DNA from: a virus
Lineage: Duplodnaviria > Caudoviricetes
Virus record (IMG/VR): IMGVR_UViG_3300016476_001378
Length of the DNA: 64,000 nt
Direction: 5' to 3' (one strand)
Shown: positions 1 to 64,000 of the stretch, one piece after another
Layout: each line of letters starts with the position of its first letter
How positions within the stretch are numbered: position 1 is the first letter of the stretch
Position numbers and translations under genes: made by a program
Notes under the pieces: model-generated
The model's database searches: none
What the model was told of the DNA's origin: nothing
What the model saw: the letters and a program-made list of their open reading frames with translations, nothing else

Positions 1-1059
1 CTCCTTAATTTCAAAGTATCCGTTGTAGACAAAGTCCTTAAGCGAACTATAGCCACTATAGCTTACCGCAGATGAAATTCCGCCCCAAAGGTCTGAAGTT
101 AATCTTTCAAGAGAAAGAATAGGATCTTCAATTTTGAATTCTTTTCCTTCAGAGTGTCTGGTTGCTTTACCTTGGGCGATTAATTGTTGCTTTTCAGAAG
201 CGCCGCCCCAATAGGTGCCATCTCCTGCGAGATTTGTTTCTGCTTCTTCGGCCCTTACAAAATAACCGCCCATCATAACAGCGTCAGCACCAGCACCGAA
301 AGCCTTTGCAGCGTATCCACTATTCTTTATACCGCCATCTGCCACAATTCTAACATCACATTCAACAACTTTTTTAATAAGTTGTGGTGCAATATTGTGG
401 GAGCCAGTTTCAGCAAGCCAATCTGCACATTCATTAATTTCGGTAATTTGGCCCCTATTGTAACCTGTTGAATCATTTGTGGAACAAGGTGAACCACCAG
501 CGATTCCTACACGAATGTAAATAGGACAATCCAAGAAAGAAAGTTCATTTACAAGATTAAAAACACCATGTGCGGTATGAACATTACCAATCATAAGATT
601 GTCAATCTTGGCAATTTCAGCAATCTTTCTTACCGCATTCCCAATAGCCTTATGCATGTAACCATTAGCCATATCAATAAGCCAATTAGTAACACCTGCT
701 TTGGCCAATTCTGCCACACGGTCAAAATCATTAAGACCAACAGAAACAAAGACATTGGAGGTGTCTTGAAGAGATTTGAAAATTTGAATTTGTCCATTTG
801 TGGAACCCCAATCTCTATCTGTAGGAACAGATGAAGGGAAGCGATGCAAACACAGCCCTAAGCCCAATTCATTTGCCTTTTTGGCAAAATCTAAACCAAT
901 GATGGCTTGCATAGGGCTTACATACACTCGATTTAATTCAACAGGGATGTTCTTTCTAGAAAGGGCCCCTAAAGTATTATTCTCATCTATCGCAGTTGGT
1001 CTGGCGAGCAGATTGACATCATTATAGTAAATAGATTTCTTTTTTGTGAATTTTGGCAT
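1..1059 (-). CDS. IMP dehydrogenase / GMP reductase family protein (3' end runs off the window)
   Basis: Not in the ORF track. Manual translation from ATG 1059: MPKFTKKKSIYYNDVNLL..., catalytic-loop-like IRVGIAGGSPCST, VADGGIKNSGYAAKAFGAGADAVMMGGYF, YWGGAS, SEG; no CBS insert; frame open to base 1. Confidence 0.85.
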   Translation of the reverse strand, partial: MPKFTKKKSIYYNDVNLLARPTAIDENNTLGALSRKNIPVELNRVYVSPMQAIIGLDFAKKANELGLGLCLHRFPSSVPTDRDWGSTNGQIQIFKSLQDTSNVFVSVGLNDFDRVAELAKAGVTNWLIDMANGYMHKAIGNAVRKIAEIAKIDNLMIGNVHTAHGVFNLVNELSFLDCPIYIRVGIAGGSPCSTNDSTGYNRGQITEINECADWLAETGSHNIAPQLIKKVVECDVRIVADGGIKNSGYAAKAFGAGADAVMMGGYFVRAEEAETNLAGDGTYWGGASEKQQLIAQGKATRHSEGKEFKIEDPILSLERLTSDLWGGISSAVSYSGYSSLKDFVYNGYFEIKE

Positions 1060-1072
1060 TTAATTTTCCTTT

Positions 1073-2509
1073 TTATCGAACGACAACACTTCCAATAATC
1101 TTTTTATCGTTTGTGCTTGAGATAACCACACTAAACATCTCAGAGATATTATTGTCTCTTTCAAGCAAGCCAGCTAAATCTTTAATCTTTTTATCTACTG
1201 TAATTTCAGCAAAAAGTGTCTGTCCTGAAAAGTCAATGATTTCTGATTTGATGATAGAGGTATTCTTCTTTAACAAAGCAAGGAATCTATTAGCAGAGCT
1301 TAGGCTTTGGAAACCAGAAATGTTCATTACATAAGTTTGGTCTTCAGATGCTTCATCTTCAATCTTGCTTAATGATGTAGCTATTTTGGAAATAGCCCTA
1401 TTAATTAGTTTTTGTGAAGCTTCTTTGACAGCTCTATCATGCCCAGCCTTATTAGAAACATCAATTACAGCAGCTTGTGTACTATCTGTGTAAATAATCT
1501 CAAAAGGTGAAAGATTTACTGCTCTTACGCTCATGGAAACTCTTGTAGAGTTTTGATTAATGTTAGTTGAATCAATTACACCATAAATAAATAGTTTTGC
1601 GCCAGAAGTTCGTGCGAGATTTCTACAATACTCTGCAAAGAATTCATTATTTTGGGCCCTATTTTTATCAAATGTTCCACCAATGATTACTTTTGCATTT
1701 GAATCTGATAAAGCATTAATAAATACCTCTTCTGCGACCATTGAATCTGGGAATGACACCACTGTGCGAATTTTATTCAAGTTATAAGTGGTGTTATTTT
1801 CAATAGCAGTGGTTTTAGTTGGTTCTTCAATATTTAATCTTTTAATCTGCTTAGATAAATCTTTTAATGCAGCATCTAGGGCAGCACTTGAGGCATTGGA
1901 AACAGCATCTGATTCAAACCCCTTTGTGCTTTGCGAAAAGATTCCAATAACTCTGTTCTTTACCAAAGCTCCTGCACCAGCGGTGCTTGAAATTTGTCCA
2001 TCTTTAGAAGCTTTGCCTGTAGATGATGCTATTACAGTACCATCTCTGGCGATCATTTCGATTACTACTTCAACAGAAGCTTGCACTTGCTTTACCTCTT
2101 GTCCTGCGACAACACCAACAATTGCAAGGGCCCCATTTTTCTTTTGACCTTCCTCGAATTGTCGAATTGTACCAATGATCCTATAATCTGCAGACTTTAG
2201 CTTTACAGTGCCTTCATCATCTGATGCTCCCGTTTGTCCTAATTGATTTTCTTGCATCAGTGTGTCGATGTTTTTTCGTGTTACAACTGTGAAGCCTTCT
2301 TTACGAAGTTTATCTGTGAATAGAGCTGCAAAAGAATCGCCCAATGGTGCTATACTTTGTGGATAGTGTGAGCTAACAAAAGCCTGTGTTTTAGGACTTA
2401 CAGCCTGCAGCTTAAATGATTCAACAGCGATTGTTCCTTTAATCTTTTGTGAGAATGATGGCAAAGTTAAAGTTGCGATTAAAAATAGTGTATAGATGAT
2501 TTTTTTCAT
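1073..2509 (-). CDS. Secreted CsgG/HfaB-like (TolB_N-fold) envelope protein
   Basis: Signal peptide; CsgG-like stretch FTVVTRKNIDTLMQENQLGQTG...ADYRIIGTIRQFE; second similar alpha/beta repeat downstream. Confidence 0.6.
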   Translation of the reverse strand: MKKIIYTLFLIATLTLPSFSQKIKGTIAVESFKLQAVSPKTQAFVSSHYPQSIAPLGDSFAALFTDKLRKEGFTVVTRKNIDTLMQENQLGQTGASDDEGTVKLKSADYRIIGTIRQFEEGQKKNGALAIVGVVAGQEVKQVQASVEVVIEMIARDGTVIASSTGKASKDGQISSTAGAGALVKNRVIGIFSQSTKGFESDAVSNASSAALDAALKDLSKQIKRLNIEEPTKTTAIENNTTYNLNKIRTVVSFPDSMVAEEVFINALSDSNAKVIIGGTFDKNRAQNNEFFAEYCRNLARTSGAKLFIYGVIDSTNINQNSTRVSMSVRAVNLSPFEIIYTDSTQAAVIDVSNKAGHDRAVKEASQKLINRAISKIATSLSKIEDEASEDQTYVMNISGFQSLSSANRFLALLKKNTSIIKSEIIDFSGQTLFAEITVDKKIKDLAGLLERDNNISEMFSVVISSTNDKKIIGSVVVR

Positions 2510-2525
2510 TTTATTTTCCTATAGA

Positions 2526-2822
2526 TTATGTGGTTTGTGTTGCCATAAGGGCATCAAAGTAGCAGGTGAGAAGAGCAATTATTAAGTTGTGACTTTCTGC
2601 ATAGCTTTCATCCATTTCGTTATAGAAGATTGAAACAAAGTATTTGTTGTCTCCTGAGCGAATATTCCAATTCCATTTATTGCTTTCTATCTCTTTGAGA
2701 TAAAACATGAGGCCTTCGGGCGAATTTACATAACCAATAAGTTTACCTGTAAGCTGTCCAATCTCTGATTGGAGATTGTCAATGGTGATTGTATCATTGT
2801 CGGGCTGAATCCAAAATTGCAT
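2526..2822 (-). CDS. Hypothetical protein
   Basis: 98-aa ORF with GAGG SD upstream. Confidence 0.6.
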   Translation of the reverse strand: MQFWIQPDNDTITIDNLQSEIGQLTGKLIGYVNSPEGLMFYLKEIESNKWNWNIRSGDNKYFVSIFYNEMDESYAESHNLIIALLTCYFDALMATQTT

Positions 2823-2829
2823 AATAAAA

Positions 2830-2859
2830 AATCCTCTCTATGCTACTATAGAGAGGATT
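2830..2859. terminator. Hairpin (12-bp stem), probable terminator
   Basis: aatcctctctat / atagagaggatt; U-tract on the minus strand. Confidence 0.5.
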
Positions 2860-2885
2860 GATTGTTTTTAAGATGATTTTTTTAA

Positions 2886-3188
2886 CTAAGGTGTGTAAGG
2901 TGGCACACTAGTAAATGGAATTATTAATATTGTGCCAGGATAAAGGGTACTGCTTGTTAATTTATTGTAATCATAGATAAGAGAAGCAGAAGTCCCATAA
3001 CCCTTTTTAATCCAATAATTTGCGATGGATGACAAAGAATCTCCTGATGACACTTTCCATTTTGTGGTAGAGATAATAACCTGAAAATTATTGCTCTGTA
3101 CTGATTCTTTTGGAGAATCTTGAGGAGCTGCGAAAGATGGAGCAGAAACTAAACAAAGCAAACTTAAAGCTAAAATGATCTTGTGCAT
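2886..3188 (-). CDS. Secreted LysM-domain protein
   Basis: Likely start MHKIIL (3188), signal peptide, LysM motif WKVSSGDSLSSIA...IYDYNKL...LYPGTILIIP. Confidence 0.8.
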   Translation of the reverse strand: MHKIILALSLLCLVSAPSFAAPQDSPKESVQSNNFQVIISTTKWKVSSGDSLSSIANYWIKKGYGTSASLIYDYNKLTSSTLYPGTILIIPFTSVPPYTP

Positions 3189-3219
3189 TTTGAGCCCCCT
3201 TTTAATTTGTATTTCAACT

Positions 3220-3245
3220 ATTATAGGGGCCACATTATTTAACCT
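3220..3245 (-). promoter_or_regulatory. Putative phage promoter AGG-N17-TATAAT
   Basis: Exact spacing recurs at 9230-9255, 22669-22694, 44542-44567, 50487-50512 and 61198-61223. Confidence 0.55.
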
Positions 3246-3259
3246 GTATAATAAATACT

Positions 3260-3988
3260 ATGGAAATCATAAGAAAAATCAATGTTATAATACCAATGGC
3301 GGGGCGGGGCAAAAGATTTGAGGACGAAGGTTTCTCAGTCCCAAAGCCTCTGATTAGTGTTAATGGCAAACGAATTATAGAAAGAGTTGTAGAGAATTTA
3401 AATTTATCTGCAAATTACATTTTTGTTGTTCAAGAATCACATAGAAAAATTTATGATTTAGACAAAGTGTTAAAAGACATTGCTCCTGATTGCAAAATAA
3501 TCAGCACAGACGAAGTCACAGAAGGTACAGCCTGTTCAGTTTTACTTGCAAAGAATTTAATCAATAATGACAATCCTCTTTTAATTTGTAATAGCGACCA
3601 GGTTTTAGAATGGGATGCCAAACATTTCGTCTCTTCTGTAATGAAAGAAGGAATCGACGGTGGGATTGTTACTTTTAAATCTAGTGGAAATCAATGGTCT
3701 TTCGCTCAGGTGTTAAATGGTGTTGTCACCAGAGTTGCGGAGAAAAACCCTATTAGCGATAATGCTACAGCTGGTGTTTATTGGTGGGACAGAGGTTCTG
3801 ATTTTGTTATTTTAGCAGAACAGATGATTCGTTTAAATGATAGAACCAATGGTGAATTCTATGTTTGTCCTGTTTATAATTATGCTATAAATGATGGCCT
3901 CAAAATTGTTAATTACGAGATAGAAAAGTTCTGGAATCTCGGAACCCCAAAGGATTTGGAAGTTTATCTTTTAAATCATAATGTATGA
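3260..3988 (+). CDS. Sugar nucleotidyltransferase (dTDP-glucose pyrophosphorylase-like)
   Basis: IIPMAGRGKRF...PKPLI, GTACSVL, EK, LGTPKDL motifs. Confidence 0.85.
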   Translation: MEIIRKINVIIPMAGRGKRFEDEGFSVPKPLISVNGKRIIERVVENLNLSANYIFVVQESHRKIYDLDKVLKDIAPDCKIISTDEVTEGTACSVLLAKNLINNDNPLLICNSDQVLEWDAKHFVSSVMKEGIDGGIVTFKSSGNQWSFAQVLNGVVTRVAEKNPISDNATAGVYWWDRGSDFVILAEQMIRLNDRTNGEFYVCPVYNYAINDGLKIVNYEIEKFWNLGTPKDLEVYLLNHNV

Positions 3989-4680
3989 GTGACAAAATTC
4001 GGGTTGGAATAGTTCTCACGGGCATTTCGCACGATTTAAGTGGTAGTATTTTAAGTGGCTGGGGCCAATCTGTCAAAAGAACTTTTAGAACTTATTATCA
4101 TAACTTCTTTGATTACATTTATAACCCAATAAAAGAGACATGTGATGTTTCTATTTATTTGACAACATACAATAATGGGGTCGAGGACGAATTATTAAGA
4201 GTCTATAAGCCTGACAATTATGTATTTTTAAATCCCGAAAACAGTAAAATGAGAAAAACTTATTTAATAAGTATTTTTTCTGTTATGCAATTTGCAAAAG
4301 ATGTAGATATTTTTGTATTTACAAGATTCGATGTTGAATTTTATAAAAAATTTACAGAATTAGATGTGGATTTAAATAAAATTAATTTTTTATTTAAAGA
4401 AATTTGGTCATCACCAGAGAATACAGAAACCAGTGACGTGTTATTTGTTGTTCCGAGGCCATTAATTGTAGAATTTTTGGCTGGTGTTCAAAAATGTGAT
4501 GAAGAGCCTAGAAGACTTGACTGCAATGGTGATTTGCATGATTTGTATGACAAATTATCACAGATGATAGGGGAAGATAAATTACATATTATTTCAAAAG
4601 TCCCACAGCATAGTGGAATTAGAAATGTTTATTTTGATTTGGCTAAAAATCAACAACCAAGGGAGATAATAAAACAATGA
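3985..4680 (+). CDS. Hypothetical protein, possibly glycosyltransferase-related
   Basis: TRFD motif; translationally coupled to the nucleotidyltransferase. Confidence 0.5.
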   Translation: MSDKIRVGIVLTGISHDLSGSILSGWGQSVKRTFRTYYHNFFDYIYNPIKETCDVSIYLTTYNNGVEDELLRVYKPDNYVFLNPENSKMRKTYLISIFSVMQFAKDVDIFVFTRFDVEFYKKFTELDVDLNKINFLFKEIWSSPENTETSDVLFVVPRPLIVEFLAGVQKCDEEPRRLDCNGDLHDLYDKLSQMIGEDKLHIISKVPQHSGIRNVYFDLAKNQQPREIIKQ

Positions 4681-5195
4681 TGTTTAAATTATTAGCAACA
4701 ATAGTGTGCTTATCTTTGTGTAGCGTTTCGATGGCTCAGATTAAAGTATCTGTTGACGAAAGAACAAATACTTTAATTGTCAAAGCTCCACCCGAAATTC
4801 AAAAACAAATTGAAGCAATGATTAAGGAACTAGACAACCCAAGCAATGGTTCTAAAGACATAAAGGTAATCCCGCTTGCTTACGCCTATGCTTCTGATTT
4901 AGCTCCAGCTTTGCAAAATGTTATGAATGTCTATAAACCAATTAGAATAAATACTGCTAATTTAGCTATTGGTTCTACTAATTGGGATTCTAATTTAAAT
5001 GGACTTGTTTTGGCTGACACCAGAACTAATCAATTAATTATTATCAGTGACAAAAATGCAATTAGCAGTGTAGAGAAGATTGCAAAACAGCTTGATAAAA
5101 AACCTAATGAGGCTAATAGTGCTTTTTTAATTAAACTTAAAAATGCTAAAGCCGATAATGTTTCTACTATTTTAAATGATATATCTAAAAGATAA
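4677..5195 (+). CDS. Secretin N-domain (NolW/N3 repeat) protein without beta-barrel
   Basis: Signal peptide; VDERTNTLIVKA, IPLAYAYASDLA, ADTRTNQLII, IKLKNAKADNV repeats typical of GspD/PilQ N-domains; only 172 aa. Confidence 0.75.
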   Translation: MMFKLLATIVCLSLCSVSMAQIKVSVDERTNTLIVKAPPEIQKQIEAMIKELDNPSNGSKDIKVIPLAYAYASDLAPALQNVMNVYKPIRINTANLAIGSTNWDSNLNGLVLADTRTNQLIIISDKNAISSVEKIAKQLDKKPNEANSAFLIKLKNAKADNVSTILNDISKR

Positions 5196-5208
5196 AAAGG
5201 AAAATTAA

Positions 5209-5601
5209 ATGCTTGAATGTCCTATTGAATTAACAGATGGTGCTATAGAGTTTATCTCAGACTTATTATCTCAACAAGAAGACCCACAAGATCTTTATCT
5301 TAGAGTTTATGTGTCTGGTGGTGGTTGCTCGGGGCTTCAATACGGCATGGCACTCGATACAGTTCTTGACCCTGATGATACCACTTATAAGTTTAAAGAC
5401 ATTCAGATTGTCTTGGGCGCTATGGATGTTAAATATTTAAATGGGGCGATTATCGATTACATTGACCAGCCAATGGGCGGCGGTTTTAAAGTTACAAATC
5501 CAAACGCAGTAAAATCTTGCGGGTGTGGTAGTTCTTTTTCTGTAGAGGACGATGAATCTGGTAAAACTTTAACAGGTGGATGCGGTAGTTGTTCAAGATA
5601 G
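5209..5601 (+). CDS. erpA: Iron-sulfur cluster A-type carrier (HesB/IscA/ErpA)
   Basis: LRVYVSGGGCSGLQY and NPNAVKSCGCGSSF. Confidence 0.9.
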   Translation: MLECPIELTDGAIEFISDLLSQQEDPQDLYLRVYVSGGGCSGLQYGMALDTVLDPDDTTYKFKDIQIVLGAMDVKYLNGAIIDYIDQPMGGGFKVTNPNAVKSCGCGSSFSVEDDESGKTLTGGCGSCSR

Positions 5602-5635
5602 TTGTATAATTAATAATTGAATCGTATCTCCGACT

Positions 5636-5668
5636 AATAACCTAATGATTTTTATTCATTAGGTTATT
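5636..5668 (+). terminator. Intrinsic terminator
   Basis: 13-bp stem aataacctaatga/tcattaggttatt followed by T-run after erpA. Confidence 0.7.
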
Positions 5669-5726
5669 TTTTGTAGGGCCCCATTATTTATTTAATGTAA
5701 TATTATCTTGGAGTGAATAACTAATT

Positions 5727-6026
5727 ATGGAATGCAAGTGTGAGCTTGTTGAAATCCAAAACGGTGAATGGTTTGTTGCATTCAGCGAATGTATTAGGGG
5801 CTACCAACTCTTTGGCCCTTTTAAATCCAAAATGGAAGCAAGCTATTATGTTCAGGAATATTTCCCACGCTTTACAAAGATGTACAGCGTGATTGATTTT
5901 GAACACCCCATGCATAGAGAAAAAGTTATTTCGATAAAGGGGCCGCCTTTTAGGGAGCGGCTTTGGGATTTTGAAGATTACAAAGCCATGGCCTGGCGCA
6001 ACGCAGGCTTCAGATCAAGAAAATGA
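5727..6026 (+). CDS. Hypothetical protein
   Basis: 99-aa ORF with GGAG SD. Confidence 0.55.
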   Translation: MECKCELVEIQNGEWFVAFSECIRGYQLFGPFKSKMEASYYVQEYFPRFTKMYSVIDFEHPMHREKVISIKGPPFRERLWDFEDYKAMAWRNAGFRSRK

Positions 6027-6203
6027 TCAACAGATTCAATGGGGAATCTAGTTGATTTTTTTATCTTAAAAACCATTCTTTAGTTCTATAAGAGTGTAAG
6101 ATTTTCTGTTTTTTGGACCCCCATATAGAGGTATATTATAGTATATCTTAATATCAATTAGGGATTTGGAAACGATAATCTATTAGAACTAAAAAGAAGG
6201 TCT

Positions 6204-7223
6204 ATGATGAATACAATTGATGTTGTTTTGGGTTTGCAGTATGGTGATGAAGGCAAGGGTAAGATTACCAATCAGATGGCTCGCACAGGAGACTATGATT
6301 ATGTTCTTCGCTATAACGGTGGTAGTAATGCTGGCCATACAATTTATGTTGATGGTCAAAAAGTTGTAACACATTTGGTCCCTTGTGGTATTTTTCATAA
6401 CACACCTTCTGTAATTGGTTCTGGTTGTGTTGTCCATGTTGGTAAGTTGTTAGCTGAACTTGATTATCTTGAAAACCTTGGTTTTGATACTAATCTAGTC
6501 AAAGTTGCACACAATGCTCACATTGTAACAGATGAGCACATTGAAGAAGATTCTAAGGATACTACAATTGGCACTACACGCACTGGAAATGGCCCCTGTT
6601 ATAAAGATAAGGTAATGCGTGTTGGTAAGCGAGCAGAGGACGTAGAAGAGCTTAAAAACAGGCTTATAGACATTTCTTCTTATGGTAATAACTATAAGAT
6701 TTTGGCTGAAGGGGCCCAGGGTTATTGGTTAGACATTGATTCTGGTGATTATCCTTATGTCACAAGTAGTTCTTGTGGCATTGGTGCTGTTATCAATAAT
6801 GGTTTTTCGCATAAGGAAATCAATAAGGTTGTAGGTGTTGCCAAGGCTTATTCTACTTATGTTGGAGCTAAGTCTTATGGGAGGGATCCTTTGAACTTAA
6901 ATGACAACACTGATAAGTTTGAAGCCATTCGTGAGATAGGTCAAGAATTTGGGGCCACTACTGGTCGCCCAAGACAAATTGATTGGCTTGATGTAGATGA
7001 AGTTTGTATTTCTTGTTTAAGAAATGGTGTAGATACATTGATTATTAATAAGTTGGATGTATTGAAGCAAATTCCTGGCGCTTGGAATGTTTATGATTCA
7101 AATGTAAGTTTTACTAGACTTATTAATTTTGAGAATGAAGAAGACTTTAAGACTTACATTGTAAATCAGATTTCTTCTTGTATTAAGGGAATTAAAATAG
7201 AGTTTCAGGATTCACCACTATAA
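6204..7223 (+). CDS. purA: Adenylosuccinate synthetase (short form)
   Basis: QYGDEGKGK, GGSNAGHT, IGTT, EGAQG, YPYVTSS, EFGATTGRPR, NKLDVL. Confidence 0.95.
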   Translation: MMNTIDVVLGLQYGDEGKGKITNQMARTGDYDYVLRYNGGSNAGHTIYVDGQKVVTHLVPCGIFHNTPSVIGSGCVVHVGKLLAELDYLENLGFDTNLVKVAHNAHIVTDEHIEEDSKDTTIGTTRTGNGPCYKDKVMRVGKRAEDVEELKNRLIDISSYGNNYKILAEGAQGYWLDIDSGDYPYVTSSSCGIGAVINNGFSHKEINKVVGVAKAYSTYVGAKSYGRDPLNLNDNTDKFEAIREIGQEFGATTGRPRQIDWLDVDEVCISCLRNGVDTLIINKLDVLKQIPGAWNVYDSNVSFTRLINFENEEDFKTYIVNQISSCIKGIKIEFQDSPL

Positions 7224-7846
7224 TGTTTGATTTAACTTTATTCTTAAAAGATGCATTAAGTTTGTTAGCAATTGTAGAACCACTGGGCGCAATCCCAGTG
7301 TTTCTCACACTAACATCTTCCTTTGGTCCCGTTAAGCAAATCAGAACAGCTAAAAGAGCTGCTATGGCTGGCTTCTTAATTTTGTTGTCAGCTCTTGTAT
7401 TTGGTAAATGGTTATTGCAGATTTTTGGTATCTCTTTATCTTCTATTAGAGTTGCTGGTGGCCTCATGTTTATTGTCATGGGTATGCAGCTTGTTATTTC
7501 TGAGCCTGTTAAGATTACAGAAAGTGAAATAGAAGAGGCAGAATCCCATTCTGATGTAGCTGTTGTGCCCTTGGCTTTACCAATTCTTTCGGGGCCTGGT
7601 GCAATGGGAGCTGTTATTCTTTTAGGAAGTAAAGGGGCCCCTTTTATTCAAATACCAAAAGTTGGTTTGATTATCGGCATTGTAATGTTTGTTTCTTACA
7701 TCTGTTTTAGATTAGCCAGGCCCATAGGAAAAAAGCTAGGAGTCACAGGCTTAAACATTTTAAATAGAATAAGCGGTCTGATCGTCCTAGCTATTGGCGT
7801 AGAGTTTATTTTAGCTGGTGTGCATGAAATTTGGAAGGGACTTTAG
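7223..7846 (+). CDS. marC: MarC family membrane protein
   Basis: Multi-TM; PLGAIPVF and VAVVPLALPILSGPGA signature. Confidence 0.9.
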   Translation: MFDLTLFLKDALSLLAIVEPLGAIPVFLTLTSSFGPVKQIRTAKRAAMAGFLILLSALVFGKWLLQIFGISLSSIRVAGGLMFIVMGMQLVISEPVKITESEIEEAESHSDVAVVPLALPILSGPGAMGAVILLGSKGAPFIQIPKVGLIIGIVMFVSYICFRLARPIGKKLGVTGLNILNRISGLIVLAIGVEFILAGVHEIWKGL

Positions 7847-7856
7847 TCCCTTCTTT

Positions 7857-8312
7857 TTATTTGCGAGGAATTGATATCTGTGTATACAATTCTAATTTTT
7901 TATTGTTATTAAGTTGTCTAAGTGCTTGCTCTGAAACATTATACATTTTAGCAATCTTTGCATAATCAGCTGGAACAGTTTCGCCTCTCCAGTTTTTAGA
8001 CAAACCAACCTCAACAACCATTGGAGGTGTTACTTTTGCTTTAACACCCATTGGTAAATTAAGCTTAAGACCACCATAAATTTGTCCAGATCTTAAAGCA
8101 TTGGCTGCTTGTGGGTTTGCTGCAATCAAAGCATCTAATGTGATGTTATAATCTTGTGCAATACGAGACGGACTCTCGCCTGTTGATACTGTGTGAACAT
8201 TAGCTTGGGCTAATCTTACAAAAATATCATTTAAAGATGCTGCTTCTTTTTCAAAGCCTTTATCTTCAAGTTCGTTAACAATTGCATTAATTTCTGCTAA
8301 AATAGTTCTCAT
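7857..8312 (-). CDS. LysM-repeat protein with N-terminal shared tag
   Basis: Likely start MRTIL (8312, AGGAAAG SD); two LysM-like repeats (HTVSTGESPSRIAQDYNIT..ANP; KIAKMYNVSEQALRQLN). Confidence 0.75.
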   Translation of the reverse strand: MRTILAEINAIVNELEDKGFEKEAASLNDIFVRLAQANVHTVSTGESPSRIAQDYNITLDALIAANPQAANALRSGQIYGGLKLNLPMGVKAKVTPPMVVEVGLSKNWRGETVPADYAKIAKMYNVSEQALRQLNNNKKLELYTQISIPRK

Positions 8313-8313
8313 T

Positions 8314-9216
8314 TTACTTTCCTTTAGGTTTTGTAGCCTTGGAATACGCTGGTGTATCCCCACGCATCATTTTAATTATGCGTTGTATATCTAATAAGCC
8401 ACTTCTTAACTGTAAATTTTCAGGTATTGTTGGGTCGTTTAAATTTTTAAATTTATTATTTCTGTCATATTTTTTCACATAAGGCATGAAGAAATCTAAA
8501 CCGCCTAAAATTTTTGGTAATTTAGAAGCATTGCCTTGTGCATTAGGATTACTGAATCCAATGCCTAATTCTTTAATAATTGAATCTATAATAAATTTTG
8601 CATCAGGATCGGTTATTTTATCTATATTGTTCAGATCAAATGTGCTTATTTTATGCATTTGCTCTTCACCACCCGGCATTCCACCTTGCCCATAACCCCA
8701 TGTTTTAGCTTTTCCGAGTGCAAATTTTTCCCCACTAGCTAAACCAAGAAATATCAAACCCCAAGGTTTTAAGGCTGGAATCATGTCATCCAATAAAAAG
8801 CAAACATTTTGAAGTGCAGTTAAAATTTCAATTGCTATCTCTTGTCCTGATGTATCTTCACCAGAGAAAAAAGTATCCCAGTTAAATCTTGAAGCTAAAC
8901 TAGAAGCCTTAATTAAGTTGTCCAACGCATCATAAGCGAACGAAATTTGGAAAGCTTTACTGACATTTGCAGATATTACGGGAGGTATTTTGATAGCACT
9001 CAAGAAATTACTAAATCCTGCTGCTTTTAAAAATGGGCTCAAAGCTTCAACTCTTTGAATAATAAGCTTTAATAATTCTTGCAGACCCTTGGCTTGTGAA
9101 AGCCTAACCATAATATTATGAGCTTTATCAGCTTGCACGTATAAACCTTTATTTTCAAGATTTATAGCAATTTCAAATAATGAATTAATTTCAGTGTTGC
9201 CCATAATTTGCTCCAT
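8314..9216 (-). CDS. Hypothetical protein with N-terminal shared tag
   Basis: 300-aa ORF; AINLENKGLYVQADKAHNIMVRLSQ. Confidence 0.7.
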   Translation of the reverse strand: MEQIMGNTEINSLFEIAINLENKGLYVQADKAHNIMVRLSQAKGLQELLKLIIQRVEALSPFLKAAGFSNFLSAIKIPPVISANVSKAFQISFAYDALDNLIKASSLASRFNWDTFFSGEDTSGQEIAIEILTALQNVCFLLDDMIPALKPWGLIFLGLASGEKFALGKAKTWGYGQGGMPGGEEQMHKISTFDLNNIDKITDPDAKFIIDSIIKELGIGFSNPNAQGNASKLPKILGGLDFFMPYVKKYDRNNKFKNLNDPTIPENLQLRSGLLDIQRIIKMMRGDTPAYSKATKPKGK

Positions 9217-9229
9217 AGTTCACTTATTA

Positions 9230-9255
9230 ATTATAAATAAAAGATAGGGGCCCCT
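9230..9255 (-). promoter_or_regulatory. Putative phage promoter AGG-N17-TATAAT
   Basis: AGGggcccctatcttttattTATAAT on the minus strand. Confidence 0.55.
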
Positions 9256-9328
9256 TGTAAAATTTTATCTTAAAATCGTGAAATAATGCTCTATAGTAGT
9301 AAGTTTTAAGGTTGGGGAGATAAAATTT

Positions 9329-10771
9329 ATGGCTACTATTAAAATTTCACCAGATTTCTTCACAAAGGAAATTTTGAATTACAGTGATTGGCAAAGTGCT
9401 TTTTGGCGCGAGCTGTTTCAGAATTCTATTGATGCTGGCGCTAAGAACATTGAAATTCAAACAGAAGTTTCTCGCAACAATGTTATTGTCACATTTAAAG
9501 ATGATGGCAAGGGCATGGATAAAAAGACTTTGGAAGAAGTATTTTTCAGCCTTGGTTCGACTACAAAGACAAACCAAGATTCTGTTGGTGGCTTTGGTAA
9601 AGCTCGTATTATTTTATGTTTCGCCCAAACTGAATACATGATTAGAACTAATCAACTGTTTGTTCGTGGCTCTGGGGCAGACTATGAAATAGAAGAAGAT
9701 TACAAATATGTAAAAGGTTGTGAATTTTTAATTACAGTTCCAGTTAACAAATTTTATTCAAACCAAGATGCATTTGAAAATTCACTAAAAACTTTCTTAT
9801 CAAGATGTAATTTAAATTGCAAGGTAACAATTAATGGGACAGTCTGGAATAATTGGACAAAACAAAGAGGCAAGGTTCGACAGCTTGACTTTGCAAAAGC
9901 AATCGCTGTAAAAGATGGCGAAAAGAATAGAATTCTTTTCAGGGTAAATGGCTTGTGTATGTTTACAAGATACTCAAGCTACCCAAACTTAGTAATAGTT
10001 GAAATTAACCCCAGTGTATCTAGAAATGTTCTATTGTCAAATAGGGATTCTATTAATTATCATTATTCTGACCAAGTTGATGATTTTATAAATTGTTTAA
10101 ATAATGACAATTTGTCAGCCTTTAGAAATGATGAGGTAATTAATACTATCATCACTGGTAAATCAAGAACATTCAAATCAAAAAGAAAAGCAGTAATAGA
10201 AGCGAGTTATGAATGCGACACACAATCATTCCTTACTAGACCCCAGGGCGAAATTCATTATCAAGTAACAGACATCAATGAAGAAAATGAAGACGATGGC
10301 CTCATAATTGTTACCAAGACGAATGACGCAAAAATCAAGCGAGCCTCACGTTCTTTTAAGCCAGACAACATGGAAGATAAAAGCCGCAAGAAAAAGCTCT
10401 TAAATCAATGGATTATAGCCTGTGAGTACGCTTTAGAATCTTATTGCCACTTAACAGCCAAGGAAGAAATGAGTTGGAGGCCAGGTTTGGTCTTTGACAA
10501 AGATGTAGAGGCTTGCCACCAGAAGCAAGAAGATAATTCGCATGCTTTGATGTTAAATCCAATCTTTTGTTCTGGTGAAAATTTAGGAAAGATTAAATTT
10601 TCTTTAAATAATTTTGGCGACCATGTAAAGCTGTTAACTTTGGCTGCTCACGAGGTAGCACACTGCTCTAGAAGCTATCATGATGAGACTTATGCCAACT
10701 TATTCACTGATATAGTGGCTGATTTGATGCAGAATGTTAACAAAGTCAGCAAGGAAATGAAGCTGGCTTAG
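9329..10771 (+). CDS. GHKL (HATPase_c) ATPase with C-terminal HEXXH metallopeptidase-like motif
   Basis: RELFQNSIDAGA, DDGKGM, GSTTK, GGFGKA; C-terminal AAHEVAH...H. Confidence 0.75.
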   Translation: MATIKISPDFFTKEILNYSDWQSAFWRELFQNSIDAGAKNIEIQTEVSRNNVIVTFKDDGKGMDKKTLEEVFFSLGSTTKTNQDSVGGFGKARIILCFAQTEYMIRTNQLFVRGSGADYEIEEDYKYVKGCEFLITVPVNKFYSNQDAFENSLKTFLSRCNLNCKVTINGTVWNNWTKQRGKVRQLDFAKAIAVKDGEKNRILFRVNGLCMFTRYSSYPNLVIVEINPSVSRNVLLSNRDSINYHYSDQVDDFINCLNNDNLSAFRNDEVINTIITGKSRTFKSKRKAVIEASYECDTQSFLTRPQGEIHYQVTDINEENEDDGLIIVTKTNDAKIKRASRSFKPDNMEDKSRKKKLLNQWIIACEYALESYCHLTAKEEMSWRPGLVFDKDVEACHQKQEDNSHALMLNPIFCSGENLGKIKFSLNNFGDHVKLLTLAAHEVAHCSRSYHDETYANLFTDIVADLMQNVNKVSKEMKLA

Positions 10772-10990
10772 TTGTAGAATATTATAATGTAAGAAGTCAT
10801 CGCCGATTTCTTGTTATTCACAGAAGAAAATCTATGAGAGGAGACTTGAGGCGATGAGATTTCTAGAAGATTTAGAAAGCATGCTTGAAGAAGTGCTTAG
10901 CAGCATTTTCAAATGGCAAATAGATTATTAATCGTCATCAGGTAGCATAGAAATATGCTACCTTTTTATTTGCGTGTTGGAGATGTGAAA

Positions 10991-11263
10991 ATGAATAGAG
11001 TTATAAGTTTAAAAGATACATTGTTGATAGCATTTTTATTCTTGTGTGGTATTGGTTTCGGTTTGTATGCAAGTGTTTTTATTTCTAAACCTGAGCCTAA
11101 AGTAGCAGCATCAAATAACGGATGCCAAAATGATTCTATGTTGAGAGCACAAGCAAAATACATCCATAAATTAAATGGGGAACTTTTAGAGTTAAAGTAC
11201 AACCCAAAGGATGCAGAAGGTTTAAGAAAACAAATTGCAATAGCCAGAATGATGAGAAATTAG
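10991..11263 (+). CDS. Hypothetical membrane-anchored protein
   Basis: Likely start MNRV after GGAG; single TM helix. Confidence 0.55.
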   Translation: MNRVISLKDTLLIAFLFLCGIGFGLYASVFISKPEPKVAASNNGCQNDSMLRAQAKYIHKLNGELLELKYNPKDAEGLRKQIAIARMMRN

Positions 11264-11354
11264 GATAATAGTTAATTTTAAATTAAAGATATATTTGTCA
11301 AAAAAATAATTGATAGACTCGTCGTGACTGATTCTCTTTGTGGAGGAAGTGCCT

Positions 11355-11774
11355 ATGGAAAAGTTCTATTCAATTATCGCATTGATCAAATCTATTTTAT
11401 TTTCTGGCTTGAACAAAGTTAAAAATTTAGATGGTGATTTGATTGCAGATAAAGTTACAAGTGCTTTAGGCAGTTGGAGATTTATTATTATCCAGTCTGT
11501 CATTTTAGCGTGTTGGATCTCTTTAAATGTATATCTTGTTTCAATCCATATAAAGGCTTTTGATCCTTATCCTTTTATTCTTTTAAATCTTATGTTAAGC
11601 TTCCAAGCTGCTTTTACTGGCCCCGTTGTTTTGATGAGTCAAAACAGACATTCCATCAGGGATAGCAAGGCTGTATTGGCAGATTTGGAATGTGACATCA
11701 GAGCAGAGAAGGATTTGAAGGAAATCAAATCAACTTTGCAAGAGATCCAGAAAATGATTGTAGATTTGTCTTAA
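11355..11774 (+). CDS. DUF1003 family membrane protein
   Basis: GSWRFII, FDPYPFILLNLMLSFQAAFTGPVVLMSQNR. Confidence 0.9.
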   Translation: MEKFYSIIALIKSILFSGLNKVKNLDGDLIADKVTSALGSWRFIIIQSVILACWISLNVYLVSIHIKAFDPYPFILLNLMLSFQAAFTGPVVLMSQNRHSIRDSKAVLADLECDIRAEKDLKEIKSTLQEIQKMIVDLS

Positions 11775-11817
11775 CCGATAAGGTTGGTCCCCTATTGTTC
11801 AATAGGGGATTTTCTTT

Positions 11818-12402
11818 TTAGATAGAACTAAAGCCAACATTATAAACAACATGGTCTGAAAAATGGATATTTGCACAAGCTTGCTGTAATTCTTTTAATA
11901 AACGATAATCTTCTGTGCGACCATTTGTAAATCTCAAATTATGTATGTTTAAGAATCTTAATTTAACAGCAAATGAGATTCCAACCTGGCCCATCGCTAA
12001 TTCTTTCATGCCTTCTGGTGGTAAAACAACACCATTGGTAAATCTCATTTTAAAAATACAAACGTCCATGTTTGGATGTTTGTCTAATTCATTATAAAAA
12101 GCTTCTATGTAATTTGGCTGGAAAGAATCATCATCATCCAGAAAGCAAATCCAATTTGTCTCGGCTAGGTCTATAGCTTTATTTCTAACAGCTCCACCAC
12201 CATTAAAGCCATCACCAATCTTGGCAGAATTATAATAATGAATAATCCTGTTGTCAGAAATGGGTGGAGTTGGCAAATCTTCTTTGGTAATGCCATCAAA
12301 AGAAACAATGCAACGCCACATTGGGTTGGTTTGCTGCTTCAATGAAAGCAGGGCTGCATTTAAGCTATCACGGCCCTTACTAGGAATGATTACAGTTATC
12401 AT
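11818..12402 (-). CDS. Glycosyltransferase family 2 (GT-A)
   Basis: ITVIIPS, RNKAI, FLDDDD, ED motifs. Confidence 0.85.
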   Translation of the reverse strand: MITVIIPSKGRDSLNAALLSLKQQTNPMWRCIVSFDGITKEDLPTPPISDNRIIHYYNSAKIGDGFNGGGAVRNKAIDLAETNWICFLDDDDSFQPNYIEAFYNELDKHPNMDVCIFKMRFTNGVVLPPEGMKELAMGQVGISFAVKLRFLNIHNLRFTNGRTEDYRLLKELQQACANIHFSDHVVYNVGFSSI

Positions 12403-12689
12403 TTTAGTCCTGATAAATCTTGCATGATTTCAACCAAAGCATCAGCATAAATGTGATGATTGGCAGCTTCAAGCTTTTTGGCATAAGTAAATAAACTAGC
12501 AGCTGTTCTCAATGATTCAACAGAAGCTGATTTCTTGCCTTTAGATTTGCCCTTTATTTTATTTAACTGTTTATAAGCTATTGCATAAGCGATTGCTTTT
12601 TGCTCTTTCTCACTCTTCTCAGGATAAAAGTCTTTTTTTGATAATAATTCTGATACTAAATCTTCAACAAATTTTGGCATAATAATCAC
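12399..12689 (-). CDS. Hypothetical basic protein with C-terminal shared tag
   Basis: KAIAYAIAYKQ; AKKLEAANHHIYADAL. Confidence 0.6.
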   Translation of the reverse strand: MIIMPKFVEDLVSELLSKKDFYPEKSEKEQKAIAYAIAYKQLNKIKGKSKGKKSASVESLRTAASLFTYAKKLEAANHHIYADALVEIMQDLSGLK

Positions 12690-12785
12690 CTCTGATTTTA
12701 TATTTTTATTCAGTTGAGTTAATGACCTGCAAAAACAAAAGAGACCTGAAGTAACAGATCTCTTTTGTTTAAAATAAACTCTAAA

Positions 12786-13634
12786 TTAATAGAGGCCCCA
12801 GAAAGGCCAACTTCCATTATAAGCAGGAGTTGGGCTACCAGAACAGATGTTAAAGCCAGCAGCAGCGCCAGTATTTGTTCTAAATGTACAGGCTGGTACT
12901 GAATAATCTGCACTTGTTGGACAAAGCGCAAGAAATTGCTTTACATTCATCCATTTAGCATGGCCATCTGCATAGGCAAATGTCAATCCATCTGAGTGCG
13001 GGGCATTGTTCTTATCTGGTGTGCCATTTGGCATCAAATAAGTAGTCCAAGACTCACGCAAGGCGGCTGGCCAAAGCACACTACTGGAGCTAATGTACGA
13101 GAAGCTAACCTGATTACGAAGCTCCATCATTACCCATGTGTCAGCAGGAGTTTGAACGCCTGCGAGAGTGCCACCTAGGAAGCTAGGATTTTCGCCAGAA
13201 GGGTTAATTGGACGACCACTAAGGGAAAGGTTCATAGCGTAACCATCGCCCTTGTATTCGCCATTTACGTTCCATGCTTCAACATCACGGGTACGAGATG
13301 GACAGCGGAAAATGTTTGCATTCTTGGTATAAGGCAAAACCCAAGCTGGCCACTTATAATGGTTGATGCGTGTAGCAAAACCACCAGTCGCATTTGGGTT
13401 GAGAGGGGAAGATGATGCCCAGTAATCAGCACGAGGATAGTTCTCATCATAATCCTGTGCATACATAAGGAGGCCTAGACCGACCTGCTTCATGTTGGAA
13501 AGACAAGATGTTTGACGAGCCTTCTCACGGGCCTGAGCAAATACAGGGAAAAGAATAGCTGCGAGAATCGCAATGATAGCGATAACTACTAGAAGTTCGA
13601 TGAGTGTAAAAGCACTCTTCTTGGAATTTGTCAA
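12786..13634 (-). CDS. Prepilin-type N-terminal cleavage/methylation protein, DUF1559 / H-X9-DG family
   Basis: SA|[39 protein letters not shown]; FRCPS; [15 protein letters not shown]; TTG start with GGAG SD. Confidence 0.92.
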
Positions 13635-13737
13635 TTTATTCTCCTAAATTTTTTAATTATTTATTAATAATTCCACACTGAATTATCGCTCTTAACACAA
13701 ACATATAATATTATAAATTAATTTATTAATATTAAAA

Positions 13738-14319
13738 TTAAATTAATTTTATCGTAGACACAATGCTTTCTATTTGCTTTTGTCTCTCAAGAAGTTTGAA
13801 ATAAAATAATAAAGTGTTTTTTGCATCATTATCAGCTCTATGTGGCTCGCCAATAAAAGATAATTTAAATCTTCCCATTGCTGAAGACAAACCGCCTTTG
13901 AATGACTTATTTTGAGCCTGCATTAAGAATATATAGAGTTGTTTAACATCTAATTCTCTTCTGCCAAAATAGGGGAAATGAATATTAGATTCCTTGAATT
14001 CTTTGATGAGACAAGTGATATCCCCAGCACCCCATGTGACCGGATTTACAAAGCACTGATATTTGTTTATGATTGTAGAAAGTTCACTAGCAACTACATC
14101 TAAGGAAACAGATTTCTCTTTAATGTCTGAATTTTTGATACCTGTAAGATCTGTTATGAAAGGATATATATATTCGCCAGGATCTATCAGCCATTCTTTG
14201 GTTAGGATAATGCCAGCATTCAAATTACCAACTGAAATGCCAACTTGAATAATTTTAGGGTTGGGAGTCGAATTATCTGAACTATTATTTAATTCAAGAT
14301 CAAGAGAAATGTAATTCAT
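13738..14319 (-). CDS. DEDDh 3'-5' exonuclease (DnaQ/KapD-like)
   Basis: SLDLE, LTGI, TWGAGD, HRADNDA. Confidence 0.85.
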   Translation of the reverse strand: MNYISLDLELNNSSDNSTPNPKIIQVGISVGNLNAGIILTKEWLIDPGEYIYPFITDLTGIKNSDIKEKSVSLDVVASELSTIINKYQCFVNPVTWGAGDITCLIKEFKESNIHFPYFGRRELDVKQLYIFLMQAQNKSFKGGLSSAMGRFKLSFIGEPHRADNDAKNTLLFYFKLLERQKQIESIVSTIKLI

Positions 14320-14367
14320 AATACTATTATAGTGTAATTAATTTATTTTTAAGACAAAAATGGGGCC

Positions 14368-15873
14368 TTATTGGGGCCCCATTTTATTTACCTCTTCTAG
14401 AAAGCTTAAAGCTGACCTGATTAAATCATACCTTTCGGTATAAACAGCTTGCTTCATGATGTCAATTGGTGAAATAACTTCGCCACTAAGAACCGCCTTC
14501 AAAATAGAAGGAGAGCAACCAGAAACAAGACAAGTGCCTGTATCATGAATTGTCATAGGAACATTTGCAGCTCCATTAACATTCCAGAAAATAAGATCTG
14601 GCATCTTGTAATTATACTTAGCATAATTCTTTTTGATTTGTTCAAAATTGGTTCTACTATTTGAATTACATGCTTGATCAAATTGCATATCAGAAACGAT
14701 AAAGATCTTTTCTGGCATGTCTTCTGGTGCAACACTATCAGCCTTTGCAGCCTTAAGAATGCTCTTGAATACAGCAACCAAGTTTGTATTATAACCCCAT
14801 TCAGCTTGTTTAAGATTATTGGTCTTATCTACAATTGTGTGACCAATAATGGTTTGCATTTCTGGAGCTTCAGAAAATGTAATAAATTTATTTTTCCATA
14901 CTCCAGAATTTTTCTCAGCTATATAAATTGCCAAAGAAATACTAACATCAATTGGCCTAACATTTCCATTGGCCAACATCATGGATCCAGATGTGTCCGC
15001 TACAACTAAACCTTTGAATGATTTACCTTCCATGTAATCTGGAAGATTCTGCCAAAGAGCTTGAAGAGCAAGTTCTTCTGTTGGATCAACACGGCCATAA
15101 GTTTCCCTTACCTTTTCTACAATTTCATAAGGATAAAGTGCAGAAGCATTAACTTTATTTTCAAGCTTTACAGCTGAAAGCATAAATTGATTATATCTCT
15201 CAAGATCATGTTTCATGAATGACTTGCGATACATCAGGCCAGCCTTGGAAGGGACCTTAGAATAATCAATTTCTGACCAATTATTTGAGCACATTTTATG
15301 CTCTACAAGGTCAATCTTCTTGCGAAGCTTGCTAAGCATTAAGCGGTATTCTTTTTCAGAAAGACCTAAGCGCTTTGCAAATTGTCTTCCAAGAGACTTG
15401 GTCGCTTTTGAAGAAGCATTGATAGACGGCATCCACTTGGCCAAAAGTGATGGATGCTCTGTTTCTGGGTCGTTGTCATGATTCAATTTTGATATAACAA
15501 AATCTACTACACGATTCCAGTCAATACAGCCATCAAGCACGAAGAGATCATCCCAGCGCCCATAAATAGGTACTAAAGGAATAATTGCTTGGCGAATTTC
15601 AAAAGGTGTGTTGAGAAGAAGATGGCGAAATACTTTTCGCTCACCCTGACCGCCACGAATGTCTCTGCTGTTAAACAGGATACGAAGTGCAGTTTCAGGA
15701 TCTTCTTCTAAAGCTCTAAGATAAAGAGCTGTAATGGCATCTGGATCTGTTCTAGATGCAGAAATCTTACCAAATAGATCTACATTAAGATCTAAAGTGG
15801 ATTTATAAGCTTTGGCCCCATTTGTAGTTTCAGTGGAATTAAGTTGTTTTTCCAAAGCATAAATAAAAGACAT
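14368..15873 (-). CDS. DUF2828 family protein (Ro60/TROVE-like helical domain plus vWA)
   Basis: TTNGAKAY, RDIRGGQGER, YGRWDDL, AKWMPS, IDYSKVPS; vWA MIDAS DTSGSM, WGYNTN, SDMQFD, FWNV, VSGCSP. Likely start ATG 15873 (GGAAAG SD). Confidence 0.88.
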   Translation of the reverse strand: MSFIYALEKQLNSTETTNGAKAYKSTLDLNVDLFGKISASRTDPDAITALYLRALEEDPETALRILFNSRDIRGGQGERKVFRHLLLNTPFEIRQAIIPLVPIYGRWDDLFVLDGCIDWNRVVDFVISKLNHDNDPETEHPSLLAKWMPSINASSKATKSLGRQFAKRLGLSEKEYRLMLSKLRKKIDLVEHKMCSNNWSEIDYSKVPSKAGLMYRKSFMKHDLERYNQFMLSAVKLENKVNASALYPYEIVEKVRETYGRVDPTEELALQALWQNLPDYMEGKSFKGLVVADTSGSMMLANGNVRPIDVSISLAIYIAEKNSGVWKNKFITFSEAPEMQTIIGHTIVDKTNNLKQAEWGYNTNLVAVFKSILKAAKADSVAPEDMPEKIFIVSDMQFDQACNSNSRTNFEQIKKNYAKYNYKMPDLIFWNVNGAANVPMTIHDTGTCLVSGCSPSILKAVLSGEVISPIDIMKQAVYTERYDLIRSALSFLEEVNKMGPQ

Positions 15874-15889
15874 TTTTGTTTTTCTTTCC

Positions 15890-16115
15890 AAGATGATTTT
15901 TGTTTAAATTTCAAGTTTAAAGTTTTATTTGCTGAATCATCTTTATTTGTTTTGGGTTTTGCTCGTTACTAGATAATTTTTAATTGTCCTTAGTAATTGT
16001 AATCGCTGAATTATCTTGAGCGGGGTGGTGCAGCTTTGCATTAAATTACGAGATGGGTTTTGCTCAGCTGCACCGATCTTTATTTATGTTTTATAAAGAG
16101 TTGCTGAACCATCTC
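15890..16115 (-). ncRNA. Array of three CAGC-bulge hairpin units upstream of the DUF2828 gene
   Basis: Units 15890-15943, 15971-16016 and 16050-16115; each AGATRRTT-CAGCRA...inner hairpin...complementary arm, with compensatory changes between units; TATAAT at 16122-16127. Confidence 0.7.
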
Positions 16116-16211
16116 ACTATTATTATAGTACTAAAATTCTCATTTCAGCACTAAGCAATAATTAATTTCCTTACATTCTTATAGAATAAAGGGGCCTAAT
16201 TTTAAGACAAA

Positions 16212-16241
16212 AAAAGATGGCTGTATTTCAAGCCATCTTTT
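16212..16241 (-). terminator. Intrinsic terminator
   Basis: aaaagatggct/agccatctttt stem after the DUF1559 pair. Confidence 0.7.
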
Positions 16242-16261
16242 AGAAACGGTGCTAAAATTAA

Positions 16262-17170
16262 TTAGCGAACTGGGTTGCCAAACTGGTCAAGAACAGGCAT
16301 TCCACCAGCGGTGTATACAGACTTACCCCACATAAAGTTGTTTGGATTAACAGTCTGCTCAAACTTCATCCACTTTGAGTGGCCGTCAGAGAATGTATAG
16401 GTTGCACCACCTGCATGGCGATCTGGTTGCATGTAAGCAATCTGAAGAGCACCACCAGCGTAACCTGGAGCCTTACATGTAGCCCATGCTTGAGAAGCAA
16501 GCGCAGGTGTGACAGCATAAACAGCTGAAAGGCTAGGAGCAAACTGTGAAGAATCTTCACCCTTCCATGTTCCACCAGAAACACTGGTCATAAAAGCATT
16601 GGTTGATCTATGGCTCTTATTTACATAAGCTCCACCACTTGTTCCAGCATTTGATGTGTCATTGATACAAGCGAGTGTATTTGTCATCTCTGCGATAACA
16701 ATAGTGTCAGCTGGTGCGTCAAGAGCAGCAAGAGTGGTAACATTTGCTGGGTCGATAGAACGACGTTTGCGTGGGAGTACTGCTGCATTTGCAACATAAG
16801 AAATGCGTGGGGCTTGATTATCAAGGCCAGGATTTGTTGGAGGAACACCCTTGTTTGGGTCAGAAGGGCAAACGAACAAAGCAGTGTTCTTTACATAAGG
16901 CTGAATTAAGCCTGACCACTGATTGTAGCCATTAGCGCCATTGAGGTCATTTGCATACCAGTAAGCCTGTGGGTATGTTTCATCGTAGTCTTGTGCATAC
17001 ATGGTGATACCAAGGCCCATTTGCTTGGTGTTTGAAAGGCAGCTTGTTTGGCGAGCCTTGTCACGAGCCTGTGCGAAAACAGGGAAGAGGATAGCGGCAA
17101 GAATTGCAATGATTGCAATGACTACGAGAAGTTCGATGAGTGTAAATGCACTCTTCTTAGAATTGTTCAA
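16262..17170 (-). CDS. Prepilin-type DUF1559 / H-X9-DG protein
   Basis: SA|[28 protein letters not shown]; FVCPSD; [15 protein letters not shown]; likely TTG start at 17170. Confidence 0.92.
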
Positions 17171-17252
17171 TTTTATTTTCCTTTTGTTTTGATTTAAAAT
17201 CAAATTATTATTGTGTTTATTTGATGAGTTAAGATTAAGTAAAAATTAAATC

Positions 17253-18089
17253 TTAAAGACAAGGGGCCTCTAATGGTGAATCTTGGAATGGAACAGGATA
17301 CCAATTTGCACCCCAAAGAAAATTATTAGGGTCTATAGTTTGCTCAACACGATACCACTTAGCATGACCATCAGCAAAGGTGTAATTGGCACCACCGGAA
17401 TGACGGTCCCATTTGACGCGAATCAATTCTGGCTTCTTGTCACTGGTGGCAGAAAGTCCAGTCACCATGTCACTCATGGTTGTAAGTCTATAAGAATCAC
17501 CAGGGCAGATTTGGCCAGAACCTAAAGTAGAACCACGGGACGTGCTAGTAGCATACAAGCCGCTTACACCCTTCCACTGCCCAATGGTTGCACCGCTATT
17601 TAATTTATTTCGACGCTCGCCAAGAACAATCAAATTTGCAGGAGTTTCAAAAGCAGCTTCTGTAGGTGGCAGCCAGTCATGGGCTGGAATTACATTGTAA
17701 TTATTCACATAAGAGAATTTTGGCACCTGAGCATCACAATTGACACCAATGATAGAGTTGCCTGTACATGGCAACTTTGGTGTCACAGGGGCCGGATCAG
17801 AAGGGCATACAAAGATGCCAACATTCTTAACATAAGGCTGAAGTACCCATGACCAGTGAATTTTTAAAATAGGGTCTTCAGAAGTGGTTTGCATCAATGT
17901 GCCATCGTAGTCTTGCTGATACATGTTAAAAGCAACACCCAACTGCTTCATGTTGGATAAGCAAGATGCGGCTCTAGCTTTATCTCTAGCTTGTGCAAAA
18001 ACAGGGAAAAGGATAGCTGCGAGTATTGCGATGATTGCAATAACTACAAGAAGTTCAATTAGCGTAAAAGCGCTCTTAGAGTTCTTCAA
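17253..18089 (-). CDS. Prepilin-type DUF1559 / H-X9-DG protein
   Basis: SA|FTLIELL...; FVCPSD; [15 protein letters not shown]; TTG start with GGAG SD. Confidence 0.92.
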
Positions 18090-18201
18090 TTAAATATCTC
18101 CTGGAATTGTAATTTAGTTTTATAATCTATTCCAATACAAATTATTCTATTTTTTATCATTAGAAATGTTAAGAGAAGATTAAATTTAAAGAAAGCTTTT
18201 A

Positions 18202-18456
18202 ATGATGTATAGTGCGAGAGTTATGTTGGTAGTTTCTTTGGGCCTCTTAAATAAAACAGATTACAGCTATTTTAGGAAGATAGATGAACCTGAAATTTAT
18301 TTTGGATTATTAGGAAAGAGGCCCCTTAGTTTTTGGAAAGAAGAATTTAAAGACTTGGGTCTTGTCATGGAAACAGAATTAATCCATGTAATTAATCTTG
18401 TTAAAAGAAATGAGCAAAATGAAGTCTTAATTGGAATAAGACTGGAAGACTATTAG
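18202..18456 (+). CDS. Hypothetical protein
   Basis: ORF filling the gap; start uncertain. Confidence 0.45.
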   Translation: MMYSARVMLVVSLGLLNKTDYSYFRKIDEPEIYFGLLGKRPLSFWKEEFKDLGLVMETELIHVINLVKRNEQNEVLIGIRLEDY

Positions 18457-18460
18457 AACC

Positions 18461-18712
18461 TCAAATTGAGGCTCTAATAATTAATTCTTTAATCTGATTA
18501 TGTAAATCAGGGCTACTGATGAGTCTGTTGTCTACTAGTTTATTAAGAATGTTAAACATTTCTGGGGCTAGAGCAGCAAGTTTTACATTATTAAAATGTA
18601 TTTCTGGATCGTCCACAGCAAAATGATTATATTCAAGAATGGCTACTCCGTCACAATCTAAAACTTGAGAACCATGTTCTGAAAGCAACCAAGGCGAAGG
18701 TGAGATTTTCAT
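18461..18712 (-). CDS. Hypothetical phage protein
   Basis: SPSPW...NVKLAALAPEM pattern seen in small phage proteins; GGAG SD. Confidence 0.65.
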   Translation of the reverse strand: MKISPSPWLLSEHGSQVLDCDGVAILEYNHFAVDDPEIHFNNVKLAALAPEMFNILNKLVDNRLISSPDLHNQIKELIIRASI

Positions 18713-18745
18713 AATTTTTACTCCTGGTTAATTATCGGATCAAAG

Positions 18746-19336
18746 TTATCTTAAACTGTATGAATGCAGCTTTCCCTTGTAAAACATTATCATTAATTTT
18801 TGTCCTGCTTCCCACAGATAAATGGCAAATCCACTATCTTTGTTTTCGCTGATAACATTTAGCTTTTTCTTTGGGGGCCCCAAAATTGCTACAGTGTCAA
18901 AATAAGACATACCAGCCTTTAATTTATCAGTGATCTTAGGAATGGGCTTATCAACTATAGGTTCGTCTGGCTCAGGTTCTGGATCGGGTTCTGGAGTTGG
19001 CTCAGCCGGGACTGTTTCTTCTTTTTTATCTAAGTTAATAACGCCTGATTTTAAGTTTGTTTTATCTCCGAGAGAAATTATAGCTTTATTATCTGTTCTA
19101 GGCGGAATAGTTCCAAAATACAAACCTGCCACAGAAACTTCGTTGCTTTTATTTTTTGAACCAGGCTTAAAAGTTATAAATAGCATGTAGATAAGCAAAA
19201 CAATAAAAGCGGCCCAAAAAAACTTTATCAAAAAGTTGGTTTTTAATTTTGGGGCAGGGGCTGTAGTGGGTATTACTTCAGCTATATCATCTGCTAATGC
19301 TGACACAAAATTATCTGTAAATTTGTTTGACATCAT
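18746..19336 (-). CDS. Membrane-anchored protein with Pro/Glu linker and SmpA/BLIP-like C-terminal domain
   Basis: TM helix; EPTPEPDPEPEP; LKAGMSYFDTVAILGPP. Confidence 0.6.
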   Translation of the reverse strand: MMSNKFTDNFVSALADDIAEVIPTTAPAPKLKTNFLIKFFWAAFIVLLIYMLFITFKPGSKNKSNEVSVAGLYFGTIPPRTDNKAIISLGDKTNLKSGVINLDKKEETVPAEPTPEPDPEPEPDEPIVDKPIPKITDKLKAGMSYFDTVAILGPPKKKLNVISENKDSGFAIYLWEAGQKLMIMFYKGKLHSYSLR

Positions 19337-19403
19337 GGATTTCTTTCATGTGATTTCATTTATTTTTGTACAATCATAATATAACAAAGGAGCTAGATTC
19401 AAA

Positions 19404-20141
19404 ATGAACTTTTCACTTGACACTAAAAAAATAAATTACAAGCCAAGTGTAGTTGTAGCTGTAGCGGGTCATTCCTATACACCTAACTTTGTCTTCAGTT
19501 GGAGTAAATTCACAGTTTCTGTGGCAAATACCCAGAAGATCAACATGACTTACACAAATGCTTATTCGCCAAACATTTACCACTGTAGAAACATTCTGCT
19601 TGGTGGTAACAATCTTGGTGGTACTTATCAGCCACCCTGGGGCGGTAAATTTAATTATGATTACATCATGTTTATTGATACCGACCAAGTCTTTGAGCCA
19701 GAAGATGCCTACCGCTTGATTGATACTATGGAATCCAATCCAAAGATTGATGTTCTTGCTGGTATGTATGTCATGGCTGACAATACTTTGTCTACAGTTA
19801 TTCTTGACTGGGATGAAGAGTTCTTTTCAGAGCATGGACGTTTTGATTTCAAGACACCACGTCAAATGCAGGAACTCGGCAAGGCATCACCAAACGGCTT
19901 GGTAAAGGCTTTCTATGGTGGTCTTGGCTTCTCCATTTTCCGCAAGGGAGTATTTGATAAGTTGGAGTATCCATGGTTTGAGCCTATTACTCACAAGGTT
20001 GGTCGTGGGACAGACCTCATGGGCGAAGATGTTTCGCTATTCTGGAAGCTTAATCAAAAGGGCGTAGATTTCTGGGTAGATCCATTTATCTACGTTGGAC
20101 ATGAGAAGCATCAGATTCTCAAGCCACCAGCTCTCGTTTAA
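19404..20141 (+). CDS. GT-A fold glycosyltransferase-like protein
   Basis: YDYIMFIDTD, GLGF, PWF, GEDVSLF, VGHEK. Confidence 0.75.
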   Translation: MNFSLDTKKINYKPSVVVAVAGHSYTPNFVFSWSKFTVSVANTQKINMTYTNAYSPNIYHCRNILLGGNNLGGTYQPPWGGKFNYDYIMFIDTDQVFEPEDAYRLIDTMESNPKIDVLAGMYVMADNTLSTVILDWDEEFFSEHGRFDFKTPRQMQELGKASPNGLVKAFYGGLGFSIFRKGVFDKLEYPWFEPITHKVGRGTDLMGEDVSLFWKLNQKGVDFWVDPFIYVGHEKHQILKPPALV

Positions 20142-20147
20142 TCGAAG

Positions 20148-20179
20148 AAAATAAAACCGCCTTTCGGCGGTTTTATTTT
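20148..20179. terminator. Bidirectional intrinsic terminator
   Basis: aaaataaaaccgcc-tttc-ggcggttttatttt between convergent genes. Confidence 0.8.
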
Positions 20180-20304
20180 TTATGTGAATCAAAGCATTTT
20201 TCAGCTTCAGATTTAAGCAAGTATTGCTTGCCACACTCTTTACAAGCGTAATTCATCACCTGGAGCCAACCCATGCTGTTCTTCTGTACTGTTTTTGTTT
20301 CCAT
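20173..20304 (-). CDS. 43-aa zinc-finger-like microprotein (CxxC-x12-C-x3-H)
   Basis: Not in the ORF track. METKTVQKNSMGWLQVMNYACKECGKQYLLKSEAEKCFDSHKK; TGTATAAT 8 nt upstream of the ATG. Confidence 0.6.
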   Translation of the reverse strand: METKTVQKNSMGWLQVMNYACKECGKQYLLKSEAEKCFDSHKK

Positions 20305-20321
20305 GATAACTAATTATACAG

Positions 20322-20351
20322 AAAGCCCCCTTAAATTAATAAGGGGGCTTT
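20322..20351 (-). terminator. Intrinsic terminator
   Basis: aaagccccctta/taagggggcttt. Confidence 0.75.
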
Positions 20352-20357
20352 TATTTC

Positions 20358-20540
20358 TGAAGCCTGCGCGACTTCACTCAACCAACCGTTTCAACACCCT
20401 CCTCAAGGCCCCATCTCTCCTTGATAGCAAGCGAAATAGCTTAAAATACTTGCCTTAGAGTTTGTTAAAATAACCTCGGTGTAATAAGGAGTCTCGCAAT
20501 AAGAGGGTGGCAAGACTCAACCGACAATTGGTTCTTTCTG
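20358..20540 (-). ncRNA. Unidentified structured ncRNA (~185 nt; multi-stem, possible pseudoknot; 6S-like fold also possible)
   Basis: Closing helix 20524-33/20380-89; hairpin 20510-18/20489-97 whose loop is complementary to 20395-403; further stems; TACAAT upstream (20547-52) and terminator downstream. Confidence 0.55.
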
Positions 20541-20597
20541 TTTGCTATTGTACTCATTCAAGAATATTACAAGTTTTTTTGAAAAAACCTGCTTATC

Positions 20598-21200
20598 TTA
20601 CTCGCTAATTTTTCTTTCAGGTGGAGTAACGATATTATCAATGACTCCATAAGCTTTAGCTTCTGTAGCACTCATCCAATAATCTCTCTCACAGTCTCTT
20701 TTGACTTTCTTTTTATCTTGCTTTGTATGCTTCGACAGAATGTCTAAAAGTTGGTCATAGAGCTTGTTTGTTTCTGCAACTTGAATGTTGATGTCTGCAG
20801 CAGTGCCTTGGAATCCACTAGAAACTTGGTGAATCATGACTCTTGAATGCTGTAGGCAGCTCCTTGTTCCAGTGCCTCCAGCGAGTAGAACAGCTCCCAT
20901 AGATGCCGCAGATGCAAGGCAGGTTGTATTTACAGGAGAATCCATGAGTTGCATGACATCGTAGATGCCAAGTCCAGCACTAACACTACCTCCAGGACTA
21001 TTGATATAGAATTCAATTGGGAGACCCTTGGAACCCTTATCATGGTCAAGAAATAGGAATTGGGCGATGATCACACCTGCGGTCTGATCATTTACTTCAT
21101 CGTTAAGAATAACGATTCTGTCTTTAAGCAAACGGGAGAAGAGGTCATAAGAACGCTCTCCTCCCAATGGTGATTGTTCAACAACGTATGGTATTAACAT
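20598..21200 (-). CDS. clpP: ATP-dependent Clp protease proteolytic subunit
   Basis: YDLFSRLLKDRI, YINSPGGSV, AASMGA (Ser), MIHQ (His), ERD (Asp). Confidence 0.95.
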   Translation of the reverse strand: MLIPYVVEQSPLGGERSYDLFSRLLKDRIVILNDEVNDQTAGVIIAQFLFLDHDKGSKGLPIEFYINSPGGSVSAGLGIYDVMQLMDSPVNTTCLASAASMGAVLLAGGTGTRSCLQHSRVMIHQVSSGFQGTAADINIQVAETNKLYDQLLDILSKHTKQDKKKVKRDCERDYWMSATEAKAYGVIDNIVTPPERKISE

Positions 21201-21206
21201 ACCATA

Positions 21207-21503
21207 TTATTGTTGATTAATTTGGTTTTCCGCAATGAAATTTTCTAAATTAGATTTAGCTGTGTTTAAATTTTCCATCATGCTAGAAACTTCAGGCATG
21301 TCAGGCTTCATCTGCAGAATGTTTAAATTCAATTCAACAGCCCTCTTTAAATTTATGGCAGCGTCTATACCACCTTGAGGGTTGGAAAGAAATTTATTAA
21401 CTGCATCCAGAGTTTGAGTAAAATCTTTAATAGAATCCGCTTCTGCGTATCTTTGATTTTTCTCAAGCGCTGAAATAACTTTTGACAATTTAATTAAACT
21501 CAT
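21207..21503 (-). CDS. Hypothetical protein with N-terminal shared tag
   Basis: VISALEKNQRYAEADSI. Confidence 0.6.
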   Translation of the reverse strand: MSLIKLSKVISALEKNQRYAEADSIKDFTQTLDAVNKFLSNPQGGIDAAINLKRAVELNLNILQMKPDMPEVSSMMENLNTAKSNLENFIAENQINQQ

Positions 21504-21505
21504 AA

Positions 21506-22633
21506 TTAACCCTTGACCCAGAATTCAATAACATTATTGTCTATACCATAAGTATCTGCAATAGTTACACTTATTATACTGGTAAATGTTGATGCACCTG
21601 TAGATGTAATGTCAAAAAGTGTATCTTGCAATGTGTCAACTGGCATAGAGATAGTAGAAGAATAAGTTGTTCCATCAGCTCTACCTAAGACCAAAGTTAC
21701 AGGGAAAGTGGTAATGCCAGAAGGCATAGAGCCAGATGTAACATCAAATTTGTTCTTCATTACTAAAGCAGAATTTAATGAGATGGTCTTGTCTGCTACA
21801 AAAGAGCCCCATGCTCCAGAGGTTTTAGTAACAGAACCTAATTTGACAACTAATTCTTCATTCATAGATGAACGCCAAAGTGTTCTAAAGTTTTCTGACC
21901 ATACTGTGCTTACCAATGCATAAGCATCTTTAAAATAGGTTTTGAAACTTGCTCCGTACTGGGCGCTATAAAATGTATTCAAACCACTACAAACACTACC
22001 AAAGCTTGAATTTAATGTAATAGGAAGATTGATTTCAAGAGCTCTAGCTGTATTAATAAGAGTTTTAGCATTGTCAAATTCAGATTCAGTTTTCAAATCA
22101 TCAAAGCCTTTTCTAAATTCCTTAAGAAGGAATGAAGAAGTAGAACCTGATGGATACTCGCTAAATACGAGAGGTGTACTGCCAAGAGTTGGGTTTCCAC
22201 CTGACTGCAAGAAGAATACTTTATTCTCATTGACGGAACCCGACATTACTCTGACCTTAGAGAAATCTAAAATCTCAGAAGATGTGTCAAAATCAGATGC
22301 TCTTGTCAAAACATAAGGTGTGATAGTTGTAAGGATGTAGATGCCATTTTCATAACCATTGCTTTGATTCTTGACAAGAATTCTCTTACCAATGTCGAGT
22401 GACTGATTTAAAATGATGGTATCAACTGTTAAGTAACTTGCGCCAGTGATTGTTTTTGCACTGTTGTTATAAGTGCCTGTAAGCGCAGCGGTAGTAGCAA
22501 GTACAACGTCGTCAAGGTCGTATGTTGTAACATCTTCTGTCTGTGAGCGCAAAAGATTGTCAGCATCGCCAAGATAAGTTGTTAATGTGATGATTTGATT
22601 AAGATCTGCAGCAGAAGCATTACTGAATGACAT
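21506..22633 (-). CDS. Putative virion structural / tail-fibre-like protein
   Basis: Thr/Ser-rich; RILVKNQSNGYENGIY...LTRASDFD block typical of phage fibre proteins. Confidence 0.65.
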   Translation of the reverse strand: MSFSNASAADLNQIITLTTYLGDADNLLRSQTEDVTTYDLDDVVLATTAALTGTYNNSAKTITGASYLTVDTIILNQSLDIGKRILVKNQSNGYENGIYILTTITPYVLTRASDFDTSSEILDFSKVRVMSGSVNENKVFFLQSGGNPTLGSTPLVFSEYPSGSTSSFLLKEFRKGFDDLKTESEFDNAKTLINTARALEINLPITLNSSFGSVCSGLNTFYSAQYGASFKTYFKDAYALVSTVWSENFRTLWRSSMNEELVVKLGSVTKTSGAWGSFVADKTISLNSALVMKNKFDVTSGSMPSGITTFPVTLVLGRADGTTYSSTISMPVDTLQDTLFDITSTGASTFTSIISVTIADTYGIDNNVIEFWVKG

Positions 22634-22668
22634 ATTTTTAAACTCCGAAAGTTTCTCTTAGTTATTAG

Positions 22669-22694
22669 ATTATAAGAATTGTTATTTTTTACCT
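22669..22694 (-). promoter_or_regulatory. Putative phage promoter AGG-N17-TATAAT
   Basis: AGGtaaaaaataacaattctTATAAT. Confidence 0.55.
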
Positions 22695-22738
22695 ACAAAA
22701 TAAAAGGGGGCCCCTTTTTAAATAGAGGTCCCCTTTTA

Positions 22739-23290
22739 TTAATTAAATTTGCTTTTTAAATCATTTAGCGCGTCAGGTGGAACTCCTGACAAACTAACAT
22801 TTGTTATTCTTCCATCTGGAGCCTTTAAAACAAGATTATTCTCTGTGAGAGAATCTACCATAAGATAAGGTATGTTCTCATCATTTGTGGGAATTAAAGC
22901 GCCAGGTGAAACATAATTATGCAAAACCTTATCGCCCATGCGAGTTTCCAACACTGCACTAACAGTTCCATTAAACATAATTCCAGTTAGGCCATAATTA
23001 AAGCTTGGCAAGGGAATCTCTGCTTGTTGTCGGGGAGTTAATTTAGTTTCTGGAAAAGTAACCGAACTTCTTTTGGCTGAAATTTCAGTTAATTCTAGTT
23101 TGGGCTTTGCTTCAAAAGGATCGCTGCGCCAATCTTTTGCTTCTACCCTTAATGGTTCGAAAGCTTTTTTGCTCGGTTGAACTACTTGCGGGTCTGATGT
23201 AGTGGTTACTACAGGTGGATTATAAAAACAGCCACCTAGAAGAAATAAGAAGAGCGTAGCGTATTTTTTAAAAATTTCGCCCGCCACCAA
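22739..23290 (-). CDS. Putative lipoprotein, PilP/GspC-like
   Basis: Lipobox-like KKYATLFLFLLGGC; RSDPF and LTGIM...AVLE beta-domain reminiscent of PilP; coupled to the STN gene. Confidence 0.5.
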   Translation of the reverse strand: MVAGEIFKKYATLFLFLLGGCFYNPPVVTTTSDPQVVQPSKKAFEPLRVEAKDWRSDPFEAKPKLELTEISAKRSSVTFPETKLTPRQQAEIPLPSFNYGLTGIMFNGTVSAVLETRMGDKVLHNYVSPGALIPTNDENIPYLMVDSLTENNLVLKAPDGRITNVSLSGVPPDALNDLKSKFN

Positions 23291-23951
23291 AGCCTCCTAT
23301 ACCACCGTTCATTCCGCCGAAGGCTCCACCGCCACCGCCAAAGCCTCCCATTGCTCCTCCGCCCATTCCATTACCGTTGCCCATTCCAGCGCCTCCAAAA
23401 CCTCCCATAGAGCCACCCCCAAGGCCGCCAGCAGAACCGAAGCCACCACCGAAACCTCCATTGCCTATTCCTCCACCGCTAAATCTTGTAAATTGACTAA
23501 TGTTTAAAATGGGGCCTAATACAACTTGCAGATCAAATGGATCAATATAAACAAGAGGTATTCTTTCCCATGTAAGAGAGTTAATAGTCACAGATGGAAT
23601 TGGATCTGGTCCAGCAGTCTGTGGAACAGGAGTGATAACTCTTACCTTTACAATGTAAACATTGTTCTCTTTGGTATAGGTCAAAGGCTCAGTAGCTGCT
23701 CTCATGATTAGCTTTAAAGCATTTTCAAAAGGCTGGTCTGTAATTGTCATGGTAACAAAACCAGCAACATTGTTGTCAATAACAAAGTTATTAATGCCAG
23801 CTTGCTTGAAAGCCATCTCGAGAGTAGTTCTAATTGGAGCATCTTTCAGATCCAATGTAATACTAGGAGTGTTGGCACTCTGTGCAAATGTCGCCTTTGG
23901 CATAAGAACAAGAGAAAAACCAAATAATAAAACCAATAAAACTTTTTTCAT
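23268..23951 (-). CDS. Secreted STN (secretin/TonB N-terminal) domain protein with Gly-rich tail
   Basis: Signal peptide; ITLDLKDAPIRTTL...VAGFVTMTITDQPFENALKLI...YTKENNVYIV; GGFGG repeats. Confidence 0.75.
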   Translation of the reverse strand: MKKVLLVLLFGFSLVLMPKATFAQSANTPSITLDLKDAPIRTTLEMAFKQAGINNFVIDNNVAGFVTMTITDQPFENALKLIMRAATEPLTYTKENNVYIVKVRVITPVPQTAGPDPIPSVTINSLTWERIPLVYIDPFDLQVVLGPILNISQFTRFSGGGIGNGGFGGGFGSAGGLGGGSMGGFGGAGMGNGNGMGGGAMGGFGGGGGAFGGMNGGIGGFGGGRNF

Positions 23952-24032
23952 TTTTTATTGTCTCCCTAAAAGATAATTAATTTTTACCTTCTATAGGCTA
24001 ATTAACCTATAAAATATTATGGTACTAAAAAC

Positions 24033-24064
24033 AAAAGTCGCCCCAGGCCTTCGGAGCGACTTTT
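24033..24064 (-). terminator. Intrinsic terminator
   Basis: aaaagtcgc...gcgactttt. Confidence 0.7.
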
Positions 24065-24165
24065 TAGAGAATTCTCTTTGTTTAGATACCTTTGATATCC
24101 AATTGCCTTTCACAACTTCGACCACAGCTTCGGCGTGGTGTCCCTACATCTTAGTTCATTATAAA

Positions 24166-24498
24166 TTATACAACTTTTTTCTTCTTGCCAACATTCTCTC
24201 GAGCTTCTTTTCTGAGCTTTGTCAGATTTTTCTTGGCCTCTTTAACAGATTTAGATTTTTCAATAATAAGTTCATCTATCACTTCATTCAAAGTATCACC
24301 GTAGTGCTCAAAAACCTGCTTATAAATATCTTCTTTGCCACCATAAGGGTAAAAGACTCTGGGCTTATCATCGCCATCATCTTTAACAAGGAATGTTTCG
24401 ACACCATTTACACAGATCTGTCCATTAAAAGCAAGCTTTTTTGTTTTGCTGTCAATGGTAGTTAAGTCAATTGTCATAAATCCACAAGATAATTTCAT
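24166..24498 (-). CDS. Hypothetical protein
   Basis: 110-aa ORF with basic C-terminus. Confidence 0.6.
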   Translation of the reverse strand: MKLSCGFMTIDLTTIDSKTKKLAFNGQICVNGVETFLVKDDGDDKPRVFYPYGGKEDIYKQVFEHYGDTLNEVIDELIIEKSKSVKEAKKNLTKLRKEARENVGKKKKVV

Positions 24499-24502
24499 AC
24501 TA

Positions 24503-25150
24503 CTATAGTTGAACTTCTTGATTTTTTAAGATACAATATTTCTCTGCTTCGTCTATGTTGAATTTGCCATGGAACCCAAATTGCTTTTCTGGTTCAAATC
24601 TACCTCTGAGGGGATGGGGGTATTCGTAGGCAAAATTATTAGCGACGCTTAAAGGGGCATACTTTAAGCCATAATTTAAAGCTTCATAATATTTATTTAA
24701 GCATAAAAAGTTGTCTTCTGGGCAGCCTTCTGTTGTTTCAAATAATGAGCTAAATTCAAGAAACTTCTTACTTCTAAGAGAAAATCCACCATTGCCAACT
24801 CTTTGGCCAATAATGTATGTTTGATTCCAAGGGGCCCCTATGTAATCATAATTTAAGAAATCATTACTCCACATTTCAGGGTTGGTAATAAAACCATCGT
24901 TTTGTACAATTAAAACATAATCATTACTTAGGAATTTATTCAGCTGCAAACAAAAATCACTGTATTGTTCGGTCGATGAAATTTTATCTACTTTTATAAC
25001 TTCAAATCCATCTGGTTCTATGTCACTGTCTGTAAATAAGACAGTGCGACCAAATTGTATTTGTTGTGTACAAAGCTTTAAAACTTCTGCCGATCTTTCT
25101 GGCTCAACACAGTTTATGTTGACAATATCAATGTTACTTAGGTTTAGCAT
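24503..25150 (-). CDS. DUF5672 family glycosyltransferase-like protein
   Basis: QNDG, YDYIGAPW, VGNGGFSLRSKK, ED, FGFH. Confidence 0.85.
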   Translation of the reverse strand: MLNLSNIDIVNINCVEPERSAEVLKLCTQQIQFGRTVLFTDSDIEPDGFEVIKVDKISSTEQYSDFCLQLNKFLSNDYVLIVQNDGFITNPEMWSNDFLNYDYIGAPWNQTYIIGQRVGNGGFSLRSKKFLEFSSLFETTEGCPEDNFLCLNKYYEALNYGLKYAPLSVANNFAYEYPHPLRGRFEPEKQFGFHGKFNIDEAEKYCILKNQEVQL

Positions 25151-25174
25151 AATGAATAAAATAAAATTAAAAAC

Positions 25175-25804
25175 ATGAAGACTCTATTATTTTGTACATC
25201 TTACATCAACAACAACCATTTGCGATATTATGGTTGGTATAATTACTATAGTGAAATTTATCCTGAGTTTGATTTTCTAATCTTAAATGACGGGCCTATA
25301 AATCCTGTGGATTTACAAATAATTATCGACCACACTGGTGGTAGATTAAAAAAAGAGAATTTCATGGAATTTGACACTGTTTTGGGTCGTAACTGGCACT
25401 TACACTGGGGCTGGTGGCGATCATTTTTAACAGCTTTAAAGTATGGCAAAGAAAATTACGACAGGATTATTCACATAGAGTCTGATGCTGTCTTGGCTTC
25501 TAAAAGAGTGCAAGAATATTTCAGGCACAGAAATGAGGGCTGGGTTGCTTTAGGCTCACCAAAGTATGGCTTCCCAGAATCTGCGATTCAAAGTATAAGT
25601 AAAAATGCTTTTCATTTAATTGATACTTTGCCTGAAGAGTTTGATTTTAATACAATCGTTGAAGTTATGTTGCCTTTTGTCAGAGAAAGATATTTTATAG
25701 GTGACAGGTATGGCGAAGAGGGCAAATTGCCTGGATACCCAATAGACTATGCTTGTCAGTGGGAGTGGCATTGGGCTATACCCGATGAATGGATTATTAA
25801 ATAA
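25175..25804 (+). CDS. Hypothetical glycosyltransferase-like protein
   Basis: GWWRSF, IIHIESDA (DxD-like); in glycan-gene context. Confidence 0.5.
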   Translation: MKTLLFCTSYINNNHLRYYGWYNYYSEIYPEFDFLILNDGPINPVDLQIIIDHTGGRLKKENFMEFDTVLGRNWHLHWGWWRSFLTALKYGKENYDRIIHIESDAVLASKRVQEYFRHRNEGWVALGSPKYGFPESAIQSISKNAFHLIDTLPEEFDFNTIVEVMLPFVRERYFIGDRYGEEGKLPGYPIDYACQWEWHWAIPDEWIIK

Positions 25805-26448
25805 TGGAAATATTAGGCTGGCCTTCATTTGCAATAGAATCCGAATCTAGAGTTGCACCCTCTAGAGAACTTGTCGTTGCTGTTTATAAAGAGAATCTTT
25901 CTTGGCTTAAAGAAAGAAAATTTCCAGAAAAAATCTCAGCTTACAATAAAATGACAAGATTTGATTATAATTTTGCTGAAGAGCTTGAAAACATTGGCAG
26001 AGAATCGCATACCTATGTTTATCACATAGTAAAGCATTATGATAATTTAGCTGATTATACTACATTTGTTCAAGGCAGCCCACATCCACACTTCCATGAA
26101 GAGAATAACAACTACAATGTTGACATTTTCAATCATAAAATAGAGCCAACTAATGATTATCATCCTATGGGGATTTTTGTTATAACAGATCCTTTTGGCT
26201 CACCATTTTCTACTTGGGATTGTAATCTGTTTATTGTCTGGGAAGAGCTATTTTTGTCAGACCCTCCCCATCAATTTTTTGCAAACTATGGGGCCCAATT
26301 TACAGTTTCTAAAGAATTAATTAGAATGAGAAGCTTAACTTTTTGGAAAGAACTTTTGTTCTTGCATGAAAAGTATGGGCATCTGCCTTGGGCCCTAGAA
26401 ATTATGTGGTATTTTATTTTTGACCCTAGAATCAAATCTAAATTTTAA
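25804..26448 (+). CDS. DUF3431 family protein
   Basis: LENIGRESHTYVYHIVKHYDNLADYTTFVQG, AQFTVS, LE..W. Confidence 0.8.
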   Translation: MEILGWPSFAIESESRVAPSRELVVAVYKENLSWLKERKFPEKISAYNKMTRFDYNFAEELENIGRESHTYVYHIVKHYDNLADYTTFVQGSPHPHFHEENNNYNVDIFNHKIEPTNDYHPMGIFVITDPFGSPFSTWDCNLFIVWEELFLSDPPHQFFANYGAQFTVSKELIRMRSLTFWKELLFLHEKYGHLPWALEIMWYFIFDPRIKSKF

Positions 26449-26750
26449 ATATCTTTAGATTCATATTTATTGGGGCCACAAAATTTCATAAATTTATCCC
26501 AAATAAAATCGCCTTGCTCTGTTGTCAATGGTATTTTGACTATTGTATCAAACATCTCGCAATTAAAGATGTACTTATCTTCTTTGTAAACCCAAAGAAT
26601 TCCACTTGTGCCGTCTCTGAATGTAAGTTTAATTCCAGCAACACCCCTGTATCTTTGACGGAAAACAATGTTATCTTCAAATAAACAATTAGTTGCAATT
26701 TTATTTGATAATGATTTAAATAATTTATTATTTTGAATTAAATTTAACAT
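26445..26750 (-). CDS. Hypothetical protein
   Basis: 101-aa ORF. Confidence 0.55.
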   Translation of the reverse strand: MLNLIQNNKLFKSLSNKIATNCLFEDNIVFRQRYRGVAGIKLTFRDGTSGILWVYKEDKYIFNCEMFDTIVKIPLTTEQGDFIWDKFMKFCGPNKYESKDI

Positions 26751-26772
26751 TTTAGATTCACAAGATGGAATG

Positions 26773-27132
26773 TTACTTTTTTACTTTTACTTCGTAATAA
26801 GTTTTCTTCTCATCAGTTTCAAATTTAATGCTCATAAACTTCTCGAGTAAGAATTTGGTATCTTCAAAGTTCTTTTCAAAGATTTGAAACTTTTGCAACT
26901 TAATTTTATTAATTTCGTCTTTGTTGTAAGAGTATGTTGTAATTTTAGCAGCCCTAAAGAAATCATCAATGATTGTTGATGGCAGCACATACTTTGTGCT
27001 ATAAACTGTAAATACTTGTTCTTTTTTAGGCTTATCTTCAGATTGAACCAATGTTGGAACCTGTTGGCTGAAATCTTTAACAGGAGCTGTAAAAACACAA
27101 AGACAACCCACAATAGCGAATAACTTATCCAT
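26773..27132 (-). CDS. Hypothetical secreted protein
   Basis: Hydrophobic N-terminus; AAGGA SD. Confidence 0.55.
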   Translation of the reverse strand: MDKLFAIVGCLCVFTAPVKDFSQQVPTLVQSEDKPKKEQVFTVYSTKYVLPSTIIDDFFRAAKITTYSYNKDEINKIKLQKFQIFEKNFEDTKFLLEKFMSIKFETDEKKTYYEVKVKK

Positions 27133-27197
27133 AATTAAAATCCTTTTTATTTTATAGGACTGTGGGCTAATTGCCCTTACGATATTATAGTACTATT

Positions 27198-27926
27198 TCA
27201 CACGTTTTGTGTAGAAAATAAGTTTTGTAATTCTGTTGTGATTTCTTTTTGAAGCTCAGATGTTTGCTTCGGTGGATTCTTAGAATACATTTGATCTATT
27301 TTTTGTTTTAAAGTATCCATTCTTGCTTTATACCCACCCATGTTCTTTTGGGCATCAAGATGTGCTTTTAATTCATTAAATAGAGTGATGGCAAGATCGT
27401 ATTCTGCTTTTTTATTACTAGCAACCTGTTGCACATTTTTAACAGTTTGATCGAGGACATTGCCAGTAACTTGTTGTGTAGGTACAAATTTTTTAACAGC
27501 TTCTTGTAAAGCTTTGGCCGCTATTGTTGTATTTCTTAATAGCCCCATTGTGGTTAACACATTTGCTACCATTGGTGGGAGTTTTTCTGCATTGAGCTTA
27601 GCCCAATAATTCCTGTGAAGTATCTGTCTAACTTCCTCACCAGAAATTTTTTGAACACTTTGTGTAGGCTGATTTTGGCTCTTTCTGAATAAATCGTATT
27701 CAGCCTGTGTGACACCTTTTTGTGTAGCACCGCCACGACCAGCAGACCATTGTTTAAAACCGCCCTCTCCAGCTGCTGGATTTTCAGGATGCAAATTTAA
27801 ATTTACCCAATCATTAAAATTAGTGCCGTATTGCTTTGGGTCTAAAATTACATTTTTAGTCCAAGGGGCCTTTTCTGGAGGCATGACAAATTTATAGCCT
27901 TTGTTTTGGGAAGTTCTGTACCACAT
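27198..27926 (-). CDS. Glycoside hydrolase family 108 lysozyme-like protein with MWYRTSQ N-terminus
   Basis: EGG...GGATQKGVTQ...YW...LP signature. Confidence 0.75.
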   Translation of the reverse strand: MWYRTSQNKGYKFVMPPEKAPWTKNVILDPKQYGTNFNDWVNLNLHPENPAAGEGGFKQWSAGRGGATQKGVTQAEYDLFRKSQNQPTQSVQKISGEEVRQILHRNYWAKLNAEKLPPMVANVLTTMGLLRNTTIAAKALQEAVKKFVPTQQVTGNVLDQTVKNVQQVASNKKAEYDLAITLFNELKAHLDAQKNMGGYKARMDTLKQKIDQMYSKNPPKQTSELQKEITTELQNLFSTQNV

Positions 27927-27998
27927 AGTTTTTATTTTAAAGTTTATTTATGAAAAACCTATAAAGAAACCCCAGAGTTAATCTGGGGTTTCTAAAAA

Positions 27999-28508
27999 TC
28001 AAAAATCAAAAGATAATTGTTGATTCTTTATGGTGCGTTTTGTAGTAATACCATGTTTTAAACACATCATAAAATCTTCAAATGAACTGTTTTCTGGCAA
28101 TTCTAAACCAAAATGTCTTAAAGCCAAAGCAGCATTATCACGCAAGTCTTCCGTCATAGTTATAGAATTATGAATTTCCATAAGACCACAATCCATACCC
28201 AAAGTGTAAGCTTCTGTGTCAAATTTGAATAAATTGTACAAAAGATGCCTATAACTTCCCTTATCAACAAATTCATTTACATAAATTTGATTACAAACAT
28301 AATACCAAATCTTAACTCTTTGTTCTTCTGGTAAAGAATTCCATTCTTGTTCGCACAAGGTTCTGAACCCTTGCTTAAATTTTTCTACAGCTTCTTCATA
28401 TTGTGCAGACAATTCAAACAACTCATTCGCATCAGATGGTTTAATTTTTTGTGCTTCCATTAAGCTTTCTATTTTCCTTTGTTTTAAGCTTTCAAAGTCT
28501 TCATTCAT
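27999..28508 (-). CDS. Hypothetical phage protein
   Basis: GSYRHLLY...AYTLGMDCGLMEIHN. Confidence 0.65.
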   Translation of the reverse strand: MNEDFESLKQRKIESLMEAQKIKPSDANELFELSAQYEEAVEKFKQGFRTLCEQEWNSLPEEQRVKIWYYVCNQIYVNEFVDKGSYRHLLYNLFKFDTEAYTLGMDCGLMEIHNSITMTEDLRDNAALALRHFGLELPENSSFEDFMMCLKHGITTKRTIKNQQLSFDF

Positions 28509-28532
28509 TAGTATAGGCCTCTTGTTTTATTT

Positions 28533-28994
28533 TTAAGATAATTTCTCGTATGTCTCATAGAATTCTTTTGCTGCAATTCGGTAAACTTCTTTTTCATCAG
28601 GTAGTGGAGTTACAATGTAATCTCCAGCTTTTAAAACCATGTTTCTGCCCCATTTTGCAACAAACTCCATGTCGGGGCCATAATAGATTACACCCTTAAC
28701 TTTGCCTATAGGCATGTAAACTGCACCGTCTTCAGACCAGTAAAAGAATTTATATCTATTAAAAAACATCTCTTCGGATACAATGTATTTTTCAAGAGCC
28801 TCTGTTTGAAGATTTTGAACGATAAAATCTCCTGGATTCGCATAGTTAGTAGTTTCGAGGCCGTCGGCTGTCCATGTTTCTATAAATTCGCCAGCCTTAG
28901 CTTTCACAGCATAAACCAAAGAACATTTATAGAACACATCACCGCTGCTTTCAATTACAGGGAAAAATAAATCGTAAGCTTGCTGTTGGTTCAT
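28533..28994 (-). CDS. PGDYG-like repeat protein
   Basis: Two repeats: ANPGDFIV...F..RY and KAGDYIV...EFYETY. Confidence 0.6.
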   Translation of the reverse strand: MNQQQAYDLFFPVIESSGDVFYKCSLVYAVKAKAGEFIETWTADGLETTNYANPGDFIVQNLQTEALEKYIVSEEMFFNRYKFFYWSEDGAVYMPIGKVKGVIYYGPDMEFVAKWGRNMVLKAGDYIVTPLPDEKEVYRIAAKEFYETYEKLS

Positions 28995-29017
28995 ACCTTA
29001 TTTATTATGCTGGCGAT

Positions 29018-29410
29018 TTATTCTTCCTCGTCTTCTTCAAGCTCTTCAATCTCATGATTTTTATCAACAAGAAATGAACATTTTGAATAATCCGAATAAA
29101 GAATCATTAAATCCATTAATTGTGCATAGCTTTTCTGACAAGTACAAAAGGGCGTATAGTAATCCAATACTCGTTCATGATCAACAACAAAAAAGGGGGT
29201 TCCATCAAGTTCGATTATGTAGTACTCATGAAGATTTTCCCGAACTTTATAAGCTTTGAATATTTTGCAAGAACTTTCAAAATATTCCCAATTTACATTT
29301 AAGCCTAGATGCATAGGAAAGAGTGTGTAACCAATTGTCCTTAAACTAAAAACTTCTTTTAAAGCAATAGAAGTTTTCTTACTCAAGCCATAAATGTCTA
29401 ATATTTTCAT
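29018..29410 (-). CDS. Hypothetical protein
   Basis: 130-aa ORF. Confidence 0.55.
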   Translation of the reverse strand: MKILDIYGLSKKTSIALKEVFSLRTIGYTLFPMHLGLNVNWEYFESSCKIFKAYKVRENLHEYYIIELDGTPFFVVDHERVLDYYTPFCTCQKSYAQLMDLMILYSDYSKCSFLVDKNHEIEELEEDEEE

Positions 29411-29481
29411 ATTATATGATGGTACATAAAATTTAAAAAAATGAACTTGTAAGTAAAGCTTACAAGTTCATTTTGGTTCAA

Positions 29482-32178
29482 TTATAAGATTTTCACTTTA
29501 GGAAAATCTGTCAATACTTCAAATCCCATGTTGTCCCAATGCCTTTCATCAGCAAAAGGCCTGAAATTAATCCAGTAAGAGTTATCAGGATTCCAAGTCC
29601 TTTGTTCTCCAATCTCATTTAAAGTGTGATAAATTAAATGAGTGTAATTAACATTTATTTCGTCAAATGGAAAATCAACAGGCAATGGAGAGTCTGCAAC
29701 AAGATAGCCGTCTTCTGTGATTATCACTCTGTTTTTAGAAACATAAAGGTCAAATTGAACTCTTCTATCTAATCCCTGCCATGTTCTATTCAAAGGGAAA
29801 TTTTGTCGCTCGACACTAGGTCTAAAGAATATATCTCCCTCATATTTACCTGAAGCTGGATTCTTAACAGCGCGATAAATGATAGAACCAGAGCGAGTGG
29901 AGCAATAAGCATCCATCAATTTAGTTAATGAATCTTTAGATGTCTGTTTGATCCACCAATTGTCAGCAGAAAAATTAATATCATCTAATACTTTTAATGT
30001 ACTATCTGTTAATTCGTACTCTGCAGTATTACCAAATTCACCAAACTTTATCCAGCCTGATTTCATTGTCGCACCAGAATTTAGAATAAACACTGGGAAT
30101 TTATTTCCATCATTGAAGTTTGCAACCCATTTAGCATTAATTTCATTGCCATTTTGAGTCACAGAATCAACAGAGAATGTGCCCACTTTATATTCAGTTG
30201 AATAATCAACTCTTCTGTAAGGTTGTGGATAAGAAAAAATACTATTTCTGTCAGCATACTTTACTGGAATTGAATATGATTTTCTAGAACCGTCAGGATT
30301 GTAGCCAGTATCAACATTTAAAACATGGCTTCCTGAACCAATCGTCCACCTAAATAATTTACCAGAAACAGTATTCCTGTCTATCTTATCTGCTGCCTTG
30401 CCTGAATATACTACTTCATTTGCTGGCAATAATAAAATGTCACACCATCTTCTAGGACTAAAGTGAGGATCAACTTCAAATGTAACATGAAGAACTTTAT
30501 TACCTGTTATGTTTGCAGTTTTCTTGGGGCTCATTAACATGACACCATTACTTTGATGCGCCCAGCCTGGAACTGGCATGGTGGCACCATCATAAAGTGT
30601 ATCCATGAAGTGAGAACCCATTAAGAACACAGTGGAATGATTTGTGTCAAGGTCGTCCAGAAAGAAATTCCACTTATCATTTTCATACCATTTTAAAAAT
30701 AAATAACTTCTGTCCCACCATTGTGTACCAGGGCCCCCTAATCTATACTGAACAATCTCAGGTTTTTGAGGCAATTGAACTATAGGTTGGAAGTTTCTAA
30801 AATTATCAAAGAAAACTTGCTCTCCAGTTAATTTTCTTTCAATTGTAGTAACTCTATAAGGTGCTGATTTTGTAAGAACAATAGGGTTGTTTGAAGGATC
30901 GCCATGGCCGTTTACGCCAGCATGAATTTCCCCATTTAAGCCGCTGGCTCCAGGTCCGACCATACCATCTATTTTTTGGTAAGGCCCCATTTTGTCAAGA
31001 GCTTCAACAATCAGATCATAAGATTGATTAGAAATTAAACCATTCATTTCAACCATGTTGTGACCTGATGAATATTTGACTGAATTTGGATTATTAGCGA
31101 CATAGACACGATAATCTACAGCACCAGGAACAAGATCAAATTTAACTACTACACTATCATCATTAGGAATGTGACCTGTAATGTTGACAGGAGTAGAAAT
31201 GGATTGAGGCGGCCCAAATAAAGTAGTAACATCAATAGATGGCCCAAATGTTTCTTGTTCTGTAAATTTATTATGGTTTACAGAAGAAATAACGTATCTG
31301 TAAGTTTTGCCAGATAACACATTTGTATCTATGTAATATTGAGACCACAACCCAGCGGCGACTTTAACACCATCCCTGTATACATTATAGCTTTCTGGTG
31401 TATTTTGTCCATAAGACTGCTTGTCTTGCCATTTAATAAAGTTTCTGGGTCTACCATTGTTCCATTCACCCCTGGCAACATAATTGCCAGGAGTAGATGG
31501 GTAAGAAGAGAACCAAGAAAAGTTATAATTTGGCGCATACTGTCCAGCCGCCATTGTTAAATTAGAAGGGAGAGACTCAAGCCCGTATTTGTCAACTGCA
31601 GTGACAGTATAAGTCCAGCCCCCTTGCCAGATGTACTTATCAACAGTAAAAGAATTAGTTGTGCTAGAACCTATTTTTGTGTCGTATCTGTAAATGTTAT
31701 AAGACACTACGTTTGGGCTGGAATCCCAAGCTAAAATGTCATAAGCTCCATTGTCCCAAACTCCAAGAGTTCTAAGATTTTTAGGGGCCTCTGGATTCTT
31801 AGCAACAAATAGAGGAATCACAGCAGTTGAAACATTAGAAAACTGGAGATAGCCAGACGGCACAACTCCACAAACATAATAATCCCATTTTTGCTGATAC
31901 TTTACATTTCTATCAATAAAAATGTTTTCATTATTAGTTAATTTTGCGTAAGGTTTATTATAATTTGGTTTAACACCCTGGCCAACTCTGTATATATAAT
32001 ACCTAGTGCATTTGGGAATCAAATCCCATCTTAACTTGACATGATAGTTAGAGGGCGTACCAACGCAATAGCATAATTCCACTTGTGTGGTAAAATTTTT
32101 TACCGCAGGTGGTTTTTGTGCGTAAACACCTGAAACTATAATGTACAAGAAACACCATAGAACAATAGCTTTCTTCAT
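29482..32178 (-). CDS. Large secreted fibronectin type III repeat protein
   Basis: Signal peptide; several FN3 repeats (W..., YNIYR, YTVTAVD..GLES, YNVYRDG). Confidence 0.75.
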   Translation of the reverse strand: MKKAIVLWCFLYIIVSGVYAQKPPAVKNFTTQVELCYCVGTPSNYHVKLRWDLIPKCTRYYIYRVGQGVKPNYNKPYAKLTNNENIFIDRNVKYQQKWDYYVCGVVPSGYLQFSNVSTAVIPLFVAKNPEAPKNLRTLGVWDNGAYDILAWDSSPNVVSYNIYRYDTKIGSSTTNSFTVDKYIWQGGWTYTVTAVDKYGLESLPSNLTMAAGQYAPNYNFSWFSSYPSTPGNYVARGEWNNGRPRNFIKWQDKQSYGQNTPESYNVYRDGVKVAAGLWSQYYIDTNVLSGKTYRYVISSVNHNKFTEQETFGPSIDVTTLFGPPQSISTPVNITGHIPNDDSVVVKFDLVPGAVDYRVYVANNPNSVKYSSGHNMVEMNGLISNQSYDLIVEALDKMGPYQKIDGMVGPGASGLNGEIHAGVNGHGDPSNNPIVLTKSAPYRVTTIERKLTGEQVFFDNFRNFQPIVQLPQKPEIVQYRLGGPGTQWWDRSYLFLKWYENDKWNFFLDDLDTNHSTVFLMGSHFMDTLYDGATMPVPGWAHQSNGVMLMSPKKTANITGNKVLHVTFEVDPHFSPRRWCDILLLPANEVVYSGKAADKIDRNTVSGKLFRWTIGSGSHVLNVDTGYNPDGSRKSYSIPVKYADRNSIFSYPQPYRRVDYSTEYKVGTFSVDSVTQNGNEINAKWVANFNDGNKFPVFILNSGATMKSGWIKFGEFGNTAEYELTDSTLKVLDDINFSADNWWIKQTSKDSLTKLMDAYCSTRSGSIIYRAVKNPASGKYEGDIFFRPSVERQNFPLNRTWQGLDRRVQFDLYVSKNRVIITEDGYLVADSPLPVDFPFDEINVNYTHLIYHTLNEIGEQRTWNPDNSYWINFRPFADERHWDNMGFEVLTDFPKVKIL

Positions 32179-32248
32179 AACACACCTCCCCAGGTTTATT
32201 TTTGTGATGAGAGCTATTGTTTTATTCTGTATTTATAAGGCTTCCTCT

Positions 32249-32482
32249 TTATTTTTCCAGTGGTTTGACTGTGATTAATTCTGCTTCTTCATGCCTCAAT
32301 GCAATGAAGAAACCCCTAATTGAAATTTCTAGGGGCCCCTTATTACAACTATGTCTGACTATTTTTACAATTGTATCTTTTGTAAAACCAAGTTCAGAAA
32401 GTCTATTTCTAATTTCTCCAGAAACCTGGACTACAGAATAGTCCAAACCTTCTTTCCCGCAGCATAATTGTGTAGTATTCAT
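32249..32482 (-). CDS. feoA: FeoA ferrous iron transport protein A
   Basis: RNRLSELGF...GPLEISIRGFFIALRHEEAELI. Confidence 0.85.
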   Translation of the reverse strand: MNTTQLCCGKEGLDYSVVQVSGEIRNRLSELGFTKDTIVKIVRHSCNKGPLEISIRGFFIALRHEEAELITVKPLEK

Positions 32483-32511
32483 ATTAATATAATTCTGTTT
32501 TTAGGTGTGAT

Positions 32512-32808
32512 TTACCACCATAAATTAAACCAAAGTTCTGAAAGAATTTTGATAGCTTTTTTAGCATTTTCTATTCTTGCTATTTGTTCGACAAGGCTTG
32601 TCTGTTTGTCATCTTCTAGGTAATAATCTTTCAAAGACTTTAAAATGAAATTTAACTTTTCATCATAAGATTCTGATGTCTCACCATCTGGGTAACCATT
32701 TTTTAATTCTATAAACTTCTCTAGCCTTGGTATTAAAAAGACTGCCAACGTATGGTCTAGATTAGCAGTCTTTTTAATATCAAAATTATAATCTAGTTTA
32801 TCATTCAT
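32512..32808 (-). CDS. Hypothetical phage protein
   Basis: NLDHTLA...PRL..F...GYP...WFNLWW; start probably MNDK overlapping the upstream stop. Confidence 0.65.
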   Translation of the reverse strand: MNDKLDYNFDIKKTANLDHTLAVFLIPRLEKFIELKNGYPDGETSESYDEKLNFILKSLKDYYLEDDKQTSLVEQIARIENAKKAIKILSELWFNLWW

Positions 32809-33002
32809 GGTATGTCTTGTATCTTTGTGCATTTCTTATAATCAGATTTTTCTTCGTTAAGAATAATAAATTTTTCAAATCCACTGCCACCGCAGCGACC
32901 AGCACCTTTGCCCTTACATTCACAAATGCCAATAGGTTTACCATGGCGAATAATCAATTTGTCGCCGTGTTGCTCTTTAAGTTCTTTAATCTTGTCTTCC
33001 AT
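32805..33002 (-). CDS. Small Cys-rich (zinc-binding-like) protein
   Basis: CECKGKGAGRCGGSG; GGAG SD. Confidence 0.55.
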   Translation of the reverse strand: MEDKIKELKEQHGDKLIIRHGKPIGICECKGKGAGRCGGSGFEKFIILNEEKSDYKKCTKIQDIP

Positions 33003-33264
33003 TTATTTTCTCCTTACATAATTTTATGTCAAAATCAATCTCAACCATAATTAAAATATTAGTACATGGCATGCCATAATGATCTAATGAAACAGGATGG
33101 CAAGCTAGAATTGGCTCTTCTTCATCAAAATAAAAGTGAAAATCATAATCAGAGTTGCCAAAAGACAACTCTTCACATGGCATGCTTCTATAAAAGAAAT
33201 CAGCAAACTCTAAATCAAAAGCTAATTGTGCTTGCTCTTTATCAATGTAATCAAATAACATCAA
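32986..33264 (-). CDS. Hypothetical protein
   Basis: Acidic 92-aa ORF within operon. Confidence 0.5.
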   Translation of the reverse strand: MMLFDYIDKEQAQLAFDLEFADFFYRSMPCEELSFGNSDYDFHFYFDEEEPILACHPVSLDHYGMPCTNILIMVEIDFDIKLCKEKINGRQD

Positions 33265-33850
33265 AAAAGCTTTCTAGGTTCACAAATTTATTATTATAAA
33301 AATGATTCTCTCTAAATTCTTGAATGGATTCATAATATTGGAATCTATCATTAAAAAAGATAATTCTTGGCTTTTCGCCCATTTGGGTTAACACTTTATT
33401 AAAAATTAAGCGGCCTGTTCTGCCATTGCCATCAATGAATGGATGTATAACTTCAAACATATTATGGGAAATTAAAGCTATTTCAAGGGGCGAAAGCTTG
33501 CTTTCATTCATTAACTTCTCTGTGTAATAAAACCAAGAATCAGCCATGAGCTCTGACAACAAATAAGATGCAGGGCATGCTTCACCACCAATGTAGACAT
33601 CACAATTTCTATAGCAACCACTGTTGTGGCCGTTCTCAAAAAATGGTATGCCCCGAGTTAATACTCTGTGTATGTCTAATGCTGTGTAAGGCCCGATGTT
33701 CCAATCTTTAGAAAGAACAAATTCCAAAGCGTCCATTTGATTCTGATACATTAAATCGTTAGGATCTGTGCCATCAAATCCAGGCTGTGGATCAATCTTA
33801 TTAGACTCAACTACAAAAAGATGCTCAAAGGTGTTATTTAAAAAATTCAT
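33251..33850 (-). CDS. Fic/DOC domain protein
   Basis: Canonical HPFIDGNGRTGR. Confidence 0.92.
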   Translation of the reverse strand: MNFLNNTFEHLFVVESNKIDPQPGFDGTDPNDLMYQNQMDALEFVLSKDWNIGPYTALDIHRVLTRGIPFFENGHNSGCYRNCDVYIGGEACPASYLLSELMADSWFYYTEKLMNESKLSPLEIALISHNMFEVIHPFIDGNGRTGRLIFNKVLTQMGEKPRIIFFNDRFQYYESIQEFRENHFYNNKFVNLESFFDVI

Positions 33851-33902
33851 TATTGTCTCCAGAGCTTAAAAAGCCCTCTACTATAGAGGGCCCTTTTTGT
33901 TT

Positions 33903-34307
33903 TTATGATAGATTATCTTTCGCCCGCTGCATCATTGAACTAATAGATTTTAATCGCTCTTCTTGGCGGGCAGATTTGGGCTCTATAATACTTTCTATAG
34001 AATTCATAGACCTTATAATAGAGTCGCTTGTAGATGAAACTAAATCAGCCTCAAAGCTAAATGAAAGAGAAAAGTCATTATCAGGTTCAATTCTAAAATT
34101 AGCCCTCAAGCAATTATTTGAATAAGAAGTTTGACGAATAGAGGCCATCTTTAAAACAAACTCTGCTGTTTCACAAATTTGTGAAATTGAAGGGGCCGAT
34201 AGATCATTGGCTTCATAAAGCTTTTGTATTTTTACAAAAGTACCATTATCCCAACAATCTCTAATAATCTTTTGAATCGCGTTCTCAATAAGGTTTTTAT
34301 CTATCAT
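33903..34307 (-). CDS. Hypothetical protein
   Basis: 134-aa ORF. Confidence 0.55.
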   Translation of the reverse strand: MIDKNLIENAIQKIIRDCWDNGTFVKIQKLYEANDLSAPSISQICETAEFVLKMASIRQTSYSNNCLRANFRIEPDNDFSLSFSFEADLVSSTSDSIIRSMNSIESIIEPKSARQEERLKSISSMMQRAKDNLS

Positions 34308-34325
34308 GTAAAGATTATCGGTTAT

Positions 34326-34715
34326 TTAAGCTGGTGGGAACACATCATACCTAACCCAAGGATCATAAAAATGCTTTTTCAATTTACAAAATTCTTCATA
34401 GGTATCTAGGTTTTCTCCAGTATAAATTACACCAAGGTCATGTGCATCAGTAAAAACATTTGTCGAATTAAACTTTGTATGGCTCAATTTCGCTTCAATA
34501 ATAGATTTGCCATAATAATCATTCTCTAATTTAGCTGAAACCTTCAAGGTAGCATTGGTATGTAATGCAGTAATAATAAAGCTGAATGTAAGACCGTAAC
34601 GATTTTGTTTTTCAGAATAATCAAGAAACAGAGTTTTATAAGGGGCTTGTGGTTTAAGCAGAATGTTTTTATCTTGTATGACATCTTGAATCAATTGAAT
34701 TAAGTTAGTTTCCAT
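34326..34715 (-). CDS. Hypothetical protein
   Basis: 129-aa ORF; TATAAT 9 nt upstream. Confidence 0.55.
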   Translation of the reverse strand: METNLIQLIQDVIQDKNILLKPQAPYKTLFLDYSEKQNRYGLTFSFIITALHTNATLKVSAKLENDYYGKSIIEAKLSHTKFNSTNVFTDAHDLGVIYTGENLDTYEEFCKLKKHFYDPWVRYDVFPPA

Positions 34716-34738
34716 AATGATGATATTATAAAATTAAA

Positions 34739-35692
34739 ATGAATGATGTTCAAAAAGTTTATCAATTAAAAGAAAGATTTTCTTCTTTAAACCACGCTCT
34801 TTATGGGCCCCCTTTAAAGATTTTAATAACATTCCGCTACGGGTTTGGATTTTTAAGGAATGGGGCAATGAGATGTATCTATAACATCTTTGAAGTCCTT
34901 AAAAGTAGAGGGCATAAAATCACATTAATCTTTGATAATCAATTCAAACATTTTAATGAAGACCCAAGCTCAAATCAAGATTATGATTTGTTTATTGTCA
35001 ATCACGCAGATCATTTTAAATCATTAAATTTAGATACCAAAGGCAAGCCAATTATTCACCTTGTACATTCAGAATTCTTTGAAATAGACAAACCCTTAGT
35101 TGGTTATGAAAACATAAAGTATGTTGCTGTACGCACTGAAATTAAAGATTATTTAATCAATCATTATTCCATAGATGAAAGTTCAATTAGTATTATTCTA
35201 AACCCCATTGATGTAACTAAATTTAACCCACTGATAACAGAAGAAGATAAAGAAATAGTAAAACAAATGGGCCTCAATAATTTTGGTTTATTTGCTGGCA
35301 CATTTATGTATCTAAGAGAAAAACCATCTATTAACTTCGCAATGCTGTGTAAAGCTAAAGGTATAAAATCGGTTTATGTGGGTGAACTTGTCAATGATAA
35401 AAATCGCCAGCTTTTAGAACAACATTTTGATTTAGTTTTGCCATTTAATGATAAAGTTGATTCATTATTCAAAATGGCCCAAATCACAGGCGGGATTCAA
35501 AAAGGCAGAACTTACTGGGAAGGCAAGTTGTGCAAAAAGACAGTTTTTGAATTCATGGTTGATTCAGATGGAGAAATCTATGATCTATTAATTGAAACAG
35601 GTTCAGATGAAGATGCTGAAATAGTAAAAAAGATTGTAGAGCCTACTTTTGTTACAGAATTGATACTTGATTTAGCATTGAACTCTTTATAA
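34739..35692 (+). CDS. GT-B (GT4-like) glycosyltransferase
   Basis: LKILI...LKSRGHKITL, IIHLVHS, ILNPIDVTKF, GRTYWEG. Confidence 0.6.
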   Translation: MNDVQKVYQLKERFSSLNHALYGPPLKILITFRYGFGFLRNGAMRCIYNIFEVLKSRGHKITLIFDNQFKHFNEDPSSNQDYDLFIVNHADHFKSLNLDTKGKPIIHLVHSEFFEIDKPLVGYENIKYVAVRTEIKDYLINHYSIDESSISIILNPIDVTKFNPLITEEDKEIVKQMGLNNFGLFAGTFMYLREKPSINFAMLCKAKGIKSVYVGELVNDKNRQLLEQHFDLVLPFNDKVDSLFKMAQITGGIQKGRTYWEGKLCKKTVFEFMVDSDGEIYDLLIETGSDEDAEIVKKIVEPTFVTELILDLALNSL

Positions 35693-35718
35693 TTTTAATT
35701 GTTTTGTAGAGGTTACAA

Positions 35719-37566
35719 ATGTACAAAGAACATCAGATTGTAAGCGTGACTCCTGCCGGGAGAAAATATTGCTTAGAGATACTTGCTAATCATCTCTTAA
35801 ATTTGCAAGATATTATAGACGAACATCATTTTTGGGTTAATACAAAATCTGATTCTGACATTCAATACATGAAATCACTTAGTGAATCTTATCCTAATTT
35901 CTTTAAATTAATTTACCATGAAACAGATGATTCTTCTGCTTATAACAACTTAGACATTTATAAATTCTTTAAAAACTATACCGATGAAAACACTGTCTAC
36001 ATAAGATTTGATGATGATATTGTATGGGTTGACAACGAAGATAAATTAAAAGATTTTATTCAATTTAGAATAGATAATCCACAATATTTTTTAATCTTTG
36101 CAAACATCATCAACAATGGCATTTGTAATTACATCCATCAAAGAACAGGGGCCCTAAAAAGATTTAATGAATGCTTTAACCCAAATGATTATTTCTTAAA
36201 AGATGTTGCAAGCCAAGGTAATGATTGGTTCCATAATGAAGCGCTTGGAAGATCCGCTTGGAATAAAAATTATTTTGCGCCAGAATCCATAAATGAGAAT
36301 GGTTTATTTGCTTATAACGCATTGAATTATTCATGGTTTGACGCTGAAGTTAGTAAAGAAGTTCATGATAATTTTATCAATAAAGTAAAAAAGAATGATC
36401 TAGATAAATTTAGATTTGGGATTTGGGAATTATCTGATTTTGAAAGAGTTAGCATTAATTGTATTAGTTGGTTAGGAAGTGAATTTAAAAAATTTGATGG
36501 CATTGTAGGAATAGATGAAGAGAAATGGCTCAGCGTCACAAAACCAACGGAAATTAAAAAAATTAATTGTATCTATGGTAATTTTATTGTTTCACATTAT
36601 GGTTTCGGACACCAGCATGAGCCATTAACTAAAGATGGCTACATTAACAAATACAGTAATTTTAAATATCAAACTATAGAAGAAATGCCTGAATTCCCAA
36701 GGTGTAAAATATCTTCACTTGTAGAAATTCAAGCAATTGATCAAAAAGCTTATCACACAACAACTAAAAAAGATTTAAAAGATTTTACATTTGTCATACC
36801 TATACAAATAGATTCAGAAGAGCGTTCAAATAACTTCTATACATGTATAGGGGCCCTTAATAAAATCTGTGATACAAACATTTTAATTGTTGAACATGAT
36901 AAAGAATCAAAGATTAAAAATCTACCAGCAAATTGTAACCACATTTTTGTCAAACAAGAAAATGATTATTTTGCAAGAAATAAAATTTTAAACTTAGGCT
37001 ACAAAAACTGCAAGACCAAATTTGCTGCTAATTTTGAAGCTGATTGCGTACTATCGCCAAATGGATTATTTGAGGCCGTAGAAGCTTTAAGAGCAGGGCA
37101 TAAATTTGCTATTCCCTATGCTTACTTTGCGCTATTTATGAGTCAGAAAGTTAGTGACCATTTTATCTCAACTTTTGAATTGCCTTTATTCTGGAAAGAT
37201 TATTATGGTATAGAATTTTTATCAGAGTATGGAGAAAACACAAAGGCTCATTGGAAAACTTTTACATTTCACAATGGATTATGTTTCTTGTTTGAATTAG
37301 AGGCTTATAAGAAGTGTGGTTATGAAAATGAATTTATGGTTCAGCATGGCTGGGACGACTATGAGCATTACCTAAGAGTTAAAAAGCTAGGTTATGAGAT
37401 TTACAATTCATCAGGGATGTGTTATCATCTATACCACAGTAGGAAAGCAACAACTAATAATTGGTATGGTAAAAACAATTTATCTCGAAAAGAATTTTTT
37501 AGAATAGCCAACTTATCTGATAAGAAGTTAAAAGAAGAAGTTAAATCTTGGGAGTGGATTAACTAA
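35719..37566 (+). CDS. Two-domain glycosyltransferase (GT-A plus GT2/GT7-like)
   Basis: TPAGR, YIRFDDD, SINCISW; second domain FTFVIP, EAD, NEF..HGWDD, HLYH. Confidence 0.75.
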   Translation: MYKEHQIVSVTPAGRKYCLEILANHLLNLQDIIDEHHFWVNTKSDSDIQYMKSLSESYPNFFKLIYHETDDSSAYNNLDIYKFFKNYTDENTVYIRFDDDIVWVDNEDKLKDFIQFRIDNPQYFLIFANIINNGICNYIHQRTGALKRFNECFNPNDYFLKDVASQGNDWFHNEALGRSAWNKNYFAPESINENGLFAYNALNYSWFDAEVSKEVHDNFINKVKKNDLDKFRFGIWELSDFERVSINCISWLGSEFKKFDGIVGIDEEKWLSVTKPTEIKKINCIYGNFIVSHYGFGHQHEPLTKDGYINKYSNFKYQTIEEMPEFPRCKISSLVEIQAIDQKAYHTTTKKDLKDFTFVIPIQIDSEERSNNFYTCIGALNKICDTNILIVEHDKESKIKNLPANCNHIFVKQENDYFARNKILNLGYKNCKTKFAANFEADCVLSPNGLFEAVEALRAGHKFAIPYAYFALFMSQKVSDHFISTFELPLFWKDYYGIEFLSEYGENTKAHWKTFTFHNGLCFLFELEAYKKCGYENEFMVQHGWDDYEHYLRVKKLGYEIYNSSGMCYHLYHSRKATTNNWYGKNNLSRKEFFRIANLSDKKLKEEVKSWEWIN

Positions 37567-38377
37567 CTCCCAAATAAGATTCTCCATCTGTGCGATCTAA
37601 GTGTATTAAGAGAGCAACATCCTGGCCCCTATAAATATTATGATTCATAGAATAAAGAGCTTTAATGTTTTTGTTTACATCTTCCCAAATTTCTAGGGGG
37701 CAATCTTCTAAACTAAAATTATAATTTATTTCTATAATTTGGTAATCGTGTTCTAATACACAAAAGTAATTATAAGACAATGTATCAAACAAATTATAAT
37801 CATAATAGAAAATTATTTCTAAAATCCTTTGATTAAAATTGGTAAAATTAAAAAAATCAATAGTGGTTTTCTTCTCATAGATTGGAATTTCGCTCAGCCA
37901 AAAATAAACATTCTTGTAGCGATTTAACTTATAAAAAGACCCATGTTGATTCACAAGCTTCATTGATGCCTCTATAATGTTATGAGAAATTTGCAATGAA
38001 GATCTCCCACCTACAAAAGTCTTTTGATCACAAAAAGACTTACAAGCTTTATAGAATAAATCAACATTAATTATTTTAAAGTCTGCGTCTAGTGGGATAA
38101 TAAAATCATAATCATTAATAAGTTTAGATACAAAATAAATCTTTTTAATTACTGGCATTAAATTCTTTTTAAGAATCAAATCTATTATTTCAGCTTTGAA
38201 ATAATCAGATAAAACAAAATAATTAAAATCTAAAACATAAGTTTTTTGGTATAGATCTTTTTCATAGTGATTTGTGAAAATCACATAAAAGTCTATTTTA
38301 TCTTTTAAAGAATTAATAACATCCACCGCGTAATTAAACTTTGGTGGATGTATTGGTAATAAAACTGCAATTTTCAT
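37559..38377 (-). CDS. Hypothetical glycosyltransferase-like protein
   Basis: KIAVLLPIHPPK, IPLDAD. Confidence 0.5.
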   Translation of the reverse strand: MKIAVLLPIHPPKFNYAVDVINSLKDKIDFYVIFTNHYEKDLYQKTYVLDFNYFVLSDYFKAEIIDLILKKNLMPVIKKIYFVSKLINDYDFIIPLDADFKIINVDLFYKACKSFCDQKTFVGGRSSLQISHNIIEASMKLVNQHGSFYKLNRYKNVYFWLSEIPIYEKKTTIDFFNFTNFNQRILEIIFYYDYNLFDTLSYNYFCVLEHDYQIIEINYNFSLEDCPLEIWEDVNKNIKALYSMNHNIYRGQDVALLIHLDRTDGESYLGVS

Positions 38378-38413
38378 AAGAATAAAGCCTCACAATTAGC
38401 GAGACTTATAATT

Positions 38414-38689
38414 TTAAGCGCCCGGTGACATTAACATTTGAAGGACAAGAAAAACAACAGCAATTACTGATAAAATAACACCTGTGTTATTACCCTTTTT
38501 GACAAGCTTTTCTGCATCTTCAGCAGAATACTTCGCATCTTTAGTGTTTGGAAGAAATGCCATCCAAATAAGACCTAAGACAGAAGAAGCAAAGAACCAA
38601 TTCCAGAATGTATAACCCTTGGATTCTGCCCACTTGCCAATCGCAACACCAATACCTACCAAAAAGATAAGAACAATTACTAAATTCAT
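38414..38689 (-). CDS. Small membrane protein
   Basis: Three hydrophobic segments; AESKGY..W.W. Confidence 0.6.
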   Translation of the reverse strand: MNLVIVLIFLVGIGVAIGKWAESKGYTFWNWFFASSVLGLIWMAFLPNTKDAKYSAEDAEKLVKKGNNTGVILSVIAVVFLVLQMLMSPGA

Positions 38690-38785
38690 TTCATTTTCTC
38701 CTTCGCAGTGTGTAACTGCGTTTATTAATTTATTATCGTATGCTTTAAAATAAATAAAACTAAAGGGGGCAATTGCCCCCTTTTA

Positions 38786-40379
<1,594 letters not shown>

Positions 40380-40533
40380 CTATAATGAGATAATTCTCAG
40401 TTATTTTATGGCTTCAAATGTTAAGAAAAAGCATGATTTCTTTTAGTGTTTTTGCTGGCTTTATTAAATAAAACTACCAACTCCATAGGAAATTCCCTGC
40501 AATTCCATGTATAATTAAAAAGAGGTACAAATT

Positions 40534-41055
40534 ATGATAGAATTGACGTGTGAAGTTTGTGGTAATGTATTTCAGAGACAAAAGGGAGAATATAACAGAA
40601 GCCTTAAAAAGGGCAGAAAATCATATTGCTCTAGAAAATGTTGCGGCAAGGCAGTAATAAATAATATCGGAGACTTTAAAAGCGATTACGATATTTCCCA
40701 GCATGCCGGAAACCGTAATGATAAATATACTTTCTTAAGAGCTGTTTATAGGACTACGAAAAATAGAACTGACAAAAATTTTGACTTAACGCTAAATGAT
40801 TTGTTGCAAATCTGGGAAAATCAAGAAGGTAAATGTATTTATACTGGATGGGATTTAGAAACTATTTCTTGGAAAAAACGTGTGAGAAACCCAAAGCAAA
40901 TCTCCATTGATAGAATAGACTGCAATTTAGGCTACACTAAAGACAATGTTCAATTGGTTTGCTTAATAGCAAATTTAGCAAAAAATAATTTTACAAATGA
41001 ACAATTATTTGATTTTTGTAAATCAGTAATAGAGAATAAAGCCAGAGAAAGTTAA
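40534..41055 (+). CDS. Zinc-finger plus HNH (endonuclease VII-like) homing endonuclease
   Basis: CEVCG...YCSRKC; QEGKCIYTG...SIDRIDCNLGYTKDNVQLVC...N. Confidence 0.8.
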   Translation: MIELTCEVCGNVFQRQKGEYNRSLKKGRKSYCSRKCCGKAVINNIGDFKSDYDISQHAGNRNDKYTFLRAVYRTTKNRTDKNFDLTLNDLLQIWENQEGKCIYTGWDLETISWKKRVRNPKQISIDRIDCNLGYTKDNVQLVCLIANLAKNNFTNEQLFDFCKSVIENKARES

Positions 41056-41067
41056 TTTTCTCTGGCT
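41040..41067. terminator. Bidirectional terminator between HNH gene and tmRNA
   Basis: agccagagaaa/tttctctggct. Confidence 0.7.
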
Positions 41068-41071
41068 TATA

Positions 41072-41447
41072 CGGACCCGGGCGGACTCGAACCGCCGTCT
41101 TACGTGCATCTTAAAAAAGCATCTACAAGCTTAGTATAAATTTTAATTTAATTAAAGAGGCCCCTTTATACTAGGTTCTCATTAACTAGCCCTGCTATAC
41201 TAATTGTTAATCTTAGAGCAGCAAATTAACAATTGTCAGCTATAAATAACGCAGAATTTCAGTCTAGCTGAAAACTTCATTCCACGGCTGAGTTAAATAC
41301 TCAGGCTGCGATCGCATACGCAGAAGCGTTGCGAGCTGTTGCAAAGTTATTGTTTGCATTTATTGTTTTCTTCGGGTTTAACGAGGCCACCGAACACCTC
41401 GACTTGCAGCTTAATCTCCCTGCCCGCAATCTACTCCAATCGAGCCC
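41072..41447 (-). ncRNA. ssrA: tmRNA; tag ORF 41357-41301 encodes ANNNFATARNASAYAIAA
   Basis: 5' GGGCTCG pairs with 3' CGGGTCC including G3-U70; T-arm GGCGG-TTCGAGT-CCGCC; ATAAAT-GCA resume context; tag ends in AA. Confidence 0.93.
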
Positions 41448-41487
41448 TTATAATTGTTATTTTACAATGTTATCGTATGATTTTCTA

Positions 41488-41709
41488 TCAAACAGAAATT
41501 TTCTTTTTGGTCCATCCCAATGCTTCTTCTTCTGATACTGGTCTGCCATATTCTTTAAATAAAGACTTTAGTTCTTTATTGAGCTTAGAACTCTTGGTGC
41601 GAATTTGTGTCTTGGTTAATTCGCCATCGCAGGTTAAATTTTCAGGAGAAAGTTGTGAATAACATCGGAGAATGTCTTCTCTGATAAAATATTCATTCCT
41701 TTTAGTCAT
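41488..41709 (-). CDS. Hypothetical phage protein
   Basis: LSPENLTCDGE motif; likely start MTKR. Confidence 0.6.
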   Translation of the reverse strand: MTKRNEYFIREDILRCYSQLSPENLTCDGELTKTQIRTKSSKLNKELKSLFKEYGRPVSEEEALGWTKKKISV

Positions 41710-42301
41710 TGCTTCCAAGCGCCTCCATAGCAGATAATTCACAATCTTCAACTAAACCTACACTATCAAATTGATGGTGAAATGGCATGGGTTCTCTATC
41801 AAAATTTAGGGCCCCATTAATTACAGTAAGTTTAGCATACTTGTATTCGTAGGACATTGATTCTAGCATACATTCAAGGTTGTTATACTTCTGGTTTAAC
41901 TCATAGAACCAGATGAATGGATAACTGTATCGAGTTGCAAAACTTATTTCCAGCTTGCCTTCTGCTCTATTGATAAACAAATCTTGGTCATCAATGTCAA
42001 AGGTTGTTTGCCAATTGTCAGTTACCCAATCATGGGTATCATTGCTGTTGTAAAAGGGATAAATGTTAGCCTTTACATGTTTATAAGTAAAGCCTGATTC
42101 TGTACGTTTGAAAATAAGAGCATTATCATAATCTGAATGAATAAATTCAGTTTCATAATCGGAGAACTCGGGCGATAAATCTTCAGGCATAGGCATGATA
42201 GTATTGAAAGACATGCGCCCATTATTGATTTGTTCTGACATAAACAAATTAATATCCATGTCAGAACCTGTAAGAGTAAGCTTGTTGATAAATACGTCCA
42301 T
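41702..42301 (-). CDS. Hypothetical protein (DUF1281/YubB ferredoxin-like)
   Basis: NKLTLTG, FNTIMPMPEDL, DWVTDNWQT, F.T...P. Confidence 0.55.
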   Translation of the reverse strand: MDVFINKLTLTGSDMDINLFMSEQINNGRMSFNTIMPMPEDLSPEFSDYETEFIHSDYDNALIFKRTESGFTYKHVKANIYPFYNSNDTHDWVTDNWQTTFDIDDQDLFINRAEGKLEISFATRYSYPFIWFYELNQKYNNLECMLESMSYEYKYAKLTVINGALNFDREPMPFHHQFDSVGLVEDCELSAMEALGSND

Positions 42302-42352
42302 TATTGTTTCTCCAGTTATTTTGATACTACTATAGGAGATGGATGTAAATTT

Positions 42353-43288
42353 TTAAGATGATTCTAAGAACCTGATAGCTTCTATTGCTGCTTGGCAACC
42401 CATACCAGCTGCTGTAATAGCTTGCCTAAAGTGTCTGTCTGCTACATCACCGCAAGCGAATAGGCCTGGGACAATTGTCTTGGTAGATCCTGCCTCTGTA
42501 TCAATGTAACCGTCTTCAGCTACAACACCCAAGTGCTTCACGAGATTTGACTGTGGTTCATGGCCAATAGCCACAAAGACACCATCAATGTTCATGTTAG
42601 TATCACGAGGCTCCCTGTCCAAGCACCATGTAAGTTGAACACCTGTTACTTTGCCATCCCCAACACCTAGCACTTGTTTCACCACTGCATGCTCAATAAA
42701 TGTGATGTTCTCCGTGTTGCGGGCTCGCTGCAGCATCGTATTGCTGGCGCGGAACTTATCAGAACGATGGATGATGTAAACTTGCTTGCAGAGCTTTGCT
42801 AAGTAGGTAGCTTCTTCCATAGCGGTATCTCCACCACCCACAACAGCGACTTCCTTATTACGGTAAAAGAAGCCGTCACATGTGGCACAAGATGATACAC
42901 CTCTGCCCAACAATTCCTGTTCGCCAAAGACACCAAGCCACTTTGCCGTAGCACCTGTGGCCAAAATCACGGCCTTGTAAGCATTCGTGTCACCATTCTG
43001 GTCGGTAAGCTCGAAGTGTTGTTCTTCCCGCCGTAGTTCTGTAACATCGTGCTGCAAAAAACGTGTATCGAAGCGTTTCGCCTGGGCAGACATAGCTTCC
43101 ATCAGGTCAGGCCCCTGTATACCTTCCGCAAAGCCTGGGAAGTTGTCAACTTCTGTGGTAGTTGTGAGTTGTCCACCTTGCACAAAACCCGTGTAGAGAA
43201 TGGGGTTCAGGCCAGCACGGGCGGCATAGATGGCGGCTGTGTACCCTGCTGGGCCACTACCAATAATAGCAACATTTTCTATTTTCAT
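42353..43288 (-). CDS. trxB: Thioredoxin-disulfide reductase
   Basis: IIGSGPAGYTAAIYAAR, CATC, VVGGGDTAMEEA, GLFACGDV, RQAITAAGMGC. Confidence 0.97.
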   Translation of the reverse strand: MKIENVAIIGSGPAGYTAAIYAARAGLNPILYTGFVQGGQLTTTTEVDNFPGFAEGIQGPDLMEAMSAQAKRFDTRFLQHDVTELRREEQHFELTDQNGDTNAYKAVILATGATAKWLGVFGEQELLGRGVSSCATCDGFFYRNKEVAVVGGGDTAMEEATYLAKLCKQVYIIHRSDKFRASNTMLQRARNTENITFIEHAVVKQVLGVGDGKVTGVQLTWCLDREPRDTNMNIDGVFVAIGHEPQSNLVKHLGVVAEDGYIDTEAGSTKTIVPGLFACGDVADRHFRQAITAAGMGCQAAIEAIRFLESS

Positions 43289-43297
43289 TATTACAGC

Positions 43298-43525
43298 CTA
43301 ATTAAAACAATAATACATAACGATGTCAGACAAGATTACACCTCGCTGGCGACAAATGGTGGCAAAAGCAGTTTTAAACTTTAAGCTATCTGGCAGCTCA
43401 TCATATTTAAAACCTTCACTGATAACATAATCTGCCAGACATGAGAGTTCATCATTGGTCAGCGACCGAGTTGGGGCCCCTTCACAAATTTGAGTAAATA
43501 AATCTTTGATGTACAAAATTTCCAT
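43298..43525 (-). CDS. Hypothetical protein
   Basis: 75-aa ORF. Confidence 0.5.
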   Translation of the reverse strand: MEILYIKDLFTQICEGAPTRSLTNDELSCLADYVISEGFKYDELPDSLKFKTAFATICRQRGVILSDIVMYYCFN

Positions 43526-43595
43526 AGTTTATTATGTGTTTAAAAATAACAAAAAGCCCCTTAGAAATTAATCTAAGGGGCCTCTTTTTAATTAA

Positions 43596-43895
43596 CTATG
43601 AACCATCAGGTTCAACTACATCAACTGCATTTATCCATTTTGGTCTTGTTTTCAACGCATGATACAAACAAGCTCTAAAGTCGTATGAGTACTCCATGTC
43701 AATGTCAAGCAAAGAAAAATCTTCTACAGCTCCCCAGATAGGTTGCTTGCCTTGATTTCTAGCTGCTTGCGAAACGTATAAACTCAATCTAACTGTAACT
43801 ACAGGATTATCATCGCAATGGACCAAAGCGCTGATAATTTTCCAATAGTTTCCAGAAATGCCTGATGGTAATTCTTCGTACAATTCAAAAGCCAT
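43596..43895 (-). CDS. Hypothetical protein, possibly a tail-fibre accessory protein
   Basis: Likely start MAFEL; YWKI...LYVSQAAR...Y.ALK...AVDV. Confidence 0.55.
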   Translation of the reverse strand: MAFELYEELPSGISGNYWKIISALVHCDDNPVVTVRLSLYVSQAARNQGKQPIWGAVEDFSLLDIDMEYSYDFRACLYHALKTRPKWINAVDVVEPDGS

Positions 43896-43896
43896 T

Positions 43897-44532
43897 TTAT
43901 TTTCCTTCTTTTGGAGGCCAAGTGGTCGCCTTGCCTTCTGGCGTAACATGATAAGCATTAAAATCTATGTGCGGATATTCTTGCTGTAATTGTAAAAAAT
44001 GTGCAAGATTAGTTTTACTATCATCATAAAAATGAACTCTTCTAAAGTCATTTTCAGGATTATCTAAGTATTGGCGTAAAACTACATTTTTCTTTTGTGC
44101 TGGTAAATCATCGCCTGGAATGTTACCTGCTCTGTGCAAGTGTATTCCTTGGTCCATAGGAATACCCCAATCTTTAAATGTGTCTAAAACTGGGTCTTTG
44201 CTATCAAAGTCAGATCTCGCAGTGTTGATTATAACTTTGCTTCCAGGATACTTGCTAACATTTTGATGAACAGCTCTCATTTTTCTGAGCATGGGTTCTA
44301 TGGGTGTGCTTTCCTGATTGAATTTTTGGCTATCTCTAAATTCAGAGAAATCAAAATATTCATTGGGGCCCAAATTGTAATTATTAAAGTCTTGATTTGA
44401 AAGAGACTTTAATAATTGTCCAGTTGTTTTATCTTTAACTAGAACATTAGCTGTTGTATGAAAGAGAGTATCATCAATGTCAAAAACATGCAATGATTCT
44501 CCCATTCTGTCTTGAGAATATCTGTACCACAT
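43897..44532 (-). CDS. HAD-superfamily phosphatase-like protein with MWYRYSQ N-terminus
   Basis: FDIDDTL, TAR, K, FYDDS..NL. Confidence 0.8.
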   Translation of the reverse strand: MWYRYSQDRMGESLHVFDIDDTLFHTTANVLVKDKTTGQLLKSLSNQDFNNYNLGPNEYFDFSEFRDSQKFNQESTPIEPMLRKMRAVHQNVSKYPGSKVIINTARSDFDSKDPVLDTFKDWGIPMDQGIHLHRAGNIPGDDLPAQKKNVVLRQYLDNPENDFRRVHFYDDSKTNLAHFLQLQQEYPHIDFNAYHVTPEGKATTWPPKEGK

Positions 44533-44541
44533 ACACATTCT

Positions 44542-44567
44542 ATTATAACAGCAAACAATCTAAACCT
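44542..44567 (-). promoter_or_regulatory. Putative phage promoter AGG-N17-TATAAT
   Basis: AGGtttagattgtttgctgtTATAAT. Confidence 0.55.
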
Positions 44568-45666
44568 TGAATAATTCTTTTAGATAAGCAAAACTCAACT
44601 TAGGTCTGTATTCTTTGATTTCAGACCAATTTACACCTTTTTGAAGCATCATACTCTCAACGTATCTTCGGGCGCAAGCTGCGTTATACAGGGCCCTATT
44701 TCGGCATCTTTTAACCTTGCTAGGGTTTACACCGTAGGTATAAATCTTTTGTATTCTGCCCTTCCAGAATAAAGGCAAGTCTTCTAGTAAACATTTATAA
44801 TCTACCCCATTTGGATCAACTGCATAATGGTGTTCAATCATTGGATTTATCCACACTCTATTTTCATGCCTTCTGGAAGCGCAATAATCTATTTCTATCT
44901 CATAATCCCAAAAGCCATAAGGAATCATAATAGGTGGAACATCATTTGTGTCATACATAAAGGATACAAATGTGTAGCCGTCAAAATGTGTACACAATTG
45001 TTTTACAGGCAGAAAGATTTTTGCCACAGGTGATTGGCAGCTTACGTCTAACCAGTCTGCTCTAGGAATAAAAGCATCTCCATAAGAGTAATCAAACCAC
45101 CAGCTCCTAAACAGAGCTTTATTAACAATCATTACACCTTCTGCTCTGCTGGTGTAATAACTGCCAACGCCATTGCTGTGATACTGATAATTAAATCCTG
45201 GGAAGTTCATAATCCAAGAGCAATTATCTTGGAAGTGACTATAGACAGCCCCTTTGTACATTTCATCACATTCTTCTAGGGCCGCTATTAATTTATTTAA
45301 TTGATTATGATTTGCAGCCACATAAGGATGGTCATGATTGCCAGCATACCAAATTAAATCATCTTCTATGTTGTCTAATTTGTTTATAGCTTCTTGCCAT
45401 TGGCTTTGAAAGGCATTTCTTGTTTTATAAAGTTCAGCTTCTGGGAAAATAAGAAGTATTTTTTGATAATATTCTTCTTGGTTTTCAATTTCAGGATCTA
45501 ATTCACAATAAATAATTACTTTAGACCACTGTATAGTTTTGTAACTTTCTAAAGTATAAAGGAAAATTTCTTGTTTAGAATAATTTGGTAAATTATATCT
45601 ATAATTTGGCATACCCAAGGGACTTGGTGAGCCTTCTTGTAAATAAACATTGATAAATAATAGCAT
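44560..45666 (-). CDS. Hypothetical protein, possibly glycosyltransferase-like
   Basis: IWYAGNHDH, HFDGY; likely start MLLF (45666). Confidence 0.55.
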   Translation of the reverse strand: MLLFINVYLQEGSPSPLGMPNYRYNLPNYSKQEIFLYTLESYKTIQWSKVIIYCELDPEIENQEEYYQKILLIFPEAELYKTRNAFQSQWQEAINKLDNIEDDLIWYAGNHDHPYVAANHNQLNKLIAALEECDEMYKGAVYSHFQDNCSWIMNFPGFNYQYHSNGVGSYYTSRAEGVMIVNKALFRSWWFDYSYGDAFIPRADWLDVSCQSPVAKIFLPVKQLCTHFDGYTFVSFMYDTNDVPPIMIPYGFWDYEIEIDYCASRRHENRVWINPMIEHHYAVDPNGVDYKCLLEDLPLFWKGRIQKIYTYGVNPSKVKRCRNRALYNAACARRYVESMMLQKGVNWSEIKEYRPKLSFAYLKELFKV

Positions 45667-45677
45667 TATAATCAAAA

Positions 45678-45795
45678 AGAGGGCGAGTGGGCTTTTACCC
45701 ACGGCGTTTCAAGAGTACCACTCTTTTGAGTTGTGTGACCCGGTATTTCGCCCTCTCCCTTCCTAGTTGGAAGTCCTCAGATTATCAATCCTCGT
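45678..45795 (-). ncRNA. Unidentified structured RNA with tRNA-like T-arm/acceptor stack
   Basis: 9-bp closing stem 45678-86/45748-56 enclosing GTGGG-TAAAAG-CCCAC and AAGAGT/ACTCTT hairpins; upstream CTTCC/GGAAG hairpin; TTGTCA-N17-TACAAG promoter-like site. Confidence 0.45.
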
Positions 45796-45835
45796 ATTAT
45801 TACTTGTACAGATTTTCAACGCGATTGACAATCTG

Positions 45836-47155
45836 TTATATTATCTGTTCTAATCGCCCAGTTGAATCACCAATTTTTTCTTGTGGGATGCCTATTTTAT
45901 CTGTCATAGATAAAAATAGATTAGTCATTGGTGTACCATTATTAAATTTGTAATCTTTCCCAGATTTGATTTTGCCACCAGCATGACCTGCTACAAGAAT
46001 AGGAAGATCGTCGTGGTTATGTCTATCCCCGTCACAAATACCTGCGCCATAAACAACCATAGAGTTTTCCAACAAAGTTCTATCGCCTTCTTTGATGGAA
46101 TTCATTTTATCTAAAATGTATGCTAATTGTGTTGTATGGAAGGTATTTATTTTTCTCAAAGCTTCGAGCTTTTCTGGATTCCTTTGATGGTGGGACATTT
46201 CATGGTGTCCATCATTTACTCCAATCATTTTGTAAGCTCTATTTGAGCCTTCATTCGCAAACATAAATGTAGCAACTCTGGTGGAGTCTGTTTGAAAAGC
46301 TAGAACCATTAAATCGCCAAGAAGCTTGATGTGTTCTTCATAATCTGATGGAATCCCCTGGAGATTTTTAAGCTGTTTATAATCTGTAGATTCAGAAGTC
46401 ATCTTATTAGAAAATGCTATTCTTCTTTCAATCTCTCTGATACCAGTCATGTATTCATCTAGTTTAGCTTGATCTGTGCGCCCTAATTTTTTATTTAAAA
46501 TCTTAGCATCTTCCATGATAAAATCAAGAATGGATTTATCTTCTTGCATTCTCATAGCCCTTGAGATTGCACTCTCATTGGTATCGCCTTGGAATAGTCT
46601 TTCAAATAACAATTTGGGGTCAACTTCTTTAGCTACAGGTGTGCTTTCTGACCTCCAAGAGATAGAGTTAGAATAAGCACAAGAATAGCCCGAGTCACAG
46701 TCGCCCGCCAACCCACCTCTTTCACAACCAATTTCAATAGAGGCGAATCTTGTTTTGTCACCAATTTCGCGAGCAATGATTTGGTCAATAGAAATGCCAG
46801 ATTTAATATTGGCCCCTGAGGTTTTTCTTGGATGACAGCCTGTAAGCCAAGCAGCAGCAGATCTTGCATGGTCTCCAGGACCATCGCCAAGAGGGAAGGC
46901 ATTCTTTTGTGTCAAGCCTGACAAGACACTAAAATGACTTCTCAAGCTAGATAAAGGCTGTAAAGTAGAAGGCAGTGTTGAATTGCTTGGTATCCAATGT
47001 TCCATGTTGATACCATTTGGAACAAAGATAAATGCTGTTCTAATAGGGGCCTGAGGTGCGGAAGCATAGGCGCTATCAGGCATGATAGATTCCAAGAAAG
47101 GGAGTGCTAAAGTTACACCAAGGCCTTTCAAAACTGTTCTTCTACTTAAATACAT
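45836..47155 (-). CDS. DUF1552 family protein (Tat signal)
   Basis: LSRRTVLKGLGVTLALPFLES, GDHAR, SIDQIIA, YSCAYSNSISW, HHEMSHH, HNHDDLP. Confidence 0.9.
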   Translation of the reverse strand: MYLSRRTVLKGLGVTLALPFLESIMPDSAYASAPQAPIRTAFIFVPNGINMEHWIPSNSTLPSTLQPLSSLRSHFSVLSGLTQKNAFPLGDGPGDHARSAAAWLTGCHPRKTSGANIKSGISIDQIIAREIGDKTRFASIEIGCERGGLAGDCDSGYSCAYSNSISWRSESTPVAKEVDPKLLFERLFQGDTNESAISRAMRMQEDKSILDFIMEDAKILNKKLGRTDQAKLDEYMTGIREIERRIAFSNKMTSESTDYKQLKNLQGIPSDYEEHIKLLGDLMVLAFQTDSTRVATFMFANEGSNRAYKMIGVNDGHHEMSHHQRNPEKLEALRKINTFHTTQLAYILDKMNSIKEGDRTLLENSMVVYGAGICDGDRHNHDDLPILVAGHAGGKIKSGKDYKFNNGTPMTNLFLSMTDKIGIPQEKIGDSTGRLEQII

Positions 47156-47616
47156 TAGTTCACCTTGAATAAAGTTTCAAACTTTTCTTTTGGTATGACC
47201 ATCAATAAACCATTAGCAACGCAAACATAATCGCCAAATTTTAATGGGATCATGTAAGGACTATTAACTACAACTTTATTGATGCCATAATATCTGACAA
47301 TTGCAGATGGAGTATTTTTCTTAAAGATGCCATGGTTGCCTTCTCTTCGAAGAAAGTTTAAATTATAACTGCTAGTAAATTCTTTGACATTAGTAGTTTT
47401 GTATGTAGTTTTATCTTCCAAAGAACGATTGCTGTAATAAAATTCTTCGGTTGCCTGACCCATTTCATCAAAGATTTGTGTTAGTTTATATTCGCATAAA
47501 TCTTGATACATTTTGCCCTTCTTTTCAATAAGAGGGACAAAATGTTCGCACATCTTAGCGTATGAAATTAATTCTTTGCTACAATAAACTCTAAATAAAG
47601 TTTTTAATTTTTCCAT
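47155..47616 (-). CDS. Hypothetical protein
   Basis: 153-aa ORF coupled to DUF1552. Confidence 0.55.
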   Translation of the reverse strand: MEKLKTLFRVYCSKELISYAKMCEHFVPLIEKKGKMYQDLCEYKLTQIFDEMGQATEEFYYSNRSLEDKTTYKTTNVKEFTSSYNLNFLRREGNHGIFKKNTPSAIVRYYGINKVVVNSPYMIPLKFGDYVCVANGLLMVIPKEKFETLFKVN

Positions 47617-47660
47617 TCCACGCCTCGCTACCCAATGACTTTGTGATAGATCAAATTAGG

Positions 47661-50468
47661 TTAGAATTTAAAGCCAAACTTGGCCGCAGCTGTGTAATTT
47701 GCACTATTGGCTGCAGAACGATTATTGCTGTAAGTTCCTGTCAAACTGAAAGAGAATCTCTCTCCACTATTGTGTGTAAATCCTAAGGAATAAATTTCTA
47801 ATTCTCTAGATGATGAACCTGAGAAAAATTGATTTTTGTATTCGCTAATTAGGTTACTAGTACCAAATCTCCAACCTAACTTTAATCCTGTTTCATTATA
47901 CAGTGGAGAGCCTCCAGCCTTAACAATGACATCAGTTGGTGTCCCCTTTAAATATTCAACACTAGAATAAGTACCTGATAATTCAAGGTTATTAAATCTG
48001 GTAGCAAAGCCGTAACCACGCTTTTCAACCGTACTCAAAGTTCCAGGCTTTATTGGATCGTCAGGGTTTAAGATGTAATTGCCTTGCAAGGCCAATCCCT
48101 TAATTGCATTGACTTGCACCACTGTATTTGTAGTATCACTATTTAACAAAGGATTATTGTCTGTAGATTCTCTCATTTTGACAGAAGAATCAACTTTAAA
48201 TAGTGTTTTATTTGTACCGAAAGCTGCGCGATAATCTCTCACATCAATTCTTTGGGCCCCATTTGATGAAGTTGAAACTGCTGTTTGCAAAGTTGCTGTA
48301 GGCAAATTATAAGAGAATGAATGCTTCACAGATGAAAAAGTTCTGTCATTGATAGTGTTTTCTTGCTGTTCAGTTGTTAAAGTTATGTTCTTTGAAGGAA
48401 CAAGATTAACGCCTAGCCCAGTTTTAGTTTCTACTATATTCCCGTTCTCACTGTTATAGTTATTAACAGAAACTCCAACAGATGTGCCTCGACCCCAAAT
48501 TGGCGTAGAAACACTCACTGCATTATCTTTGACATCATGATTAGTGTTAGCGGTTTGTGTTGAGCTTTGATTTGCAGAAGCAACAACATTTGCAGAACCT
48601 ACTACACTTTGAATCTTAAACTTATCAGCTACACTATTTGTATCAATTTTGTTTTGTGTGGAATCTGTATTTGTTCTTTGAAATTCAAAACCTGGTGAAC
48701 GCTTTTTAGCAGGAGCTGCAAAACTAAATCTTTGTTGGTCAATTTTACCTGTTGTTTTATCAGAGCCAACAAGATCAGAGCTAATTGATTCAAGATTAAA
48801 CAAACCGGGGCCCAATTTTAAAGAAACATTGCCAGAGTCAGACATCACAGTATTGTTTTTGCCATCAGGAGTGTATGTTTCCGTGGTTCCTGTGCGAATT
48901 GTAAGGTTAGCGCCACCAACAAGGGATTTAACCTCTGTAAGCTCGTTAGAAGAGCCCACAAGCACACCCTTGTCATTTCGTTTTATGTTTTCATTTATTG
49001 TAAACTTTGCTACAGGCACAGATTTGGTAGATGGCAAAGAGAACAATAAGTTCTGTTCACTAACATCTTTTCTGTCAGTACCATTGACATTTGAATCAAC
49101 CTTGTTGAAGTTAAAACTAAATTGGGTTTTATTTAAACTCGCAGAAAAAGAACCTTTATCATTGATTGAATTAATAACTGTGTTATTTGTAGTGGTATCA
49201 TTCTCTACGCGCCCAAAATCAACTCCACCAAAACCATGTTTATTACCTTTAAATCCAAGATTATAAACTCTTTGGTCGGTTTGTATTGACCTGCTACCAA
49301 TTTGTGTATTAGTTTGATTTGACGCAAAACCCAATGTGCCACCAGATAATTTAGTATTGTAATTAACAGTATCTGTAACAGTGTCTATTTGGCCTGTTTT
49401 CGGATCTTGTTTGCTGTCAGTGGTACGATTGAATTTCAATTGTGGCAAGCTTGCAGACAAAACATTTTGATTAGTTACAGTTCGTGTTTTATTAGATGTA
49501 ACATCACTAGAAGTTGTTTTGTAGGCTAAATCTAAGGCCCCAAATTTTGAATTTAAATTACCATTCTCGCTACGATTAGAAGAAAATACACCCTTGGCGT
49601 CTGTGCCTTGTTGATCATTGACAGAATAATTTAAAAGGGGCTTATTCCCACCACCAAACTTAAAAGCAGCATTTTGAGTAGTATTTTCTACAGAACTATT
49701 TAAGCTCTTATTATCGTTAAAGTTAAATATTAAACTGCTATCTTTACTCGGGCTAAATTTTCCATTCAGAGAAGACACCTCGGAAGAGTCTGTTGTACCA
49801 AAACTCTTACTGTATGGAGAGAACCCTTTCCCGCCACGTTGGTAGGCTGCATTTAAGCCATTGGTATTATTGCCTGTTGCATAACCTAGCTTAACAGCAC
49901 TTTGATTCGTTAAGTTTGTTTGCCCTGTAACATTTGGGGCTAAATACAATTCACTATTTAAACCACCAGCTCTAGAAGCATAATTTAAAACAGTGGCAGG
50001 TGCTGTATTCATGCTGCTACTTGGGAATGTTGTTAATTGTAGATTCTTCACACCTAGGGCGGCCAATTTAAAAGTCAAAGGAGCTGTTAAAGCTGGATTG
50101 GAGTTCTTAGTAGCAGACTCTGGATAATAACTATAATTAACCTTGACAACTTGTGTTCTTTTGATTAGTTGGTTAAAAGTTATTTCACCCTTTTCTAGAT
50201 TGATAGAGTAATCGCTAGTTCGCAGGGGCAAATCATCAACAGTTACCCAGACAGGATAACCTGGTGCTAAGATGAAGTTTCTCCAAGAAAGAACATAAGG
50301 CCCCTTTTTATCTTGACCTAAAAAACTATCAGCTGTCCGATCAGGCTCTGAAAGATTAGACAAGGTTTTAGGAACCCTATTAATTTGTTGAAATAAGGGG
50401 GTTTGTTGTGCGAAGCTGGTCGCACTCATAAATATTATAATAGTAGTAATTGAAAGTTTAGAAAACAT
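47661..50468 (-). CDS. Large secreted beta-strand-rich protein, possible outer-membrane protein
   Basis: Signal peptide from MFSK (50468); DYSINLEKGEITF; S/T/N-rich amphipathic strands; ends AAAKFGFKF. Confidence 0.6.
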   Translation of the reverse strand: MFSKLSITTIIIFMSATSFAQQTPLFQQINRVPKTLSNLSEPDRTADSFLGQDKKGPYVLSWRNFILAPGYPVWVTVDDLPLRTSDYSINLEKGEITFNQLIKRTQVVKVNYSYYPESATKNSNPALTAPLTFKLAALGVKNLQLTTFPSSSMNTAPATVLNYASRAGGLNSELYLAPNVTGQTNLTNQSAVKLGYATGNNTNGLNAAYQRGGKGFSPYSKSFGTTDSSEVSSLNGKFSPSKDSSLIFNFNDNKSLNSSVENTTQNAAFKFGGGNKPLLNYSVNDQQGTDAKGVFSSNRSENGNLNSKFGALDLAYKTTSSDVTSNKTRTVTNQNVLSASLPQLKFNRTTDSKQDPKTGQIDTVTDTVNYNTKLSGGTLGFASNQTNTQIGSRSIQTDQRVYNLGFKGNKHGFGGVDFGRVENDTTTNNTVINSINDKGSFSASLNKTQFSFNFNKVDSNVNGTDRKDVSEQNLLFSLPSTKSVPVAKFTINENIKRNDKGVLVGSSNELTEVKSLVGGANLTIRTGTTETYTPDGKNNTVMSDSGNVSLKLGPGLFNLESISSDLVGSDKTTGKIDQQRFSFAAPAKKRSPGFEFQRTNTDSTQNKIDTNSVADKFKIQSVVGSANVVASANQSSTQTANTNHDVKDNAVSVSTPIWGRGTSVGVSVNNYNSENGNIVETKTGLGVNLVPSKNITLTTEQQENTINDRTFSSVKHSFSYNLPTATLQTAVSTSSNGAQRIDVRDYRAAFGTNKTLFKVDSSVKMRESTDNNPLLNSDTTNTVVQVNAIKGLALQGNYILNPDDPIKPGTLSTVEKRGYGFATRFNNLELSGTYSSVEYLKGTPTDVIVKAGGSPLYNETGLKLGWRFGTSNLISEYKNQFFSGSSSRELEIYSLGFTHNSGERFSFSLTGTYSNNRSAANSANYTAAAKFGFKF

Positions 50469-50486
50469 GACAAACCCCCTATTAAT

Positions 50487-50512
50487 ATTATAGTACAAAA
50501 AAGAGGGGCCCT
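50487..50512 (-). promoter_or_regulatory. Putative phage promoter AGG-N17-TATAAT
   Basis: AGGgcccctcttttttgtacTATAAT; overlaps the dnaK terminator. Confidence 0.45.
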
Positions 50513-50545
50513 GTACTAGAGCCCCTCTTAATTCTGAGATAATTA

Positions 50546-52381
<1,836 letters not shown>

Positions 52382-52467
52382 TTACATTAAATAATACAAG
52401 AAAGTTCAGAAATTTTCGTAACTTTGAAACAAAAATAAAAGGGGGATGTTCCCCCTTTTATTAGAAA

Positions 52468-52824
52468 TTACTTGACTGGAGGTTGAGCTTCGCGATTACC
52501 GCGTCCGCCGCCCTGTCCGCGGCCAGCTGCACCATCTACACCACCACGAGCATCAGCTGCAGGGAGTTCTGCCTTAGCAACAAGCTTAAGGCCATCTGCT
52601 GAATACTGATAAAGGGTGCTGCCACGAAGTACATAAACGTAGCGATCACTTGCTGCTACAGAAGCACTGCCTGCTCCACCACGAAGACCCTGGCCGCCAC
52701 CTTGACCTTGTCCAAAAGCTGGGCGGCCTTCTGGACCACCAAAGCCGCCAGGAACTGGCGCCTGTGCGAAAAGTGCTGTTGCAACAGCCGATACAGCTAC
52801 GACTGAAAGAATCATGCGATTCAT
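52468..52824 (-). CDS. Secreted Gly-rich small protein
   Basis: Signal peptide from MNRM; YVYVLRGSTLYQY core flanked by GGR/GQG tracts. Confidence 0.65.
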   Translation of the reverse strand: MNRMILSVVAVSAVATALFAQAPVPGGFGGPEGRPAFGQGQGGGQGLRGGAGSASVAASDRYVYVLRGSTLYQYSADGLKLVAKAELPAADARGGVDGAAGRGQGGGRGNREAQPPVK

Positions 52825-52889
52825 GTTTTTAATTCTCCTTGAATTGATTTCAAGATAATTATCTAACAAATTAAACGCATTCAGTACAG

Positions 52890-53390
52890 TTATTTACTTA
52901 CTTTGAAAAATAAATAACAAGAGGCCCCTTCTTTTGTTTGATCTGTCATTAAGGGCTTATCGTAATCGTAGCCACTATCATCTACAAAGCTCTCCATAGA
53001 CTTGAATCCAAGAGCTTCTAGCTTTGGCATAAGATCTTCTTCTGTATTCCAATGAGTTTCTCTAGGTATTACTTTCCTGCCCATCTTGGAAGAAAAACTA
53101 TGTCTATGTGCGGGGTTGAATCTTGAGGGCCACAAGCATTTCTCGTACAAGCTGAAATCTGGAACCACTGCAATAAATGTGCCGCCTGGCTTGAGGATAC
53201 GATAAATGTTCTCAAATAAAAAATTAAAATCATCAAGTTTTTGCAAACATTTATCAACAACGACCATGTCTGCAATCTCATTATTTAATTCGTAAAATTT
53301 ATTGAGTGAATCAAATTTAATATTGATAAAATAATTTTCATCACCACTCTCAAAACTTGTTTCCCCAATATACAAACCTAATTTACTCAT
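52890..53390 (-). CDS. Class I SAM-dependent methyltransferase-like protein
   Basis: IYRILKPGG..AVVPD, FNPAH; motif I degenerate. Confidence 0.65.
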   Translation of the reverse strand: MSKLGLYIGETSFESGDENYFINIKFDSLNKFYELNNEIADMVVVDKCLQKLDDFNFLFENIYRILKPGGTFIAVVPDFSLYEKCLWPSRFNPAHRHSFSSKMGRKVIPRETHWNTEEDLMPKLEALGFKSMESFVDDSGYDYDKPLMTDQTKEGASCYLFFKVSK

Positions 53391-53424
53391 AAAATAACCT
53401 CTCTTCAATTGTACAATTTAGAAT

Positions 53425-54102
53425 ATGGAAAGAACCAGACGCATAGAAAAATTGTTCATTCAGTACACTGATGAGTTAAGTGCAAATAGCGAAACTCTAT
53501 TTTATCAAAAAGAGTTTAATACTTATGAGTACTACAATGAAGAGAATCTCAAAGATTGTATTGAAGCAACAATAACAAATTGCTTTGCAGCTGAGAACTA
53601 TTTAGAACAAGGTTATAAATATTTAAACGAATACTTAAAAATTAACAATTCTTTTGCAATTTTTGGAACTGTCAAAGATGACCCAGAGATTAAAAAATGT
53701 GTTGAAATGATTAGAGACATGCTCCTGAGACTAAGAACTTTAAAATCAGAATTAATTAGTCTTTTTATCATGCAAACAAACTCTTTTTCTTACAAGCCAA
53801 CAAAGATTCCAAATGAAACTTTAAATCTCACTTTGTTATTTAATAATAAATATAAAAACCCAAAGACTCCAGAGATAATGGTTGAGTTTGCTGTGCGATC
53901 TTTAGTAAACACTGAAATGTGTTTATCAGCGCTTGATCACATTATTTCTTATTATTTTGACAAGCATAGTAAGCAGATCTTATGGGCTGATGAAGAAGAT
54001 GCTCCAACTTTAGAAATCAATAATTATGAAGAAAGCGCCGAGGCTTTGCTCGACGCTTTCTTAGATTTTAAATTAAATCATTTTGTATTATTGAATATTT
54101 GA
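53425..54102 (+). CDS. Hypothetical protein
   Basis: 225-aa ORF; TGTACAAT 7 nt upstream. Confidence 0.6.
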   Translation: MERTRRIEKLFIQYTDELSANSETLFYQKEFNTYEYYNEENLKDCIEATITNCFAAENYLEQGYKYLNEYLKINNSFAIFGTVKDDPEIKKCVEMIRDMLLRLRTLKSELISLFIMQTNSFSYKPTKIPNETLNLTLLFNNKYKNPKTPEIMVEFAVRSLVNTEMCLSALDHIISYYFDKHSKQILWADEEDAPTLEINNYEESAEALLDAFLDFKLNHFVLLNI

Positions 54103-54719
54103 TTTCTATTTCTAAAAACAATATTAGCTTCATTTTGCCAAGCATCATTAGCTTGCACTGCAACAATTTCAAAATTATGTTCAGTTAAGAATTTCATCAT
54201 TGTATCAATCATAACTTGATTTTTATAGAGTGCGTTGTATTTAATAGCAACTTCTACAACGCCTTCTTTAATTTTATGAATGTGTTCACCCATGCCTTTA
54301 AGTACATTCAAATCACTGCCCTGGGTGTCACAATGGAAATAATTAATGCATTCAATGCCATGCTCTTCAATAAAAGCATCTAAACGAATAACATCAACTT
54401 CAATCTGATCTGTGATTTCAAAGTGATGTTTTACAGGCCCCCAATTTGTTTCTAACTTATCTGAATATTCAAACAAACTTGAAGCACAATGATCCCCAGA
54501 CTCATGGGAAACATTGAAATTGGCTTTGCCATTAAAGTCACTTACAGCTGTTTTAAACACAAAAACATTTTGTAAATCTTTAGCTTTTTCAACTATCTTC
54601 TCGTATGATTGAGGAACTGGCTCAAAAGCATAAAGAGTTACTCTGTCAGGATAGTCTATGGCATACTGCAATGTAGAACTACCAACATTAGCCCCTACAT
54701 CAAAAATTATATCTTTCAT
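54078..54719 (-). CDS. FkbM family methyltransferase
   Basis: FDVGANVG, AFEP, AVSD, RLD, DTQGSDLNVLKG. Confidence 0.9.
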   Translation of the reverse strand: MKDIIFDVGANVGSSTLQYAIDYPDRVTLYAFEPVPQSYEKIVEKAKDLQNVFVFKTAVSDFNGKANFNVSHESGDHCASSLFEYSDKLETNWGPVKHHFEITDQIEVDVIRLDAFIEEHGIECINYFHCDTQGSDLNVLKGMGEHIHKIKEGVVEVAIKYNALYKNQVMIDTMMKFLTEHNFEIVAVQANDAWQNEANIVFRNRNQIFNNTK

Positions 54720-54760
54720 AATATATGATTGTACATTTTTGATGTAGAAGCTATAGTTTA

Positions 54761-55114
54761 TTATTTAAGTAAAAGAAGATACTTGGTTTTATTTAAGAGA
54801 CCCAACATTTCATCACGAATGTTTAGGAGATCTGTGTCTTCTTTTTTAAGTTCTTTTGGCAAATCATTGGTAAGATAATCAACAAAAACGTCAATCATGT
54901 CAACTGGCTTGCTGTCAAGGTTTTCTAATTTCATCTTCACGCCACCGCTTGGAACAACGATTCCATTCTTGCCTTGAAAAACTTCAACGAATTCATCAAT
55001 AAGGCCGTCAAGACCTTCATAAGCCTCACCGAAAGCCTTATGTTGAGCATAAGATTCTGTTTGCCAGTGGAACATTCTGAACTGGTTTTGCATTGCTAAT
55101 AAAGAGCCGATCAT
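54761..55114 (-). CDS. Ferritin/Dps-like four-helix protein (DUF5856-like)
   Basis: FHWQTESYAQHKA...DEFVE..QG...LLNIRDEM...KYLL. Confidence 0.8.
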   Translation of the reverse strand: MIGSLLAMQNQFRMFHWQTESYAQHKAFGEAYEGLDGLIDEFVEVFQGKNGIVVPSGGVKMKLENLDSKPVDMIDVFVDYLTNDLPKELKKEDTDLLNIRDEMLGLLNKTKYLLLLK

Positions 55115-55159
55115 AATTGTAAATACCTTTTTAAAAGTCGCTATATTTAATATTACAAT

Positions 55160-55444
55160 ATGTTTCCACTGGACACCTATTTAAAGAACTGTAAAATAAG
55201 AACTATGATGAATGATCAATTATCACCCGGCGAAACCATTGCTCAGATTATCAAACATAGAAAAATGAGCAATGCCAAACTTGCACAAGAATTAGAGATA
55301 AGCTTAAGTAGGCTAAATAACATTCTTACAAACAAAGAGAAACTGGATGAAGAAATGTTTCATGCACTGCAAATAGTTTTAGGGTTTCATCACAGTTATT
55401 GGAAAAGCTTGCAAGATAATTGGAATAACAAAAGGGGCCATTAG
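55160..55444 (+). CDS. HigA-like XRE helix-turn-helix protein
   Basis: SPGETI...MSNAKLAQEL.IS...I...W..LQ; real start may be at MMND. Confidence 0.75.
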   Translation: MFPLDTYLKNCKIRTMMNDQLSPGETIAQIIKHRKMSNAKLAQELEISLSRLNNILTNKEKLDEEMFHALQIVLGFHHSYWKSLQDNWNNKRGH

Positions 55445-55671
55445 GCCCCTTTATTTAAAAAGTTTAACTCTTGATAGAGAAATTCTTCTGGATCAATATT
55501 AAAAATCTCTAGTGTATTGTTGTCAAATGTTTCAAAGTTGAAACTATAGTCGTCGTGCACCACTGTTGCTATTTCTTCTTTATCCAACCTGTCAATGATA
55601 GTTTGCAAAGCTTGCTTTAGTGATTCTTTTGACGAAGCTGAAATAAGAGTGTTAAAATGTATTGTATTCAT
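55441..55671 (-). CDS. Hypothetical protein
   Basis: 76-aa ORF. Confidence 0.5.
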   Translation of the reverse strand: MNTIHFNTLISASSKESLKQALQTIIDRLDKEEIATVVHDDYSFNFETFDNNTLEIFNIDPEEFLYQELNFLNKGA

Positions 55672-55703
55672 GCTATTATAGCAACAGTAGCGCTTTTTTA
55701 AGA

Positions 55704-56015
55704 TTAAATATTGTCTTGAACAAACTTTTGCAGCTTGTCAATAGTTTGATTGCCAGTAATTCTCTTTACTTCCTCACCATTCTTTACAAGAATAAGGGTT
55801 GGAACTGCTGATACACCAAAGTGATCAACAAACTCGCGAGTTTGGTCAACATCAGCTGCTACTACAACAACATCTGTATTCTCTTCAGAGAACTTTTCCA
55901 ATGTTGGCTTTAGTGCCTTGCAAGGGCCACACCAGGTTGCCCAGAAGTCAAGAAGAACAGGCTTCTCAGACTTCAATACTACTTCTTCAAATGTTTCATT
56001 AGTGACTTCTGTCAT
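55704..56015 (-). CDS. trxA: Thioredoxin
   Basis: DFWATWCGPCK. Confidence 0.95.
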   Translation of the reverse strand: MTEVTNETFEEVVLKSEKPVLLDFWATWCGPCKALKPTLEKFSEENTDVVVVAADVDQTREFVDHFGVSAVPTLILVKNGEEVKRITGNQTIDKLQKFVQDNI

Positions 56016-56080
56016 TTTAAATTACCTCGAAGATATTATTGTCTTTTTAAAATAAAAAAGCCCACCGAAGTGGGCCTCTT

Positions 56081-56404
56081 TTATTTAATTCTTTTAATTT
56101 TGAAAACTGGCTTTTCTTCTTCAAATTTAAATTGCTCTACATGAGGTTCCATAGCCAAACTATCATCTACTTTATCTTCGTCTGGGTTCGGAACAATTGG
56201 ATTTAAATCTTCGAGCATTTTTAAATAATTCTGCTGATCAATCTCATGCTGATCTGCATCTTCAAAGGAGCGATCTACATTTAAATCTTTGAATTCATTG
56301 GCAATTCTAATAAAGAGGCTCTGAACAGCATCAGCTTGCTTCAATAAACCTTTATCTTCTAAAGAAATAATTATGTTATCTAATTCTGATAAAATTGAGT
56401 CCAT
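56081..56404 (-). CDS. Hypothetical protein with N-terminal shared tag
   Basis: IISLEDKGLLKQADAVQSLFIRIA. Confidence 0.65.
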   Translation of the reverse strand: MDSILSELDNIIISLEDKGLLKQADAVQSLFIRIANEFKDLNVDRSFEDADQHEIDQQNYLKMLEDLNPIVPNPDEDKVDDSLAMEPHVEQFKFEEEKPVFKIKRIK

Positions 56405-56414
56405 TGTTTTGTCC

Positions 56415-57149
56415 TTACTTTAATAAACTTGTGACTGAAGGTGAACTCCAGAATTTGCATGACCAGTATTTAGCTGTTGTTTTGTCCTTGGCTCTTGGGT
56501 CTGTATCACAATTGTGGCGAGCTCTGAAATTCTTTCTTCTATTAGGGTCGTCGCGCTTGATACTAAGGTTTGGATCGCCGAATGTTACTTTTACGATGTT
56601 GCCTTTGTCATTTTTGACATAAACTGCAAATTTTTTGGGGCCGCCTGGTGTTCTAAATGGCTTATTAAGTTTTACATTACCCGGCTTCTTTGCAGCAGTT
56701 CTATGTTTCATTGACATTTTAGTAAAATCAACGCCTGGGAAAAGATTATTAAGCAAGGTTTCTTTTACATGCTGCTTGCATTTGCATTTGCTGTCTTTGC
56801 AAACACAGTGCATACCCTTCATTTGGAGAGTACCTTTGCACTCTGGACAATCAATGTTACCTATACCAACTCTATGAAGAAATTCTTCTATTTCATCCTT
56901 CATGTCGATGGTACAATCGCAGTCATCATCACCACAATTACAGAGGCCATCTTCCATGTCCATCTCACCACCACATTCTGGACATTTAACACCTTCTTTT
57001 TCAAGAAGCTTTAAAATCTTGCCAACCATAGGGTCTTCATCAGACGCAATTCTATTCAAAGAAGCGGTGACTATGTCAGCTTCATTATAAAAACCCATTT
57101 CATCTAATTTGTCTGCGATTGCAGCTAAACGAACTGCTATTTGATACAT
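56415..57149 (-). CDS. Tagged protein with two Cys-rich zinc modules and a conserved basic phage domain
   Basis: ADKLDEMGFYNEADIV; CPECGG/CPECKG; KLNKPFRTPGGPKKFAVYV...FGDP...FRARHNCD...YWSC. Confidence 0.7.
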   Translation of the reverse strand: MYQIAVRLAAIADKLDEMGFYNEADIVTASLNRIASDEDPMVGKILKLLEKEGVKCPECGGEMDMEDGLCNCGDDDCDCTIDMKDEIEEFLHRVGIGNIDCPECKGTLQMKGMHCVCKDSKCKCKQHVKETLLNNLFPGVDFTKMSMKHRTAAKKPGNVKLNKPFRTPGGPKKFAVYVKNDKGNIVKVTFGDPNLSIKRDDPNRRKNFRARHNCDTDPRAKDKTTAKYWSCKFWSSPSVTSLLK

Positions 57150-57176
57150 TGTTTGTCTCCAAAACAGAAGATTCTT

Positions 57177-57716
57177 TTATAAATCTTTAGTTAAATCGTT
57201 TATTAAGTCCTGGGCCTCTAAATTAATTTTATTCCAAAGTTTATCTTTTTCTTCACCCTCTGGAAGTCTTTTTGGATAAACTTTTAAGTCTTGGAGTTTT
57301 TGTTCCCAGACATTAGTTAATGTTTCCACCATAGCCTTTTTAATGCGACCACTAGTCTCTGGGCTTAAATGATTATCTTTTTCACCAATGTGTAAGCTAT
57401 CCAATACATACTGCTTACCAATGTATTCAGGTGAATTATCAATCCAAATGTGAATTTGATAACCAGCATTGACAGCTGCTTCTCTTTTCCACTGACTGCC
57501 CGCAAATACAACTTGTATGTCATTTAAATTGTATTCTTCAGAAAAGGTTTTTAGTGTTTGATAAACTTCTGCTTCCCATTTACCAGTTTTGCTTCTGCCT
57601 GTAACAATTATTACATTGTGGCCAGCTTCTTGAATAGTTTTAAAAATCTTGCCAAAGCAATTAAAATCTGCTGTGATTGTGTCATCGTAATCAACGCCAA
57701 AATTTAAAATAGACAT
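57177..57716 (-). CDS. HAD-like hydrolase
   Basis: DYDDT, VTGR, K, WIDNSP. Confidence 0.75.
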   Translation of the reverse strand: MSILNFGVDYDDTITADFNCFGKIFKTIQEAGHNVIIVTGRSKTGKWEAEVYQTLKTFSEEYNLNDIQVVFAGSQWKREAAVNAGYQIHIWIDNSPEYIGKQYVLDSLHIGEKDNHLSPETSGRIKKAMVETLTNVWEQKLQDLKVYPKRLPEGEEKDKLWNKINLEAQDLINDLTKDL

Positions 57717-57771
57717 ACTTACCTCTCTAGATTTTGTACAAATTATTAATAATAAAAGGGGGCTTTAATTT

Positions 57772-58656
57772 ATGAGTGAAAAATGGGGCACAGCCTGTGG
57801 TGTTTGGGGCGATATAATTGTTGGTCTTGGACTTTTTCTTGACCGAGTTGGTAAGGGTAACATTTTATATCTTGGCAACAGTGATGAGATTGTTGAATTT
57901 TTAGAATGCCAGCCTTTTATTAATAAAGTTAAAAAATTACCTTTGCCAGAGGAAGAATGGAAGAGGTATTGGATCTACACAGTTTTTAATTATGACTGGC
58001 AAAAAGATCCAGGCTACAGTATTAGGCCTATCGACCCCTTTTTAAGAATGGGTTACAGAAGTAGCGAAGTAGAAATCACTCATCTACACTATGATGTTTG
58101 TGACCCCAATCATCCAATGTATCAATGGCATGGGGTTAAGCTGCCCCAACACATTGAAGACTGGGCGGATGAAGAAGCCAAGAAGCTACCAGAGAATTTT
58201 TATTTATTTCAGCCCTATAGCTTCAACAGCAACAATCCCCACGATCACTGGCCTATCTGGCCTGAATTATGTAATGCCATTACCACAAGAACTAATAAGA
58301 AGCTGGTATTAATAGGACACAAATGGTATCCAGAGATTGAAAGAAGATCATCAGTGATGTTCAAATCTCCTATGATAGCTGATTACTATAGTAATGTGCC
58401 CAGCATGATGCACATTTTTGCACTTGCAAAAAGATCTGTTGGTGTAATTACAACAAGTAATAGTTTAGCCCACTGGTGCCAAATTGCTGACATACCTTGT
58501 ACGGTAATTTGCAATAGAAAAAGTTCAAGGCCAGACTATATCTTTAGAAGAGTATTAGTCTGGCCCACTTTAAAATTAGTCAACTTTGACGATGATCTAG
58601 AGACTGCTTATAATGCTGTTGGAGAAGGTGTTTTCTCTGCAGAAAAATTTATTTAG
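57772..58656 (+). CDS. GT9 (heptosyltransferase)-like protein
   Basis: GVWGDI, FQPYS, W..W..L, ITTSNSLAHW...IP. Confidence 0.6.
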   Translation: MSEKWGTACGVWGDIIVGLGLFLDRVGKGNILYLGNSDEIVEFLECQPFINKVKKLPLPEEEWKRYWIYTVFNYDWQKDPGYSIRPIDPFLRMGYRSSEVEITHLHYDVCDPNHPMYQWHGVKLPQHIEDWADEEAKKLPENFYLFQPYSFNSNNPHDHWPIWPELCNAITTRTNKKLVLIGHKWYPEIERRSSVMFKSPMIADYYSNVPSMMHIFALAKRSVGVITTSNSLAHWCQIADIPCTVICNRKSSRPDYIFRRVLVWPTLKLVNFDDDLETAYNAVGEGVFSAEKFI

Positions 58657-59527
58657 AGGCTTCTCTATTTAAGAAACAGCTTCTGTGGTCTGCATTATGG
58701 AGAAGTTCTGCTTCTTTTGTCTTAGGCTCAACAGGCACTCCCCATTCTCTCCTGCCATGGTGTGAGAGAATCAAATGCAAAATGTGTTCTCTCTTATCTT
58801 GTGGAAAATCAGGAATTTTGACAATTTCTTCATGGACCCAAAAAGCACTTGAACAGAGATGGGGAATCAGTTTGCCGCTTTCTGAGATAACATAATCATA
58901 ATTGTCATTGACTTGAATTTCATCAATCTTGCCAATGTCATGCAACAAGGCTGCTGCTATAAGAACATCATAATCAAGTTTATCATAGATCTTTAAATCA
59001 TGCCTGATAAACTTACATACTTCAACTGTGTGGTCTAAGAGACCATGGGTATAAGCATGATGAATGCCTTTTGCTGCTGGCCACATGACAAATTTCTCTC
59101 TTAAGCGGCCTTGGGAACCTAAAAGATTAGCAACCATCAATTGAATAGAAGTATCTGTAATGGTCTCAATAAGTTTATCAAGTGTGGCTACCAATTCTGG
59201 ATAAGGCCTGGATGCTATTTGAAAATAAGGAGATAAATCTTCTGGTGGTGATACTATGTCAACGCTTTGTGCCTTGACATTTACCATGCCCTTAAAAGAC
59301 TCAACCTTGCCCTTGATTCTGACAAACTTATTCTTTTCTAAATCAGTTACAATGTTTTTGCATGCTGCTTCTGGAAAATCAAATAGCATAACAGACATTT
59401 CACCGCTCAGATCTTTGATTATAAGCTTGACCCAATTATTGCCATTGTTATTCTTGTGCTCATAAAAAGAGACGAAAGAAATCATGTCCACTGCATTACC
59501 AGGGGCTAAATCGGCTATACGAACCAT
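58649..59527 (-). CDS. yhaM: YhaM/Cbf1 3'-5' exoribonuclease (OB plus HD)
   Basis: OB fold (KDLSG..., KGKVESFKG); PAAKGIHHAYTHGLLDH, LLHDIGK, ILSHHG..EWG.P..P.T.EA.LLH.AD. Confidence 0.88.
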   Translation of the reverse strand: MVRIADLAPGNAVDMISFVSFYEHKNNNGNNWVKLIIKDLSGEMSVMLFDFPEAACKNIVTDLEKNKFVRIKGKVESFKGMVNVKAQSVDIVSPPEDLSPYFQIASRPYPELVATLDKLIETITDTSIQLMVANLLGSQGRLREKFVMWPAAKGIHHAYTHGLLDHTVEVCKFIRHDLKIYDKLDYDVLIAAALLHDIGKIDEIQVNDNYDYVISESGKLIPHLCSSAFWVHEEIVKIPDFPQDKREHILHLILSHHGRREWGVPVEPKTKEAELLHNADHRSCFLNREASK

Positions 59528-59540
59528 TTATAGATACTTC

Positions 59541-60023
59541 CTATTTTGTTGTTAATTTCATATTATTATAGGTTGTATATTTAGAAATGAGTATTCCGTC
59601 AAGATGATTAATTTCATGCTGAATAACTCTTGAAGCCAGGCCATGATAGCGTTCTTCAAATTCATTGCCGTATTCGTCTTGGGCATGAACATCAATCCAT
59701 TTGGGGCGAGAAATATTAACAGTTAAACCTGGTAGCGATAAGCAACCTTCCCAGTCTTCTGCAAATTCTTTGGAATGATCATAGATAATAGGATTGACTA
59801 AGATTTTAGGAGGCTTAGGGTATTCCTTGGCAGTTTCTATTGGCATGAATGCTATCATGCGTTTTAATTCTCCAACCTGAGGGGCGGCGATGCCCACACC
59901 ATTGTGCTGGAACATTAAAACTGTCATGTCTTCTGATAATTCCAACAAGCTAAAATCAAAATCAGTCACAGTTTTAGCTACTTTAGATAAAATGGGGTCT
60001 GGTGAATAAACAATAGTCCTCAT
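59541..60023 (-). CDS. def: Peptide deformylase
   Basis: GVGIAAPQVG, EGCLS, QHEINHLDG. Confidence 0.95.
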   Translation of the reverse strand: MRTIVYSPDPILSKVAKTVTDFDFSLLELSEDMTVLMFQHNGVGIAAPQVGELKRMIAFMPIETAKEYPKPPKILVNPIIYDHSKEFAEDWEGCLSLPGLTVNISRPKWIDVHAQDEYGNEFEERYHGLASRVIQHEINHLDGILISKYTTYNNMKLTTK

Positions 60024-60058
60024 AGAATCTTTTTTATAACTCTGTGAGGACTTTCCTG

Positions 60059-60601
60059 TTAAATGGTAATGCCTTGCAATTCTATTTTTTGCTTCATAAG
60101 CTTTTCAGCCTTTTTACAAATAGAACTTACATTTTGATGAGAACATCCAAGGATTTGTGAAATCTCTGCTGTTGAATAACCCTCAATGTATTTCATAACA
60201 ATTATTTCTTTTTGTTTATCTGTTAATGTATTAAGCGCAACCGATAAAATCTGTCTTAATTCAATACTAAGATAATCAAAATCTTCAAAAGCACAATTTG
60301 ACAAGTCTTCCAAATCAATTCTTGTATTGTTATAAGTTTTTACGTGAGCAGGATAATAGATAATTCCAGTTTCTTTGGTAGAAAATTTTCTTACATGGGA
60401 AAGAATCATATTAAAAACATGGGTTGATAATTTTGCGCCCCTATTTTTATCATAAGATCTTACAGCATCTATAATGCCTATTTTTGCTACTTGGTATAAA
60501 TCATCAAACTCATTTCTGCCAGAGTATTGACGGGCAATTTTCTTAGCCATGTTATCAAATTGGACAAGTGCTTCTTTTTCAGCTACATTATTCATTTGCA
60601 T
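60059..60601 (-). CDS. Small sigma-70 family RNA polymerase sigma factor
   Basis: Region 2 DDLYQVAKIGIIDAVRSYD...LSTH; region 4 LTDKQKEII...YSTAEISQILGCSHQNVS. Confidence 0.88.
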   Translation of the reverse strand: MQMNNVAEKEALVQFDNMAKKIARQYSGRNEFDDLYQVAKIGIIDAVRSYDKNRGAKLSTHVFNMILSHVRKFSTKETGIIYYPAHVKTYNNTRIDLEDLSNCAFEDFDYLSIELRQILSVALNTLTDKQKEIIVMKYIEGYSTAEISQILGCSHQNVSSICKKAEKLMKQKIELQGITI

Positions 60602-61175
60602 AAACCTCTTTGTTTTTTCTTGATTGGTTTTTCCAAATTTCTAAATCAAATTCTGCCATGTCTCTGTTTGATCTTTTTACATAATCTAAAAAGATCTTTT
60701 CAATATTTAAATACATTTTGATTGAAGAAGGAGTAGATTTTGGCACATTTATCCCTAACTCTTGTCTAATAAAATTAAGAATGTGCGTATCTAAAATGGC
60801 ATAATTTTGATTAGGTCTTGTATGGACAATAAAAAACCTACTTGTCTTAGGGCCTATACCATGGAAAGCTTCTAGCTCATCAGTTGAACATGTTTTTAAA
60901 TCTATACCTGATTTGGCTAGTTGGGAAAAAGTGGTTAGGAGTTTTTTATATTGTCCTATCTTAGAAGATTGAAGATTATCTAATAATGAACCTTCTTCAA
61001 GCATAAGATTAATTTTTTGAAAAGGAGAACCATTTGATTTATAAGATAAAAATGTTTCTAAATGCTTAGCCTGTATGTATGCTGTTTTACCTGCCACACA
61101 AGCGCAAAATAAAATAAGCTCTTCAAGCTCATCCTGAGTTCTGTTGTAATTTGTAATATTGTAAGGGTCTACCAT
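60588..61175 (-). CDS. HhH-GPD DNA glycosylase/lyase (Ogg-like)
   Basis: HGIGPKTSRFF, YAILDTH, Y..IE..F, DL.IW; likely start MVDP. Confidence 0.75.
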   Translation of the reverse strand: MVDPYNITNYNRTQDELEELILFCACVAGKTAYIQAKHLETFLSYKSNGSPFQKINLMLEEGSLLDNLQSSKIGQYKKLLTTFSQLAKSGIDLKTCSTDELEAFHGIGPKTSRFFIVHTRPNQNYAILDTHILNFIRQELGINVPKSTPSSIKMYLNIEKIFLDYVKRSNRDMAEFDLEIWKNQSRKNKEVYANE

Positions 61176-61197
61176 GTTATTATTATGGTGCATCGAC

Positions 61198-61223
61198 AGG
61201 TTTATAAGATTATTTTTTATAAT
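61198..61223 (+). promoter_or_regulatory. Putative phage promoter AGG-N17-TATAAT
   Basis: AGGtttataagattatttttTATAAT. Confidence 0.55.
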
Positions 61224-61247
61224 GACTCTTATAGGAGGGTGATTCAA

Positions 61248-61631
61248 ATGAACAAAATCGCTAAATCAGTTAAGCCAGACGAAATGGAAGGTGGACACAA
61301 GTCCCCACCTAAAGGATACCCACAAAAGGAAAGCAAGTATGCTGATCCTGTGAACTTTAAGTACCCTATTGACACAGAGAAACACGCTCGCGCAGCTTGG
61401 GCGTACATTCACCAAAAGAGAAACAAGAGCAAGTATTCTACAGAGGAATTTAATTACATCTGCGGAAGAATTAAAGCAGCATTAAAGAAATTTAAAGTTG
61501 AAATTGAAGAAGAACAAAAGAAGAAAGCAAGCATCTTAGAGGGCTTGCACAGAACAGCTTCAAGATTAGAAGATCTTGGTATGTTTAAAGAAGCTGAAGT
61601 TCTCAATGACACTTTTGATAAGTTAATTTAA
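61248..61631 (+). CDS. DUF6582-like protein with C-terminal shared tag
   Basis: Start MNKI (GGAGG SD); YADPVNFKYPIDTEKHARAAWAYI; ASRLEDLGMFKEAEVL. Confidence 0.7.
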   Translation: MNKIAKSVKPDEMEGGHKSPPKGYPQKESKYADPVNFKYPIDTEKHARAAWAYIHQKRNKSKYSTEEFNYICGRIKAALKKFKVEIEEEQKKKASILEGLHRTASRLEDLGMFKEAEVLNDTFDKLI

Positions 61632-61640
61632 GAGGGTAAT

Positions 61641-62018
61641 ATGAAACAAGTAGTCAGTAGCATTTGTGAAACTATAAATGAACTAGAAAGTAAGAACCTT
61701 TTTAAAGAGTCTGATACACTTAGGGGCATTCTAGTAAAACTTGTTACTGCAGACTTGCGTGATTGGTTTCAAGAAAAGTGGGTTGATGTCCGCCGAAAGA
61801 AAAAAGATGGCGGATATCATCCTTGTGGCAGAGGAGACATAAGTAAAGGCAAAAAGCCAGTATGCACCCCTGCTAATAAAGCTAAAAATCTTTCAAAAAA
61901 AGAACGAACTCAAAGAATGAAAGAAAAAGCTAGAAAAGAACGCGAACCAAATCCAGACAAAAAACCTAATGTAACACAATATTCAGAAGGTGCTGGTGGT
62001 AAATCCAATATATCTTAA
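61641..62018 (+). CDS. Basic phage protein with N-terminal shared tag
   Basis: INELESKNLFKESDTL; LRDWFQEKWVDV...PCGR...P.C.P. Confidence 0.7.
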   Translation: MKQVVSSICETINELESKNLFKESDTLRGILVKLVTADLRDWFQEKWVDVRRKKKDGGYHPCGRGDISKGKKPVCTPANKAKNLSKKERTQRMKEKARKEREPNPDKKPNVTQYSEGAGGKSNIS

Positions 62019-62038
62019 GGGGCCAAATTGGCCCCTTT

Positions 62039-62647
62039 TTAAATTAAAAATTCAGAATCTTCTATTTCTGACAGATTATCAAAGAAGTAATCTATAGAAT
62101 CCTGTCCATCAACAAGCATCATGGGTTGATAATGTGGTAAAGTTTTTAGGGCCCATTCTTTATTTTCTAAATGTTGTTTAATAAAAGTTTCAGCCCAAGC
62201 TTTATTCTTAAAAAACCGCATAGAATTTCCCTGATAAAAAGCGCTCATTGTCATGTTAGTACTACCATCCATGCAAATTGGGCTTTTTCTTTTATCTGGA
62301 TCTACTTTTACCATACCTTTCCAATGCCAGAAAGATCTTGTTTTAGAACTATTGGGGCCTGCAGATGTGAGTACAATGGAACTATTTTTAACTTTAGAAA
62401 ATAATTCTTTAATTTGAGGCTTGGCATACACACCTACTGCCTGTGTGTAGTCTAGCAACAGAGATTGTTTATAACCTTTACTATCTAACTCAGCTATTAT
62501 GTTAAAAGCCTCTGGAAGAGTAAATCCAAAGCTGCTAATAAATGAATCAGATGGTATGGCCAAAGTCTCTAAGAATCTTTCTTTTGCAATTTTGCCATCT
62601 TCTGGCAAAAAGTAATTATCTTCTTTTGCGTTACTAATTGTTATCAT
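62039..62647 (-). CDS. Phospholipase D-like (HxK) nuclease-fold protein
   Basis: FGFT, LLD..Q, WHWKG...GSTNMT.SA..Q.N. Confidence 0.65.
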   Translation of the reverse strand: MITISNAKEDNYFLPEDGKIAKERFLETLAIPSDSFISSFGFTLPEAFNIIAELDSKGYKQSLLLDYTQAVGVYAKPQIKELFSKVKNSSIVLTSAGPNSSKTRSFWHWKGMVKVDPDKRKSPICMDGSTNMTMSAFYQGNSMRFFKNKAWAETFIKQHLENKEWALKTLPHYQPMMLVDGQDSIDYFFDNLSEIEDSEFLI

Positions 62648-63029
62648 GGCTTACCCACTTTGCAACAATTGAAAATGGTTCTATGCCTGGCTCTAGAATG
62701 CAATTATAACTCATAGAAATAACCCCTGTCATGTCTTCTACAACTAAGAGGCCCTGGGTTTCTTTGATCATACTTTTAGCTTCAGAGGCAAAGGCTTCTA
62801 ATGTCATTTTTGCCAAAGTTAAAAAATTGCCTCTCATTTGAGTTTGCAAATCATTAACATCCATACTGTCATCTATGTTTTGGAAATACATAGCCGTGGG
62901 ATAAACTTCTGTGTATTCTGTGGTCAGGGGTGCTTCAGAATTAACTAAAGTAAAAGTAACAGCGATTTGATCGCCAGAAACTTCGGTGCTGTTTATAGTG
63001 TATGTTATATCAACATTAAAGTCGGCCAT
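62634..63029 (-). CDS. Hypothetical protein
   Basis: Likely start MADF (GGAG SD). Confidence 0.6.
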   Translation of the reverse strand: MADFNVDITYTINSTEVSGDQIAVTFTLVNSEAPLTTEYTEVYPTAMYFQNIDDSMDVNDLQTQMRGNFLTLAKMTLEAFASEAKSMIKETQGLLVVEDMTGVISMSYNCILEPGIEPFSIVAKWVSHDNN

Positions 63030-63090
63030 TTTTATTCTCCTATTGTTTCTTTTCAAATTATAAAAGAAAATAACCTCCCGAAGGAGGTTA

Positions 63091-64000
63091 TCATTCTACA
63101 TCAAATCGCTCGCCTGGGAACCATCCATGCTGTACCTGAAGTTGTTTGCACAACTTAAGATAAGCAACAGTGGAAGGGGTTGCTATACGTCCTTGACGAG
63201 TAACTTTAACTAGGGCCCCATCTATGATTTCGCCAGTAGTTGGATCTATAATCTCAATGTCTGGTTGACTCAAGAATGGCTCAATCATGTTTATCACATT
63301 TATCTCCTGCTGATTTATCATACCTGCAAGTGACTTAGAACCAATAGCTTTGCCTTTCTCGCTGTTTAACACGTTGAGATACTGGCGGGAACAACGATCC
63401 AAGCCCAAGAATGGATCTAAATCGAGGCCCTTAATGGTTTTCTCAAGGCATTCTAAATTATAGTCTTCTGAAGACAATACAGCCTTGTGAGAGGTGCCAT
63501 CTACATAGTCATGAAGATTCTTTAGTAGATGCATAGCTCTGCGCGGGGTACTTTGGCAAATCTTTGCCATGCTTTCAGTTAGGTCTTTGTCTAAGTCTAC
63601 ATTATATTTCTTCAAAGCAGACTTATTAATCATAAGTGAAAGCTCTTCGATAGTATAAGGCAGAAGCGATGGCTTCCAGCCGAATCGCTCCAAGAAAGGC
63701 TGATTGAGATTTCCAGCGTGAGTAGTCGCGCCTATCACAGTAAAGCGAGGGTATTCGATTCTTCCATGACCTCCACCCTCACGACGAATGTAATAGCAGA
63801 AGTCTTCCATGATAGTGTAAAACAATTCTTGAATCTCTTTTTTCATTGCATGAATTTCATCAATGAAGAGAACCATACCTTCAGTGACTGTTCGTTGCAT
63901 AAGGTGATAAAGATCAAGTTCTGTTTTAATGTTAGCAGCCATACACTCATGGAAATCTACACCAAGTTCGTTGGCAATAATTTTGGCAAGGGTTGTTTTG
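63091..64000 (-). CDS. ruvB: Holliday junction branch migration helicase RuvB (5' end outside the window)
   Basis: Frame stays open to the window end: KTTLAKIIANELG (Walker A tail), LFIDEIH, MEDF, FTVIGATT, RFG, TPR, GLD, IEPFL, TRQGR. Confidence 0.92.
   Translation of the reverse strand, partial: KTTLAKIIANELGVDFHECMAANIKTELDLYHLMQRTVTEGMVLFIDEIHAMKKEIQELFYTIMEDFCYYIRREGGGHGRIEYPRFTVIGATTHAGNLNQPFLERFGWKPSLLPYTIEELSLMINKSALKKYNVDLDKDLTESMAKICQSTPRRAMHLLKNLHDYVDGTSHKAVLSSEDYNLECLEKTIKGLDLDPFLGLDRCSRQYLNVLNSEKGKAIGSKSLAGMINQQEINVINMIEPFLSQPDIEIIDPTTGEIIDGALVKVTRQGRIATPSTVAYLKLCKQLQVQHGWFPGERFDVE

Follow-up and report, generated by a model that had tools for sequence, protein, structure and literature searches.

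Why does the palindrome GGGCCC recur so often in the DNA of an AT-rich phage? The window analysed here, meaning the whole 64-kb stretch, has a GC content of 32–39% along its length. An earlier note had listed 28 exact GGGCCC sites in it (starts 963 ... 63213) and proposed a HIP1-like iterated palindrome. All 28 sites are present at the listed starts. The note expected one or two sites in 64 kb; base composition gives ~2.2, and dinucleotide-preserving shuffles give 4.43 ± 2.11 (maximum 9). Its further observations were borne out: the sites fall in intergenic DNA and in ORFs of both strands, 8 of the 28 occur as GGGGCCCC, and near-matches are numerous (37 GGGGCC and 36 GGCCCC). Palindromes are otherwise avoided in this genome (CATATG 0 vs 16, TGCGCA 0 vs 9.6, GCTAGC 0 vs 8.4). 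The dnaK, amtB, trxB-like and DUF1559 genes do lack the exact palindrome, as expected by chance, since fewer than one site per gene is predicted. GGGGCC or GGCCCC is found in these genes at the following positions:

51546, dnaK
39430 and 39743, amtB
43110, trxB-like gene
12794, 17263 and 17788, DUF1559 genes

Whether the GGGCCC excess survives depends on the null model. It outlives a within-gene shuffle of synonymous codons (21 coding sites vs 3.25 ± 1.6), but is lost under an order-4 Markov model (56 vs 47.3, both strands), because the 5-mers GGGCC/GGCCC, which are part of GGGGCC, account for it.

The enriched unit and its distribution

What is enriched is the asymmetric hexamer GGGGCC, together with its complement GGCCCC, and the GGGCCC excess merely follows from it. 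Stand-alone GGGCCC (pure G3C3, of the type AGGGCCCT) is not enriched, with 5 sites vs 2.5–6.3 simulated, and the other 23 of the 28 sites lie inside G4C3, G3C4, G4C4 or longer runs, all of which contain GGGGCC or GGCCCC. The excess is limited to classes having a run of four, with 41 G4C2/G2C4 sites vs 5.5–10.7 simulated, 13 G4C3/G3C4 vs 1.2–2.9, and 6 G4C4 vs 0.1–0.3. Altogether the word occurs in 73 copies forming 65 distinct runs (~1 per kb), split 37:36 between the strands without a switch along the 64 kb. It leads the G/C-only hexamers (GGGGCC 73, GGGCCC 56, the next 17) and comes first in an unbiased word scan (z = 17), where AGGGGCC reaches 39 vs 3.5. Its excess appears under Markov orders 1–3 and persists at order 4 (73 vs 50, z = 5.4).

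A palindromic target (GGGCCC, GGGGCCCC or GGSSCC) was rejected, as pure G3C3 is no commoner than expected and GGCGCC is rarer (2 vs 10.4). A symmetric GGGGCCCC target would favour the central GGGCCC, whereas the off-centre GGGGCC is favoured, so the palindrome reading fails. Codon or dipeptide bias was rejected by the synonymous-codon shuffle (GGGGCC 32 vs 4.65; GGCCCC 23 vs 3.5) and by codon-pair comparison, GGG-GCC making up 16 of 78 Gly-Ala pairs in the window vs 1 of 407 in a 358-kb relative. Around the sites, no consensus beyond A-GGGGCC-C/T was found. A general lesson is that a G/C palindrome excess in an AT-rich genome should be split by run length before a palindrome is named. The sites, none assigned to a strand, are as follows:

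450..63219, field of 70 G-run/C-run sites, ~1 per 0.9 kb: 22 G4C2, 19 G2C4, 7 G4C3, 6 G3C4, 6 G4C4, 2 G5C4, 2 G3C5, 1 G2C5 and 5 pure G3C3; 65 of the 70 hold GGGGCC or GGCCCC, the other 5 being the pure G3C3
1654..1659, pure G3C3 GGGCCC; the other four start at 26390, 33888, 44691 and 62149
7634..7641, GGGGCCCC octamer, 8 bp that carry the word in either orientation; further octamers start at 9247, 14373, 24831, 32332 and 43473
starts 18873 and 22706, G5C4 runs

The reading-frame check suggested by the earlier note finds the word in every frame, on the antisense strand and between genes. Sites within genes number 55 (78% lie inside ORFs), evenly spread from gene start to gene end, with 32 in sense and 23 in antisense orientation. 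Density is ~2.4 times higher between genes (2.13 per kb) than within them (0.87 per kb), and is even across gene classes (0.93 per kb in family-shared vs 0.78 in lineage-specific genes, p = 0.67). With one word per ~1.75 kb per orientation, spacing is slightly regular (CV 0.81 vs 0.98, P = 0.047). Of 13 intergenic clusters, about six form strong hairpins of the terminator type out of the word, and the window has only three inverted pairs. The hairpins, again without strand assignment, are:

14357..14385, terminator-type intergenic hairpin, stem GGGGCC ... GGGGCCCC, flanked by an A-tract and a T-tract; dG -20.0 / -19.2 kcal/mol for the two strands
22699..22740, terminator-type hairpin, stem with GGGGGCCCC; dG -23.0
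43556..43581, hairpin GCCCCTTAG ... CTAAGGGGC(C), then a T-tract; dG -22.7 / -31.0
50501..50529, hairpin with GGGGCCC, between the 945-aa gene and dnaK; dG -18.6 / -23.5
55431..55452, inverted pair GGGGCC-ATTA-GGCCCC with A-tract and T-tract, bidirectional terminator type; dG -19.9
62017..62037, inverted pair GGGGCC-AAATT-GGCCCC with T-tract, convergent genes on either side; dG -18.9

These hairpins and the higher intergenic density would suit a word bound as double-stranded DNA by a phage-encoded protein, with an architectural, transcriptional or packaging-related role, or a terminator-stem block that has spilled into genes. Three phages of the wider group, L105, L100 and L113, also have iterated intergenic boxes of their own. 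However, the boxes of L105 and L100 are intergenic with a roughly 30-nt consensus, unlike the word in the window, most of whose sites lie evenly spread inside ORFs with no extended consensus; inverted pairs are also few. We regard this explanation as quite improbable. In its narrowest form, as terminators only, it was rejected, since three inverted pairs and about six hairpins face 55 genic sites. The GGGCCCC excess of L105 was likewise rejected as a second case of the phenomenon: all seven sites are intergenic and inside the roughly 30-nt box, which is a different feature.

Gain of the word in one lineage

More than 25 related contigs show no such iteration, and neither do two near-complete relatives, with 9 copies in one (358 kb) and 6 in the other (300 kb); contigs at 72–85% protein identity have none. 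Nor does GGGGGC exceed 3 copies at any locus reached from the window, so a sister group using that word was not seen. The word is ~45 times denser than in sister phages. Comparison of 19 orthologous positions found no site shared with any relative (0 of 19), the lineage of the window having created its sites by synonymous recoding, by residue changes and by one inserted codon, the amino-acid changes being a price paid for the word. Examples, all on the minus strand, are:

46811..46816, minus, DUF1552 gene: GGG-GCC (Gly-Ala), where nine relatives have GGC-GCT, GGT-GCC, GGT-GCA or GGC-GCA
50299..50304, minus, 945-aa gene: AAG-GGG-CCT (Lys-Gly-Pro), where five relatives encode the same residues as AAA-GGC-CCA or AAA-GGT-CCT and three further relatives have Ser-Gly-Pro
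31784..31789, minus, 898-aa gene: GAG-GCC-CCT (Glu-Ala-Pro), where 16 relatives at 72–83% identity have GAA-GCT/GCG/GCA-CCN
54436..54442, minus: word gained through an extra Gly codon, TGG-GGG-CCT, where four relatives have TGG-CCT or TGG-CCA and a one-codon gap
51546..51551, minus, dnaK: GAG-GGG-CCA, where nine relatives have GAT/GAA/GAC-GGT/GGC-CCA/CCC

In the 945-aa gene, the same residues in other codons in five relatives mean that two synonymous changes were needed to make the site. Amino-acid usage is in line with the relatives, and the CpG and TA signatures are identical in the window and in a word-free relative, which excludes a general compositional change. Since the sites were derived by recoding while amino-acid usage and dinucleotide signature stayed as they were, a directional force has acted on the DNA word itself.

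These comparisons also bear on the reading that no feature exists, only an artefact of composition, codon pairs or assembly. It could point to the loss of the GGGCCC excess at order 4 and to GGG-GCC and GGC-CCC coding for the common Gly-Ala and Gly-Pro. But GGGGCC is in excess at orders 1–4 and after the synonymous shuffle, and the word stands in all frames, antisense and between genes. The sites are real rather than assembly errors, because conserved residues are kept in all frames and a 95%-identical protein from an independent dataset (relative P0001) has the same derived Gly-Pro. The artefact reading is refuted, and we give it practically no weight. The descriptive statement, that GGGGCC is the unit and that its iteration is genome-wide, derived and lineage-specific among the phages compared, we regard as close to certain. 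Genome-wide recoding towards one hexamer is among the clearest sequence evidence of a DNA word being read. A literature search for iterated GGGGCC or GGGCCC found nothing, and the 945-aa protein returned nothing from viral contigs or GenBank phages.

Known iterated words and candidate readers

HIP1 of cyanobacteria (GCGATCGC) is a true palindrome, common to many cyanobacteria, with a core linked to methyltransferases. In the window too, a G/C-rich word recurs about once per kb inside and outside genes (65 runs over the 64 kb). Here, though, the palindrome arises only by overlap, from an asymmetric word that is restricted to a single narrow lineage of phages, and the window yielded no methyltransferase. 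A HIP1-like palindrome fits in density, taken for GGGGCC/GGCCCC, but not in its unit or in being shared across a broad clade. What stands of the earlier note's set of proposals (HIP1-like site, methyltransferase loop or binding word) is a DNA-level iterated site beyond codon or dipeptide usage. In its mechanistic version, a phage cytosine methyltransferase would methylate the palindrome and a Vsr-type T:G repair loop would raise its count. Such inflation has been proposed for HIP1 and is seen for CCWGG in E. coli, and GGGTCC/GGACCC is somewhat low here (3 vs 6.6). However, it is not the palindrome that is enriched, GGCC overall is scarcely more frequent than expected (330 vs 294 in the order-4 Markov analysis), and the other deamination neighbours show no depletion, with GGGGCT and GGGGTC at 1.3 and 0.9 times expectation; an excess of 6- to 17-fold also lies well outside the reach of such repair in E. 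coli. With no DNA methyltransferase among about 50 window ORFs scanned, and with neighbour depletion weak and inconsistent, the loop finds no support and is very improbable.

The uptake sequences of Neisseria (DUS) and Pasteurellaceae (USS) stand at about one per kb in both orientations and all frames, with inverted pairs as terminators and near-even spacing; they are 9–12 nt long, occur in competent bacteria and are read by the uptake machinery. The word shares their equal orientations, use of all frames, tolerance of peptide changes and inverted pairs doubling as terminators, but is 6 nt long and sits in a virus without a known uptake step. By analogy, molecular drive without a cellular function may be at work on the sequence evidence alone: a repair, gene-conversion or DNA-selection step would favour word-bearing copies, as has been proposed for the build-up of uptake sequences in Neisseria and Haemophilus. 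The density, the spacing, a little more even than random, and the amino-acid changes and inserted codon tolerated in site making are all in its favour. Yet we know of no such biased step in phages, neighbours one mismatch away show no general depletion, and the word is shorter than uptake sequences, with no consensus beyond A-GGGGCC-C/T. Pilins do not track the trait either: a relative without the word has the phage-encoded type IV pilin at 84% identity. We consider drive improbable. Much the same low probability attaches to GGGGCC being the template site of the phage's own primase, where a G/C-only site, rare by chance, would have to be supplied by selection on both strands at roughly Okazaki-fragment spacing. 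Known primases read trinucleotides with loose context, and T7 gp4 reads pentamers such as GGGTC and TGGTC (also GTGTC). These are short asymmetric G-rich template words, read on a single strand and needed on both strands every 1–2 kb. The interval per strand, the equal strands, the uniform and slightly regular distribution and the independence of transcription all agree with priming, and a change of primase would account for a lineage-specific word. Against it, the hexamer is longer than known sites, the spacing regularity is only marginal, to our knowledge no genome has been recoded for a hexameric primase site, and ORF and domain scans found no primase gene in the 64-kb window.

What remains as the best class of explanation, in line with one suggestion of the earlier note, is a recognition word for a DNA-handling protein. 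Selection would have favoured GGGGCC as a mark recognised by an enzyme that moves along DNA or reads a single strand, and a Chi-like role is the most likely one within that class. The word might tame a helicase-nuclease of the RecBCD/AddAB type, which would shield linear phage DNA and favour replication that depends on recombination; its presence or absence among relatives might then go back to a change of host, or to a phage anti-nuclease or recombination module having been lost. Phage P1, lambdoid LLS (with its 'no Rec module' class) and Pseudomonas phage MD8 are rich in their host's Chi, at one per 1.9 kb in P1 and LLS and with orientation ratios of 20:3 in LLS and 32:0 in MD8 (PMC12315714). 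Like them, the window has a short asymmetric G-rich word as its most over-represented oligomer of that length, within the range of 5–8 nt, at about one per 1–2 kb, beyond codon usage, and present or absent among close relatives. It differs in that GGGGCC is not a known Chi, in its lack of the strong orientation seen in LLS and MD8, and in belonging to an uncultured freshwater jumbo phage of more than 270 kb, rather than to a temperate phage of 40–95 kb.

The equal orientations count against a Chi-like role, with which they would fit only in a phage with DNA ends anywhere on its genome; a permuted genome is compatible with them. Relatives with the same dinucleotide signature, perhaps on similar hosts, also lack the word. 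RuvB is encoded in the window (63091-63999), which means that recombination genes are not wholly missing from the phage. Five bacterial genomes examined, which lack the phage's DUF1552 gene, showed no GGGGCC excess. The full statement, Chi-like role included, is our leading guess and is held tentatively. It is unlikely, in our view, that the reader is instead a phage-encoded enzyme, acquired or re-specified by the lineage and not the host's, for which the phage would have rewritten its whole genome so that the word serves as a private self-mark at about one per kb; candidates would be a primase needing a G/C-only start, or a nuclease or packaging factor telling own from foreign DNA. If a host helicase-nuclease is the reader, the phage would disclose which Chi-type word an uncultured group of freshwater hosts uses; with a phage-encoded reader, giant phages would have a self-marking or priming requirement of a new kind.

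A genome containing 2-aminoadenine, raised by a PHROG hit of the ORF at 6204-7223, was set aside, since the protein resembles cellular PurA far more than it does PurZ structures. The E. coli-type Chi, GCTGGTGG, was set aside as well: its 11 copies are only 2.6 times the shuffle expectation, and most of them lie on the coding strand, where preferred codons spell Ala-Gly-Gly.

Iterated GGGGCC in the window

A pattern search of the window recovered the 28 GGGCCC sites of an earlier note, at the same 28 coordinates and with none besides. Their excess over simple expectations is also real, since dinucleotide-preserving shuffles gave 4.4 ± 2.1 sites and at most 9. The window has a GC content of 32-39%, with CpG at half of its expected frequency and a coding fraction of about 91% by a simple ORF call. 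The GGGCCC excess survives a within-gene synonymous shuffle (21 versus 3.25 expected). In the maximal-order Markov check it disappears (56 versus 47.3 expected, both strands), whereas that of the asymmetric hexamer GGGGCC and its complement GGCCCC, hereafter the word, stays (73 versus 50, z = 5.4). The 5-mers GGGGC/GCCCC (126 versus 73) and GGGCC/GGCCC (125 versus 81) also exceed the maximal-order expectation. Among the 64 G/C-only hexamers, GGGGCC/GGCCCC (73) and GGGCCC (56) stand well apart from all others, the highest of which reaches 17, and an unbiased scan of all hexamers placed GGGGCC at the top (z = 17).

Decomposition by run length, where GnCm is a run of n G followed by m C, settled which unit is enriched: runs of four, not stand-alone GGGCCC.

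Run classes in the window, with expectations simulated under Markov orders 1-3
Pure G3C3: 5 observed, 2.5-6.3 expected
G3C2/G2C3: 27 observed, 29-46 expected
G4C2/G2C4: 41 observed, 5.5-10.7 expected
G4C3/G3C4: 13 observed, 1.2-2.9 expected
G4C4: 6 observed, 0.1-0.3 expected

It follows from these simulations that 23 of the 28 GGGCCC sites, all overlaps of GGGGCC(C) or (G)GGCCCC, are by-products of the longer runs. A C directly follows 62 of 86 G4 runs versus 90 of 259 G3 runs. The word's sole extension is a mild preference for A before and C/T after it (AGGGGCC 39 versus 3.5). Nor is the target a symmetric GGGGCCCC: that would predict a preference for its central hexamer, and none is seen. 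The defining unit of HIP1 is a true palindrome; here the palindrome is not the enriched unit, and the HIP1-like site proposed earlier does not hold.

A coding effect is ruled out as the cause of the word by its occurrence in all frames and by its excess over synonymous shuffles. On coding strands, both orientations occupy all three frames (GGGGCC 17/6/9; GGCCCC 9/5/9), and within-gene synonymous shuffles predict 4.65 GGGGCC and 3.5 GGCCCC where 32 and 23 are observed. GGG-GCC encodes 17 of 85 Gly-Ala pairs, in a codon background where GGG serves for 9% of all Gly and GCC for 15% of all Ala.

The 65 word-containing runs and five pure G3C3 together give a density of about one site per 0.9 kb. 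Read on the + strand, the two orientations are nearly balanced, 37 GGGGCC against 36 GGCCCC, and no part of the window shows a switch from one to the other. From gene start to gene end the sites are evenly distributed, their spacing is slightly more even than random (CV 0.81 versus 0.98, P = 0.047), and the per-gene dispersion is 0.68. Every long gene holds about its expected share, so the lack of an exact GGGCCC in dnaK, amtB and the trxB-like gene, correctly noted before, carries no information. Word density is 2.13 per kb in intergenic versus 0.87 per kb in genic sequence. In about six of 13 intergenic clusters the word lies in the stem of a strong hairpin flanked by an A-tract and a T-tract (dG -19 to -23 kcal/mol). 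Three of these hairpins are GGGGCC-loop-GGCCCC pairs; terminators as a whole explanation were rejected, as they cover only a handful of sites.

Gene content and comparison with relatives

Genes were identified through Pfam and PHROG matches. These comprise CsgG, Hsp70, Amt, DUF1552, DUF1559 pilins and secretin parts, together with tail- and head-decoration-like proteins, ClpP, deformylase, an ECF-type sigma factor, an Ogg-type glycosylase and RuvB. Relatives lie on IMG/VR contigs of 258-358 kb, sizes in line with a jumbo phage.

Features of the window
6204-7223 (+), short adenylosuccinate-synthetase homolog of 339 aa
9329-10771, GHKL-type ATPase
13738-14319, DEDD exonuclease
54078-54719 (-), gene with the word at 54436-54442
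58649-63999, nucleic-acid gene cluster: HD plus OB-fold protein, peptide deformylase, ECF-type sigma factor, Ogg-type 8-oxoguanine glycosylase, RuvB and a weak PLD-like match

The adenylosuccinate-synthetase homolog matches a PurZ-type PHROG family, lies far nearer to cellular PurA structures (E about 1e-58) than to PurZ (1e-14 to 5e-21), and has a 62%-identity ortholog in the 358-kb relative.

No word excess was found in contigs syntenic with window 41-57 kb (DnaK 81%, DUF1552 protein 76%), in IMG/VR contigs carrying DnaK at 78%, or in contigs with a 72-85% match to the 898-aa protein. The word occurs 73 times in the 64 kb of the window, compared with 9 and 6 times in two near-complete relatives of 358 kb and 300 kb, respectively. 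None of the related loci compared carries more than 3 GGGGGC, and no sister group iterating that hexamer was found among them. The 358-kb relative shares the window's CpG (0.50) and TA (0.76) signature and its Gly/Ala/Pro usage; there, GGG-GCC encodes 1 of 407 Gly-Ala pairs (16 of 78 in the window) and GGC-CCC 5 of 171 Gly-Pro pairs (9 of 31). Judged by these comparisons, the word is derived in the window's lineage, because many word-free clades surround it.

Nineteen word sites in shared genes were compared, and the word is absent from each of them in every relative. Where the residues are conserved, the window departs at synonymous positions alone, sometimes at two, as in AAA-GGC-CCA to AAG-GGG-CCT and GAA-GCT-CCN to GAG-GCC-CCT (relatives to window). 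Other sites arose by residue replacement (Gly-Ser to Gly-Pro; Asp-Ser to Gly-Ala), and the one at 54436-54442 by an extra Gly codon (TGG-CCT to TGG-GGG-CCT) missing in four relatives; insertion, besides substitutions, can thus buy the word. One derived Gly-Pro of the window recurs in a protein, 95% identical, that comes from an independent dataset; this argues against an assembly artefact. Word density is alike in relative-shared genes and in genes without homologs there (0.93 versus 0.78 per kb; p = 0.67). What the data show is a directional, genome-wide force at the DNA level, in one lineage only, that favours an asymmetric hexamer on both strands.

Precedents and possible roles of the word

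To our knowledge, no class of short asymmetric words other than Chi has been documented to accumulate in phages. P1 carries 50 Chi in 94.8 kb; in the lambdoid phage LLS there are 23, spaced at one per 1.86 kb. No octamer ranks above Chi in either phage, codons do not explain it, and among close lambdoid relatives its presence depends on whether the phage has a recombination module of its own (PMC12315714). The window's word behaves like Chi in these phages in three tests and departs from it in orientation within the window. We place it among the iterated recognition words of phage genomes; the full-text literature searched held no report of iterated GGGGCC or GGGCCC in a phage. The analysis contributes the run-length decomposition, the ortholog recoding evidence and negative controls on whole records of relatives.

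A role in which the word would act as a Chi-like signal ranks first, as a tentative reading short of probable. Its density, asymmetry, codon independence and on/off pattern among relatives all agree with the Chi-rich phage precedent. However, its orientations are equal (37:36), as against 20:3 in LLS and 32:0 in the Pseudomonas phage MD8 (PMC12315714), which would fit only if DNA ends fall anywhere on the genome. The word may instead be recognized by a primase: its spacing per strand approaches the size of Okazaki fragments, and a primer site of G and C alone is physically sensible in AT-rich DNA. Further rival readings are an uptake-sequence-like molecular drive that spreads the word, and a candidate site for a phage-encoded double-strand binding protein. 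The methylation/VSP loop suggested earlier is unsupported, given that depletion of one-mismatch neighbours is weak and inconsistent, that Pfam/PHROG matches gave no DNA methyltransferase in the window, and that the palindrome is not the unit. Five bacterial genomes examined for a host showed neither a word excess nor a DUF1552 homolog.

Other avoided and iterated words

Several other palindromic hexamers are strongly avoided in the window: CATATG (0 versus 16 expected), TGCGCA (0 versus 9.6), GCTAGC (0 versus 8.4), TTCGAA (2 versus 15.2) and CTTAAG (12 versus 31.3). ATAT (328 versus 783) and GATC (276 versus 418) fall below the maximal-order model. The pattern of these hexamers and tetramers as a whole is typical of restriction avoidance. 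The palindrome CTATAG is enriched (25 sites versus 9.2, order 2); its excess is probably intergenic, as the genic count (17 versus 12.9) is not above the synonymous shuffle, and these sites may be part of a promoter or regulatory box.

The window has 11 copies of the E. coli-type Chi octamer GCTGGTGG (one per 5.8 kb). Nine lie on coding strands, where most encode Ala-Gly-Gly with preferred codons, a count 2.6 times that predicted by synonymous shuffles. Relatives (G001, L083-L088) are likewise rich in TGGTGG and GGTGGTG, whose copies follow gene orientation. L105, a distantly related phage contig, carries within 3485-21187 an intergenic box of roughly 30 nt (ACT-GGGCCCC-nnAAAGTGCATCAGTAATG) in seven copies, which looks like a promoter or regulatory element. 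Other distant phage contigs, L100 (15 copies) with L098, and L112 with L113 (37 copies in 20 kb), have iterated octamers of their own; among such contigs, copies of ACTGGCAC(A) fall mostly between genes and share an extended consensus, and about two thirds of the TGAACAGT copies lie outside ORFs.

Follow-up and report, generated by a model that had tools for sequence, protein, structure and literature searches.

Encapsulin cargo-loading peptides and the encapsulation peptides of bacterial microcompartments are short terminal tags, joined by flexible linkers, that dock on the inner face of the shell, which in encapsulins has the HK97 fold. The internal proteins of bacteriophage T4 are diverse and have in common just one conserved element, the capsid-targeting sequence (CTS) (PMC3012670). 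The CTS of IPI-III and Alt is 10-20 residues long, found only at the N-terminus, and cut after L/I-x-E (PMC3012670; PMC5694885). SPN3US, phiKZ and 201phi2-1 carry head and ejection proteins with long N-terminal propeptides (PMC5694885; PMC10052503). In P22, a helix-turn-helix of the scaffolding protein is the coat-binding domain (PMC9965877; bioRxiv 10.1101/2022.12.13.520362), and fusions to the C-terminal region of that protein bring foreign proteins into the capsid (PMC9962691).

For the 64,000-nt stretch of viral DNA analyzed here (the window), a preliminary description had proposed one tag shared by eight otherwise unrelated proteins. Translation of the window returned all eight peptides at the positions given, and the starts assumed for two of the genes, 8312 and 61248, are the likely start codons. 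The HMM comparison it proposed yielded significant cross-matches among the copies. Leave-one-out HMMs, run against the 1,228 frames that the window yields when translated in all six phases, clearly recovered five of the eight (E from 1e-8 to 2e-3) and marginally that of protein 5, which was yet the top non-training match (Table 1). The copies in protein 3 and in 12399-12689 were not recovered by these HMMs. A profile iterated on the window and a 358-kb relative (G001), with no hits to reversed decoys, picked up proteins 3 and 5 and never the copy in 12399-12689; seven of the eight copies therefore stand. Judged by these profile matches, the tag shared by the window proteins is genuine. The profile search found no copies in the window beyond those named. 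The candidate at 12408..12512 is not supported as a family member; it was recruited by no profile. The ortholog of its protein in the 358-kb relative (62 aa) lacks the candidate C-terminal part.

Table 1. Positions of the tagged proteins, their tags and one unsupported candidate in the window.
Feature	Coordinates	Strand	Remarks
Tagged protein 1, 151 aa	7857..8312	-	N-terminal hairpin tag, then two LysM repeats (Pfam LysM 9e-12)
Tag of protein 1, residues 4-36	8205..8303	-	Leave-one-out E = 1e-8
Tagged protein 2, 300 aa	8314..9216	-	No Pfam family
Tag of protein 2, end R-L-S-Q	9094..9192	-	Leave-one-out E = 7e-7
C-terminal candidate copy in 12399-12689	12408..12512	-	Hairpin-like by eye, K-S-A-S ahead
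Tagged protein 3, 98 aa	21207..21503	-	Divergent tag 21402-21494; iterated profile 3e-6
Tagged protein 4, 107 aa, acidic, no known domain	56081..56404	-	Tag 56297-56395; leave-one-out E = 7e-6
Tagged protein 5, 244 aa	56415..57149	-	Tag 57042-57140, end R-I-A-S; leave-one-out E = 0.37, iterated profile 1e-10
Tagged protein 6, 127 aa	61248..61631	+	DUF6582 (Pfam 3e-21), then C-terminal tag 61533-61628; leave-one-out E = 2e-3
Tagged protein 7, 125 aa	61641..62018	+	Tag 61650-61748, then basic DUF5872-like domain; leave-one-out E = 4e-5

The fusion partners are as previously claimed and comprise LysM, DUF6582, zinc-ribbon-like Cys-rich repeats and basic domains, the DUF5872-like and DUF5754-like basic domains scoring below the Pfam cut-off. 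Behind its tag, protein 5 has two of the Cys-rich repeats and then the DUF5754-like C-terminal domain. At least 597 IMG/VR stretches encode this domain with no tag, and the ortholog of protein 5 in the 358-kb relative retains a divergent tag. The cargo of protein 7 has an ortholog in the same relative (72% identity) that begins 14 residues before the domain and is tagless. Protein 4 has seven orthologs at 79-97% identity, all seven with the tag. Six core tagged genes stand next to one another in twos, as three pairs (0.44 expected, p = 0.005), among them the co-directional genes of proteins 1 and 2. The gene of protein 3 is flanked by an Ig-like-domain gene and clpP. An "AGG promoter" or a near-match had been thought to head the units of six of the eight. 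This did not hold up: an AAGGG-type word lies well upstream of only two of the eight genes, and the others have only Shine-Dalgarno-like words beside the start codon.

Modeled alone from a 24-sequence alignment, AlphaFold predicts the tag as a 33-residue antiparallel helical hairpin (pLDDT 95.4, helices 2-15 and 18-32), in line with the helix-turn-helix fold proposed before. A single-sequence model of protein 1 gives helices 4-17 and 21-44, with pLDDT 64-87 across the tag. No match to the tag was found in Pfam, PHROGs, PDB sequences or 50,697 GenBank phage records, and phage G, Tunturi_5 and LR745208, when searched, were without it. Foldseek with the tag model returned nothing significant. The nearest structural look-alikes, none significant, are Rop, the UvrB C-terminal hairpin, the L12 N-terminal domain and TPR units.

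How common is the tag? Among 1.84 billion protein representatives, the tag profile matched 870 clusters at E <= 1e-3. In 118 of 124 tag-type top matches the tag occupies residues ~6-38 (95% N-terminal), and it is also found at the C-terminus, internally, or twice per protein. The related jumbo-phage contigs carry from 3 to ~24 copies each, and tagged genes occur as tandem arrays. The cargo behind the tag falls into at least 53 unrelated families by blastp grouping, with a mean tag identity of 65%. A portable module on unrelated domains, as first suggested, is thus borne out by its use at either terminus, by the cargo groups and by the tagless ortholog of protein 7. Tags within one genome share 61% nucleotide identity and use different codons at half of the conserved residues, so the tag is not a DNA repeat; conservation acts on the peptide rather than on the DNA. 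The linker after the tag is acidic (24% D+E). Tagged cargo is soluble, with TM-like segments in 1 of 124 and 1 of 24 tagged proteins vs 59 of 421 in the proteome. It includes proteins with the peptidoglycan domains LysM, PG_binding_1 and GH108, which could equally be ordinary cytoplasmic lysis proteins.

Like the T4 CTS, the tag is a short, chiefly terminal element and the sole feature common to diverse small proteins (seven unrelated ones in the window) encoded in variable gene arrays. Both end in a motif attributed to the head protease, for the tag only putatively, with predicted loading into the prohead core followed by removal. The tag exceeds the 10-20 residues of the CTS and is not strictly N-terminal. 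No autonomous fold is reported for the CTS; the tag is a predicted 33-residue hairpin that can stand at either terminus or occur twice in one protein. The putative cut also differs from L/I-x-E, as it would fall after [KR]-h-[AS] (h, hydrophobic), if packaging and cleavage take place. The giant-phage propeptides are likewise from jumbo phages, with many internal head proteins having removable N-termini thought to target the prohead. However, those propeptides are longer than 100 residues, show relatedness among paralogs alone and are cleaved at A/S/G-x-E, and they are not one compact module across unrelated families.

The tag also resembles the P22 scaffold domain in being a predicted two-helix hairpin with a conserved basic residue (K/R at position 30 in 108 of 109 tags). 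In P22 the basic residues are functionally important and the element suffices as a fusion tag. The P22 element is C-terminal, sits on one scaffold protein and leaves the capsid intact, whereas the tag is mainly N-terminal and on dozens of proteins. Neither the PDB profile search nor Foldseek related the tag to a known scaffold domain, and across all PDB sequences its profile matched no scaffold protein at E <= 10. With the encapsulin and microcompartment peptides the tag shares N- or C-terminal placement on unrelated cargo; those peptides, however, are ~10-20 residues or a single helix, are uncleaved and show no sequence relation to it. A TPR unit (TPR_10 PF13374 or TPR_12 PF13424) appears similar in its 33-34 residues, helix-turn-helix and small/hydrophobic pattern, and fungal NB-ARC-TPR repeats score 12-23 bits each with the tag profile. 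Unlike TPR, which forms a solenoid of three or more tandem units, the tag is solitary and forms no array, a protein having no more than two units, which then lie far apart. Pfam TPR models matched 0 of 100 tags at 1e-3, and TPR_12 had no match at E <= 0.1 in five tag-bearing contigs.

Of 109 N-terminal tags, 105 combine K/R at position 30 with A/S at 32; what follows the putative cut is variable, with Q in 56 of the 109 (51%). This tag-end [KR]-h-[AS] is the motif enriched in the head module of the 358-kb relative, a module that includes a protease-domain protein and the portal, although the specificity of the protease is itself presumed. In its strict form, [KR]-x-A-[SQG], the motif occurs 32 times in the head module (9.4 expected, p < 0.002) and 98 times in the remaining proteome (93 expected), so the enrichment is limited to the head module. 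In the window, the eight proteins originally named contain seven strict motifs (2.2 expected, p = 0.006) and the other 87 proteins 16 (19.7 expected). Of these seven, four are found at or beside the boundary of tag and cargo, two of them ending N-terminal tags and the other two directly ahead of a C-terminal tag or candidate. The tag of protein 1 ends in R-L-A-Q, fitting the strict motif at position 33, and in protein 6 a K-K-A-S directly precedes the C-terminal tag (residue 113 of a 148-aa frame). Another N-terminal tag, M-W-Y-[KR]-x-[AS], closes with the identical motif and marks 13 proteins of the 358-kb relative and two of the window. Its genes partly co-cluster with hairpin-tagged genes (7 of 13 vs 3.3 expected, p = 0.02). 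A short-form tagged gene (146-156 aa) lies between the terminase and portal genes in no fewer than 21 of 44 relatives, and decoys gave no hits; by its position it is a conserved head-module member.

It is quite possible, though we place it just short of even, that the tag is a clip-off address label that loads proteins into the phage head. The two-helix module would be a portable docking or address element. During head assembly it would bind a single shared receptor within the prohead, which could be a scaffold or core component or the inner capsid surface. Any soluble protein fused to it would thereby assemble along with the head and afterwards be delivered together with the DNA. The head-maturation protease would then probably clip the tag at the [KR]-hydrophobic-[AS] junction. 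Receptor, packaging and cleavage are the parts of this proposal that we infer; the T4-like loading with cleavage at R-x-[AS]-Q suggested at the outset would have indirect support from the tag-end tripeptide, the junction motifs and the head-module tagged gene. Against cleavage, only two of nine canonical tags of the 358-kb relative fit the strict head motif, and the cargo parts of tagged proteins are not motif-enriched (5 observed vs 6.3 expected). The K/R is also retained in C-terminal tags, where a downstream cut would be needless, so it may serve binding rather than cleavage.

A hairpin for generic docking or oligomerisation, unconnected with the virion, would also fit the retained K/R. Here tags would pair, as in a four-helix bundle, or bind a cytoplasmic phage or host hub, and during infection many small effectors would come together in a single complex or location. 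Internal and double tags are easier to reconcile with a module that only binds than with a signal peptide, the structural look-alikes are pairing or docking hairpins, and the tagged neighborhood is mostly auxiliary (purA, clpP, thioredoxin, sigma factor) and far from the head module, which also counts against head loading. We nevertheless regard generic docking as rather unlikely, as it leaves unexplained the head-module motif at the tag end, the window junction motifs at both N- and C-terminal tags, the conserved head-module gene and the strong N-terminal bias.

It is also conceivable, if improbable, that the hairpin docks in the capsid interior and is kept rather than cleaved, as in the P22 scaffold, with the near-invariant basic residue of helix 2 used for binding. 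The hairpin itself would be consistent with this, as would C-terminal tags that follow long acidic runs on two ~1000-aa proteins (in the 358-kb relative and G006) and the loading of foreign proteins by P22 scaffold C-terminal fusions (PMC9962691). The mainly N-terminal placement and the lack of profile similarity to any solved scaffold domain speak against it, and the head-type motif at the junctions of N- and C-terminal tags alike points to removal.

With two ClpP paralogs and one DnaK encoded in the window, the tag might instead be recognized by phage proteostasis, as a degron or chaperone-client tag timing protein abundance. The gene of protein 3 is directly upstream of clpP, both clpP-like genes of the 358-kb relative have a tagged neighbor, and TPR domains are classic Hsp70 partners. 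This we consider very unlikely. The clpP adjacency is not kept in G002 and G003, the closest tags there lying at a distance of 16-26 kb, and tags are present on the G004 and G006 fragments, on which ClpP was not found. Degrons are normally short and unstructured, whereas the tag is predicted to fold, and to our knowledge the Hsp70-binding clamp cannot form from a single TPR-like unit. Least credible to us is a tag with no common partner. It would then be a helical cap for stability or solubility, or else a leader, acting at the DNA level or in translation, that duplication has spread. The tandem arrays suggest duplication, and in many cases the cargo is short and probably disordered, but the codons differ as noted, tag identity is 65% over the unrelated cargo groups, polar surface residues are conserved, and placement at either terminus means that the tag is not a translation leader.

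Whatever its function, this is an undescribed and very widespread module that merits its own family definition. If the head-loading proposal is true, the packaged and ejected protein arsenal of an uncultured giant-phage clade would be legible straight from sequence. Candidate host-takeover and anti-defense proteins could then be catalogued, and a compact folded tag would be at hand for loading foreign proteins, from either terminus, into large capsids. We hold more tentatively, as doubtful but arguable, that the tag is the universal capsid-loading address of a large uncultured jumbo-phage clade, used at either terminus with [KR]-h-A clipping on more than 50 families. The loaded set would then be ~6% of the proteome, or ~9% with the minimal M-W-Y-[KR]-x-A tag. 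This would be a natural modular protein-packaging system far larger than that of T4 and directly reusable for engineering.

We also looked at upstream words in the 358-kb relative. In favor of head loading, a sigma70-like extended -10 word is present at 0 of 11 tagged genes; its copies concentrate in a single run of small genes that may be an early region. An upstream word common to tagged and structural genes was found post hoc.

The preliminary description had proposed a tag of about 30 residues shared by eight otherwise unrelated proteins, and all eight peptides were found in place in the window. HMMs were built from the eight segments with each omitted in turn and searched against 1,228 six-frame segments of the window. 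Five omitted copies were recovered clearly, those at 8312 (E = 1e-8), 9216 (7e-7), 56404 (7e-6) and 61641 (4e-5) and the C-terminal copy in 61248-61631 (2e-3). The copy at 57149 was marginal (E = 0.37), and those at 21503 and 12689 were missed. An iterated profile built over the window and the proteome of G001, a related 358-kb IMG/VR contig estimated to be 89% complete, picked up 21503 at 3e-6 and 57149 at 1e-10, with zero matches to reversed sequences. None of the profiles, broader ones included, recruited the copy in 12399-12689; one broader-profile iteration aimed at it drifted to TPR proteins and was discarded. Seven of the eight copies therefore stand, and the window holds no ninth. In the six proteins that carry it N-terminally, the tag begins at residue 4-5 if 8314-9216 is read from Met5. 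Three adjacent co-directional pairs account for the six core tagged genes (p = 0.005).

AlphaFold, given a 24-sequence alignment, predicts two helices (residues 2-15 and 18-32; mean pLDDT 95), and the hairpin is the best-predicted part of the full LysM protein model. The conserved pattern consists of hydrophobic positions in helix 1 and a turn L-[DE]-x-x-G; helix 2 then opens with aromatic-x-E-A, and the tag closes with [KR]-hydrophobic-[AS]. Length and pattern match one TPR unit. Since the tags escape Pfam's TPR models, "TPR-like" is used here for the pattern alone and assigns the tag to no family. Tags of one genome share 61% nucleotide identity and use different codons at half of the conserved residues, and a DNA-repeat or recent-duplication origin was rejected on these grounds. 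Judged from these codons, selection acts on the tag peptide and not on the tag DNA.

Among 1.84 billion cluster representatives, profile A2 (24 sequences) matched 870 proteins at E <= 1e-3, of which 132 reached E <= 1e-10. Among the top 150 matches, 124 are tag-type proteins, with the tag at residues ~6-38 in 118 of them, and 14 are fungal NB-ARC proteins in which each TPR_10/TPR_12 repeat matches the profile. The 109 N-terminal single-tag proteins are 41 to 435 aa long (median 156), and M-N-K-[RK]-[QT] usually precedes their tag. Mean tag identity is 65%, and the downstream regions form at least 53 groups without detectable similarity, in which Pfam finds only scattered domains (FHA in two, zinc ribbons). 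No family in Pfam or PHROGs covers the tag, and PDB sequences gave no match. The best ESM Atlas value (0.84) was below a meaningful level, and Foldseek returned only generic hairpins, none significant (E >= 1.2). A tblastn search of 50,697 GenBank phage records for a cultured carrier had zero matches; phage G, Tunturi_5 and LR745208 are without the tag. Copy numbers in seven IMG/VR contigs (56-358 kb) range from 3 to ~24, and the 20 kb around unrelated matches held extra copies in two big contigs. In G001 a canonical or short-form tag is on ~24 of 421 proteins (6%), with seven tagged genes in a run at 145.5-151.6 kb.

The tag is not bound to one terminus or one cargo, the protein part joined to it. 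It is C-terminal in 61248-61631, in several database proteins and in two G001 proteins of ~1000 aa that are also seen in the related contig G006. Internal copies and copies at both ends occur too; several of the internal ones follow a Met-Asn-Lys start and probably reflect gene calls that are fused or extended too far. In G001 the ortholog of the 61641-62018 cargo domain (72% identity) is untagged, and that of 56415-57149 still has a tag, a divergent one, but differs in its middle part. The basic C-terminal domain of 56415-57149 (residues ~150-244) resembles DUF5754 below the Pfam cut-off. It is very common in viral contigs (at least 597 confirmed stretches), and almost none of these has the hairpin. 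TM-like segments were found in 1 of 124 and 1 of 24 tagged proteins versus 14% of the G001 proteome. The tagged proteins are thus predicted to be soluble, and a membrane-anchored juxtamembrane domain was dropped because they nearly always lack TM segments.

In 105 of the 109 N-terminal tags, residue 30 is K/R and residue 32 is A/S, with Q coming next in 56. The strict form [KR]-x-A-[SQG] occurs 32 times in the G001 head-gene module (41-57 kb) against 9.4 expected from shuffles, and these instances resemble tag ends. The module encodes a 1379-aa protein (43855-47994) carrying a head-maturation-protease domain, the portal (48118-50499), a 562-aa protein (42020-43708) and a 344-aa scaffold-like protein (54374-55408), and it is the only enriched part of the proteome (rest: 98 versus 93 expected). 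The eight named window proteins hold seven strict motifs against 2.2 expected (p = 0.006), four of them at or adjoining a tag-cargo boundary, and the other 87 window proteins hold 16 against 19.7. Between terminase and portal, at least 21 of 44 related head-module loci have a 146-156-aa gene whose short-form N-terminal tag ends in K-I-A-Q (zero decoy matches); its cargo has no Pfam or PHROG match. Two window and 13 G001 proteins begin with another, minimal tag, M-W-Y-[KR]-x-[AS], after which Q is common. Its co-clustering with the hairpin in G001 is modest (7 of 13 versus 3.3 expected, p = 0.02).

Tag-end motifs, tagged genes and accompanying genes in the window and in related tag-bearing contigs (G001, G002, G006)
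Contig	Coordinates	Strand	Feature
Window	7857-8312		Strict motif at N-terminal tag end
Window	56415-57149		Strict motif at N-terminal tag end
Window	61248-61631		Strict motif directly before C-terminal tag
Window	12399-12689		Strict motif directly before C-terminal candidate
Window	27198-27926	minus	M-W-Y tag
Window	43897-44538	minus	M-W-Y tag; likely start 44532
G001	225.7-229.2 kb		Five M-W-Y-tagged genes in tandem, beside hairpin-tagged genes
G001	50528-51055		M-W-Y-tagged gene adjoining portal
G001	56369-56809		Small, acidic, conserved K-I-A-Q short-form protein; ~6 kb upstream of portal in the related head-module loci (L152-L195)
G001	74637-77492; 77485-80511	minus	Adjacent paralogs with C-terminal tag, ~950-1010 aa (L113/L114)
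G006	13612-13701; 16412-16498		Same paralog pair, conserved
G002	87886-87978		Region of hairpin-tagged 497-aa protein, PG_binding_1 and GH108 muramidase (L094)
G002	52388-52486		Region of hairpin-tagged 174-aa protein, PG_binding_1 alone (L083)
Window	19404-20141	plus	ClpP-like gene, convergent with next
Window	20598-21200	minus	ClpP-like gene
Window	50546-52336	minus	Full-length DnaK gene
Window	1073-2509; 6204-7846; 38786-40063; 45836-47155; 60059-60601		Auxiliary load unusual for a phage: CsgG-like protein; adenylosuccinate synthetase and MarC-family membrane protein; ammonium transporter; DUF1552 (HXXSHH) protein; sigma-70-family factor

In the short-form head-module protein, K-I-A-Q is followed by Y-Y-P-Q-Q and the remainder looks disordered. 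The two large G001 paralogs end in a long poly-acidic run and then the hairpin, and have no Pfam or PHROG match. Both G002 peptidoglycan proteins have a weakly hydrophobic Gly/Ala/Thr-rich stretch directly after the tag, like a signal-arrest-release segment. Peptidoglycan-domain cargo (LysM in the window; PG_binding_1 and GH108 in G002) is compatible with ejection, and equally with ordinary cytoplasmic lysis proteins.

The reading we favor, tentatively and at somewhat less than an even chance, is that the tag is a removable address for loading the head. By binding a common receptor within the assembling head, the hairpin would bring about the packaging of any soluble protein fused to it, and the tag-cargo junction would be cut by the head protease. 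The logic would be that of T4, whose diverse internal proteins have the capsid targeting sequence as their sole common part (PMC3012670; PMC5694885). It is also that of P22, where a helix-turn-helix domain of the scaffolding protein binds coat protein and is used for cargo loading (PMC9962691; PMC9965877). Address tags for head cargo are a known principle. What is new is this module: a compact, predicted-folded, TPR-like hairpin at either terminus, in hundreds of protein clusters of a clade without a cultured member, and missing from the domain and structure databases searched. Against head loading, most tagged genes lie far from the head module, among auxiliary genes. Against cleavage, what follows the putative cut varies from tag to tag, the strict motif fits only two of nine canonical G001 tags, and C-terminal tags retain K/R where a downstream cut would be needless. 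Cargo regions show no strict-motif enrichment.

Tags that are internal or present twice would fit an element that only binds. A docking or oligomerization hairpin outside the virion would account for the positional freedom of the tag but leaves the head-motif coincidences unexplained, and we consider it rather unlikely. A variant of head loading, in which the hairpin would be a retained coat-binding element as in P22, seems improbable. A tag related to ClpP or DnaK is very doubtful; one tagged window gene is directly upstream of clpP and both clpP-like genes of G001 have tagged neighbors, but this adjacency is missing in G002 and in another tag-bearing contig, G003. As clpP adjacency is not conserved, a ClpP-linked degron was rejected, as was a multi-TPR receptor encoded by the phage (zero TPR_12 matches at E <= 0.1 in five tag-bearing contigs). 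We give least credence to a functionless cap or DNA-level leader, which conflicts with the codon divergence and with the tag at either terminus.

The suggestion that an AGG promoter or a near-match heads the units of six of the eight tagged genes did not hold up: k-mer enrichment in the window's intergenic regions gave only AAAGGGG/GGGCCCC-type and AT-rich words, none of which allowed a promoter class to be assigned. The word GAATAA[AG] lies, in G001, upstream of 6 of 11 tagged genes versus 16 of 161 others (p = 7e-4) and of several structural genes, weak evidence because the word was first noticed in the tagged set. A sigma70-like extended -10 word (TGATATAAT) clusters before densely packed small genes on both strands at G001 153-187 kb, often with a TTTGTCAAA-like word ~40 nt upstream. 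This cluster may be an early region; the extended -10 word precedes none of the 11 tagged genes.

The window comes from a large uncultured phage and is AT-rich (~36% G+C). It encodes DnaK, two ClpP paralogs, an ammonium transporter, a Ro60/TROVE-like protein, purA, thioredoxin and a sigma factor, as well as a conserved 898-aa structural-type protein. Counterparts of 29 of its 95 called genes are found in G001, the best available near-complete relative. Among cultured phages, the G001 portal is most similar to that of Bacillus phage G (27.8% identity).

What the first reader, a model, noticed from the sequence alone, without database searches (positions are those of the whole stretch)
14368..16127. 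Ro60-like DUF2828 gene headed by an array of covarying CAGC-bulge hairpins with anticodon-loop-like tips
Minus-strand RNA in order: GAGATGGTT-CAGCAAC-[TCTTTAT-AAAACATAA-ATAAAGA]-...-AACCCATCTC; AGATAATT-CAGCGATTAC-[AATT-A-CTAAGGA-C-AATT]-AAA-AATTATCT; AAGATGATT-CAGCAAATAAAAC-[TTTAAA-CTTGAAA-TTTAAA]-CAAA-AATCATCTT; then the SD and ATG. Outer stems differ by compensatory changes while the unpaired CAGC is invariant, the pattern of a repeated protein-binding element. Two apical loops fit the 7-nt anticodon-loop pattern C-U-NNN-R-A (UGA, Ser; AAG, Leu with G37); the third only weakly (CAU-AA). Known: Ro60/TROVE-vWA rings bind Y RNAs through a bulged stem, and bacterial Y RNAs mimic tRNA and are encoded next to Ro. 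Inference: an RNP in which the DUF2828 protein binds or processes array units that display anticodon mimics (decoys for anticodon nucleases, or RNA-repair adaptors), possibly with autoregulation. I cannot tell whether this motif is already catalogued.
Basis: partly seen in the sequence, partly recalled or inferred. Interest (0 to 1): 0.88.

Follow-up and report, generated by a model that had tools for sequence, protein, structure and literature searches.

The report
Ro60-like protein with handle-RNA leader
A bacterial gene for a ring-shaped Ro60-like RNA-binding protein is preceded by three small folded RNA modules sharing one docking "handle". The same protein-RNA pairing flanks this gene family in about a hundred distant bacteria and phages, and I found it neither in Rfam nor in the papers I could search.

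Summary
The 245-nt leader of the DUF2828/DUF7788 gene (14368..15873, minus strand) carries three modules, each a 7-9 bp closing stem followed by unpaired CAGC(A/G)A. A covariance model finds only these three in the 64-kb window.

- **Protein fold:** the model's top 12 PDB matches are all Ro60/TROVE structures, aligned over the whole length.
- **Recurrence:** the handle (AAGRY-stem, 2-3 nt, CAGCAA ... stem-CUUG) lies on the gene strand beside 97 of 120 DUF2828 genes and never inside them. Stems covary. In relatives many modules enclose tRNA-like T and D arms, as in YrlA Y RNAs.
- **Ribosome-binding site:** in every relative of 48% identity or more where a handle was found upstream, the last handle ends 11-18 nt before the ATG, touching the site.
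- **Anticodon-like loops:** enriched but a minority, 19 of 108 short modules against 0.6 expected. Here only module 3 (CUUGAAA) is convincing.

Best reading: these are partner RNAs, analogous to Y RNAs, of a Ro60-like protein, co-transcribed with it, with probable translational autoregulation. Binding itself is untested.

No Rfam family reaches its cut-off. The build matches dictyostelid Class I RNAs. This scan has already noted the same pairing in many phages and giant viruses. This copy sits among ordinary bacterial chromosomal genes.

The parts
16122..16127 (-). -10 box TATAAT; the transcript probably starts at 16118-16115, right at handle 1
   Evidence: Read directly. The box is invariant in the nine leaders of the clade. 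No RNA data were available.
16050..16115 (-). Module 1: handle stem (16115-16107 with 16059-16050, one bulged C), CAGCAA at 16106-16101, inner hairpin 16099-16077
   Evidence: R1 match at 27.4 bits, E 1.4e-3, although not in the training set. The inner hairpin shows compensatory changes in the clade.
16027..16074 (-). 9-bp helix GGUGCAGCU/AGCUGCACC whose loop holds the 3' strand of handle 1. This gives either a pseudoknot or an alternative fold.
   Evidence: Present in the MFE fold. Eight pairs are invariant in nine relatives, so covariation says nothing for or against it.
15971..16016 (-). Module 2: 8-bp handle, CAGCGA at 16008-16003, poorly structured variable interior
   Evidence: R1 E 1.8e-6. 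One handle pair covaries A-U to G-C in the clade. The interior differs even at 90% protein identity.
15890..15943 (-). Module 3: 9-bp handle, CAGCAA at 15934-15929, apical hairpin 15921-15903 with the 7-nt loop CUUGAAA (15915-15909)
   Evidence: R1 51.9 bits, E 6e-9. Three pairs of the apical stem covary. In relatives the loop reads CUUGAAA or CUUCAAA.
15884..15889 (-). SD-like GGAAAG, starting one base after the handle-3 stem
   Evidence: Read directly. In every relative of 48% identity or more with a handle upstream, the last handle ends 11-18 nt before the ATG, mostly as CUUG-GAG.
14368..15873 (-). Ro60-like protein gene (DUF2828 + DUF7788/vWA, 501 aa; MIDAS motif DTSGSM at 293-298)
   Evidence: Pfam E 4e-33 and 2e-51. 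AF2 model with pLDDT 69. The top 12 Foldseek hits are all Ro60/TROVE, E 9e-8 to 9e-5, TM about 0.5.
14356..14382 (-). Intrinsic terminator (8-bp GC-rich stem, 7-nt loop containing the stop codon, then a T run)
   Evidence: Read directly. This makes the leader plus gene a monocistronic unit.
13738..14319 (-). DEDD (RNase T-type) exonuclease gene with its own -10 box; its link to the system is uncertain
   Evidence: Pfam RNase_T 1e-10. It is kept downstream in the 9 closest loci, sometimes with a PASTA-domain gene in between, and is absent from all more distant loci.

Best explanation
The gene encodes a Ro60-type protein: a HEAT-repeat ring plus a vWA domain. Its 5' leader is a co-transcribed array of three partner RNA modules, analogous to Y RNAs.

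Each module offers the same docking handle: a 7-9 bp helix formed by the module's two ends, followed on the 5' strand by single-stranded CAGCAA, with a conserved unpaired G after the 3' strand. The interior of each module is free to vary and carries the cargo. Here the cargo is a clade-specific folded domain (U1), a nearly unstructured stretch (U2) and an anticodon-arm-like hairpin (U3).

By analogy with Ro60 on Y RNA, the protein binds the handle. Because the third handle ends one base before the ribosome-binding site, a protein bound there should block its own translation, giving negative feedback.

Shown here: the anatomy, the fold, the co-occurrence, the covariation and the position next to the SD. 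Inferred: binding, feedback, and whether modules are cut out as separate RNAs.
For: **Fold**
- The top 12 PDB matches are all Ro60/TROVE structures over about 500 columns.
- The MIDAS residues are invariant.

**Specificity in the window**
- The three units are the only strong CM matches in 64 kb.

**Association with the gene family**
- CAGCAA occurs 617 times on the gene strand of the fetched loci and 65% of those have a 7-bp handle. The figures are 27% on the other strand and 25.5% for permuted hexamers.
- 97 of 120 loci have a unit in the flanks and none has one inside the gene.
- All 26 CM hits in 530 kb of genome loci lie on the gene strand.
- In three whole genomes, 14 of 35 matches to a sequence-only 5' handle pattern fall at the DUF2828 locus.

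**Structure and position**
- The stems covary: 5 of 6 core pairs change on both sides.
- Relatives' modules hold tRNA-like T and D arms and score 39-42 bits on Rfam YrlA.
- The handle sits next to the SD in two otherwise unrelated leader types.
- No terminator is predicted between the promoter and the ATG.
Against: - There is no binding or expression data.
- The loci were collected through the protein, and units for the covariation count were chosen by requiring a stem. The pairing percentage is therefore partly circular. Searches are the unbiased controls.
- The structure model is only moderate (pLDDT 69, TM about 0.5). No sequence method links the protein to TROVE.
- 23 of 120 loci showed no unit under my strict pattern.
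- In the window's MFE fold of U1, the CAGC pairs with a downstream GCUG.
- L107 has a handle 12 nt from the ATG but no SD, so occlusion cannot be the only reason for that position.
Confidence: 0.68

Rival explanations
1. Anticodon display. It can be an added function rather than a strict rival. The modules present isolated tRNA parts on the handle, anticodon arms here and elbow or acceptor domains in relatives. They would act as baits or adaptors for proteins that read tRNA, such as anticodon nucleases, modification enzymes or repair enzymes.
For: - In 35 of 108 distinct short modules the best inner hairpin has a 7-nt loop, against 11 expected. 19 fit Y-U-NNN-R against 0.64 expected, and no shuffle of 200 reached that.
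- The 7-nt loops have consensus C-U-N-N-N-A-A, whereas 6-nt loops do not start with CU.
- Such loops occur in about 11 separate lineages.
- G at position 37 occurs only where position 36 is G (2 of 2 against 0 of 6), as in real tRNAs (small numbers).
- The U3 loop keeps CUU-AAA while its stem covaries.
- Phage relatives sit inside tRNA arrays.
Against: - Only about 18% of short modules qualify.
- In this window U1 has a variable 9-nt loop. The U2 loop is not conserved even at 90% protein identity.
- My shuffles do not preserve the 5'-pyrimidine, 3'-A gradient of the interiors, and some of the counted loops come from related loci.
- No nuclease or repair gene lies beside this copy, apart from a DEDD exonuclease of uncertain linkage.
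Confidence: 0.25
2. The handles are processing or stability signals read by a general host factor, such as an RNase or a chaperone. They travel with the gene only because they shape its mRNA, and the DUF2828 protein does not bind them.
For: - Hairpins at the 5' ends of mRNAs often stabilise them.
- Modules in phage tRNA arrays must be cut out by host RNases.
Against: - The same single-stranded CAGCAA and the AAG...CUUG frame are kept from Actinomycetota phages to Verrucomicrobiota MAGs, whose RNase sets differ.
- The handles cluster at the DUF2828 locus genome-wide.
- They also stand downstream of the gene, or as separate units, in many loci.
Confidence: 0.1
3. A cis-regulatory leader (riboswitch or attenuator) that senses a small ligand or a tRNA, or a repeat element of the MITE or REP kind.
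For: The leader folds significantly better than shuffles. A 9-bp helix competes with, or forms a pseudoknot with, handle 1.
Against: - No terminator or anti-terminator pair was found, and no Rfam match.
- The interiors change fast while only the handles are kept.
- The units are strand-specific and restricted to one locus. The loops are anticodon-like rather than codon-like.
Confidence: 0.04

Closest known systems
Ro60 (Rsr/TROVE2) with Y RNAs, especially bacterial and mycobacteriophage YrlA/YrlB (Rfam RF02553; Chen et al. 2014, PMC4201824)
   Same: - A ring-plus-vWA protein encoded next to, and on the same strand as, small modular RNAs.
- The RNA ends form a stem with a conserved 5'-strand motif.
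- The variable module is often a tRNA-like T/D/acceptor domain.
- The fold match is full length.
   Different: - The protein is in Pfam DUF2828/DUF7788, not TROVE, and shows no sequence-level link to solved Ro60 structures.
- The RNA motif is CAGCAA after a covarying AAGRY stem, not GNCGAAN0-1G.
- The window's modules have no tRNA-like domain and lie in the mRNA leader.
- YrlA scores reach only 39-42 bits against a cut-off of 69, and only in relatives.
- The published searches were limited to TROVE-annotated genomes.
Class I RNAs of dictyostelid social amoebae (Rfam RF01414; Kjellin et al. 2021, PMC7919456)
   Same: - About 60 nt, with a 6-bp terminal stem that covaries.
- The RNA starts AAG and ends CUGU.
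- An unpaired motif ending in ACAGCAA follows the 5' strand, and the interior is variable and A/U-rich.
- The Rfam consensus reads GaUcuC-CUUACAGCAA...GagAuC-UG.
   Different: - They are eukaryotic, with their own DUSE promoter, and are reported to be unique to Dictyostelia.
- The known binder is the RRM protein Rnp1A, not a Ro-like protein.
- The RF01414 model gives no match in the window at E<=10, and 13.7 bits against a cut-off of 41.5 on a relative's unit. Whole-genome scans give only noise-level hits.
Autoregulatory operators of RNA-binding proteins (ribosomal protein L1/S8 type, phage T4 RegA, MS2 coat protein); from general knowledge
   Same: A copy of the protein's RNA target is placed at its own ribosome-binding site, so that excess protein shuts off translation.
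   Different: Here the feedback is inferred from position only, and the operator is one of an array of three.

Membership tests
Ro60/TROVE protein family | Ring of HEAT-like helical repeats closed by a vWA domain with a MIDAS motif | tested here: met
   Foldseek ranks 1-11 and 13 (the top 12 listed) are all Ro60/TROVE over 504-581 columns, E 9e-8 to 9e-5, TM 0.36-0.51. DxSxS (DTSGSM 293-298), T363 and D395 are invariant. The model is of moderate quality (pLDDT 69).
Ro60/TROVE protein family | Sequence match to the Pfam TROVE domain or to solved Ro60 chains | tested here: not met
   Pfam gives only DUF2828 and DUF7788 at E<=0.01. A profile search of the PDB gives no Ro60 hit at E<=10.
Ro60/TROVE protein family | Binds Y RNA on the outer ring surface and misfolded RNA ends in the central hole | not testable with these tools
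   Needs biochemistry.
YrlA Y RNA (RF02553) | tRNA-like T and D arms with an acceptor-like stem | tested here: not met
   No YrlA or tRNA match in window 13500-17500 at E<=10. The motif is present in relatives' modules (L107, L016, L154), but at 39-42 bits against a cut-off of 69.
YrlA Y RNA (RF02553) | GNCGAAN0-1G motif near the 5' end | tested here: not met
   The units carry (N)NCAGCAA instead. The motif definition is from PMC4201824.
YrlA Y RNA (RF02553) | Encoded within a few kb of the Ro-type gene and on the same strand | tested here: met
Dictyostelid Class I RNA (RF01414) | Short terminal stem, then an unpaired 11-nt motif with T, C, C, A, A at positions 3, 6, 9, 10, 11; AAG start; CUGU end; about 60 nt | tested here: inconclusive
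   C6, C9, A10, A11, the AAG start and a CUUG(U) end are met in U3 and in most units. T3 is met in GC-type relatives but not in the window's units.
Dictyostelid Class I RNA (RF01414) | Score above the Rfam cut-off (41.5 bits); DUSE promoter | tested here: not met
   No hit in the window. 13.7 bits on L007. Only control-level hits in three genomes. The promoter here is a bacterial -10 box.

The most novel reading that the evidence does not exclude
The CAGCAA handle is the docking site of a second, very widespread branch of Ro-type ribonucleoproteins. This branch is found in bacteria, hundreds of cultured phages and, per earlier notes of this scan, giant viruses. Its RNAs display detached pieces of tRNA, either anticodon arms or elbow/acceptor domains, as baits or adaptors in conflicts over tRNA. 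The orphan Class I RNAs of social amoebae would be its eukaryotic members. The chromosomal copy here would then be a domesticated, self-regulating version.
Probability: 0.3. Interest if true: 0.9.

Novelty: new variant of a known kind. Interest (0 to 1): 0.72.

Why it matters
Ro60 and its Y RNAs are a classic RNA-surveillance particle. Their bacterial roles are still unclear, and their known range is about 5% of sequenced bacterial genomes plus some mycobacteriophages (PMC4201824).

A parallel system, with a different protein family and a different RNA handle, would greatly widen that range. The protein has homologues in 711 cultured phage genomes, including Felixounavirus phages that grow on E. 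coli K-12 and Bron-like mycobacteriophages.

It would also explain unannotated gaps in phage tRNA arrays and provide tractable models. It would give the unexplained Class I RNAs a candidate protein partner. The leader arrangement seen here adds a simple, testable feedback design.

Tried and rejected
- **Rfam:** scans of the locus and of relatives found no family at its cut-off.
- **RF01414 over three whole genomes:** only hits at the level of the control genomes.
- **PDB profile search by sequence:** no Ro60 hit; only the fold search links the protein to Ro60.
- **Own genome:** not held, so I could not name the organism or search for further units. The neighbouring genes are ordinary bacterial ones: DnaK, ClpP, PurA, an ammonium transporter and tmRNA.
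- **DEDD exonuclease as a partner:** conserved only within the window's own clade and separable by a PASTA-domain gene, so left as uncertain.
- **PADLOC:** no defence-system match for the protein.
- **The 9-bp helix across handle 1:** invariant in the clade, so unproven.
- **Loop calling from MFE folds:** it collapses 7-nt loops, so I replaced it with an explicit stem-loop enumeration.
- **Weak CM hit at 3131-3184 (CAGAAA):** judged to be chance.
- **Literature:** searches for DUF2828, TROVE with phage, and Ro60 with phage found no description of this RNA.

Full report
**What is there**

On the minus strand, an invariant -10 box (16127..16122) is followed within 4-7 nt by three modules, then an SD-like GGAAAG (15889..15884) and the ATG at 15873.

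- Module 1 spans 16115..16050.
- Module 2 spans 16016..15971.
- Module 3 spans 15943..15890.

The 501-aa ORF ends inside a strong intrinsic terminator (14382..14356), so leader and gene form one transcription unit. No terminator is predicted inside the leader.

Each module is closed by a 7-9 bp stem made from its own two ends. The stem is followed on the 5' side by unpaired CAGCAA (CAGCGA in module 2). The three stems differ at two positions, with matching changes in the partner strand.

The leader folds better than all 200 shuffles, z = -3.6. A covariance model built from modules 2 and 3 plus 29 units from other loci (R1) finds the three modules in the 64-kb window. Module 1, which was not in the training set, scores E 1.4e-3. 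The only other matches are weaker (E 0.009, 0.08 and 1.6); the best of them is a CAGAAA variant before a sugar nucleotidyltransferase gene, and I take all three as chance.

**The protein**

Pfam assigns DUF2828 and DUF7788. No sequence method reaches TROVE or solved Ro60 chains.

An AlphaFold2 model from a 13-sequence alignment has pLDDT 69. Its 12 best Foldseek matches in the PDB are all Ro60/TROVE structures: Xenopus, human, Deinococcus Rsr and Thermus phage phiLo. They align over about 500-580 columns at E 9e-8 to 9e-5 and TM about 0.5. The next matches are isolated vWA domains.

The MIDAS residues DxSxS...T...D are invariant in the family alignment. Some mycobacteriophage records already label homologues "Ro-like RNA binding protein".

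**Is the RNA element tied to the protein?**

I fetched 152 loci encoding relatives, at 26-91% identity. Their upstream regions show the same frame: A-AAG-R-Y-NNN, then 2-3 nt, then CAGCAA, a variable interior, and NNN-R-Y-CUU-G. The stem sequences differ and compensate.

The units used for the covariation count (99.5% paired, 5 of 6 core pairs changed on both sides) were picked by requiring a stem. I therefore ran three tests that do not depend on that choice.

- **Hexamer test.** CAGCAA occurs 617 times on the gene strand and 310 times on the other strand. Permuted hexamers occur about 199 times per strand. 65% of gene-strand copies have a 7-bp handle, against 27% on the other strand and 25.5% for permuted hexamers.
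- **Strand test.** All 26 R1 hits at E<=0.01 in 530 kb of genome loci lie on the gene strand, nearly all just upstream of the gene.
- **Whole-genome test.** In three whole MAG genomes (7.2 Mb), a sequence-only pattern, AAGRY-N5-CAGCAA, matches 35 times. 14 of those matches lie inside the three DUF2828 loci, and the reversed control pattern matches 8 times.

Of 120 loci with a complete 5' end, 97 carry at least one unit in the flanks: 91 upstream, 23 downstream and none inside the gene.

**Cargo**

Of 223 distinct units, 57 contain a T-loop motif and 21 of those also a D arm. These are permuted tRNA-like domains in which the handle takes the place of the anticodon arm, as in YrlA. Rfam YrlA scores them at 39-42 bits, E about 1e-5, below the cut-off of 69 (L107, L016 and phage UPIE).

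In phage-type relatives the gene sits inside arrays of 13-20 tRNA genes, in some of them beside a tmRNA gene. The window's own modules have no tRNA-like domain.

- **Module 1** holds a hairpin that covaries within the clade. It also holds a 9-bp helix, GGUGCAGCU/AGCUGCACC, that encloses the 3' strand of handle 1. That helix is invariant in the clade, so it is neither supported nor refuted.
- **Module 2** changes its interior even between proteins 90% identical.
- **Module 3** carries a 6-bp stem with the loop CUUGAAA. Relatives have CUUGAAA or CUUCAAA on different, compensating stems.

**Anticodon-like loops**

I enumerated stem-loops in 108 distinct short units.

- The longest inner hairpin has a 7-nt loop in 35 units, against 11 expected from shuffles.
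- 19 fit Y-U-NNN-R, against 0.64 expected; none of 200 shuffles reached this.
- The 7-nt loops have consensus C(63%)-U(69%)-NNN-A(71%)-A(77%), against a background of 18% C and 27% U. The 6-nt loops do not show this pattern.
- The qualifying loops come from about 11 lineages. G37 appears only with G36 (2 of 2 against 0 of 6), as in real tRNAs, though the numbers are small.

The signal is real but covers a minority of modules. In this window it holds only for module 3. My shuffles do not keep the pyrimidine-to-A gradient of the interiors.

**How it probably works**

By analogy with Ro60, which grips the conserved stem and 5' strand of Y RNA (PMC4201824), the protein most likely docks on the handle, and the interior is cargo.

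The last handle ends 11-18 nt before the ATG in every relative of 48% identity or more where a handle was found upstream. This covers both the window's bacterial clade and a phage clade whose leaders are otherwise unrelated. The unpaired G after the stem is usually the first G of GGAG. A 55-kDa ring bound there should exclude the ribosome, so negative autoregulation is the simplest reading.

Binding, feedback and processing are all inferred.

**Context**

The window is ordinary bacterial chromosome. It carries DnaK, ClpP, PurA, an ammonium transporter, tmRNA and many prepilin/DUF1559 genes.

The family itself is mostly viral, with 711 cultured phage records. The DEDD exonuclease downstream is kept only in the window's clade. 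No defence-system model matches the protein.

**Comparison with known systems**

The closest system is Ro60 with YrlA-type Y RNAs. It shares the architecture, but the protein family and the RNA motif differ. The published surveys were restricted to TROVE-annotated genomes.

The handle is also built like dictyostelid Class I RNAs. The Rfam consensus for those reads stem-CUUACAGCAA...stem-UG. The paper gives an AAG start, a CUGU end, a 6-bp covarying stem and conserved C6, C9, A10, A11. The RF01414 model stays far below its cut-off here.

I found no paper describing the DUF2828-CAGCAA pairing.

**Earlier notes of this scan**

Earlier notes report the same pairing in many phages and giant viruses, and they gave me the Class I lead. 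I re-tested the fold, the association, the Class I resemblance and the loop statistics independently.

What this window adds is a chromosomal, monocistronic copy in which the array is the mRNA leader.

Noticed in passing
L153 (Escherichia phage adrianh, MN850614.1) 5232-5298, 5399-5456, 5854-5921, 5941-6065: Four unannotated handle units (AGAAGACC...ACAGCAA...GGTCTGG) fill gaps in the tRNA array just after the vWFA/DUF2828 gene of a Felixounavirus that grows on E. coli K-12. The last unit holds tRNA-like T and D arms.
   Followed up: partly
L154 (Mycobacterium phage UPIE, JF704113.1) 3955-4008, 4022-4143, 4157-4202: Three handle units lie in the 360-nt gap after gp53, annotated 'Ro-like RNA binding protein'. 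The middle unit scores 39.8 bits on Rfam YrlA, against a cut-off of 69.
   Followed up: partly
L119/L092 4660-5340; L106 4540-4649: The Rfam tRNA model matches 110-120 nt stretches in which a handle stem (3' strand, small loop, 5' strand, CAGCAA) seems to sit where the anticodon arm should be. This would be a circular permutation of the YrlA-like layout. ARAGORN does not call them tRNAs.
   Followed up: partly
L107-L109 2123-2989: Ten handle units in a row lie upstream of the DUF2828 gene of a freshwater contig. Two of them have full tRNA-like domains. The last handle is 12 nt from the ATG, but no SD is visible.
   Followed up: no
window 41072-41447 (-): tmRNA gene with the tag peptide ANNNFATARNASAYAIAA (ARAGORN).
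   Followed up: no
window 12786-13634, 16262-17203, 17253-18089 (-): Several paralogous genes with a prepilin N-methylation motif plus DUF1559 surround the locus. In relatives the upstream neighbour varies (a pilin-like gene or an SdhB-like gene), while the downstream order of DUF2828, exonuclease and pilin-like gene is kept.
   Followed up: partly
window 16054-16065 and 15953-15964 (-): GAGCAAAACCCA occurs twice: once as the 3' side of module 1 and once in the spacer after module 2. It may be a trace of module duplication.
   Followed up: no
window 3131-3184 (+): Weak R1 match (E 0.009) with a 5-bp stem and CAGAAA instead of CAGCAA, in the intergenic region before a sugar nucleotidyltransferase gene. 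Probably chance.
   Followed up: partly

What the first reader, a model, noticed from the sequence alone, without database searches (positions are those of the whole stretch)
20322..20552. Stand-alone ~200-nt highly structured ncRNA downstream of clpP
GC-richer island without a credible ORF, bounded by TACAAT (20547-52) and a strong terminator (20322-51). Minus-strand pairings: AACCAATTGT/ACGGTTGGTT closes the molecule; GAGTCTTGC/GCGAGACTC hairpin whose loop CACCCTCTT is complementary to distal AGGAGGGTG (pseudoknot or alternative rod); GAG-GTTA/TAAC-CTC; GCAAGT/GCTTGC; TCAAGG/CCTTGA; 3' TGAAGTC/GGCTTCA. G-U pairs favour the minus strand. The rod alternative with a central bubble has the size and shape of 6S RNA; a phage 6S mimic could sequester host sigma70-RNAP in favour of the phage sigma. 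Otherwise it is an unknown RNA class.
Basis: partly seen in the sequence, partly recalled or inferred. Interest (0 to 1): 0.7.

Follow-up and report, generated by a model that had tools for sequence, protein, structure and literature searches.

The report
New folded RNA beside phage clpP
The stretch is a real gene for a folded non-coding RNA of about 235 bases. A clade of uncultured freshwater giant phages keeps it with compensating base changes; it matches no described RNA family, it is not a 6S look-alike, and its job is unknown.

Summary
On the minus strand, about 20320-20558, lies a strongly folding sequence (MFE -76.8 kcal/mol, z -4.35) with no conserved ORF. I found it just downstream of clpP in at least 12 diverged lineages of related metagenomic phages, mostly from freshwater (ClpP 79-99% identical).

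Covariation supports a branched fold:
- closing helix P1
- variable domain P2
- helix P3 (11-12 bp) leading to a tight three-way junction
- covarying hairpin P4
- invariant hairpin P5, UCAAGG[AGAGAUGGG(G)]CCUUGA
- hairpin P6 with invariant tip GUC-GCGCA-GRC
- a covarying terminator of -20 to -25 kcal/mol.

The 5' tail AAUAGCA pairs with the P4 loop UGCUAUU in every member, forming a pseudoknot, with one stepwise C-G > U.G > U-A change.

There is no Rfam match, in the window or in nine relatives. The 6S reading fails: the conserved fold is branched, not a rod with a bubble.

Function is inferred: most likely a separately made, trans-acting RNA that binds a protein or another RNA.

The scan had noted this same stretch in an overlapping window, but not this family on other DNA.

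The parts
20598..21200 (-). clpP, the gene just upstream; its stop codon TAA is at 20598-20600
   Evidence: Pfam CLP_protease, 7.6e-64. Homologues at 79-99% identity carry the RNA just downstream.
20574..20592 (-). Conserved upstream element GCAGG-T6-C-A7, close behind the clpP stop codon. Probably part of the promoter (UP/-35 region) or an operator palindrome.
   Evidence: Present once per locus in every lineage, always just upstream of the RNA, and unique in the 64-kb window. Its function is inferred.
20564..20569 (-). Box A, a -10-like hexamer: TAATAT here; TATAAT, TAGAAT or TAATAG in relatives. It predicts a start near 20556-20558.
   Evidence: Conserved position in all lineages. The 7-13 nt that follow vary in sequence and length. 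No transcript data.
20543..20552 (-).
   Evidence: 6-8 contiguous pairs with the P4 loop in 16 of 16 sequences. The one variable pair goes C-G (13 of 15), U.G (L013), U-A (L016).
20525..20533 (-). P1 5' strand (AACCAAUUG)
   Evidence: The 8-bp core is paired in 123 of 128 cells. Pair types covary at four positions, for example CG:9/UA:7 and AU:7/UA:7/UG:2. Helix length beats shuffles (at most 9% as long) in 9 of 12 lineages.
20477..20523 (-). P2 variable domain: base CGGU/ACCG, hairpin GAGUCUUGC[CACCCUCUUAUU]GCGAGACUC
   Evidence: 26-73 nt long, a stem with a branched or bulged tip in every lineage, with different sequences. The loop-to-P3 complementarity occurs only in this lineage.
20457..20470 (-). 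P3 5' strand (UUUUAACA-AA-CUCU)
   Evidence: 12 pairs, 9 with changes on both sides, 85% of cells paired.
20426..20454 (-). P4 hairpin GGCAAGU[AUUUUAAGCUAUUUC]GCUUGCU; loop bases 20435-20440 (GCUAUU) are the 3' strand of the pseudoknot
   Evidence: 7 pairs, 96% paired, 3 with double changes (UA:9/CG:6 and AU:11/GC:5). The loop GCUAUUU is invariant.
20403..20424 (-). P5 hairpin UCAAGG[AGAGAUGGGG]CCUUGA. It is invariant and carries an SD-like AAGGAG followed by AUG.
   Evidence: Identical in 16 of 16 sequences apart from GGG/GGGG in the loop. One lineage (L059/L060) has C instead of the first U.
20389..20402 (-). P3 3' strand (GGAG-GG-UGUUGAAA).
20380..20388 (-). P1 3' strand (CGGUUGGUU)
20358..20376 (-). 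P6 hairpin UGAAGUC[GCGCA]GGCUUCA; the tip GUCGCGCAG is invariant and the lower stem covaries
   Evidence: After realignment to the model, 82% of cells are paired and 4 of 7 pairs have double changes (GC:8/AU:7).
20322..20351 (-). Intrinsic terminator hairpin
   Evidence: -20 to -25 kcal/mol in all 12 lineages, with different stem sequences: CCCCC/GGGGG, CCUCCUC/GAGGAGG, GCCUCC/GGGAGGC. The simple scan did not call it.
20173..20320 (-). Next transcription unit: extended -10 box TGTATAAT (20313-20320), 8 nt, then the ATG of a 43-aa zinc-finger ORF (20173-20304)
   Evidence: TGTATAA(T/A) is kept after the terminator in nearly all lineages. The same arrangement stands before the ORF at 3260. The ORF is kept at 56-91% identity in all lineages except L008 and L038/L039.

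Best explanation
This is the gene of a new, clade-restricted structured non-coding RNA of about 235 nt, on the minus strand at roughly 20558 to 20320.

Shown:
- A fold conserved by covariation. P1 closes a junction with the variable domain P2 and the long helix P3.
- P3 opens into a tight three-way junction (joints AA, A and none) with hairpins P4 and P5.
- The 5' tail AAUAGCA pairs with the P4 loop, forming a pseudoknot.
- P6 and a strong terminator follow.

Inferred:
- The RNA is made from its own promoter (the conserved GCAGG-T/A-tract element plus a TAATAT/TATAAT box) as well as by read-through from clpP, and it ends at its own terminator.
- It acts in trans. The pseudoknot-locked scaffold presents three single-stranded sequences that never change: the P5 loop AGAGAUGGG(G), which has an SD-like AAGGAG and an AUG; the P6 tip GUC-GCGCA-GRC; and the rest of the P4 loop.
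- These invariant sequences would be docking sites for a protein or another RNA.

My odds:
- real conserved structured RNA, 0.95
- separate RNA species rather than only a clpP 3' UTR, 0.6
- trans-acting binder of a protein or RNA, 0.4.

The partner is unknown. Candidates are the adjacent 43-aa zinc-finger protein, the phage's Ro60-like DUF2828 protein, or a host translation or transcription component.
For: Fold strength: z -4.35 on the minus strand against -2.24 on the plus strand. The model built only from conserved helices scores -75.0 kcal/mol, against an MFE of -77.2.

Homologues sit at the same place behind clpP in every relative fetched with ClpP identity of 79% or more.

Core covariation on the MAFFT alignment A3:
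- 87.9% of cells paired
- 15 of 32 pairs with changes on both sides
- covariation score 0.41 against 0.245 in shuffles (0 of 500 as high) and at most 0.15 with slid partners.

Realignment to the model gives the same picture.

P1 covaries at four positions. The pseudoknot is present in all members and has one compensated position.

Many G.U pairs (for example UG:12, GU:7, UG:9) would be A.C mismatches on the other strand, which fixes the minus strand as the RNA strand.

Evidence against coding: no conserved ORF, and a 1-nt indel in the most conserved segment.

Evidence against a cis-acting leader:
- L008-L010 keep the RNA and terminator with no gene behind them.
- The next ORF has its own conserved TGTATAAT box.
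- The terminator 5' arm has no upstream partner better than shuffles.

The invariant residues lie in hairpin loops, while the helices around them covary and flanking proteins have diverged to 33-81% identity.
Against: There are no expression data.

No terminator lies between clpP and the RNA, so it could simply be the clpP 3' UTR.

The promoter is unusual: there is no TTGACA-like -35, and there are two candidate -10 boxes.

The pseudoknot rests on invariant complementarity plus a single compensated position.

No binding partner has been identified. The 'trans-acting binder' step is inference from the conservation pattern only.

P1 is only 6 bp in two lineages and is not above chance there.

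The sequences are related to one another, so shuffle controls overstate significance.
Confidence: 0.5

Rival explanations
1. It is a structured 3' UTR of the clpP mRNA. It would act in cis as a stabiliser or 3'-end module, or be the source of an sRNA cut out of the mRNA, without a promoter of its own.
For: The element follows the clpP stop codon closely in all lineages (TAA-GCAGG in most). No terminator lies in between, and the first terminator after clpP is the RNA's own. No canonical -35 is present.
Against: Two -10-like boxes and a locus-specific upstream element are conserved at fixed positions, while the 7-13 nt between the boxes vary, as expected around a transcription start. The invariant loops and the pseudoknot go beyond what a stabilising 3' hairpin needs. 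ClpP relatives at 69-70% identity do without it.
Confidence: 0.2
2. It is a cis-regulatory leader, a riboswitch or a protein-dependent attenuator. Its terminator would gate transcription into the zinc-finger ORF and, in some lineages, a 242-248-aa gene behind it.
For: The layout of a complex fold followed by a terminator and then an ORF on the same strand resembles riboswitches. The zinc-finger ORF follows in all lineages except L008 and L038/L039. In the L020, L023 and L059 lineages it is coupled to a second gene.
Against: L008-L010 have no downstream gene at all, and L038/L039 have a different one. A conserved extended -10 box, TGTATAAT, lies between the terminator and the ATG, and the same pattern recurs at another gene. 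There is no antiterminator complementarity above shuffles. The junctions are almost empty, whereas ligand pockets usually lie in conserved junctions. No riboswitch family matches.
Confidence: 0.1
3. It is a Y-RNA-like partner of the phage's Ro60/TROVE-like protein (DUF2828, phrog_850 'RNA-binding protein', 14368-15891). It would tether or gate that protein as bacterial Y RNAs do for Rsr.
For: The phage encodes such a protein 4.4 kb downstream, and it is also present 6 kb from the RNA in L049. P1 has three invariant base pairs, which is unusual for a mere closing helix. clpP and DUF2828 are also neighbours in an unrelated phage.
Against: No Y_RNA or YrlA model matches at E up to 10. P1 is not formed by the RNA's ends. 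That unrelated phage has the protein but no match to the RNA model. Another first-stage note places candidate RNA hairpins directly upstream of the DUF2828 gene.
Confidence: 0.08
4. It is a catalytic or small-molecule-binding RNA, either a new self-cleaving ribozyme or an aptamer acting in trans.
For: A pseudoknot-locked multi-junction fold with invariant nucleotides is typical of ribozymes and aptamers, and phages carry many ribozymes (own knowledge).
Against: No ribozyme or riboswitch model matches. The invariant residues are in apical loops rather than in junctions. At 165-220 nt before the terminator it is larger than the known small self-cleavers.
Confidence: 0.05
5. It is a phage 6S RNA mimic that sequesters host sigma70-RNA polymerase.
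For: The size is similar (about 200 nt) and the phage is said to encode its own sigma factor (first-stage note, not checked here). In this lineage alone, a rod-like alternative fold can be drawn.
Against: No 6S family appears even at E up to 10, in the window or in nine relatives. The covariation-supported fold is branched with a pseudoknot and has no central bubble. The rod-forming complementarity is absent from the other 10 lineages.
Confidence: 0.03

Closest known systems
3'-UTR-embedded or terminator-sharing bacterial sRNA genes (DapZ and MicL types with an internal promoter; CpxQ and SroC types made by processing). Recalled from my own knowledge.
   Same: It follows a protein gene's stop codon closely and shares the only terminator behind that gene. 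Conserved -10-like boxes suggest an internal promoter.
   Different: Those sRNAs are short, simply folded, Hfq-dependent base-pairing RNAs with a linear seed. This one is about 235 nt with two three-way junctions, a pseudoknot and invariant hairpin loops. No seed or target is known.
Orphan structured RNAs of phages and their hosts: GOLLD (RF02032), ROOL (RF03087), Proteo-phage-1 (RF03044), T4 rnaC/rnaD
   Same: It is phage-borne, non-coding, restricted to one lineage, has a covariation-supported complex fold, and its function is unknown.
   Different: There is no sequence or model similarity. It is much smaller than GOLLD or ROOL. It lies in a fixed position behind clpP rather than in a tRNA island.
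6S RNA (RF00013 and relatives)
   Same: Similar length; abundant stand-alone RNAs with their own terminator.
   Different: 6S is a long rod with a central bubble that imitates an open promoter. Here the conserved fold is branched and pseudoknotted, and no 6S model matches.
Y RNAs / YrlA with Ro60 (Rsr)
   Same: The phage encodes a TROVE-like RNA-binding protein nearby. The RNA has a sequence-conserved helix closing a structured module.
   Different: No model match. The helix is internal, not formed by the two ends. No tRNA-like T arm is conserved.
phi29 pRNA (RF00044)
   Same: A tight three-way junction with almost no joint nucleotides, and a short loop complementarity that could in principle act between molecules.
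   Different: No model match. pRNA belongs to small protein-primed podoviruses and sits at a genome end. Here the complementarity is between the 5' tail and a loop of the same molecule.

Membership tests
6S RNA | Match to a 6S covariance model | tested here: not met
   No 6S family is listed at gathering score or at E up to 10, in the window or in nine homologous loci.
6S RNA | Conserved extended rod with a large central bubble | tested here: not met
   The covariation-supported helices P1, P3, P4 and P6, plus the pseudoknot, give a branched fold. The rod-type pairing occurs only in the window lineage.
6S RNA | Binds sigma70 holoenzyme and templates pRNA | not testable with these tools
   Needs biochemistry.
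Riboswitch or transcription attenuator | A regulated gene follows in cis in all members | tested here: not met
   L008-L010 have none, L038/L039 have a different gene, and a conserved TGTATAAT promoter box lies between the terminator and the ORF.
Riboswitch or transcription attenuator | Alternative (antiterminator) pairing competing with the terminator | tested here: not met
   The best duplex between the terminator 5' arm and the upstream RNA is no better than shuffles in 12 lineages (6-93% of shuffles are as good).
Riboswitch or transcription attenuator | Match to a known aptamer model | tested here: not met
Y RNA / YrlA | Match to a Y_RNA or YrlA model | tested here: not met
   Neither is listed at E up to 10.
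Y RNA / YrlA | Encoded beside a Ro60/TROVE gene and bound by its product | tested here: inconclusive
   A DUF2828/phrog_850 gene lies 4.4 kb away and 6 kb away in L049. Binding was not testable.
3'-UTR-embedded sRNA gene | Shares the terminator of the upstream mRNA, with no terminator in between | tested here: met
   No hairpin-plus-U-tract lies between the clpP stop codon (20598-20600) and the RNA. The only terminator is at 20322-20351.
3'-UTR-embedded sRNA gene | Own promoter or processing site giving a discrete small RNA | not testable with these tools
Protein-coding small ORF | Reading frame, start and stop conserved among relatives | tested here: not met
   The longest ORFs are 20-65 aa and differ in strand, frame and ends. 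There is a GGG/GGGG indel in the invariant core.
Intrinsic terminator | GC-rich hairpin followed by a U tract, kept by compensatory change | tested here: met
   Hairpins of -20 to -25 kcal/mol with different stem sequences in 12 lineages, followed by UUU(C/U)UGU. The simple scan missed it.

The most novel reading that the evidence does not exclude
The RNA is the RNA half of a new phage takeover particle. A pseudoknot-locked double-junction scaffold would display a mimic of a translation start (the invariant hairpin with AAGGAG and AUG) and a boxB-like GNRNA pentaloop (GCGCA). These would trap a host machine or regulator (30S subunit, a translational repressor, or a transcription elongation factor), or organise the phage's own zinc-finger or Ro60-like protein.
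Probability: 0.12. Interest if true: 0.8.

Novelty: new member of a known kind. Interest (0 to 1): 0.55.

Why it matters
Large uncultured phages carry many folded RNAs whose functions are unknown, and each well-defined family is an entry point to new RNA biology.

This family is unusually well defined for a metagenomic RNA:
- a fixed genomic address
- at least 12 diverged lineages
- two junctions and a pseudoknot supported by compensatory changes
- three invariant loops that point to a specific partner.

The carrier phages are common in lakes: one ClpP variant alone is indexed in 167 sample blocks. Transcript ends and abundance could therefore be read from existing lake metatranscriptomes.

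The RNA is also short enough for probing, pull-downs and structure work.

As an RNA family it is undescribed (no Rfam relative). As a kind of thing, an orphan structured phage RNA embedded behind a gene, it is not new.

Tried and rejected
Rfam:
- Gathering thresholds on the whole window found only a tmRNA elsewhere.
- Permissive scans of the locus and of nine homologous loci gave only terminator-driven chance hits, with no family recurring at the RNA.

Searches that found no relative:
- blastn of the locus against 50,697 phage records: no match.
- clpP relatives in IMG/VR: only 42-51% identical, and without the RNA.
- The invariant P5 word in IMG/VR: 9 chance hits.
- The same pattern in species genomes: 2 chance hits.
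- Model R1 on a complete 288-kb and a partial 154-kb ClpP-bearing phage: nothing.

Also checked:
- Second copy in the window: none.
- Antiterminator search: negative.
- The upstream GCAGG element as a general phage promoter motif: it is unique to this locus.
- P5- or P6-like operators elsewhere in the window: none.
- Two literature searches gave nothing on this RNA.
- The gap after the DUF2828 gene in phage G002 was checked for a related RNA: unrelated.

MAFFT misaligned the variable 5' domain, so P1 was tabulated by script.

Full report
**Setting**

The window is part of a large phage genome.
- It carries clpP, Hsp70, a tmRNA, prepilins and a Ro60-like DUF2828 gene.
- No whole genome is held for it.
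- It has no DNA relative among deposited phage genomes.
- ClpP relatives at 79-99% identity are numerous in metagenome assemblies, mostly from freshwater, on contigs up to 369 kb.

The finding lies on the minus strand between clpP (20598-21200) and a 43-aa ORF (20173-20304).

**Observation**

- As RNA, the minus strand folds at -76.8 kcal/mol, z -4.35, with none of 200 shuffles as good. The plus strand gives z -2.24.
- Rfam has no match at gathering score. At E up to 10 it gives only weak hits driven by the two terminators.
- GC content here is not remarkable compared with clpP.

**Relatives**

I fetched the DNA around ClpP homologues by exact-protein look-up and scanned metagenome contigs for the invariant hairpin word.
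- Every locus whose ClpP is at least about 79% identical has a homologue of the element just after clpP (nhmmer E 1e-11 to 1e-84; model R1).
- For the 77% ClpP variant no DNA could be fetched, so it could not be checked.
- That gives at least 12 clearly diverged lineages.
- ClpP relatives at 69-70% identity sit in another gene context and lack the element. At 73% the contig ends 100 nt after clpP, so that case is uninformative.
- It is also absent from more distant ClpP-bearing phages, including a complete 288-kb genome.
- IMG/VR and the species-genome collection gave only chance hits to the hairpin word.
- There is one copy per locus and none elsewhere in the window.

**Architecture**

The 3' two-thirds aligns well, while the 5' domain differs in sequence and length.

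On the 16-sequence core alignment A3, I tested a structure of four helices:
- 87.9% of cells are paired.
- 15 of 32 pairs have changes on both sides.
- The covariation score is 0.41, against 0.245 for shuffles (0 of 500 as high) and at most 0.15 when partners are slid by 1-3 columns.

Per helix:
- P3 (12 pairs) has 9 pairs with double changes, for example UA:10/CG:6 and CG:6/UA:6.
- P4 (7 pairs) has 3, for example UA:9/CG:6 and AU:11/GC:5.
- P5 is invariant, so it is uninformative.
- P6 was out of register because its loop length varies. After realignment to covariance model R1 it is 82% paired, with 4 of 7 pairs doubly changed.

RNAalifold independently found P3, P4 and P5.

MAFFT cannot align P1, so I tabulated it by anchoring on its conserved CCA/CUA.
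- The 8-bp core is paired in 123 of 128 cells.
- Four positions switch pair type: AU/GC/UA, CG/UA, AU/UA/UG and GC/UA/AU.
- The helix is longer than in most shuffles in 9 of 12 lineages, but not in L011 or L041, where it is 6 bp, nor in L020, where it is 7 bp.

P2, between P1 and P3, is 26-73 nt long and folds into a stem with a bulged or branched tip in every lineage.

The terminator is a hairpin of -20 to -25 kcal/mol with different stem sequences in different lineages.

In the window, the structure built only from the conserved helices scores -75.0 kcal/mol, close to the MFE of -77.2.

Many pairs are G.U. They would be A.C mismatches on the other strand, so the RNA strand is the minus strand.

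**Pseudoknot and the left boundary**

It is the exact complement of UGCUAUU in the P4 loop.
- Six to eight contiguous pairs can form in all 16 sequences.
- The only position that varies on either side is the same pair: C-G in 13 of 15 aligned sequences, U.G in L013 and U-A in L016.
- The helix also trades a pair at one end for a pair at the other between lineages.

I therefore take AAUAGCA to be part of the RNA, so TACAAT cannot be the -10 box of the transcript that carries the pseudoknot.

Upstream of it:
- A second -10-like box (TAATAT here; TATAAT, TAGAAT or TAATAG in others) lies 7-13 variable nucleotides upstream, at 20564-20569.
- Before that box lies GCAGG-T/A6-8-G/C-A6-8, which follows the clpP stop codon directly or within a few bases.
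- That element occurs once per locus, always here, and nowhere else in the window.

I read these as a dedicated promoter with a start near 20557. This is inference. There is no TTGACA-like -35, and no terminator separates clpP from the RNA, so read-through from clpP must also carry the RNA.

**Not coding, not a leader**
- The longest ORFs in the element are 20-65 aa and differ in strand, frame and ends. A GGG/GGGG indel lies in the invariant core.
- L008-L010 keep the RNA and terminator but run straight into the end of a convergent gene. L038/L039 have a different gene downstream.
- Between the terminator and the next ATG lies a conserved TGTATAA(T/A), 7-9 nt before the start. The same extended -10 plus near-leaderless start stands before the ORF at 3260.
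- The terminator 5' arm has no upstream partner better than shuffles in any of 12 lineages.

These points argue against a riboswitch or attenuator.

A 6S-like rod is not supported.
- No 6S model matches, in the window or in nine relatives.
- The conserved fold is branched.
- The 9-bp complementarity between the P2 loop CACCCUCUU and AGGAGGGUG is real in the window (-15.2 kcal/mol, reached by 2% of shuffles). The other 10 lineages show nothing above chance.
- AGGAGGGUG is the 3' strand of P3, which covaries.

**What it may do**

Shown: the fold, its conservation, its fixed address, and its absence from Rfam.

Inferred: the function.

The pattern that needs explaining is this:
- The helices drift by compensation.
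- The junction joints are almost empty (AA, A, none).
- Three single-stranded sequences never change: the P5 loop AGAGAUGGG(G), the P6 tip GUC-GCGCA-GRC, and GCUAUUUC in the P4 loop.
- Meanwhile, neighbouring proteins have diverged to 33-81% identity.

That is the signature of a rigid scaffold presenting recognition sites to a macromolecule, rather than of a ligand pocket in a junction. I therefore favour a trans-acting RNA that binds a protein or another RNA, at about 0.4.

Details that may guide experiments:
- P5 carries AAGGAG and an AUG, and about half of the phage's genes have a GGAGAUA-type ribosome-binding site.
- The P6 pentaloop GCGCA fits the GNRNA pattern of lambdoid boxB loops (my own knowledge).
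- 8 of 12 lineages have a UCC(U)CG or CCCUC motif in the P2 tip.
- A 43-aa ORF with classical zinc-finger spacing follows the RNA in all lineages except L008 and L038/L039.
- A Ro60-like RNA-binding protein is encoded 4.4 kb away.

None of these links was testable here.

**Limits**
- The sequences are related, so shuffle controls are generous. The slid-partner controls are the fairer comparison, and they also separate clearly.
- The pseudoknot has only one compensated position.
- The alignment used was fitted to the model. The MFT-independent check is, on the plain MAFFT alignment, which gives nearly the same numbers.

**Verdict**

This is a real, conserved, structured non-coding RNA of a family that has not been described. 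It is specific to one clade of freshwater giant phages and is wrongly likened to 6S RNA. Its function is open.

Noticed in passing
window 41072-41447 (-): Phage-borne tmRNA gene (Rfam 123 bits), tag peptide ANNNFATARNASAYAIAA, in the same genome as clpP and Hsp70.
   Followed up: no
window 3245-3262 (+) and 20302-20320 (-): TGTATAAT followed by 7-8 nt and an ATG, each just after a terminator-like hairpin. This looks like extended -10 promoters giving leaderless or near-leaderless mRNAs.
   Followed up: partly
window 20173-20304 (-): A 43-aa ORF with Y-x-C-x2-C-x3-Y-x8-C-x3-H spacing, that is, a single classical zinc finger with C2CH ligands. It is kept at 56-91% identity right behind the RNA in all lineages except L008 and L038/L039. 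It has only a sub-threshold Pfam hit (zf-Tnp_2).
   Followed up: partly
window 14368-15891 (-); L049 9065-10531; L064 (G002:C1:38211-39584): A DUF2828/DUF7788 protein, equal to phrog_850 'RNA-binding protein' (Ro60/TROVE-like). It lies a few kb from clpP both here and in an unrelated 154-kb IMG/VR phage that lacks the RNA.
   Followed up: partly
window 20574-20592 (-): GCAGG followed by a T6-C-A7 near-palindrome, close behind the clpP stop codon. It is conserved in every lineage and unique in the window. Its role (promoter part, operator or RNA element) is unexplained.
   Followed up: partly
window 58855-58864 (-): An exact 10-nt complement (CCCCATCTCT) of the invariant P5 loop, inside the sense strand of ORF 58649-59527. 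About 0.1 such matches are expected by chance.
   Followed up: no
window, gene starts (for example 50546-52336, 9329-10771, 23268-23951): About half of the ORFs have a GGAGA(U/C)A-type ribosome-binding site 6-9 nt before the start; many others have none.
   Followed up: no
L026, L061, L062 and the places listed: ClpP relatives at 69-70% identity sit in a different module (HSP20 - clpP - IMPDH, with NusG and a sigma-70 gene nearby) and have no RNA behind clpP.
   Followed up: partly
window 21506-22633 (-): The 375-aa protein two genes upstream of clpP has an Ig-like segment that matches phage head-decoration and tail-fibre families in PHROGs. It is conserved upstream of clpP in all RNA-bearing lineages.
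   Followed up: no
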